Shown here: positions 1 to 37,438 of the stretch, piece by piece
How the letters are laid out: every line of letters begins with the position of its first letter
Position numbering within the stretch: position 1 is the stretch's first letter
Source: Diploschistes diacapsis
Taxonomy: Eukaryota
Length of the DNA stretch: 37,438 nt
NCBI GenBank assembly: GCA_023645945.1
Contig: JALAIB010000063.1
Coordinates: 1 to 37,438, forward strand
Direction: 5' to 3'
The notes under the pieces: generated by a model
Seen by the model: only the letters and a program-made list of their open reading frames with translations
Database searches by the model: none
Told to the model about the DNA's origin: nothing
Made by a program: the position numbers and the translations under genes

Positions 1-26
1 CCCCCCCCCCCCCCCCCCCCCCCCCC
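1..26. repeat. Poly-C homopolymer (at least 26 nt; poly-G on the ABC transporter sense strand), probably intronic or at a contig edge
   Basis: 26 consecutive C at the window start, directly after the last readable ABC exon (...LPVAVAL) and a possible GT donor at 33-32 or 29-28 on the minus strand. Confidence 0.85.
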
Positions 27-33
27 AACCGAC

Positions 34-1476
34 AGAGGGCAACGGCAACAGGTAGTGCGCATGCCGCTCCAAGTTGTCTTTCCAGTAGGTAGATGGCAAG
101 TCCGACCTCAATAGCATTTGCCCAGATCTCATTCATACTCTGCCAGCCGTTCGTAATTCTCTCAATGTCGGCGCTCATCAACGTCAGAGACGCAGCAGGG
201 TTGACAGCAGAAACGCTCAAATCACTTGTCTTACTGTAGAGCATTGAGATGAGGCCACCCCTGGCCATTGTGATGGCTCTGAACGTCAGATGTTGATATT
301 GACTAGTGGAGACCTAATAGGAACAACATTAGTAAAACTCTGGGTCAACCCGATTGACGACGTAGGCGCTCGTACCGCTATTCCCGTATACACCAACAGA
401 TAGGCCCCGATCAGTCCGTACCCGGTGTTGGTCGACTGGTCAGTAACCGGGGCCAGGGAAAGCGCGATGGCATTGTTGATCAAGAATGGCTGGGCGAAGT
501 TGCAACCTAAGAGGCACAAACGTGGAAGAGCGATGGAGATCAACGGCCATCTGAAAGTCTTGAAGGAAGCAAACAGCAGGGAATTGGGACCTTTGTTCGT
601 CACTATGCATCAAACAGATTTCATGTCAGCCCAACGGTTTGGAATAAAGTCGGATGGAAGATTACCCTTGGTCCACGCGGACTGTAACACATGCTCAAGG
701 TACTCGGACGACAGGTGCTTGTCCAAGATGTGAAGATCGTCCACCGCGAGCTGGCCCGAGAATCCCCGTCGGAAGAGACCATTGAGCCATAAGAAAAAGA
801 GCCTGTTGAAGATTCCGGCTGTAGCTTCGGGAGAGGAGATGGCGGCATATTTTGGCAGTAGTATTGTGCCTTTTTCCACGCTTTCTACGACAAGTAGGGC
901 GAGCTTGAAAAGCACCGAAACTGTGACAAGGATTGCAATGGAGCGATTGTACTGCTGCAGCCAGAGGGTCCGCGCCTGAACTATATCGAAAAGCAAAGTC
1001 GAAAATAGGTAGACGCCTAATAAGGTTGATGGTCGGACAGCGCGATCATGTTCGGCATACGAAAGCGCGGGCAGAATCAAGCAAAGGATGAAGCTCAAGA
1101 CTGCTGTAGGCAGGGAGGCGCTTGTGCGAACTGCTGAAGGACCGGCCCAGAGAACAAGAAGAGCAAGTTGCAGTGCTCCAAAGACGGCATAGGTACACTT
1201 GAAAGCTCGTTATCAGCAAACTATCTTGTCGACCACTTCGAAGCCTTGGGGCATTTAACTCACAAGCTTGATAATTGCGAGAGAGCACCGGATCACCTTG
1301 GTCTCCTTTCCCAGCAGATAATACAACCGGCCAGGGGCGGCGATCAAGAGCAAGACGAGCGGAAGCAAGGTCAAGATGGTTTCCTCGAAGTAGAGAGTGA
1401 AGTCAAAACCTCCCCGACAGTCTCCAGCCCAAGGTCCGAAAGTGTTGTCGATACTGGCACAGATATTCGAAGCCAT
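34..1476 (-). CDS. ABCC/MRP-family ABC transporter, 5' part only (TMD0 and start of TMD1); continues beyond the left edge. Exons 1476-1264, 1197-666, 602-376, 313-~34
   Basis: Spliced translation MASNICASIDNTFGPWAGDCRGGFDFTLYFEETIL...SYAEHDRAVRPSTLL...SPEATAGIFNRLFFLWLNGLFRRGF...PRLCLLGCNFAQPFLI...TLMSADIERI...IYLLERQLG matches the typical fungal ABCC N-terminus. Introns 1263-1198 (GTGAGT..AAG), 665-603 (GTAATC..GCTGAC..TAG) and 375-314 (GTACGA..CTAAT..TAG) keep the frame. An alternative in-frame ATG lies at 1497. Confidence 0.93.
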
Positions 1477-1679
1477 CGTGCTCCAATTTTCCGGCATCTG
1501 TCGTGTCAAGGACCACGATTCTCTCTGTATATCACCCAAGTCAAAGCTTCTCACATTTATTCACCAGCAGCATTGTCAAGGAGCAACGCGATAGCATCTC
1601 GCAAGTATCACACGCTGCAAGTTGCAACTGAGTGAAAACAGTTAGAAACACGTTTGCCCAGGTATTCGTCATCAGTTTC

Positions 1680-1713
1680 CATGCCTCATGCCTCTGGATC
1701 ATGCCTCATGCCT
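1680..1713. repeat. Short direct repeat: CATGCCTCATGCCT twice (four CATGCCT units)
   Basis: catgcctcatgcct at 1680-1693 and 1700-1713. Confidence 0.8.
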
Positions 1714-2227
1714 TCTGCCTACTCTGTACAGTAAGCGGTAACGTCAAAAGCCTTTCTCCACGCTACGCCACGGACAGTTAGCCACCCTTGCAGAGAGCTT
1801 GAGGTGAGATTTCCGGATTTCCAAGCGTACGGGGGTTGCAGTTTCTCGTAAGACAAAGTCCGCTAGATGGGGATGGATGGCTACTAGCCAGCCAGCAAGC
1901 AAAAGTGCACGTGGATGGGAACGAGGCAGAACACAGAACAGGGCTGGTGGTGGAGACACGGGCTTGCGGCGGACGCTAGGCACTTGGAAGAAGTCAAAGA
2001 TCAACAGGTGCAAGGCGGGATTCATCTACCAGCCAAAGCCGAGATAGTGGTGGGTAGTAGAAAGTAGAAGGGCCAAATGGAATATGGAAATGTATTAGGC
2101 AAAGGAACTGGTCAAAGGAACCGACGCCCCCCCAATTTACGGTCTCGGCATCTCCCAAAGTTCGTTTCCAACTTGCAACTTCCAGCCGCTTTGGCGCTGT
2201 AATACTAGCTGTAAAATTGAGTATTGC

Positions 2228-2290
2228 GTATGCATAGTATGCATAGTATGCATAGTATACATATTGTACATAAGATACATACAGTATATA
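2228..2290. repeat. 9-bp minisatellite (GTATGCATA)x3 followed by about 4 degenerate copies
   Basis: gtatgcata gtatgcata gtatgcata gtatacata ttgtacata agatacata cagtatata read directly. Confidence 0.85.
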
Positions 2291-2870
2291 TAGCATAGTG
2301 TGCCGTAATGTATACATGGGCTGTTTTGCCAAGATTTGCTCCCCCCCCCAACCCCACCATCAATGAAAAGATGAATCATATTATGTAATCCATCGTATTA
2401 TATAATTCCAACACCGACGCGAGCTAGATTCCCGCTCGCCCCACCAGGGCGGTGGATCATAGCCGATTCCATTAGTACCCTGGGCTTGGAATCGGGCTTA
2501 CAGTAATAGAAGTGTCTCTCTGGGGCGGTCGACCAACAGCTGTGGGTGCTACAGAAAACGGCAAAGCCAAAACAGTGACAAGCCACGGCTTGCGAGGACC
2601 CCCATATACGTAATCTGTAGAGCTGGAAGTGAGAAGGCTGTGGGATATGATGGTAGATGGCTGAATCCACGGATATAAAAAGTCTACTTGATTTGCACCA
2701 AAATGAGTGGAACTCGAGTTTGTCTCGGATGTGGCTTGCGGCAAGAAGCCGCGGTACAGCTGAACATCCTAGTAAGGAGTAAGGGTGAGTGAGAATGGGT
2801 AAGAGGTACAGAGCAAGTAAAAGGAGCAGCTACGCGGGGATAGCGGAGATACTACTTCAAAGTAGCTACG

Positions 2871-2890
2871 CTAAGCTAAGCTAAGCTAAG
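2871..2890. repeat. (CTAAG)4 microsatellite
   Basis: ctaagctaagctaagctaag. Confidence 0.9.
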
Positions 2891-3950
2891 CGTCGTGGAT
2901 AGTATAGTTAACTAGTAGCGCTTACATAATCTTCCATTTTAACCACCACAACCTCTCTTTGCATATCACATCATCCATCATGAAGCAGCCTACCACCTCA
3001 CGCCCACCCACGCCCCTGATGGCTTTCCCACTCTTGCTCTTCTTTGCCAGGCCTTCGAAGGCAATACTTCCGTGTTTGATATCGCCTTAATCATGTTGTA
3101 CTCACATGTCTCAAAGTCCATCACCATGGCTTACCGCTGTTAGGACCGGCCCTGGATCCGCATGTGGTGGTCATGGATCCTGCCTTGAAAACTTATACGG
3201 GTTACGGAATCGTACTTACGACTACTACTGCTGATGACTTAAGAATAAGGCAGTAATTACAGGTTGCATTCTTCCCGGCTAAAACTTGGGCATGGGCTCG
3301 GCCGCGATTCTTCCATCCCTGAACTGCTAACGATCAAAAGCAGCGGCGGATACTAGTAACTGCTACTTGACTTGCGGCGCTGGGACTTCACGTGGGAGAT
3401 CGGCAAGCGTGCATCCCGAGTATTTCGAACATCCACCCCAGCACCACATGGGGTTTCATTTTCATCACGATGATGACAAGGCCGTAAGGCAGCGACGAAT
3501 GATCCGCCATTCTCACTTCTAAAGCATTCATGACTCGGATGGTGGGAGAAAGTTACGGAGGACTAGCGAGTACATTAAGCTCGCGCTTGCGCTGGAAAAA
3601 GAGTTCATGACCTGATTGGCTTTCATCCTGCTACTAGTACGAGTCGCCCTCCGCGGGTAATTGATCTGCCTCTTCATGTTCTATTTTTGAGTAACGTCGA
3701 GCTTTTCGGTCATCAAGGACATCATCTCCTTTTATCGAAACCTTTACTTACAGCAGGCTAGCACGGCCAGCCACTCCAGTCTACAGTCTACAGAGCATCG
3801 CAGCCGATCATCCGGTTTTGCTTGACGGTTCAGCAATTCCAGGCGAGCCGCCACATCTTGACAGTATTATTCGGAGCACGCAACATCTCCTGGCTTGCAT
3901 TCGTGATGCTCGGCATTACTTGTCATCCTTTCTCTTTGTCTCCCTGCCCT

Positions 3951-3964
3951 GTGTGTGTGTGTGT
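3951..3964. repeat. (GT)7 microsatellite
   Basis: gtgtgtgtgtgtgt. Confidence 0.9.
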
Positions 3965-4623
3965 CCCTCCGGCCTGCCAAGCCACTTCTTGTGGCGTTTT
4001 TGGCAGGCTTGTGTGCTTGGGCTTCGAATCTGGATTGGTAGATGCGAAGGGATGCCCCTTTCGAGGCCAAGCGGTATGTTCCGCAGAGGCCGGTAACTAA
4101 TTCCCAGATTGCGAGCCTTGTTGCTGCCCTAAGACACATGGGTTCTCGAAAGGCTCGAACCTTTCTGCTAGCCCTCCATCCTACCTACCCATTGACCGGT
4201 TCTCGACTCCACGTCTTTGCATCCTGCTCCCTGTCCCATGCCCTCCCCTCGCTAGTGGCTCGAGCTGCAATGCATGCAGGTATGGCGTTAGCTATGGGAC
4301 CCTACCTGGCTCTGGGGAGGTCTCAGAAAATAATACCAAGGTAAGCATAGCTTTTCAATTGACGAAACTTGATCTTGGATTCTTGATTCTCATCTTCAAG
4401 GAAAGCTCCTTTACCGTACTGCTTGCGTGCCTCTTCACCTCCTGCCGTAGAATATCCTTCCTCTTTCCATGAGAATATCCTCGTCCAATGCCATATGCTT
4501 TGGGTTCATTCTAGAAAGAAACCTGCCTGCATCATTCGATTAGTCGAAAGCCCTCTTGTTCCATAGCTACCGCACATCCTGCTTTGTACAAAACACCAAC
4601 TCAACTTCTTGAAATCTATCACC

Positions 4624-7600
4624 ATGGCTGGCTTGACTGGAGCACAAGTCGCAAAAGCTACCAACTACTGGAATGCTTACTTGAACGACGTGGAGCGTTG
4701 CCATTTCCCCAAGTATGATAGTGAAGTCCGGGATGGAGAGGAGAAGTCCCTCTTCCTGGATGTGGATGTTCAATGTCTTGAAGAGCTGCAGCAGAGGGCG
4801 GCGAAGGATCCTGCATTCCTTCCCAGCATGCTACGCGCGGCTTGGTCCATTCTTCTCCATTGTTACACGGGGCTCGACGAGGTCTGTTTTGGGTATGGAG
4901 AGGTCGCAGGCGACAGCCAGATCCCGCTCGGGGTAGCCATCTCGGCTCTGGCTGATGCGAAGTTGACGCGACACAAGCTGGACGGAGAGCTTGCCTTGAA
5001 AGTTGTGGTAGAGCATGCGAAGAAGGACTACCAGGACGGAGAAACGTACGGAAGGGCTGCTATCGATAACGCTTTAGTAAAGTCACTTCACGCCTCCAAG
5101 AAGAATCTGTGCAACACGGCGATGTTGATGTGGAAGGCCTCTGGTACCCGCTCGCTCGGTACAGGCACCGGTGTCCTCTCTCAAAGTACGACTGTTGGGG
5201 ACGTATCCGGAGTAAGTGTCGAGAACTGCAGTGCCACCATTTGTCTCTAACGGGAGGTGTGCAGATCCAAATAGTGATTCATTTTGGCAGTTCTCGGAGC
5301 GATCCGCAGGTCTGCCTGGAATGGAGAAACTGTTGCATGTCCTTTGAACAAGCCAAGAGTGTTTCAGCTACTTTTGGCAAGGTTTTGGACCAACTATTAT
5401 TCGATCCGGACATGAAGTTGATCGATCTGAACTGGTTCAGTGAGCACGATATGCGGAAGGTGCTCGCTTGGAACTCGAACGAGCTATCGAAGGTGGACAA
5501 GTGCATCGACGATGTTTTTGAGGAGCAAGCGCTGCTTCGTCCGGACGCCGAGGCAGTATGCTCCTGGGATGGCAGCCTCAGCTATTCCGACCTCTCGGCT
5601 CTTTCTTGCAAATTGGCGGGTTACTTGGAAGAGCTTGACGTTGGCCCGGAAACTTTTGTCCCCGTCTGTTTTGACAAGTCGAAGTACTACATTGTGGCCT
5701 GCATGGCAGTCTTGAAGGCAGGCGGAGCATTTGTACCGCTCGATCCCCAATTTCCCAAGGCGCGCTTGCAATCGTTGGCGCAAAAAATTAATGGTAAAGT
5801 CCTCTTATGCTCACCGCAACACGCGACGATGCTGGAGTCCGTGGCGGACAGAATCATCCCGGTCGATCACGATCTCCTCCGGGACCTGCGGGAATCGCCG
5901 GCCAATCGTAAGTCTCGGTCGGCTCCTGACAACAAGGCTTATATGATTTTCACGTCTGGCACCACCGGCGAGCCCAAGGGCGCAGTGATCGAACATGGAG
6001 CTTTGCTGTCGAGCGCCCGAGCCCATGGTCCAGCCATGCTTATGGACTCTGAAACCCGATCTCTGCAATTCGCTGCGTCGACCTTCGACGTGAGCATTAC
6101 CGAGATCCTCACTACCCTCACCCTAGGCGGATGTGTTTGCGTGCCCAGTGAACACGCTCGACTCAACAAGATCGAAGAGGCCATTAACTCCATGAGGGTG
6201 AACTGGGCGTTGCTCACCCCCACCTTCGTTAAGTTTATTGACCCTGCCGATGTGCCTGGCTTTCGAACTCTCGTCACTGGCGGCGAGGCAATGACGCAGG
6301 CGATTATCCGGTCTTGGTCCCATAGGAACTTGGTAAACTGCTACGGCCCGGCAGAGACTTCTGTTGTGAGCCACGTCAATCCGTTCATGAACGAGGGAAA
6401 GAATCCGCTCTGCATCGGACGCCAAGTCGGCGTCCGATGTTGGGTGGTCGATCGATACAACCACGATCGGCTCATGCCTGTGGGCAGCGTTGGCGAGCTC
6501 CTCATCGAAGGATACACACTTGCCAGGGAGTATTACAGGGAAGAGGAGAAGACGGCCCAGGCCTTCATCTGCGATCCTCTGTGGACCAAGAGTCAACGGC
6601 CCGATCCGAACCGCAAGCGCAGAAGGATGTACAAGACCGGTGACCTGGTCAGGCACAACCTGGACGGAACCCTCCACATTGCCGGGCGAAAAGATACTCA
6701 GGTTAAGTTTCACGGCCAGCGCATTGAAATGGGCGAGATTGAGCATCACATCAATCTCGACCGGAACATCAAGCATGGAATGGTCGTGTTACCAAAGGCC
6801 GGTTTCTGCCAAGGCCGCTTGGTGACCATGATACAATTGGCCGACGGAGACAATCAGGACCTGGTGCGGAACGGGCAGGCCTTCAAGTTCCTCGACGACG
6901 GGTTGAAGAAGATCGCCGAAGAGCACACTGCCGGTACCCGAGAGATGCTCTCCAAGCGATTGCCACCGTATATGGTGCCGTCAATGTGGCTGGTCGTAGA
7001 GTTCATCCCTCGGCTGCAATCCGGAAAACTTGACCGCAAGAGAGTAGCAAGGTGGATTGAAGATATGGGCGAGGATCTCTATCGCCAACTCAATCCTGCC
7101 TCCGAAGCCGCTGCAGGATCCACGGAGCCGGTCAACGAAACGGAGCGGGAGCTGCAGGCAGCTTGGGCGCACGTTCTGAACTTGAATCTGGACCAAGTCG
7201 GTCTCCAACAGTCCTTTTTGAGCTTGGGCGGCGATTCGATATCTGCCATGCAGGTCATGGGAAACTGCCGCAAAAGGGGGATAGGCTTGACCGTGCATGA
7301 GATTCTGCGCAGCAAATCAATTTCGCACTTGTCGCTGCTCGCAAAAACCATTCAGACTGCATCACACTTCGAAGAGACCGTTGACCAACCCTTTGCTCTT
7401 TCTCCCATTCAGCGCCTGTACTTTGCCAGATCTGGGCACGCAGACGGCCATTACAACCAAAGCTTCTTGTTACGCGCAAACCTCGGAATCCAGGAAACTG
7501 ACTTGCGCAAAGCACTCGAACTCGTTATACAGCGGCATTCCATGCTGCGTGCTCGCTTCTCCCGAAACGAGGTGAGCGGGGAGTGGCAACAACGTGTCAC

Positions 7601-10600
7601 CAACGAGATCGCCTCTTCCTATCGGCTTCGCAGTCTCACGGTGAATAATCGGAGTGCGGTTGATTCAAAGGTTGCCCAAAGTCAGACTTGTCTCAACGAA
7701 CTGACGGGCCCTATGCTCGCGGCGGACCTCATCGACGTCAATGGCGAAGAGCAGTTGCTCTTCGTTGTCGGGCATCATCTGATCATTGACCTGGTATCCT
7801 GGCGTGTTATACTTCAGGATGTCGAAGAGCTTCTACTTGACCCGAATGCTTCGCTGGAAAAGCCAATGCCCTTCCAAACCTGGTGTCGCCTGCAAGAGGA
7901 ACATTGCCGATCTCTGACTCCCGCCCAGGCCCTCCCTCTTGAGGATATTCCTTCCGGTGACGCCGAATATTGGGGAATGCAAGACCAACGACATACGTAC
8001 GGAAACATGATCAACGAAGGCTTCGAAATCGACTCAAGCATTACTTCTCTCCTGCTGACAAAATGCCATGATGCACTTCGTACCGACATTCCTGACATTT
8101 TGATCGCAGCGTTGATCTACTCATTTGCTCACACATTTCAGGATCGGCCCCCACCTCCTATCTTCGCAGAAGGTCATGGACGTGAGTCGTGGGACCCGGC
8201 CGTCGACCTTTCACGGACCGTAGGGTGGTTCACGACAATCTATCCGGTGTATGTCTCTGCTGCACGTCTTTCCGAAACGTTGGTCAATATTGTTCGCTAT
8301 GTCAAAGACAATCGACGAAAGATTCCCGGCAAAGGAAGGCCGTACTTCGCCAGCAGATGGCTTACGGCCGAAGGACAGGAAGCTTTCGGACGCCATTGGC
8401 CGTTAGAAGTGACGTTCAACTACCTTGGTCAATATCAACAATTGGAGCGCAAGGATGCTCTACTGACTCCAGCCGCGGGTATTGCTGGTGAGACGAGAGG
8501 TGCAGGAGGCGCTGCAGATGTCGGCCCCGGTGCACCGTGCATTTCCTTCTTCGAAATCTCCGCCGTTATCTTGCAAGGAGCCCTGCGTTTCTCCTTCACC
8601 TTCAACAAGAACATGAGCCATCAGCAGTCCATCCGCCGTTGGATCTCCACTTGCAGGGACGCCATATGTGCTGCTGCAGAGGAGCTGTCACAGAGACCTC
8701 CGGAGACTACACTTAGCGACTTCCCGCTCTTACCTCTTACCTATGGAGGCTTGGAGGATATGAAGTCTGAGAAACTCCCCCGTGCCGGTGTACCATCACT
8801 GGACCTTGTTGAGGACGTATACCCTTGTTCACCGATGCAGGAAGGACTCCTTGTGAGCACCGTCAAGGACAGCCTTTTCTATGCCGCTTACACCCTTCAT
8901 GAAGTGAAGGCCAGAGGAAATGGCAAGGTCGATGCAAATAGACTGGCTCAGGCCTGGCAAACTATTGTCAACAGACACCCCATGCTCCGCACCATCTTTA
9001 TCGAAAGCGTAAGCGAGCGCGATGCACTCTATGATCAGGTTGTTCTAAAGAAGGTTGACGCCCATTCATTCATGTGCCAGGAGGCAACGGACGAAGAAGC
9101 TGTCCAGAATCTCTCGGGCCAGCAAATCGCTGACTATGATGATGGCACCAGACCGCTTCATCGGTTCACGATCTGCACAACTTCCTCCGGTAAAGTTTTC
9201 TGCAGATTGGAGATTAGCCACGTCGTCATGGATGGCACCTCTCTCTCAATCGTTTTCCGTGACTTGGCCCTTGCATATGAAGGGAAGATCGGCGACGGGC
9301 CCGGTCCCCTCTATAGCGATTACATTAAGTATCTGCTCGAGCAGCCCGTTCAGCCCGCAATCGAGCACTGGAGGTCTTATCTTACCAACGTGGAGCCTTG
9401 TCACTTTCCGGTGCTTAACGATGCATTCTCCGGCGGGTCATCTACCAAGGAACTGAAATGTGTGCGTGTTACGTTCGAGAAGCTCCATGAACTCCAAAAG
9501 CACTGTGACCAGGAGGGACTTACCTTTGCAAACGCCCTTCACACTGCATGGGCGTTAACGCTTCGATGCTACACCGACTCCGAGGAAGTTTGTTTCGGTT
9601 ATCTTACCTCGGCGCGCGATGGCCCTATCGAAGGTGCTCAAGATGGCGTTGGCCCGTATATCAATATGCTTGTATGCCGCGTCATCATGGAAGACTCGTT
9701 AACCTTGAAGGGCGTCATGTCACAAGTCCAGCAAGACTATCTCGATAGCCTGCCGTACCGCCACACTCCCTTGGCGGAAGTCCAGCATGCACTGCATTTG
9801 TCGAACGTCTCCCTGTTCAACACGGCTCTTTCTTACAGGAAGCTTCCTCCCGCACCAGATCAGGAGCCCTTGGTTTCATTCGTCGAAGTTGCTCCAACAT
9901 ATGACCCAGATGAGTACAATGTCTCGATAAACATTGAAGCGGGAGAAAACGAGATGGCCATTGATCTGGCTTACTGGACCGACTGCTTGTCTGACGGTCA
10001 GGCACAGAATGTAGCGAGCACCTTCACCCAATCGCTAACAAATATTCTGGACCATTCGAAGCGAGCAATCGGTCAACTGAACAACGTCAGCCAACTCAGT
10101 CACCAGCAGATCGAAAAGTGGAACGATTTGATGCCTGAAGTAGTCGATGACTGCGTTCACAATGTGTTCAAGGAGCAGGTAGCGCTACGGCCTCACGCAC
10201 CTGCGATCTGCGGCTGGGATGCTTGTTATACCTATGCAGAGCTTGATGCTGTATCTTCGAAACTTGCCCATCACCTCCGTCAGCTGGGGGTAGGCCCCGA
10301 GAGCTTTGTCCTCACCTGCTTTGAGAAATCCGCCTATGCAATCATCTCCATGCTGGCGGTTCTCAAAGCCGGTGGTGCCTGCGTGCCCTTGGATGCCAAG
10401 TTCCCCAGGAGCGCCTTGGAATTGCGGGCCAATGACACTGCAGCAAGAGTTATTCTGGCAGCGCCGCAGTGTGCCGAGACGGTGACCGGATTGGTCCCCG
10501 AGGTTCTCTTTATCGACGAGGGATTTTTGAGCCGGCTGCCGACTGCATCCCCTGAGCTTTCGACTTCGGTGCGGTCCCACAACGCTTGTTTCATTATCTT

Positions 10601-13600
10601 CACTTCCGGGAGCACCGGAAAACCGAAGGGTGTAGTATTGGAACATCGCGGTATTACAACAAGTGCACGAGCTCATGGCCCTCTTCTCGGTTATACGCCC
10701 GAATCCAGGGTCCTCCAATTCGCTTCTTACACCTTCGACAACAGCCTTGCGGAGATTTTCACCACGCTCATGCGAGGAGGCTGTGTTTGCGTTCCTTCCG
10801 AGCATGACCGTCTGAACAACTTGGCAGGAGCCATCAACAGTCTCAGGGTGAACTTTATGGACATCACGCCAACGGTAGCCACTTTCCTAGGGCCCTCAGA
10901 AGTTCCTACGCTTAAGCGCCTGGCTTTAGGAGGCGAGGCTGTGACTAAACGAGTTGTCGATATTTGGGGCGAAGCAGTAAGCATGCATGCCTGCTACGGT
11001 CCTTCGGAGTGCTCGATCAACTGTGCTTACAGCGGGGATATTGCGACTCCAGGTAAGGCTACTAACATTGGTAGGGCCTGTGGATGCATATTGTGGGTAG
11101 TGGACTCCAAGAACCATGACCGACTTGTCCCTATCGGTTGCACAGGGGAACTTCTTGTCGAAGGACCAATCGTTGCGAGGGGATACCTCCATGATCCGGA
11201 AAGAACAGCAAAAGCCTTCGTCGAGAACCCAGCATGGGCCAAATTATCCTCCGCGGGAACAAGACGAATGTACAAGACTGGCGATCTTGTGAGATATGAA
11301 TCCGATGGCACGCTCATGTACCTAGGCCGCAAGGATACTCAAGTCAAATTGAACGGCCAAAGGATCGAGCTTGGTGAGATCGAGCACCATGTCGAGAGGA
11401 ACCTTCCCGAGGATGCCCAATCTGCTGTGGAGTTGGCCATACTTGGCGAGAGCCAGACCAGCAAGAAAGCACTCGCAGCGTTCATATGCCTCAAGGGCGA
11501 TGGAGCTGTCCCTGATGCTCATACGAACAACATTCTCTTGTCGATGTCCGATCCTTTCAAGCAAGTGGCTAAATCCCTCGAGATTGCACTTACGAGCACC
11601 ATTCCGGCCTATATGGTGCCTACATCCTGGATTCCTTTGGCTCAAATGCCACTTACTTCCTCCGGGAAGCTCAACCGCAGGCAACTTCGGTTGCTTGCTC
11701 AATCCATACCTGACGAGCGCGTTGCCACGTACAGGCTTGCAGGCAAGAGCGGGCGTGCTCCGGCGACCGAAATGGAGAAGAAGCTTGCAGCTTTGTGGAC
11801 GAAGATTCTGATACTGGATGAGAATGCCGTCGGCGCTGAGGATAGTTTCTTCAAGCTTGGCGGCGACTCTATTGGTGCCATGCGGCTAGTATCCGCTGCT
11901 CGATCGATTGGACTTTCGCTTACCGTAGCTAATGTCTTCCAACGGTCCAAGTTGTGCGAGATGGCAAGCGCAGCAAACGAGATGTCCTCCACGGCAGCGC
12001 CGAGTCAAATTGCGCCGTTCGCTATGATATCAGGGTTGACCTCGATCCCACAACTCAAGTCGGATTTATCGGCATTGTGTAGGGTCGACCCTGAAGCAAT
12101 CCAAGACATATACCCATCTACCTCGATCCAAGAGGGCCTTATGGCGCTGTCTATCAAGGAACCAGGAGCTTACGTTGCCCAAATGGTCTACCGGCTTCCA
12201 TCCGATGTGGACATGAACCGTTTTAGAGCGGCGTGGGACAGGGTTGTGGACGTTGAAATGACCTTGCGCACTAGGATAGCCTACACCGAGAAGTTTGGTT
12301 TTCTTCAAGTGGTAGTTCGGAGCTCGATCCAATGGCACTCTGTTAGCGACCTATACAGTCTTTCAGACACCGACAGACAGATTCCCGCTTACGATGGTGG
12401 AGAATTAAGTCGATACTCTATCGTGGGCGAAGACACAGGGTCACCATATTTCGTTTGGACGGTGCACCACGCGCTATATGACGGTTGGTGTCTGCCACTG
12501 ATCTTGGACAAGGTTAAGGCTGCTTATTACAGTGCTTCTATGAAGACTACTGTGGCCGGCCCGTCATATGCGACATTCATTTACCATCTTACGAAGATTG
12601 ATCAAGCCCGATCGGATGAGTTCTGGCGCACGACATTGGCTGGAGTAAGCTCGTCACAGTTCCCACGGCTTCCTAATCCAAGCTACCAGGCTCGCGCCAG
12701 TGCTATGATGTCTCACAAAGCGAAAGTTTCTCGCAAATCTGGATCCGAAATCACTGCAGCTTCTACCATCAGGGCTGCCTGGGCTCTCACCGTCGCTGCA
12801 TACAGCGGTTCTGAAGACGTTGTATTTTGCGAAACTGTTACAGGTCGCGATGCCCCAGTCAACGGAATTGAGGACATGATTGGAGCAACATTGACGACTG
12901 TCCCCACTAGAGTCCGCATTGACAAAAGCAGCAAGATCATTGATTTCTTAAGAAGTACTCAAGCACAATCTGCGGCGTCAACGCAATTTCAATATGCTGG
13001 CCTGCAACGCATCAAGCGCCTGGGCTCCGATGCAGCGGCTGCCTGCGAGTCTCAGAACCTCATAGCTATCAACAGTGGAAGTAAAGAGTCCGCCAAAGAT
13101 GCCTTCTGGGATGTCCAAAACAACGACATGGCTGGCACTAACTTCTATACCTACCCGCTCATGCTTTCGTGTTACTCGGATACCAGTGAGGTCGAGGTAG
13201 ACGCTCACTACGACGAGGATCTGATTCCTGCTTGGCAGATGGAAAGAATTCTGCGACAATTTGGTTTCGTCCTAAGCCATCTGGCTGCGGCAACTGAAAA
13301 TTGCGAGACTCTGGCGGAGATCGACCTTCTTAGCCCGGAAGACAAAAGCACCATTGCGCGATGGAACAGCGAACCGCTTCTTGTCGTTGATAAATGTGTT
13401 CATGACATTGTCTATGAGCAAGGAGTTGCGCTACCCAAGGAACAACCCGCAGTGTGCGCTTGGGATGCCTCTTTCACATATAGGGAGCTTGATTTTCTCG
13501 CCTGCCGCCTTGCTTCGAATCTCATTCAGCTCGGTATTCGCCCCAACATGGTTGTTCCTCTATGCTTTGAGAAGTCTGCCTACACAGTTGTTGCAATGCT

Positions 13601-16600
13601 TGCAGTTCTTAAAGCAGGTGCATCTTTTGTACCCTTACAAGCCGACCATCCTGAAGCTCGACTTCGTGATATTGTTCAAGATGTCGAGGCCAGCGTTGCG
13701 CTTTGCTCTCCACGCTACGAGTCCATCTGTTCGAAGATTGTTGCGAAAGCAGTATCAGTCGATCAAAATACCATGCAAGCCATGCATATGATTGACCATC
13801 CGTTGCCCTGTTGCGAAACCAACAGCGCCGCATACATAATTTTCACGTCTGGGACCACTGGTAAACCTAAAGGAACCGTTGTTGAGCACGCAGCATTCTG
13901 TACCAGTGCCCGCGCTCATGGTTCTGTCATGCAGATTCAGGAAACTTCACGCGTTCTACAGTTTGCATCTCACACTTTCGACGCCAGTGTAATGGAGATA
14001 CTTACTACTCTCATATGTGGCGGGTGTGTCTGCATTCCTGATGATATATCGAGATTGAATGACTGCGCCAGGGTCATCAACGAAATGCAAGTTAACTGGT
14101 CCCTTTTAACCCCGTCATTTGTCCAGACTATCAAGCCTTCGGAAGTGCCATCCCTTAGAACCTTGGTGATGGGGGGTGAAGCTATGTCGCAGACACAAAT
14201 ATCCGTGTGGGCCGAAAAGGTCAATTTCATGAACGCTTACGGGCCCAGCGAGACTTCGGTCATAGCGACAATCAACGCCAATGTTACTGCCAAGTCAGGT
14301 CCTACCAACATCGGCCGAGCAGTGGGTGGTAGGTGCTGGATTGCAAACTACACGGACCACGACTATCTAGCACCCATCGGATCTGTAGGCGAGTTGCTTG
14401 TAGAAGGGCCAATCCTTGCCAGAGGATACCTTAAGAACCCTGGGAAGACTGCTGAGGCATTCATCGAGAACCCAAAGTGGGCTTCCCGATTTGGCTATGG
14501 GATTGGAAAACGCATGTATAAAACTGGCGATCTCGTCAAGTATGCCGCCGATGGCTCAATAATCTACTTGGGCCGCAAAGATACGCAGGCGAAGCTCCAT
14601 GGACAGCGCCTTGAACTTGGAGAGGTGGAGCACCACCTCAACACAGATGGTGTCATCAAACACGCTCTCGCGGCCATTCCCGCCTCTGGACCCTGCAAGA
14701 AGCGTCTAGTAGCAGTGGTTTCCATACAAGCGTTGTCTATTCCTAAGCACTCTCTGCTGGATTTGCAAGTTGTGGGCAACGATGCCGCAGCTTTCTACTT
14801 GACAGGCATTCGTGAAAGAATCAGCAACCTCCTTCCACCTTACATGGTTCCTTCAACATGGATAGTACTGCAAGAACTACCTCTCCAACCCTCTGGAAAA
14901 CTCGACCGACGCCGCGTTATTACCTTCGTTGAGAGCATGAGCGAGGATCTATACAGGCAGGTTTCGGAAGCCGAATCGTCGTCGGACAGCCTGGATAGGG
15001 ATGCTACGCCGATTGAGCTGCAAGTCCGAGCCATTTGGGCGCATGTACTCAACATACCGGTCGAGAAGATATCTTTTACGCAGTCGTTCCTGCATCTCGG
15101 TGGAGACTCTATTTCGGCAATGCAGGTCATGGCGCGCTGCCGGTCCGAGAAGCTGGGCGTGACCGTGCAAGACATCATTCAAAGCAAGAACCTTTCTCAA
15201 CTCGCTTCTCGGGTTACGCTTCCCCAGGAAGTTTCTTACCAAGCAGAGGAAGTCGAAAGAGATTTTGCGTTGTCGCCAATCCAGCAGATGTACTTCGAGC
15301 TCATGGGCGACGATTGGGCTCAATTCAATCAGAGTGTGCTATTCAAACTGAGACACAAGACCAGCATAGATCAGATAAATCGCGCCATCTATGTCGTGGT
15401 TGAGGCGCACTCCATGCTTCGTGCACGGTTTGCAAAGACAGAAAGTCAAGTCTGGCAACAGCGCGTCTCAAGGGATATAATCGGTTCTTACGTTGTTCGG
15501 TCTCACACCCGTGGTGGCGATGCCATCGATCGAACCTCAAGTCTGATCGAAGATAGCCAGAAGAGCTTGAACATCACGAAAGGTCCCATCGTGGCTGTAG
15601 ATTTATTCGAGGGCAATAGCACTGACAAACAACAGCTCCTCTTCCTCACCGCGCACCATTTGGTAGTCGATGTGGTCTCATGGCGGGTCATTATCCAGGA
15701 TATTGAGGACTTCCTTACTTCTGGGTCGTTGAAGACCCCAACTTCCTTACCCTTCCAGACATGGTGCAACCTACAGGCCGAACATGCGAAACATGAAGTT
15801 GCCAAAAGAGTCCTTCAGAATGAAGATATTCCGCCCGCTGACTTTGCTTATTGGAATATGACGGATCGGGCAAATGTTCACGGTGATGCCCTTAGCACCA
15901 CATTCGAGCTTGACGCGCAAACGACTTTACACTTGACAAATGCGTGTCATGATGCCTTGCGAACTGATGCCGTCGATATCTTGATGGCAACCATGCTCGT
16001 TTCATTTGGGCGTACATTTTCGGACCGCGAATACCTGCCTGCGATATACAACGAAGGACACGGCCGTGAACCGTGGGATTCAATCATAGACCTTTCCCAA
16101 ACAGTCGGTTGGTTCACGACAATGTGCCCTGTGTACCTTCCTGGTGCCGCGGCCTCGAGTCCCGATCTCATCAGCGCCGTTCGCTGGATCAAAGACTATC
16201 GAAGACGCGTGCCGGACAAGGGTCGTCCATACTTTGCTTATCGGCACTTGACCTCTGAAGGCAAGGCACGTTTCTCCACTCACTGGCCGATGGAAATCAC
16301 GTTCAATTACTTGGGTCAGATTCAACAACTTGAGAGAGATGATGCCTTGCTTTTGCCTGTGGACGCCCTTTCAGGAGACTCTATCAACGCGCAATCAGAT
16401 ATCGCGCATAACACTCCCCGGTTCTCTCTGTTTGAAGTATCGGCCTTCGTGACTAGCGGCAGCTTCAAGATATCTGTCAGCTACAACAAGCACATGCAAA
16501 GACAGCCGGAAATAAGGAAGTGGATTGCTGAATACGAGACCACGCTACGATCTGCGGTATCCCAGCTAGCTCAGCTGAAGCCTGAACTGACCTTGACCGA

Positions 16601-19600
16601 CTTCCCTCTATTGCCTCTGACTTACGATGGTCTTTCGAAACTTACCCGAAGGCTTCCCGAGCTGGGTGTTGCCTCAATCGAAGATATCGAAGATGTATAT
16701 CCTTGTTCGCCCATGCAGCAAGGTCTTCTCTTGGCGCAAGTTCGGAACCCACAGAACTACACCTACCATGCTATCTTCGAGGTCACCTCAAAGTATGCAG
16801 GTCAGCTGGTGGATACCTTGCGCCTCTCGAAGGCGTGGCAAGCTGTAATCGATCGCCATCCAGCACTCCGTACAGTCTTCCTGGACAACATCAGCCAACC
16901 GGGCGTGACCGATCAAGTCGTTCTGAAGAATTTCACCGCTCGGATGTCCTGGCTGCAGAGCGCTGACTCGGAAGCCATTCTGGGCCTACAGCAGCAAGAG
17001 CCACTTGACTATAGTCTGTTCCAGCCTCCTCACTGCTTGTCTATTTGCAAAGGAACTAGCGGACGGGTTTTCTGCAAGCTCGAGATGAGCCACGTTATCT
17101 CTGACGGCACTTCAATGCCTATCATCCTGGGCGACCTTTCCAAAGCGTATGAAGCAAGCGGGCTTGAGAAGGGACCACTATACAGCGACTATCTTGCACA
17201 CGTGAAGTGGAAGACTACTGCAGCCGATGTGGACTACTGGAAATCGTATCTAATGGACATTGAGCCCTGCTACTTCCCCACCTTGATTGATGGCAAGCAA
17301 AGCGCCAGACAGCTCAAGTCCTTGGATATAGAATCTCCTCTGACGCCGGACATGCAAGCATTTTGTGCCAGGAACGGTGTCACCCTTGCCAATGCCCTTC
17401 AGTTGACTTGGGCCTTGGTACTGAAGTGCTATACCGGATCCAGCGACGTCTGTTTTGGTTACTTGGTTTCCGGGCGTGACGTTCCCGTCCCTGGCATTCA
17501 ACAGGCAGTCGGCGCTTTCATTAACATGCTTACCTGCCGGATCAATCTATTGGATGGTACCAGAGTCAATGAGGCGATGCAGCAGGTTCAGACCGATTTT
17601 GTCAACGGGATGTCCCATCAATCTTGCTCGCTGGCTGAAGTACAGCATGAGCTTAAGATGTCTGGCTCGGCCCTGTTCAACACCGCGTTCACTTTCCAGC
17701 GACGCTCGGGGACCAAGGATCTTGCAGAAAACTCCCTTCAGTACGATTTCGCTGAAGCTTGCGACCCGAGCGAATACCATGTCACTGTTAACGTAGAGAC
17801 TTCTGATTCAACCATGGTTCTTGGCTTTACGTACTGGTCCGATGGCTTCTCCGAGGCTCAAATTCAAGGTGTTGCAAGCGTCTTTCAGCAGGTGCTTAAG
17901 TGCATGACACTGGACAGCAATCGAGATTCCTCTCTCGGCGAACTGGACTTCTTCAGCGAGCGCAGTATTGAACAAGCCCTCCGGTGGAATAGCAAGCTTC
18001 CGCAAAAGGTGAACAGATGTATCCATGACTTCGTTGAAGAACACGCCAGAACTCGGCCTTCGGCGACGCCAGCTATCAATGGTTGGGATGGCAATTATAC
18101 TTATGCGGAGCTTGACAGTGTGACAGACCGTCTTGCTCAACATCTGGTTACTCTGGGAATTGGCCTCGAAAACATTGTGCCTCTGTGTTTTGAGAAATCT
18201 TCGCTAACCATTGTGGCCATGCTTGCCGTCATGAAGGCAGGGGCTACATTTGTGCCAATCGACTCCACGCAACCCGAAAGCCGACTTAAGTATCTATTCG
18301 AAAGCACTCAAGCCAAGCTGGTATTGTGTTCTCCTGGTCGCGCTAAGAAAATCTCCGCCATTATTAACAGTGTTTCTGTTGTCAGCCAGGAGTCTCTTGC
18401 AGCGCTGCCCGCGCAGGCATTATCCAATATGATCAAACCAACGCCTGATAATGCTGCTTATATTATCTTTACCTCTGGAACAACAGGGCTGCCGAAAGGA
18501 ACCATCATCGAACATGCTGCATTCTGCACAGGTGCTACCGAGCATGCCAAAGCCATGATGATGCGATCAAACTCTAGAGTCCTTCAATTCGCCTCTTATA
18601 CGTTCGACGCGAGTGTTATGGAAATCTTATCGACTTTAATCGCCGGTGGTTGTGTTTGTGTACCCACCGATCAGGAACGAATGAACGACATTCCGGGCAT
18701 CATAAAGCGAATGGGCATAACTTGGACGCTGCTGACCCCATCTGTTGCAAGCATTCTGAGGCCAGATAGTGTTCCGAGCTTAAGAGTTCTCGTCACCGGA
18801 GGTGAAGCCATGTCCGCTGATCATATCAGGAAATGGCAAGGAAGCCATATCGCTCTGGTCAATGCCTATGGTCCCAGCGAATGCTCTGTCATTGCAACCC
18901 TAAGCGTCAAGGTTGACGAAGGAGGCCGCGAGATCAACGGAGAACCTGCTAACATAGGCCACGCGATTGGTGGTCGCAATTGGGTTGTCAATCCGAACAA
19001 CCACGATCAGCTGGTGCCTACTGGAGCCATTGGTGAGCTCGTTGTAGAAGGACGCACCACCGCCCGAGGTTATCTCAACAACGAAGAAAAGACAAAGGCT
19101 GCCTTCATCGCAGACCCAGCTTGGACAAGGAAACAAGCCTTTGGCGAGATATTTGTGCACAGGGAAAGAATGTACAAGACTGGTGATTTAGTTCGCTGCA
19201 ATTCGGATGGTAGCTTTACCTACATCACCAGGAAAGATACGCAGATCAAGCTTAACGGTCAACGTATCGAGGTGGCTGAGATCGAGCACCATGTCAAGCA
19301 GAATCTCCCGGATACCTCGCAAGCTGCAGTCGACCTTGTTGCACCTGTCGGAGGCCGCAAAGCGCTGGCAGTATTCTTCTCTGTCCCGGCTTCCTCTGTT
19401 GGAAGAGCCAATCATGCCCGGGCAATGTCTGCAGTTGATGAGATCTTGCTTCCCATCTCCGGTGAAGCCAGTACTATCGCCAAAAACATGGAGGTCGCGC
19501 TCGGAGGTGCCTTGCCAGCTTACATGGTACCTTCATTGTTCATTCCTGTCAGAAAGATGCCTTGGACAACTTCTGGGAAACTGGATCGATCGAGGCTGCG

Positions 19601-22600
19601 CAACATGGTCCAAGCGCTATCTAAAGAAGACATCATCTCCTACAAACTTGGTGGAAGTAGTAGCAAGCGGGCTACTAACACTGCCATGGAAAAGCGGCTA
19701 CAAAAGCTTTGGGAAACTGTCATTGGTCTTCCTGCAGGCTCCGTTGGAGCAGACGACAACTTCTTCCGCATCGGTGGAGACTCGATTTCTGCGATGAAGC
19801 TCGTTGGTCTTGCGGATGCTGAAAATCTCATCCTGACAGTTTTGAACATTTTCCGTAATCCAAAGCTTTCTGAGCTCGCAAGGACCTGCACGACGCTCAA
19901 GAAAACCGCCGATCCGGAGCTTCAACAATTTGCTCTGCTCAAGCAAGCCGAGCCAGTCGAGCAGACCCTGCACGAACTGGCAAGTCAATGCAGGATTGAA
20001 GTTGCTTCCATCCAGGATGCTTATCCTTGCAGTCCCCTTCAGGAAGGTCTTTTGACACTTTCAATGAAACAGGCAGGCGCCTATGTCGCCAAGAACGTGT
20101 TCAAAGTACCTTCAAATGCAGATGTCGGGCGCCTACAGGCAGCTTGGCAACAGACCGTGGATGAAGTGGACATTCTAAGAACCAGGATTGTGCATACAAA
20201 GTCCTCGGCCTTCGTGCAGGTCGTACTCAAGACGGAAAGTATCACGTGGAAGACTGTCGGAACGTTGCGTGAGGCAGAAAGCGATGCTATCAAGATCCCT
20301 CTCTTCAATGGTGGAACGCTCGCACAATACACTATCGTCAATGGATCTAAGCCAAGCACACGCTACTTTGTCTGGTCCATTCACCATGCGCTGTATGACG
20401 GATGGAGTATGCCAATGGTACTCGAAAGATTTGAGTCCAACTACCGGGCAACTGAGCCACGTTCGCCTCAACTTCCGTATTCTCGCTTTATCCAATACCT
20501 CGGTGAAGTAGACTGGAAGGCTTCGGACGAGTACTGGAAGTCAAAATTATCCGAGACCTCTGCATTGAGATTCCCAGCTGTGAACCTCTCTACTTCTGAG
20601 GACACTTTCCAAAGCAAAAAGCTTACACACAGTGTCCGCATCTCGCGAGATTTTGCAAGCACCGGTGTCACCCTTCCGACCATTATCAGAGCCGCCTGGG
20701 CTTTGGTAATCGCTACTTACACTAGCTCCAACGATGTTGTATTTGGAGAGACTCTTGCAGGCCGCGACATCCCAGTTCCTGGCATCACCAGCGTCCTGGG
20801 CCCGACACTGACAACCATCCCCCAACGAGTCCGGCTCGATAAAGCCTTTTCTCTCCAACACCTTTTGCAGGAAATCCATCAACTCTCCGCCGAGGTGATA
20901 CCATACCAACACGCTGGGCTGCAGCATATCCGATGTCTTAGCTCGGATGCGGAGACTGCTTGTGATTTCCAGAATCTGTTGGTCATACAGACCGCAGGAG
21001 AGGGTGGTCGTTTGGACTTGTTGCGGCCCCAAGATGACGGCGTCAGCGATTCTTTCTTCACCTACCCCCTTGTTCTTGAGTGCACGGCTAACGTGGCGCA
21101 AATCGATATCGAGGCACACTATGACCTGAGCGCTATGAGCGAATGGCAAATGGAAAGATTGCTCTACCAATTTGACTCGGTCCTCAAACAGCTCGGTGTG
21201 GCACATCGCAACCCTGGCCAGACCATAAGTGAGGTCCAAGTTTTTAGCCCACAGGACATGCAGCTAGTTCGTGATTGGAACTACAACGCGCCGATTGCTT
21301 TCGATGAGTGCATCCACAAGGTCTTTGCGCAGCTTGCATTGCGGCAACCTGAGTCCCCTGCGGTGTGCGCGTGGGACATGAACCTAACTTACAGGGAGTT
21401 ACATGAGCTGGCCGTCCGGCTTGCAGGAACCCTGTCAAGGCTGAATGTTGGTCGCGAGGGTCTTGTCCCTGTAGTCATCGACAAGTCAGGCTGGAGTATA
21501 GTCTCTATGATGGCCATCCTGCTCGCCGGTGGTGCATTCGTCCCACTGGATTCTGCTCATCCTACGTCAAGGCACATTGAGATTATCAATAATGTTCAAG
21601 CAACGGTACTCATCACGCCTCCGCAGTATGTGGCAAAATACAAAGACCATGTTGAGCATGTTGTCACAATCGACGAAGCGTCGATGTCAGCTATGGGTGG
21701 AGCAGGATCATTTCCAGATGTGGACAGCAACAATACCGCCTACGTCATATTCACTTCCGGCAGCACAGGTAAACCGAAAGGTGTCGTGATTGAGCATGGC
21801 GCCTTTTGCTCGAGTTCAAATGCCTTCCGCCGTGAAATGTTTATGAAACCCGATTCCCGTGTTCTTCAATTTGCCTCGCTGACGTTCGATGCTGGGGTCA
21901 TGGAGGTGTTCACGACTTTGACCTTTGGTGGTTGTGTCTGTATACCGAGTGATGAGGCCCGAGTAAAGGATCTTGAAAGCGTGATCAGAGATATGAACGT
22001 CACCTGGACGTTCCTTACCCCCTCCGTGGCGAATATTATGGATCCCTCTCTCGTTCCTTGCCTCCAAGTGCTTTCTTGTGGTGGGGAGGCCCTTTCCGAG
22101 GAGACAGTGTTGAGATGGGCGGACAATGTGACTCTGGTCAACGGTTACGGTCCAACAGAAGCTTCGGTCTTTGCGGTTTTGAATCCCCACGTTTCAAGAG
22201 ATCGCGATGCAACATGTATTGGTCGTGGCCATGCTGGTGGCTATACTTGGATTACCGAACCCGACAACCATGATCGTCTGGCTCCTGTGGGCAGCGACGG
22301 AGAGCTCTGCCTGGAAGGCCCGTTACTTGCTCGAGAGTACATCAACGACGAAGAAAAGACGAACGCCGCATTCATCAAGGATGCTGCTTGGATGAAGGCC
22401 TTTGATAACGGTACTGATGGTCGTCGCATATACAAGACTGGCGATCTTGTCAGGTACCACAAGGACGGGTCAATTATCTTCGTGGGGCGCAAAGACAACC
22501 AAGTGAAATTACACGGTCAACGTATGGAGCTTGGCGAGATTGAGCATCGTCTCGAAGTCTGTCCTCAAATCAAGCACGTATTTGTTGCGTTGCCAAAGCA

Positions 22601-25600
22601 CGGTCTTTGCCAGAAACGGCTCGTTGGTGTCGTGTCCATCGACAACCTCCCGGGTGCTCCTGGCGTACCCGCTGCCAACAGCTGCAACTTGATGGCTGAG
22701 GGTCAGCGGCTTGACGCAGCGCGTGCGAAGGTGGCCGAAGCCAGCACCCGTCTTGCGGATCAAGTACCAGGGTATATGGTACCTTCCATTTGGGTGATCC
22801 TAGAGGCGCTACCAATTCTTGTGTCAGGAAAGCTTGACAGGAAAAAGGTGGGCATGTGGCTTGAAAATATGGATGAGCCCACGTATAGAGCAGTCACTAA
22901 AAGCATCGGGAGCGAGGACACTTCTAGCCCGCAAACACCCACTGCTCAAGTTCTACGCCAAGTCTGGGCCAGTGTGTTTGATATGCCTGCGGAAAGCATC
23001 AAATTCAACGAGTCCTTCCTCAGCTTGGGCGGCGACTCCATCAGTGCTATGCGCGTGATGGCAAAGGGCCGCAAAGAAGGTCTCAATCTCTCACTTCAGG
23101 ACATCCTTCGCAGCAAGTCAATCTCACAACTGGCGGCTGTGATCGGCGATATCGTCCCTGGCTCCTCGGCCGATGTCGTTGAAGAAGAAGTTGTTGACCG
23201 AGCGTTTGACGTATCGCCAATTCAGAGTCTGTTCTTTGAATCCATCGGCGGAAACTCGGGAGACGCTCAATTCAACCAAAGCTATTTGCTTGAAATCCGA
23301 AGCAAGGTCACAGTCGACGATGTGCGCAATGCCCTCGAGGCTGTCATCGGCAAGCATTCCATGTTGAGATCGAGGTTTGCTAAGAGTTCAGATAACAAAT
23401 GGCAGCAACGTGTTACTAACAACGTTGTTGCATCCTATCGATTCAGTGCTCACAACGTTCCTGACAAACAATCCATGGCATCCGCAATCGCTGATAGCCA
23501 GACAAACATGAACATCGAAGAGGGACCTCTTCTCTCTTCCAACCTCTTCAACATTCAGGATGGTAGGCAGGGCTTGTTCCTCGCTATTCATCATTTGGTT
23601 GTCGATGCAGTATCGTGGCTTGTCATCCTTCAGGATCTGCAGGATGTCCTGAGCAAGAAACCGCTCACCATGGACAAGCCACTTCCGTTTCAAGTCTGGT
23701 GCAACATGCAAGCAAAGAATGCACAGAACGAAAGTGCTTCGAACATCCAGAAGCTTTTGCCCGTCGGCTTCGCGCCAGCGCAGAGGGACTACTGGGGTCT
23801 GCCTTCTCAAGGCGACACTTACGGCGACGCAGACTCCATCTCGTTCACTTTAGATCAGGAGATAACCTCTCTGGCCCTGGGAAATTGTCATCAATCTCTT
23901 CGCACAGAGCCCGTTGACGTATTCCTGTCTGCAATCGCTCAATCTTTCACTCGGATCTTTACCGACCGCAAGACTGCCACGATATTCAATGAGGGCCATG
24001 GTCGTGAACCTTGGGACCCAAGCATTGATTTGTCAAGAACAGTTGGGTGGTTCACCACCATGTATCCTCTCCACGTCGACCTTGACTATAACGAGGATTC
24101 TGTGAACATCGTCAAGAGGATGAAAGACGCTCGACGCAAAGTTCCCAATAATGGACGACCATACTTTGCCAGTCGGTACATCACCGCTGAAGGCCGGTCT
24201 AGGTTCCAGAAGCACATGCCGATGGAAATTCTCTTCAACTATCTTGGTCGTACCAGCTCTGTCGGGAAGGAGGATTCTTTACTCGAACAGATGGAATACC
24301 ATGACGATGAAAAAACTGCCCGCTTGACAGCTGACGTAGGCCCAAAGACCCCAAGACTGGCCGTCTTCGAAATTTCGGCTGCGGTCTCCGACGGCCGGAT
24401 TCGGTTTGCCTTCATGTTCAACAGGAATCTGGAAAATATTGAAAGTGTCAAGCTATGGGTAAAGGAGTGCCAGCTTACCCTTCATGAGACAGTACAAAAG
24501 CTTGCAACCATCTCTAAACAGCCTACCTTGAGCGATTTCCCATTACTGCCCTTATCGTACAGGGAATTGGAAAGATTGACTACCCAGAGCCTCACCAAAT
24601 CTGGTATTACTAACCTTGAGGAGGTTGAAGATATCTATCCTTGCTCTCCAATGCAAGAAGGCCTTTTATTGAGTCAGTCTCGAGATCCAAAGAGTTACAT
24701 CTTCCACACAGTTTCGGAGGTCAAGCCTCTCTGGTTCGACTCCGCAATCGATGCACAGAAGCTAGTAACTGCTTGGCAGATGGTTGTTGATCGTCATCCA
24801 GCACTGAGAACTGTGTTCATTGATAGCGTCTACAAGGGTGGCGTCTTTGATCAGATAGTTGTACGGAAGGCTGATAGTGGAGCCCTGAGCATCGAGTGCA
24901 GCGACACGGAGGTCCTGGACACTCTTGCCGCAATCACGATTCAGGACCAGAACTTCAAGAAGCAGCCGAAACTGCCACATCAGTTCACCGTCTGCAAGAC
25001 TCGATCCGGCAACGTCTTCTTCAAGCTGGAAATCAACCACGCAGTCATCGACGGAGCTTCTTCAGGAAACATCATGCACGATCTGGCACTTGCTTACGAA
25101 GGCAGGCTAGTAAGCGGCTCAGGTCCATTGTACAGTGATTACATTTCCTACCTAAAGGAGCAAGGACCTACGGCGGGCATTGAGTACTGGAAGACCTACC
25201 TCAACGGCGTACGGCCGTCCCTTTTCCCGGCCTTGAACAGTGCAACCGCAGTTAAACAGCTAGGGTCTGCGCCCATGAGATTCGGCAGATATGCCGAGCT
25301 TCAAGATATGTCCAAAAAACTCAACGTCACCCTCTCAAACGTTATGCATGCGGCCTGGGCGGTTGTTTTGCGATCTTATATGAATGCAAATGACGTCTCG
25401 TTCGGATACTTGACCGCGGGGCGCGATGCACCGATCAAAGGAATTCAAGATGCTGTCGGTGCTTTTATCAACATGTTAATCTGTCGCATTGAGTTCAAGC
25501 CCGAGATGACTCTGGCGGATCTCTTTACCAAGGTCCAAAACGAATACCTCGAGAGCCTACCACACCAACACTCCTCACTGGCGCAAGTCCAGCACGAGCT

Positions 25601-28472
25601 CAAGATCCCTGGGAAGGCACTCTTTAACACCGCGGTCTCTATCCAAGGCTCTTCCTCGTCGGACAACGTTGAAGGGAACACAATCTCGTTTGAGACTATG
25701 GTGGCGCACGACCCCAGCGAGTATGCCGTCACTGTGAATGTTAATGTCACACCTGGTGACGAGGGTGTGGTCTTCCGATACTGGACCAATGTGCTTTCTG
25801 ACATTCAAGCTGCTGAGCTAGCGGAGACAATGGCTAGCCTCCTCCAATCGATGATTGAAAATCCTAACCAAACGATTGGGGACATGGACAAGAGTCGAGC
25901 TCCAACGCAGATGCCAGTCACACCATCGAACGGTACCTCCGTCGCTGATCTTCGGCCCTTGATCAAGGACTGTGTGCAAGAGGTCATTGAGCATATGTTC
26001 AAATCCGGCTCCTTGATCCAATACAAGCCCAATGAAGCTACCGCGCTGCCCACCATCAAGGTTGACCAGGAAAACAGAAGACGCAATACAATCACCCAAG
26101 CAGAGAACGAGAAGGTCTTGAAGACCATCGCAGCCGAAATTACTGCTGCGCGACCAACTAAAGAGATGGTGAAGGCGAATGAGATAGTGCAAAAGGTGAA
26201 GGAACTCAAGCCTAAAGTCGCGGTTAACGTTGCTGAAAAGAAATTCCTAACCCTATGGAGTGATGCTTTGGATATGACGGAAGACTCGATCGACAGCAAT
26301 GACAGCTTCTTCGAACTCGGTGGAGACTCGATTACCGCGATGGAAATGGTTGGAGCGGCTCGGGAAGCCGGACTCTCCATGACTGTTGCCGATGTGTTCC
26401 AGAATCCAACCTTCGTGGAAATGCTCTCTGTCGTCCGCAGTACTGAGGCGCTGGAGGCCATAAGCAGCGGCGCAGTCAGCTCGAATGCTTCTCGTGAAGT
26501 GATTACTTATGCCGTGGCCAACGAGACATACGAGCCGTTTTCATTGCTCGAAACGGAAGACGTTCCCAGCTTCTTGCAAAACCATGTCTGCTCACAAGTC
26601 AACGTTTTCAAGGGTGGACTTGCCGACGTTATGCCACTCACCGATTTCCAAACCCTGAGCGTTACTGCGTCGCTCTTGGAGTCGAGATGGATGCTGAACT
26701 ACTTCTACCTCGATGGCAGAGGCGAAGTCGATATCAAGAGGTTGAGGCAGAGCGTGTCCAAGTTGACTCAAACTTACGACATCCTTCGCACTGTCTTCAT
26801 CCCGTACGGTGACCGATTCTTACAAGTCGTTCTCCGACAGATGGAGCCGGACTTCAGCGTCGTTGAGACCGAACATAGCTTGGAAGGCTTTACCGCCCAG
26901 CTTCATGAGAAGGACATCAATAACCCTCCCCGCCTTGGGCAGTCTTCGCTTCAATTCATCCTTGCCAAGCTGAAGGATACAGATCGTCATCGCATCCTGA
27001 TCAGGATTCATCATGCCCAATATGATGGTATAGGCCTAGCCAAGATCCTGACAGCTCTGCAAGCAGGCTACAATGGCTTACAGATCGCGTCCGCGCCATC
27101 ATTCTCTCGTTTCGTCAATCATGCCATTGGGAGAAACACCAATGCTCACTACGACTACTGGAAGGGATTGCTTCATGGATCGCTCATGACTGAGGTGGTG
27201 CACCGGCAGAAGCCAAACTACAACCGCGCTTGTGGTGAAACCATCACCCTTGCGGAAGACGTCGTTCTCCCAAGCCTTGCCGCTCACAACATTACCGATG
27301 CAACCGTAATAAAGGCTGCATGGGCCTTGGTTATTGCTGAGCTCACCGCTCAATCAGACGTTACGTTCGGAAATCTGGTCAATGGAAGAGCAGCCCCTAT
27401 TAACGGTGTCGAACATATTATCGGGCCGTGCCTTAACATCATCCCTGTCCGAATCATGTTCCAGCCTTATTGGACCGTTCTCGATCTCCTGCGCAGTGTG
27501 CAAGAGCAACACGTCGCTAGCATGTCCTATGAGAACCTTGGCTTCCGCGAAATTATCAAGCATTGCACAGAATGGCCCAATTGGACCAACTTTACTACCT
27601 GCGTCCAGCATCAAAACATGGGCCAGCACAGCGAGCTCAAGCTTGGAAAGAATGAGTACAAGGTCGGAAATCTTGGATCGAACGAAGATTTCGCCGACTT
27701 CAGTGTTGTCTCCACTCCAAAAGACAGCAATCTGGTGGAAATAAGCCTGATTTATGCGTCAGACGGCCAGATTCCCTCCGACTTTGCCGAGAAGGCGCAC
27801 CGGATGCTCTGCGAAACTGTGACAAACTTCTCCGAACATCCGCATTGGACCCTGCTAAACCCCAAGAAGCTGATTGGTATGCCCTGCCAGATACTGGACG
27901 AGCAGCGCATCTCCGAAGACTCGTCCGTTCTGCACGCCACGGACAACTTGACCGAAGCTCAGCTTCAAATCCTCTTCGACATGGTCGGTCCCGCATGGCA
28001 AGCCGTGTTACCGCGCAAGGAGGACGGCGGGCGTCCCAACTTCAACGTCGACTCCAACTTCTTCGATCTGGGTGGGGACGTCACCGGTCTGGCCCTCATA
28101 TCCGTCAATCTCCAGGGCCAAGGCTTTGCCGTCTCCATCGAGGATCTCCTCGACAACCCAACCATGCGGGACCAGATGGGCCTGATCTCGTTGCAACACT
28201 TCAAGCACCTCGATCGCGCCGACAGACAGTCCATCTCCGGCTCCGACACTTCTACACTGGCGGATGCGGATGAGTTTGCGCAGCGGATGCAGCAGCAGCA
28301 GCGACGTCCTGGCTCGAGCCGCTTGGGTCGGCCGAGGCCGAGTATTGATAATATGTGGAAGAAGAGCATGAATTTTATGGGCAAGTTCATGAAACGTGGG
28401 TCAATGACGATGTTGAATAGGGGGAGCCACGTCGGAGGGGAGTTCGCAGATGGAGACGCAGTAGATGGGTAG
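4624..28472 (+). CDS. NPS4: Multimodular nonribosomal peptide synthetase, NPS4/NRPS4 (fusahexin synthetase)-like, about 7,931 aa. Exons 4624-5211 and 5265-28472. Architecture halfC-A-T-E-C-A-T-C-A-T-E-C-A-T-C-A-T-E-C-T-CT-T*
   Basis: ATG in accATGg context at 4624. A 53-nt phase-0 intron 5212-5264 (GTAAGT..CTAAC..CAG) joins the 4609 ORF to the 7787-aa ORF. There are five A domains (FTSG(T/S)TGxPKG, YGPxE, YKTGDL, SGKL(D/N)R), six GGDS carriers, three E domains (HHLxxDxVSW, EGHGRE, TVGWFTT, FNYLG), five internal C domains and a terminal HHAQYDG CT domain. The symbol is a family assignment from architecture and the adjacent ABC transporter, not proven orthology. Confidence 0.95.
4660..5430 (+). 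other. NRPS N-terminal truncated condensation domain (C-terminal half only, no HHxxxDG); approximate limits
   Basis: NYWNAYLNDVERCHFP and AAWSILLHCYTGLDEVCFGY align with the second half of the post-epimerase C domains in the same protein. Confidence 0.8.
5490..8690 (+). other. NRPS module 1: A1-T1-E1 (D-residue); approximate limits
   Basis: AYMIFTSGTTGEPKG at about 5937; GGDS Ser codon 7236; HHLIIDLVSW at 7773; AEGHGRE. Hand-extracted code DVTLVGCVVK. Confidence 0.9.
8815..11980 (+). other. NRPS module 2: C(DCL-type)-A2-T2 (L-residue); approximate limits
   Basis: SHVVMDG at 9216; FTSGSTGKPKG at about 10599; GGDS Ser 11868. Hand-extracted code DNADAGCINK. Confidence 0.9.
12105..16580 (+). 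other. NRPS module 3: C(LCL-type)-A3-T3-E2 (D-residue); approximate limits
   Basis: HHALYDG at 12465; FTSGTTGKPKG at about 13842; GGDS Ser 15108; HHLVVDVVSW at 15654. Hand-extracted code DAMLVGAVIK. Confidence 0.9.
16690..19885 (+). other. NRPS module 4: C(DCL-type)-A4-T4 (L-residue); approximate limits
   Basis: SHVISDG at 17088; FTSGTTGLPKG at 18468; GGDS Ser 19782. Hand-extracted code DAMLVGAVIK. Confidence 0.9.
20015..24510 (+). other. NRPS module 5: C(LCL-type)-A5-T5-E3 (D-residue); approximate limits
   Basis: HHALYDG at 20382; FTSGSTGKPKG at 21750; GGDS Ser 23037; HHLVVDAVSW at 23589. Hand-extracted code DAMFSGGVFK. Confidence 0.9.
24630..26435 (+). other. NRPS module 6: C(DCL-type)-linker-T6 with no adenylation domain; approximate limits
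   Basis: NHAVIDG at 25035; about 110 aa without any A-domain motif (~25890-26225); intact FFELGGDS, Ser codon 26328. Confidence 0.88.
26625..28190 (+). other. NRPS termination region: terminal condensation-like (CT, cyclising) domain followed by a degenerate T domain; approximate limits
   Basis: IHHAQYDG at 27006 resembles the fungal CT SHAQYDG motif. No thioesterase or reductase domain is present. The last carrier reads FFDLGGDV (Val codon 28080 in place of Ser). Confidence 0.85.
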
Positions 28473-28779
28473 TGTTGCTATATTAGACTTGCACATGGTA
28501 CTATTTTGGTTTTGAATATCACGTGTACATGGGGTTATGAAGCACTTGAACTTTCTATAGATTTGCAGCGGTTTAGTTTGAGTAATAGCTAGTTATGTTT
28601 ATTACTTGTATTTGGTAGCATAGTATATTGAAAACTTAAATGTCCTCGTATCTTACGTCTTCTTTTCCTGCAAGGTGACAACTTATTTCTCTCAATCGCA
28701 ATTGACTGACTGACTCGTATTTCATACAAAGCAAAACCTCCATGATCTTCCTGCATAGTTGGCATACTTCCCCCCCTAT

Positions 28780-30388
28780 CTAGCCCCTCTTCCTCAGTCC
28801 CATGGCACAGCCAAGCGGCTTCCTCAGGAACCCCTCCCTCGTCTCCAGCGAATCCTGCCTCAGCTCCAGATCGAAATTCAACACGACAGTCGCGACGATG
28901 AGCGCGAGCTCCATCTCCGCGACGTTGCCTGCGCCCAGCCACAAGTCAGCTACCCGGCGACAAAGAAAGTGGAATCAAGTTCGTGCAGGGCTTCAACAAC
29001 TCACGGCCGACGCAGGCCCTCGGCCCGTAGCTGAACGGAACAAACGCGTTCCTCTGCCTCTCCGTCAGCCGGCCTTCCTGCCACCTGTCGGGATCGAACT
29101 GCAGCGCATCGGGCCCCCAAATATCCTCGTCGTGGTGGACCGTGTACGACGGCACCGACAGCACCGTGCCCGGCGGGAAGCTCCGGCCCAGCACATCGAC
29201 CGGCCGGCCGGGCGGCACGACCCGCGGCAGGCCGAGCGAGGAGGTGCTGTGGACGCGGAGGGCCTCGCGGATGGCCCGGCCGAGGTAGGGCAGGTCCTTG
29301 ACGAGCCCGTAGCTCGGGATCCCGCGCCCGGGCGCCGCGGCGTCCAGCTCGGCGCGCAGCCGCGCGTACACGCCGGCCGTGCGCGTCGCCCAGAAGAAGA
29401 AGGCGCACGACGTGTTGCTCGTCGTGTCGCTGCCGGCGATCAGCTGCGTCAGCGCCTCCGCCGTCAGCTCCGCCCGCCCCATCGGCTGCCCGTGCTCGTC
29501 CCGGCCCTCCATCAGCCTCGCGAGCAGGTCCCGCCGCGGGGACTTGGTCCCGCTGCTTTCCTGCTCCAGCCGCGCGCCCACCCGCGCGACGGCGATGCCG
29601 GCGAGGTCGTGCACCGCTCGCAGGCCGCGCGAGAAGAACGGGTCCGGGATGTACGCAGCGTAGGGCTTCAGCGCGGGGAGCGAGCCGAGCGTGTTGGAGA
29701 CCTCGCCGCGTCGGTTGAGGACCTGCACGGCGGCAGCGTAGCGCGGCGGGCTGGACGGCGTCTCGCGCACCTCGGCGATGTCGGCGCCCGCGTTGACCAT
29801 GCCGAAGGGGGCGCCGAAGGCGAGGTCCCCGATGATGTCGAAGGCCAGGTAGTTGAACCACTGCAGGCTGTCGATGGCGGCCCAGCGGGAGCCGCGCTGG
29901 GCGGCCGCCTCGCTGAGGCCGTTCCATTGCCGGACCAGGTCCGACAGGTTGCTGCGGACGTACTGCTCGAACTCGCCGACGCTGCGGGCGCTGAAGGTGT
30001 GCGAGACCATCTTGCGCTTGCGCGAGTGCTCGTGCCGGTCCCGCGTGTTGAAGAGGCCGCGCTGGATGGAGACGAAGGCGTCGTAGTATTGCGCTTTCAG
30101 GAAGCCGTTGCCGTGCCCGTAGATGATGGGGATGGCGTCGGGCGAGGCGATGGAAACGTGGTCAGGTTGGATGCGCACGAAGGTGCCGTATTTCTTGTGG
30201 GCGCGGTCGACGGAGAGGTAGCGGCGGCCGAGTCGGGATTGGTAGAGGAGCCAGAGGTTGGAGAATGCTGCTCCAGGCGGACCGGGGATGGATCGGATGC
30301 TCCAGTTCCGTAAATATGGGAGCACATAGTAGAGTATTGGTAGGAACAGGAGCGCCCATGGAGTGAAGAAGAAGTCATGAAGTGCCAT
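28780..30388 (-). CDS. CYP53A: Cytochrome P450 CYP53 family (benzoate 4-monooxygenase, BphA-like), 510 aa. Exons 30388-29005 and 28928-28780
   Basis: CYP53 signatures YGHGNGFLK, YYDAFVSIQRGLFNTRDRHEHSRKRK, EALTQLIAGSDTTSNT, EALRVHSTSSLGLPR and heme motif FSYGPRACVGR. Intron 29004-28929 (GTGAGT..GCTGAC..CAG) restores RNVAEMELALIVA...ETREGFLRKPL...stop. Exon lengths sum to 1533 nt. Confidence 0.95.
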
Positions 30389-30440
30389 AACCAGTCCTTG
30401 TGAGGTACCACTATTTCTAGTTTCTGAATCACTCAAAGAT

Positions 30441-30456
30441 ATCTATCTATCTATCT
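30441..30456. repeat. (ATCT)4 microsatellite upstream of CYP53
   Basis: atctatctatctatct. Confidence 0.85.
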
Positions 30457-30532
30457 AGCTACTTAGCTTTCAATTCCATTATGCACATGTGATATGACAA
30501 AACACCACTTGCCTTCAGAGTGCCCGACTGGA

Positions 30533-30558
30533 TGACGGATAGGCCTTCCTATTCGTCA
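30533..30558. promoter_or_regulatory. 11-bp near-perfect inverted repeat in the CYP53/Vam6 divergent promoter
   Basis: TGACGGATAGG-cctt-CCTATTCGTCA: 10 of 11 positions complementary, the remaining one G:T. Function is not established. Confidence 0.45.
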
Positions 30559-30875
30559 GGCTTTTTCATCAAGGCTCCCTGCATCCACTATAGTGTACAG
30601 CTGATTAACATGGCAATCTTGACTCAGCAGAACACAACTACTTGAATTGATAGTTCTGGCGTAGGTGACGCTTTGTATAGTCAGAAGCCGGGAGGAAGAC
30701 CTGCTGCTCGGAAATCATAGAGTTGTGTAAAGAAATATAGGTAAGAAAGTAACATGGAGTATCTAGTAGTTTTTGGGTCCCCGTACCGTGAACATCAGGC
30801 TGCGGAGGGATGCCAAAGCGACGGTAGGCAAGTTTGACTCTATCAGGTCTTTCTTGCGATCACCCTTGAACGAGA

Positions 30876-33800
30876 ATGCTCTCGGCTTTTACGGCTCGTT
30901 CGATTGTCGAGCTGAAGTCTCGAGACAAGTCCAAGGTCGAATCCATCTTAAGTTATGGTACCTAAGCGCCATGATGATCTCCGCAAGCTGTCGCTAAAAG
31001 CACTGTAGGTGACCGCCTCCTCGTCGGCCTGAATACCGGCAGTCTACGAGTCTACCGCGTCAATGAAGGACCAAACGCAAATGAAAAACCGGTAGATCTT
31101 TTGAGAGAGGAAGAAAAGTTTTCGAAGTATAAGATCGAACAGTTAGCGATCATCAAGGAAGCCGCAACCCTCATCTCTCTCTCGAACGCCTTGGTCTCAA
31201 CACACGATCAATTTACATACAAGCTCCATGACACGCTACCTAAGACTAAAGGTGCCTCGACATTCGCCGTCACTTCGAACATCGTAAATGATCAAGGCAT
31301 CCCGCTGATTGTCTCTCGCCTCGCAGTTGCGGTCAAGAGAAGGCTGTTGCTGTGGACCTGGCAAGATTCAGACCTGATATCAGAGGCGCAAGAGATTACT
31401 TTGATCACGGGTATCAAAACGTTGACATGGGCAACTGGAACGCGGCTCATTGCCGGTTTGACCAGCAGCTACGTTCTCGTCGATGTCGAATTTTCCAATG
31501 TGACAGACATTGTTGGGCCCGGGAGCATAGGAGGGGGCTCTGCTCAAGATACGGGTAGATTTAGCGGGGCGGGTGTTGCCAGCTTAGGATACATGGGCAT
31601 GGGAGGAATGGTTCCGAAACCACTTGCGACGCGGTTGAAGGACGGGGAGCTGTTGCTCGCGAAGGATATCAACACCCACTTTATCGATGCAGAGGGAAAC
31701 GCATTGGGCCGACGCCAGATACCATGGGCAGTGGCACCTGAAGCCATTGGATATTCATACCCTTTCCTACTCTCGCTGAACTCCTCGAAAGGCATGCTTG
31801 AAGTACGGAACCCGGAGACATTGACTCAACTTCAATCTATTTCTCTTCCTCATGCAGTCCAACTCCATGTACCAAACCCACACGTGAGCCTCGCTCATGC
31901 CGGAAAAGGCTTCCTCATAGCGAGCGACCGATGCATATGGCGTATGGATGCTTTGGGTTATGACGAGCAAATTGATGCATTGGTTGAGAAGAGGCGATAC
32001 GATGAAGCCATTAGTCTTCTCAAAATGCTCGAGGATGCATTGCTGACCGATAAGGAGGGTCGTTTAAGAGAGGCCGAGTTACGTAAAGCCCAAGAGTTAT
32101 TCGATTTGCGACAGTACAGAGACTCTATGGACCTATTCACTAAAGCAAGAGCACCTCCAGAACGGGTAATAACCTTATACCCAAAGGCTATCTGTGGGGA
32201 CCTGCACAAAGTGGAGGAAGGTTCAGAGGATGCAGAAGAGAACCCCGTTTCTGATAAAGACGAATCGGACCGACCAAGCTCTCCAACAAAAACAGCCGAT
32301 CGACCTACTTCAAAAGGCCAGAAGGAAGGGGCCAAAGATATAGCGTCCACTCATATTGCGAAAGGCAAAAGCGGCGTACCAGTGTCAGATATGAGCGATA
32401 CGGCAAGTCAGAAAAGTGACGCAATATCTGAAGGACTCCAGCGTCGCCGAGAACTTGGTAAGAAATCCTCCCTTGGCTATCATGATCTGTCTAATTTTCC
32501 GCAGAGGGAAAAGATCTCCAGGCTGCTACTTCGGAGCTTTGCGGATTCTTGGTCAGCGCGAGAACGAAACTCCAGCGGTTCTTGAACTTTGACGGCACGA
32601 TGAAGGAAGAAACGTCGACTGTTGCCAACGGACCTGATGGAGATATTAATGCCGAAGATCTACTGCTTCCTCAACAACACGGAAATGACTCCAGTCTTCA
32701 GAAACGATTACAAGAAGCGGCGAAGCTTGTGGATACTACGCTGTTCCGCGCCTATATGCTTGCTAGACCAAGCATGGCTGGACCCCTGTTCCGACTCCCT
32801 AATTTCTGCGACCCTCTAGTTGTGAGAGAGAAGCTGCAACAGTCGAAGCGGTACAATGACCTAATAGATTTTTTGTATGGCAAACGCCTGCACCGAGAAG
32901 CACTCGAACTCCTGCACTCTATCGCAAAAGACGACGATGACGAAGAGTGCCCTGAGCTCCTCAAGGGCCCGCAAAGAACCGTCACATACCTGCAGAACCT
33001 GGGTCCTGAGTACATAGATCTCATTCTTGAGTTCGTACAATGGCCACTCGAGGAGGACTCCAAGCTCGGAATGGAGGTTTTCACTGCTGATAGTGAAAAT
33101 GCAGAATCACTACCGCGCGACAGGATTCTTTCATTCCTTAAAGGAATCAACTCAAAGCTAGCGATCGATTACCTCGAGCATATTATCAATGAGTTGGACG
33201 ACGATACCCCGGAGTATCACAAAGAGCTTATCGAGGAATACCTGCGGCAACTGAAAGCTGCGGACGGAGATCAGAAGGGTCGTTTGCAGCAAACTCTACT
33301 GAATTTTCTACGGACTAGCAAGCACTACCAATCATGGAAGATCCTGCCGCTACTGGAGCGACACGGTATGGTTGAATAGAACCAAACAATTATGCTAGGC
33401 TAACACTGAACAGATCCCGATGTTTCTGAAGCGCGAGCCATTATCCTAGGAAACATGGGAGAACATCGTCAAGCTCTGGGCATCTATGTATTCGATATGA
33501 ACGATTCTGCAAAGGCAGAAGAGTGAGCTTTTTCTCTTTACTGCACGATTCTCGACTAACACTGGCTACAGGTACTGCAACCAGGTCTTCATGGACAATG
33601 TCAATTCTCCCACCTCCCCATCCTTCAATGTGCGCCGAGCTTCGACCTCGACCGATGACATATCACCATCAATATACAACGTCCTGCTCTCTCTATATCT
33701 TTCACCCCCACCGCCACATAAACCGCAATGGGACCCGGCCATTGACCTGCTCGCTAAGCACGGATCCCGCCTACCAGCTTCATCGACACTTGAACTCATC

Positions 33801-34144
33801 CCAGAGGTTTTAACCGTCAAAAGACTGCAGTCTTATTTCACCGGCCGTATGCGAGCTGCTAATACGGTCGTGAGCGAAGGGCGTATTGTTGCCGCACTGA
33901 GAAAAACCTTGGATGATTCCGAAGAAGCCAAGCTTCGACTTGGAGAACAGTTCATTGGAGGCAATCGAGGGAGAAACAGAAGTGTGCTGATAACCGAGGA
34001 AAGGGTCTGTGGAGTATGCCACAAGAGATTTGGCGGCAGTGCGATCAAGGTACTGCCCAAGTAAGTATCTGCCACACTATAATCCTAAACTACACTAACA
34101 CTTGTAGTAATTCGGTGGTACACTATGCCTGCGCCGTGGGATGA
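30876..34144 (+). CDS. VAM6: Vam6/Vps39 (AvaB), HOPS complex subunit, about 1,008 aa. Exons 30876-30957, 31009-32457, 32505-33365, 33414-33522, 33572-34060, 34108-34144
   Basis: N-terminal CNH-like MLSAFTARSIVELK...GDRLLVGLNTGSLRVYRV, then LVDTTLFRAYMLARP, LIDFLYGKRLHREALELL, and C-terminal ERVCGVCHKRFGGSAIKVLPNNSVVHYAC. Five GT-AG introns keep the frame; exons total 3027 nt. Confidence 0.95.
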
Positions 34145-34322
34145 CAGAGCAATGGTAACATTAGTTGCAGTTCGCGTCAAGGCTAACGGGCTTCTTTGTG
34201 AAGTTGTTGTTTTTTGTGCCTGCTTATGATACCCCACATAGCAAATCTAGCTCTCTCGGTTCTAGCATACCAACGATACGCTTTGGATGAGAACCAACAT
34301 GGCGATGGCACGATGGCAGTAC

Positions 34323-34619
34323 TCAGGTTTCCTCAACAACTTCTTCACCATAGTTCTCTTCCTCTGTGCGCTCGTCCTCCCCTTGGCTCTTGCCTGGTGA
34401 TGCTTTGTCCTCTTCCATCTTCTTGGTAAGGAAGATGTTGATTTCCTCTTGTAGCGCAGTGACTGAAGAGCGAAGAGAGCTTAGGTAATTCACCCTTTCT
34501 TCAGTAGGAGCATCAGCTGTGATCGCGTCCAGCGAATGCCTGAACTCCCAGTTCTCGGTTTCTTTCCCGTTCCGGTAGTGGGCTGCCAAGAAACCGCTCT
34601 TTTGCGGATCTGGTGCCAT
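34323..34619 (-). CDS. GON7: Gon7 family protein (EKC/KEOPS complex subunit), 98 aa
   Basis: YLSSLRSSVTALQEEINIFLTKKMEEDK and acidic tail EEENYGEE are characteristic of filamentous-fungal Gon7. Confidence 0.85.
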   Translation of the reverse strand: MAPDPQKSGFLAAHYRNGKETENWEFRHSLDAITADAPTEERVNYLSSLRSSVTALQEEINIFLTKKMEEDKASPGKSQGEDERTEEENYGEEVVEET

Positions 34620-34892
34620 TGCTGATAATGCTGATGGAAATAAGCGAAGTGATGCTCCAATGTCTAGACGCCGAATTAGACAGTATGCAGTATGTAGTAA
34701 GACGGTGGGTGGTCAGACTTTGAGGACTTAATGGATTCTTTCTCTCCCCTAAGTGTCTTTAAGTGGGGGCGGGGTCACTCTCACAATCGTTATCTAAAGG
34801 CCTAACGGAGATAGTTGGTTCCGAGTGTCGGCAGTCGGCTGTATCGATAGGCTTGTGGCGTAGTTCAGCCGGTTGTGGCGCAGACGCGCGGC

Positions 34893-34910
34893 TACTGTAC
34901 TGTACTGTAC
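34893..34910. repeat. (TACTG)3.6 microsatellite in the Gon7/Bit61 divergent intergenic region
   Basis: tactgtactgtactgtac. Confidence 0.8.
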
Positions 34911-35047
34911 CTGCTGGTCCATATCGCAACCTCAGCGATGAGAGTCTTGTTTATGCGCCCTAAAAATGATACCCAGTGAGCCCAAAGGCTACGGATTGAA
35001 CAGTCCTTTAACCTTATTTGAGTATGGGTGAATGAGCAGCACGGAGA

Positions 35048-37438
35048 ATGGACTTTCCATCGTCTGCAGGGCGCCGCCCTGGCGCCTTTTCTCCCATGCC
35101 AGCTAATGCAACTCCTCATTTGCAAGCACGAGCTCTACACCAGAGGTCCCATTCCTCCGGTAGCGACTCTTCTAGTTCATCGCAGCTAACTGCAATGTCC
35201 GGGGGTAGAAGAACTCCTTTCCAACAACGGCCTCAGATATTTGCAAACTCTAGCGCAAACTCCAGTTCAACGTCCCTCTATAACCAGCATCTCTCCATCG
35301 CGCACGTTGTAAACGACGCCCCGTCCCGCAAGAACTCACCTTTAAACCCCACCACAGCCATCGATCCTCGATCACACAAACGCAACAACTCTCAAGGGTT
35401 CTTCGAGCCATCTCTACCGTCTGCTTCTCCCGTTGATCAGCCTGGTATGGCGGGATTGACGGCCTCGCAGATTGCTGCTCAAGCTGCCATGCAGCACCAA
35501 CAGAACGGCAGCAACACACACGTTAGGAAGCGCTCGCAGACCGTGCCCAGTCCTTTAACTTCGCCCGAAGCTAATAATGGCCGCCCCAAGCCCCCTCCCT
35601 TGTCAAACGTACCGACAAGTGCTCGAAGACCCGACGGTCGCTTCCCAATGCACACTCAATACCAGAGCCTCGCTGTGCCTAGTCCGACCGTCACGGCGGC
35701 CTCGGCTGCAAATGCGGCTTATCCTCGAACCGCGCAGCTTTCACCTGGGTTGACATCGTTCTCTGAATTGCCCGCGGAAAAGGAGGGCAAGGGCAAAGAA
35801 AGATCGAAGATGAAGCTGTTCGCCAAGCCAAAGCATATTGGTATACCAGGATACAAAGATGTGGATCGGAGAGAAAAGCTGATACCCTCGCCTGGCAGGG
35901 GCGCGTCTCCTGGACCGAATCTACTCTCCAACAAATTCAATGCCTCTACTACGAGCCTTGTTGACTCCGCAACGCCCGCATCTGCTTCGATCTACAGCAT
36001 ACCGAACAGCTCAACCTTCACCCTGGTTCCAAGGACGGAAGACAAGGAAAAGAGTCACAGGCATAATTTCTTGTCCAGACAGAAGAATAAGCTAAAGGAT
36101 AAGATGGACGATCACACATTGACCTTGTCTTCCGCGTCGAGTAATTCTAAACCGATCGATCCAAGCGCTCCTCAGTCAATCTACAACTTTGCTCCTGCAT
36201 CTCCGGGTTTGGTGCAAAGCGGGTTCTCCAAATCTGTCAGCGGCTTTGATTTACGACATGGCGGGCGAGCTTTGCGGGAGAAGAGGAAGGAAGAGAAAGC
36301 GGGCATACCGGATTCTAAGAGGGAAGATTGGCTGGCTGCGACCGGACTGACGCCTGCCGGTACTACTGCCGGGCAATCATTTCCCATCGCCTCAAATCTT
36401 GATAACTCACATGGCAATCTGCAGGGGTTCGGCTTGTCGAACATGACCGCAGATGACGCCTGGGACTTTCTGAAGGCCAAGATACTTATCATATTCGAAG
36501 GCGAAGAGATAAGAACGCCAGTAGAGGACCTGAACCGTCTAGTGACCATCCACATCCAGCGCTGTTTCCACAAGCGCGCACCCACCATAATAACCGAAGA
36601 CCTCGACGACCTCCTACGCACAGGCTTTCTATCCCTCGACCAAACTCTCCGCCATATCCCCGACGACAAGCTTGTTCCCGAACTCGTCAAAACATGGCTC
36701 CAAGTCTTCGGCTCCATCCTGCCCTACATACAGGCCGTCTTTCTCCCCCTCGACCTCGAATTCAAAGGCCAAGGTACCACAGTCCGCGACCCCGCCGAGT
36801 TCTGGGGCATCAAACCCGACTCCTCCGCTCTACTCGAAGGATCCGACAACGAGCTCGACGTGCGCCGCATGATCCTGCTCTCATACCGCGACAACATCAT
36901 CCTCCCCCGCCACGACATCCTGAAAACCATCTTCTCCCGCCTCTCGCTCGAGAGCATCAACGTCATCGGCCTCGAGTCGCCACAGCCCCCGACCTCCCCC
37001 GGCCAGCGCCCAGGCACCGCAACCTCCAGCTCCGGCGCCGCGACCCAGGACCACGTCTCGACGAGCTACAACTCCCAATCCTCCACCCTGCTGGGCGGCG
37101 ACTCCGGCACCCGCAGCCGCGCAACATCCAACACCTCCAACCCGGACCTCCCGTCCTTCAGCCCACCGCCGACGACACTCCGCCGACAACTGATGGCCGC
37201 GCCTCCGTCCTCTTTCCCCTTTCCCTCGGGCGCCCAGGCCCAGGGTCAGGGCCAGGGGTACTTGTCCGGCGCCAACGCGCGGCAGGGCGCCCAGGTCACG
37301 GAGACGGTGGGCCGCATGCTGCAGTGCATGAGCGTGCTGGCGAGCCTGCGGAGCGGGGACGAGGCGCAGGAGACGATCGAGGAGATCACGAAGGCGCTGA
37401 AGCTGAATTGGTTGGGGCGGGGGAGGACGGGGCGGAAC
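35048..37438 (+). CDS. BIT61: HbrB-domain protein, Bit61/PRR5-like TORC2 subunit; 3'-truncated by the window edge (at least 797 codons). Absent from the ORF track because its stop is outside the window
   Basis: First ATG after the in-frame TGA at 35033. One frame carries SQGFFEPSLP, ASQIAAQAAM, MKLFAKPKHI, SGFDLRHGGRALREKRKEEK, DDAWDFLKAKILIIFEGEEIRTPVEDLNRLV, ILPYIQAVFLPLDLEFKG, ETVGRMLQCMSVLASL and LKLNWLGRGRTGRN. Confidence 0.88.
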   Translation, partial: MDFPSSAGRRPGAFSPMPANATPHLQARALHQRSHSSGSDSSSSSQLTAMSGGRRTPFQQRPQIFANSSANSSSTSLYNQHLSIAHVVNDAPSRKNSPLNPTTAIDPRSHKRNNSQGFFEPSLPSASPVDQPGMAGLTASQIAAQAAMQHQQNGSNTHVRKRSQTVPSPLTSPEANNGRPKPPPLSNVPTSARRPDGRFPMHTQYQSLAVPSPTVTAASAANAAYPRTAQLSPGLTSFSELPAEKEGKGKERSKMKLFAKPKHIGIPGYKDVDRREKLIPSPGRGASPGPNLLSNKFNASTTSLVDSATPASASIYSIPNSSTFTLVPRTEDKEKSHRHNFLSRQKNKLKDKMDDHTLTLSSASSNSKPIDPSAPQSIYNFAPASPGLVQSGFSKSVSGFDLRHGGRALREKRKEEKAGIPDSKREDWLAATGLTPAGTTAGQSFPIASNLDNSHGNLQGFGLSNMTADDAWDFLKAKILIIFEGEEIRTPVEDLNRLVTIHIQRCFHKRAPTIITEDLDDLLRTGFLSLDQTLRHIPDDKLVPELVKTWLQVFGSILPYIQAVFLPLDLEFKGQGTTVRDPAEFWGIKPDSSALLEGSDNELDVRRMILLSYRDNIILPRHDILKTIFSRLSLESINVIGLESPQPPTSPGQRPGTATSSSGAATQDHVSTSYNSQSSTLLGGDSGTRSRATSNTSNPDLPSFSPPPTTLRRQLMAAPPSSFPFPSGAQAQGQGQGYLSGANARQGAQVTETVGRMLQCMSVLASLRSGDEAQETIEEITKALKLNWLGRGRTGRN

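What the first reader, a model, noticed from the sequence alone, without database searches (positions are those of the whole stretch)
4624..28472. Intact NPS4-type megasynthetase predicted to make a possibly undescribed alternating D/L cyclic hexapeptide
Seen: an uninterrupted NRPS of about 7,931 aa with epimerases in modules 1, 3 and 5 only, six intact GGDS carriers and a terminal CT domain, which implies cyclo(D-L-D-L-D-L). Established: Fusarium graminearum NRPS4 makes fusahexin, cyclo(D-Ala-L-Leu-D-allo-Thr-L-Pro-D-Leu-L-Leu), with the same stereo-pattern, and this family is linked to surface hydrophobicity. Inference: hand-extracted codes (A1 DVTLVGCVVK, A2 DNADAGCINK, A3 = A4 DAMLVGAVIK, A5 DAMFSGGVFK) do not fit a collinear Thr-then-Pro at modules 3 and 4, so the product is probably a different peptide. 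Even-membered alternating D,L-cyclopeptides are known to stack into tubes, so it might act as a self-assembling surface or membrane-active material.
Basis: partly seen in the sequence, partly recalled or inferred. Interest (0 to 1): 0.75.

Follow-up and report, generated by a model that had tools for sequence, protein, structure and literature searches.

The report
Lichen fungus fusahexin-type peptide synthetase
This is an intact lichen-fungus gene for a giant enzyme of a known family that makes water-repellent ring peptides; it probably makes a one-residue variant of the Fusarium peptide fusahexin, and its family tree hints that Fusarium's lineage got the gene from lichen-lineage fungi.

Summary
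The gene is real: 7,931 aa with one 53-nt intron, architecture C*-ATE-CAT-CATE-CAT-CATE-CT-CT plus a dead seventh carrier, and a divergent ABC-C transporter upstream. The host is a Graphidaceae-like lichen fungus. It is a module-for-module orthologue of Fusarium graminearum NRPS4 (FGSG_02315), in the published WARP (water-repellent peptide) family.

Only A5 differs (7 of 10); it is 9 of 10 like the Val pocket of HcpA. The codes fit fusahexin read from Thr: D-allo-Thr, Pro*, D-Leu, L-Leu, D-Ala, L-Leu. Predicted product (inferred): a fusahexin analogue with D-Val for D-Ala, [M+H]+ 635.41. Tube stacking is already proposed in print for WARPs, and a Thr=Pro bicycle would hinder it.

Two by-products matter more: the published module assignment for fusahexin looks off-register, and Hypocreales NRPS4 nests among lichen Ostropomycetidae, sister to Stictis, which suggests horizontal transfer. 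The scan noted a WARP synthetase before, in Paecilomyces.

The parts
1..1476 (-). 5' part of an ABC-C (MRP-type) transporter gene, divergent from the NRPS and cut by the contig end; presumed exporter
   Evidence: TMD0_ABC and TIGR00957 matches, both weak and below cut-off. Named hits are ABC-C/ABC multidrug transporters. ATG at 1476 read from sequence. Two top hits lie on contigs of the same lengths as NRPS orthologues P0011 and P0008.
4624..28472 (+). NRPS gene, 7,931 aa, two exons
5212..5264 (+). GT-AG intron, 53 nt
   Evidence: a 1-nt insertion at 5259 in relatives X2 and X3 falls inside it
4624..5441 (+). N-terminal degenerate condensation-domain remnant
   Evidence: Pfam Condensation E 6.5e-6, below cut-off; 7 of 11 scored differences non-synonymous
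5439..8642 (+). Module 1, A-T-E; code DVTLVGCVVK; inferred D-allo-Thr
   Evidence: code identical to FgNRPS4 A1; residue assigned by elimination
8796..11969 (+). Module 2, C(DCL)-A-T; code DNADAGCINK; inferred Pro* unit, probably loaded as glutamate-5-semialdehyde/P5C or as Pro
   Evidence: 9 of 10 with FgNRPS4 A2
12051..16523 (+). Module 3, C(LCL)-A-T-E; code DAMLVGAVIK; inferred D-Leu
   Evidence: 9 of 10 with FgNRPS4 A3
16674..19883 (+). Module 4, C(DCL)-A-T; code DAMLVGAVIK; inferred L-Leu, probably also loads T6
   Evidence: identical to FgNRPS4 A4
19962..24458 (+). Module 5, C(LCL)-A-T-E; code DAMFSGGVFK; the one pocket that differs from FgNRPS4; inferred D-Val (or Ile/Leu)
   Evidence: 7 of 10 with FgNRPS4 A5, 9 of 10 with HcpA A3 as printed in PMC4041764
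24612..26429 (+). Module 6, C(DCL)-T without an A domain; inferred L-Leu loaded non-linearly
26589..27818 (+). Terminal CT domain (HHAQYDG), presumed macrocyclisation
27969..28181 (+). Degenerate seventh carrier (GGDV, no Ser); boundaries approximate
   Evidence: present without Ser in 43 of 56 family members, absent in all 11 rows of the Hypocreales clade and in 2 truncated ORFs

Best explanation
A WARP-family synthetase orthologous to FgNRPS4, in a Graphidaceae-like lichen fungus. It most likely builds a fusahexin analogue starting from Thr. M1 loads Thr, which E1 turns to D-allo-Thr. M2 loads the Pro* precursor (glutamate-5-semialdehyde/P5C, or Pro). M3 gives D-Leu, M4 L-Leu, and M5 a D-aliphatic residue, most likely D-Val where Fusarium has D-Ala. 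The A-less T6 is loaded with L-Leu by A4 or A3, and CT closes the ring. The Thr hydroxyl closes the oxazinone onto the Pro* delta-carbon. The neighbouring ABC-C transporter exports the peptide to the hyphal surface, where it adds to water repellency. Shown: gene, architecture, orthology, codes, ABC neighbour. Inferred: residues, register, T6 loading, oxazinone, export and function.
For: Each A domain's best match in FgNRPS4 is the same module (66, 60, 53, 55, 44% against at most 49% off-diagonal), and each falls in the same-module clade. Codes match FgNRPS4 at 10, 9, 9, 10 and 7 of 10. A3 and A4 are near-identical in both enzymes, which suits Leu-Leu and not Thr-Pro. Of the three D-first registers of fusahexin, only the Thr-first one gives like pockets like residues and lets an existing A domain load T6. 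The A2 pocket is polar; 76 of 91 family proteins carry an acidic DNED version. Chemical synthesis shows the oxazinone forms stereoselectively from a Glu-delta-aldehyde precursor without an enzyme (PMC12340964). A5 is 9 of 10 like HcpA A3 (Val/Ile), which holds the same place before E-C-T-C-T, and a Circinaria-cluster orthologue matches it exactly. A5 is the variable pocket in Hypocreales-type enzymes: 15 codes among 45 proteins, against 44 of 45 identical at A4. Putative Fusarium NRPS4 products vary Ala/Val three residues after the Pro* unit. NRPS plus upstream ABC, with E in every other module, is the published WARP pattern, and deletions lose hydrophobicity. In exon 2, 20 of 26 scored differences to relative X2 are synonymous.
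Against: The published model assigns Ala, Leu, Thr, Pro to modules 1-4 and reuses module 5 for D-Leu and L-Leu (review PMC10967133). That model has the merit that the adjacent A5 loads T6, one of two options discussed for HcpA; mine needs A4 or A3 to skip past module 5. Fungal A-domain codes are weak predictors, and the Val call rests on one calibrated enzyme; Ser at 299 is untested. A1 and A2 do not co-vary tightly: DNAD-type A2 occurs with non-Thr-type A1 in Leotiomycetes and Acarospora, and P0005 and P0011 pair the Thr-type A1 with DNED. The A5 identity margin to FgNRPS4 is small (44 against 41%). The 45-protein tally was selected on A1 and A2 prefixes, so constancy there is partly circular. 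Relative X2 shows two 1-nt coding deletions (8777, 14171), both in homopolymer runs: an artefact or a broken copy, unresolved. No metabolite or expression data exist here.
Confidence: 0.6

Rival explanations
1. The published register is right (Ala, Leu, allo-Thr, Pro, then module 5 used twice). The query would then make a D-Val/L-Val version of fusahexin, about [M+H]+ 579.35 (hand arithmetic).
For: Stated in the review; A5 lies next to T6; HcpA A3 may load two carriers.
Against: It requires near-identical A3 and A4 pockets to choose Thr and Pro, a polar Asn/Asp/Asn A2 pocket to choose Leu, and two unlike pockets (A2, A5) both to choose Leu.
Confidence: 0.15
2. The enzyme makes fusahexin itself, or a mixture that includes it, because A5 still accepts Ala.
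For: A1-A4 are the same as in FgNRPS4 and A5 shares 7 of 10; WARP A domains are promiscuous and each enzyme makes several congeners.
Against: The three A5 changes move the pocket to the HcpA Val type and are shared by 6 of the 7 Graphidaceae-like orthologues tabulated besides the query.
Confidence: 0.13
3. One reading: a substantially different all-amide D/L hexapeptide that stacks into tubes or acts on membranes.
For: The alternation is encoded; the protein is only about 50% identical to FgNRPS4; the WARP authors consider tubular stacking reasonable.
Against: Four of five pockets are unchanged from the fusahexin enzyme. Fusahexin has beta-turns and a tertiary-amide bicycle, which removes a stacking N-H (recalled principle). 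Simulations found all-L and D/L peptides similarly amphiphilic.
Confidence: 0.08
4. For the tree pattern: hidden paralogy with differential loss, not horizontal transfer, puts Hypocreales NRPS4 next to Stictis.
For: The family has old duplicates (two copies each in Glonium and Zopfia), other placements also break the species tree (Chaetomium with Glonium, Anthostomella with Byssothecium), and only the top 120 of about 580 hits per search were seen.
Against: Three successive supported nodes would each have to be a pre-class duplication. Stictis is 64-65% identical to Neonectria and Paramyrothecium but 55% to the query, while Paramyrothecium is 45% identical to Chaetomium. The dead seventh carrier is kept in Stictis and lost in all Hypocreales rows, which fits Hypocreales as the derived side.
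Confidence: 0.3

Closest known systems
Fusarium graminearum NRPS4 (FGSG_02315), fusahexin synthetase
   Same: Same five-A, six-T, three-E, C-T-CT architecture; one-to-one module orthology; A1-A4 codes 10, 9, 9, 10 of 10; ABC transporter neighbour.
   Different: About 50% identity; A5 DAMFSGGVFK against DIGFVGGVFK; the query keeps a longer N-terminal C remnant and a degenerate seventh carrier; the host is a lichen fungus.
Penicillium chrysogenum/rubens HcpA and Aspergillus Pes1/NidA (fungisporins)
   Same: WARP family; last epimerising module followed by an A-less C-T and C-T; its A3 code DAMFVGGVFK (Val/Ile) is 9 of 10 like the query A5 (from PMC4041764; protein not retrieved).
   Different: Four A domains, non-linear order, tetrapeptide products.
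Cochliobolus heterostrophus NPS4 / Alternaria brassicicola NPS2
   Same: Same family and hydrophobicity phenotype; Pleosporales homologues share the architecture from T1 onward.
   Different: Most Pleosporales homologues seen lack A1 and carry the DNED-type A2; products unknown. These two proteins themselves were not retrieved.
Apiospora arundinis NRPS4 (apiosporins)
   Same: WARP; a D-residue followed by a side-chain-derived heterocycle (D-Tyr, Lys), then Leu-rich alternation with one variable Ala/Leu position.
   Different: Six modules, heptapeptides; sequence not retrieved, so module homology is untested.
Unstudied orthologues in Thelotrema lepadinum, Circinaria calcarea and Stictis urceolata
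   Same: The Thelotrema-cluster protein has the same codes but for V/I at A3 and is 75% identical; the Stictis protein is Fusarium-like at all five pockets.
   Different: No product is reported in the papers I could search.

Membership tests
WARP / NPS4-Pes1-HcpA synthetases | Multimodular NRPS with an epimerase in every other module | tested here: met
   E in modules 1, 3, 5
WARP / NPS4-Pes1-HcpA synthetases | ABC transporter gene upstream | tested here: met
   ABC-C 5' part at 1-1476, minus strand; the rest lies beyond the contig end
WARP / NPS4-Pes1-HcpA synthetases | C-terminal A-less C-T-C tridomain | tested here: met
WARP / NPS4-Pes1-HcpA synthetases | Phylogenetic orthology to a characterised member | tested here: met
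   All five A domains and the C/E domains group with FGSG_02315
WARP / NPS4-Pes1-HcpA synthetases | Product is a hydrophobic cyclic D/L peptide at the cell surface | not testable with these tools
   Inferred from architecture and codes only
WARP / NPS4-Pes1-HcpA synthetases | Loss of the gene makes the mycelium wettable | not testable with these tools
   Shown for other members
Fusahexin synthetase in the strict sense | A1-A4 pockets as in FgNRPS4 | tested here: met
   10, 9, 9, 10 of 10; both differences are Val/Ile
Fusahexin synthetase in the strict sense | A5 pocket as in FgNRPS4 | tested here: not met
   7 of 10; three changes toward the HcpA Val type
Ghadiri-type tube-forming D,L-cyclopeptides | Even-membered ring with strict D/L alternation | tested here: met
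   Predicted from E placement and six carriers; product not observed
Ghadiri-type tube-forming D,L-cyclopeptides | Flat ring with free backbone N-H on both faces (recalled criterion) | tested here: inconclusive
   If the Thr=Pro unit is kept, as the A1/A2 codes suggest, it is not met: fusahexin shows beta-turns

The most novel reading that the evidence does not exclude
The fusahexin assembly line arose in lichen-lineage Ostropomycetidae and passed horizontally from a Stictis-like fungus to the ancestor of Hypocreales, so Fusarium's water-repellent peptide has a lichen-lineage origin. The line reads Thr-first, and module 2 loads an amino-acid semialdehyde that closes the oxazinone without an oxidase. 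Graphidaceae lichens make an undescribed D-Val analogue that helps keep the thallus water-repellent.
Probability: 0.35. Interest if true: 0.68.

Novelty: new member of a known kind. Interest (0 to 1): 0.42.

Why it matters
The gene itself is an expected member of a widespread, published family, and the preprint already lists Lecanoromycetes among WARP carriers. Its value is comparative. It gives an exact mass to look for in lichen extracts, where water repellency keeps gas spaces open and is usually credited to hydrophobins and phenolics (recalled). It makes the module assignment of fusahexin, and the origin of its rare oxazinone ring, testable with four A-domain assays. It also exposes a strongly supported nesting of Hypocreales NRPS4 inside a lichen-fungus clade. 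If that is horizontal transfer, a trait conserved across Fusarium came from another fungal class.

Tried and rejected
P450 next door as the ring-forming oxidase: rejected. It resembles benzoate 4-monooxygenase (CYP53/BphA; Atlas score 0.98), has no close paralogue in G000, and is followed by Vps39 and an HbrB-domain gene; it looks like a housekeeping neighbour. The published F. graminearum cluster lists no P450.

The code table was garbled by a gap-character bug and was not used.

Literature look-ups of the codes: 0 papers for six strings (three of the six were wrong-column forms) and 1 paper for six corrected strings. PheA (1AMU) was hit but its alignment was not among the five printed, so position numbering is recalled.

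Co-transfer test with the ABC gene: inconclusive. Of 10 hits looked up, none was a named Hypocreales or named lichen fungus. HcpA, Pes1, ChNPS4, AbNPS2 and Apiospora NRPS4 were not among the listed hits, so they are compared from papers only.

Expression: no RNA holder listed. Promoter region: only short simple repeats. Searches for a published transfer of NRPS4 or for Graphidaceae NRPS products found nothing relevant among the listings seen, nor did a search for the Fusarium solani hexapeptides. No structure prediction was run.

Full report
1. Observation. The longest frame in the window runs 5070-28472 (7,800 codons). A 1-nt insertion inside this intron in two related runs supports the gene model. 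Motif scans and profile searches give C*-A-T-E-C-A-T-C-A-T-E-C-A-T-C-A-T-E-C-T-CT. All six carriers have GGDS, each C after an E is of the DCL type, and a seventh carrier-like segment lacks the serine. The gene is single-copy in G000. Of 563 differences to relatives, 40 were shown; of the 37 coding ones, 20 of 26 in exon 2 and 4 of 11 in exon 1 are synonymous. One relative (X2) has two 1-nt coding deletions in homopolymer runs, which I could not resolve.

2. Surroundings and host. An ABC-C transporter gene starts at 1476 on the minus strand and runs off the contig. Downstream lie a benzoate-4-monooxygenase-like P450, Vps39 and an HbrB-domain gene. The HbrB protein places the host within Ostropomycetidae. 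The nearest named NRPS cluster is Thelotrema lepadinum (75% to its ENA cluster-mate), so the host is Graphidaceae-like. The DNA occurs in a lichen and a rock metagenome.

3. Comparison with the fusahexin enzyme. A search with modules 2-3 found 584 proteins, of which 120 were listed. One cluster holds FGSG_02315. Each query A domain is closest to the same module of FgNRPS4 (66, 60, 53, 55, 44%) and falls in the same-module clade. The FgNRPS4 codes are DVTLVGCVVK, DNADAGCVNK, DAMLVGAVVK, DAMLVGAVIK and DIGFVGGVFK. Only A5 differs.

4. Mechanism (inferred). A review gives the published assignment as Ala, Leu, allo-Thr, Pro for modules 1-4 with module 5 used twice (PMC10967133, passages). I could not read the original 2021 J. 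Nat. Prod. paper, which may argue this in more detail. That assignment needs twin pockets to select Thr and Pro. Reading the ring from Thr gives D-allo-Thr, Pro*, D-Leu, L-Leu, D-Ala, L-Leu: twin pockets both take Leu, the polar A2 takes the ring-forming residue, and T6 receives Leu from A4 or A3. The third possible register leaves no A domain for Pro. The cost of my reading is non-adjacent loading of T6; HcpA offers a proposed precedent (PMC4041764, passages). Family data agree in part. A2 begins DNED in 76 of 91 proteins examined (79 new hits plus 12 chosen), an acidic pocket unlike a Leu pocket. Among 45 Hypocreales-type proteins (picked from the list by A1/A2 prefix), A4 is identical in 44 and A5 has 15 codes. 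Synthesis shows that the oxazinone forms from a Glu-delta-aldehyde without an enzyme, and the authors favour that route (PMC12340964, first fifth and passages), which would remove the need for a cluster oxidase. The query A5 is 9 of 10 like HcpA A3 (Val/Ile), and along the tree A5 steps from DAMF- (Graphidaceae-like, Circinaria) to DIGF- (P0015, Stictis, Fusarium). Predicted main product: cyclo(D-allo-Thr=Pro-D-Leu-L-Leu-D-Val-L-Leu), [M+H]+ 635.41. The same sum with Ala gives 606.374, which matches fusahexin's C30H50N6O7. Against: A1 and A2 types do not co-vary tightly, fungal codes are weak predictors, and WARP enzymes make mixtures.

5. Known context. A 2026 preprint (10.64898/2026.07.13.738209; whole main text read; supplements closed) defines WARPs by an NRPS with alternate epimerases plus an upstream ABC gene, reports them across Pezizomycotina including Lecanoromycetes, shows wettable deletion mutants and surface localisation, and proposes Ghadiri-type stacking. 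Its Fig. S1 and Tables S1 and S4 may already list lichen members or a phylogeny. The sequence-testable membership features are met; strict identity with the fusahexin enzyme fails at A5. Other papers seen as passages only: PMC11677700, PMC2823734, PMC10455296.

6. Unexpected tree. In all five A-domain clades (37 proteins) and in C/E-domain trees (56 proteins), Hypocreales NRPS4 is sister to Stictis and nested within the clade of the query, Circinaria and unnamed ENA proteins. A mixture-model tree (16 of the 56 rows, every fourth column) supports the nodes at 100/99, 100/100, 97/97 and 99/99. AU tests (23 of 56 rows, every third column, LG+G4) reject holding the seven lichen-clade rows together (p 2e-76), Hypocreales with Chaetomium (6e-65), Hypocreales with Leotiomycetes (2e-43) and all Lecanoromycetes together (8e-56). 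The first grouping was named after the tree was seen, and P0008, P0013 and P0015 have no named members. Stictis is 64-65% identical to Neonectria and Paramyrothecium but 55% to the query. The dead seventh carrier is present in 43 of 56 proteins, including Stictis, and missing in all 11 Hypocreales-clade rows, which fits Hypocreales as recipient. The family also has old paralogues and other off-tree placements, sampling was limited to top-120 lists, and the ABC control was inconclusive, so I put transfer at about 0.6-0.7. Searches for a published statement found none (0 papers; top 10 of 811 listings).

7. Verdict. This is a new member of a known family with a probable one-residue product variant. 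The interest lies in the register correction and the possible lichen-lineage origin of Fusarium NRPS4. Interest 0.42.

Noticed in passing
window 28780-30388 (-): Benzoate-4-monooxygenase-like P450 (510 aa, intron 28929-29004) with third-position GC of 0.94-1.0 over most of its length, against 0.58 in the NRPS: a sharp GC island with no close paralogue in G000.
   Followed up: partly
window about 36800-37438 (+): Third-position GC in the HbrB-domain gene climbs from about 0.55 to 0.84-0.98 at its 3' end, a second GC-rich patch; the genome may be a mosaic of GC levels.
   Followed up: no
P0104 (Diaporthe eres): The one named non-Hypocreales Sordariomycete with a Fusarium-type NRPS4; it nests between Neonectria and Fusarium (77% to Neonectria). 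A second transfer or a contaminated assembly.
   Followed up: no
P0349 (Anthostomella pinea), P0329 (Chaetomium): Other Sordariomycete family members also sit off the species tree: Anthostomella with Byssothecium (Pleosporales), Chaetomium with Glonium.
   Followed up: no
P0274-P0352, Pleosporales rows: Most begin at T-E and lack A1, so their first carrier must be loaded from elsewhere; several appear to have the Val-like and Leu-like pockets of the last two A domains swapped.
   Followed up: no
P0059, P0069, P0072, P0275, P0279, P0282: The fifth A domain gives no code (absent or degenerate) in this Trypethelium/Bogoriella/Bathelium group.
   Followed up: no
P0005, P0010, P0011: Close relatives of the query carry a DNED-type A2, and P0010 also a changed A1, so products probably vary within Graphidaceae-like lichens.
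   Followed up: partly
window 8777 and 14171 in run X2: Two 1-nt coding deletions in C5 and G6 runs in a 98%-identical relative: sequencing artefact or a broken copy.
   Followed up: partly
window 2228-2272: 9-bp tandem repeat (about five copies) in the 3.1-kb region between the divergent ABC and NRPS genes.
   Followed up: no
window 30978-34064 (+): Vps39-like gene in several exons (CNH, Vps39_1, zinc finger); not part of the cluster.
   Followed up: no
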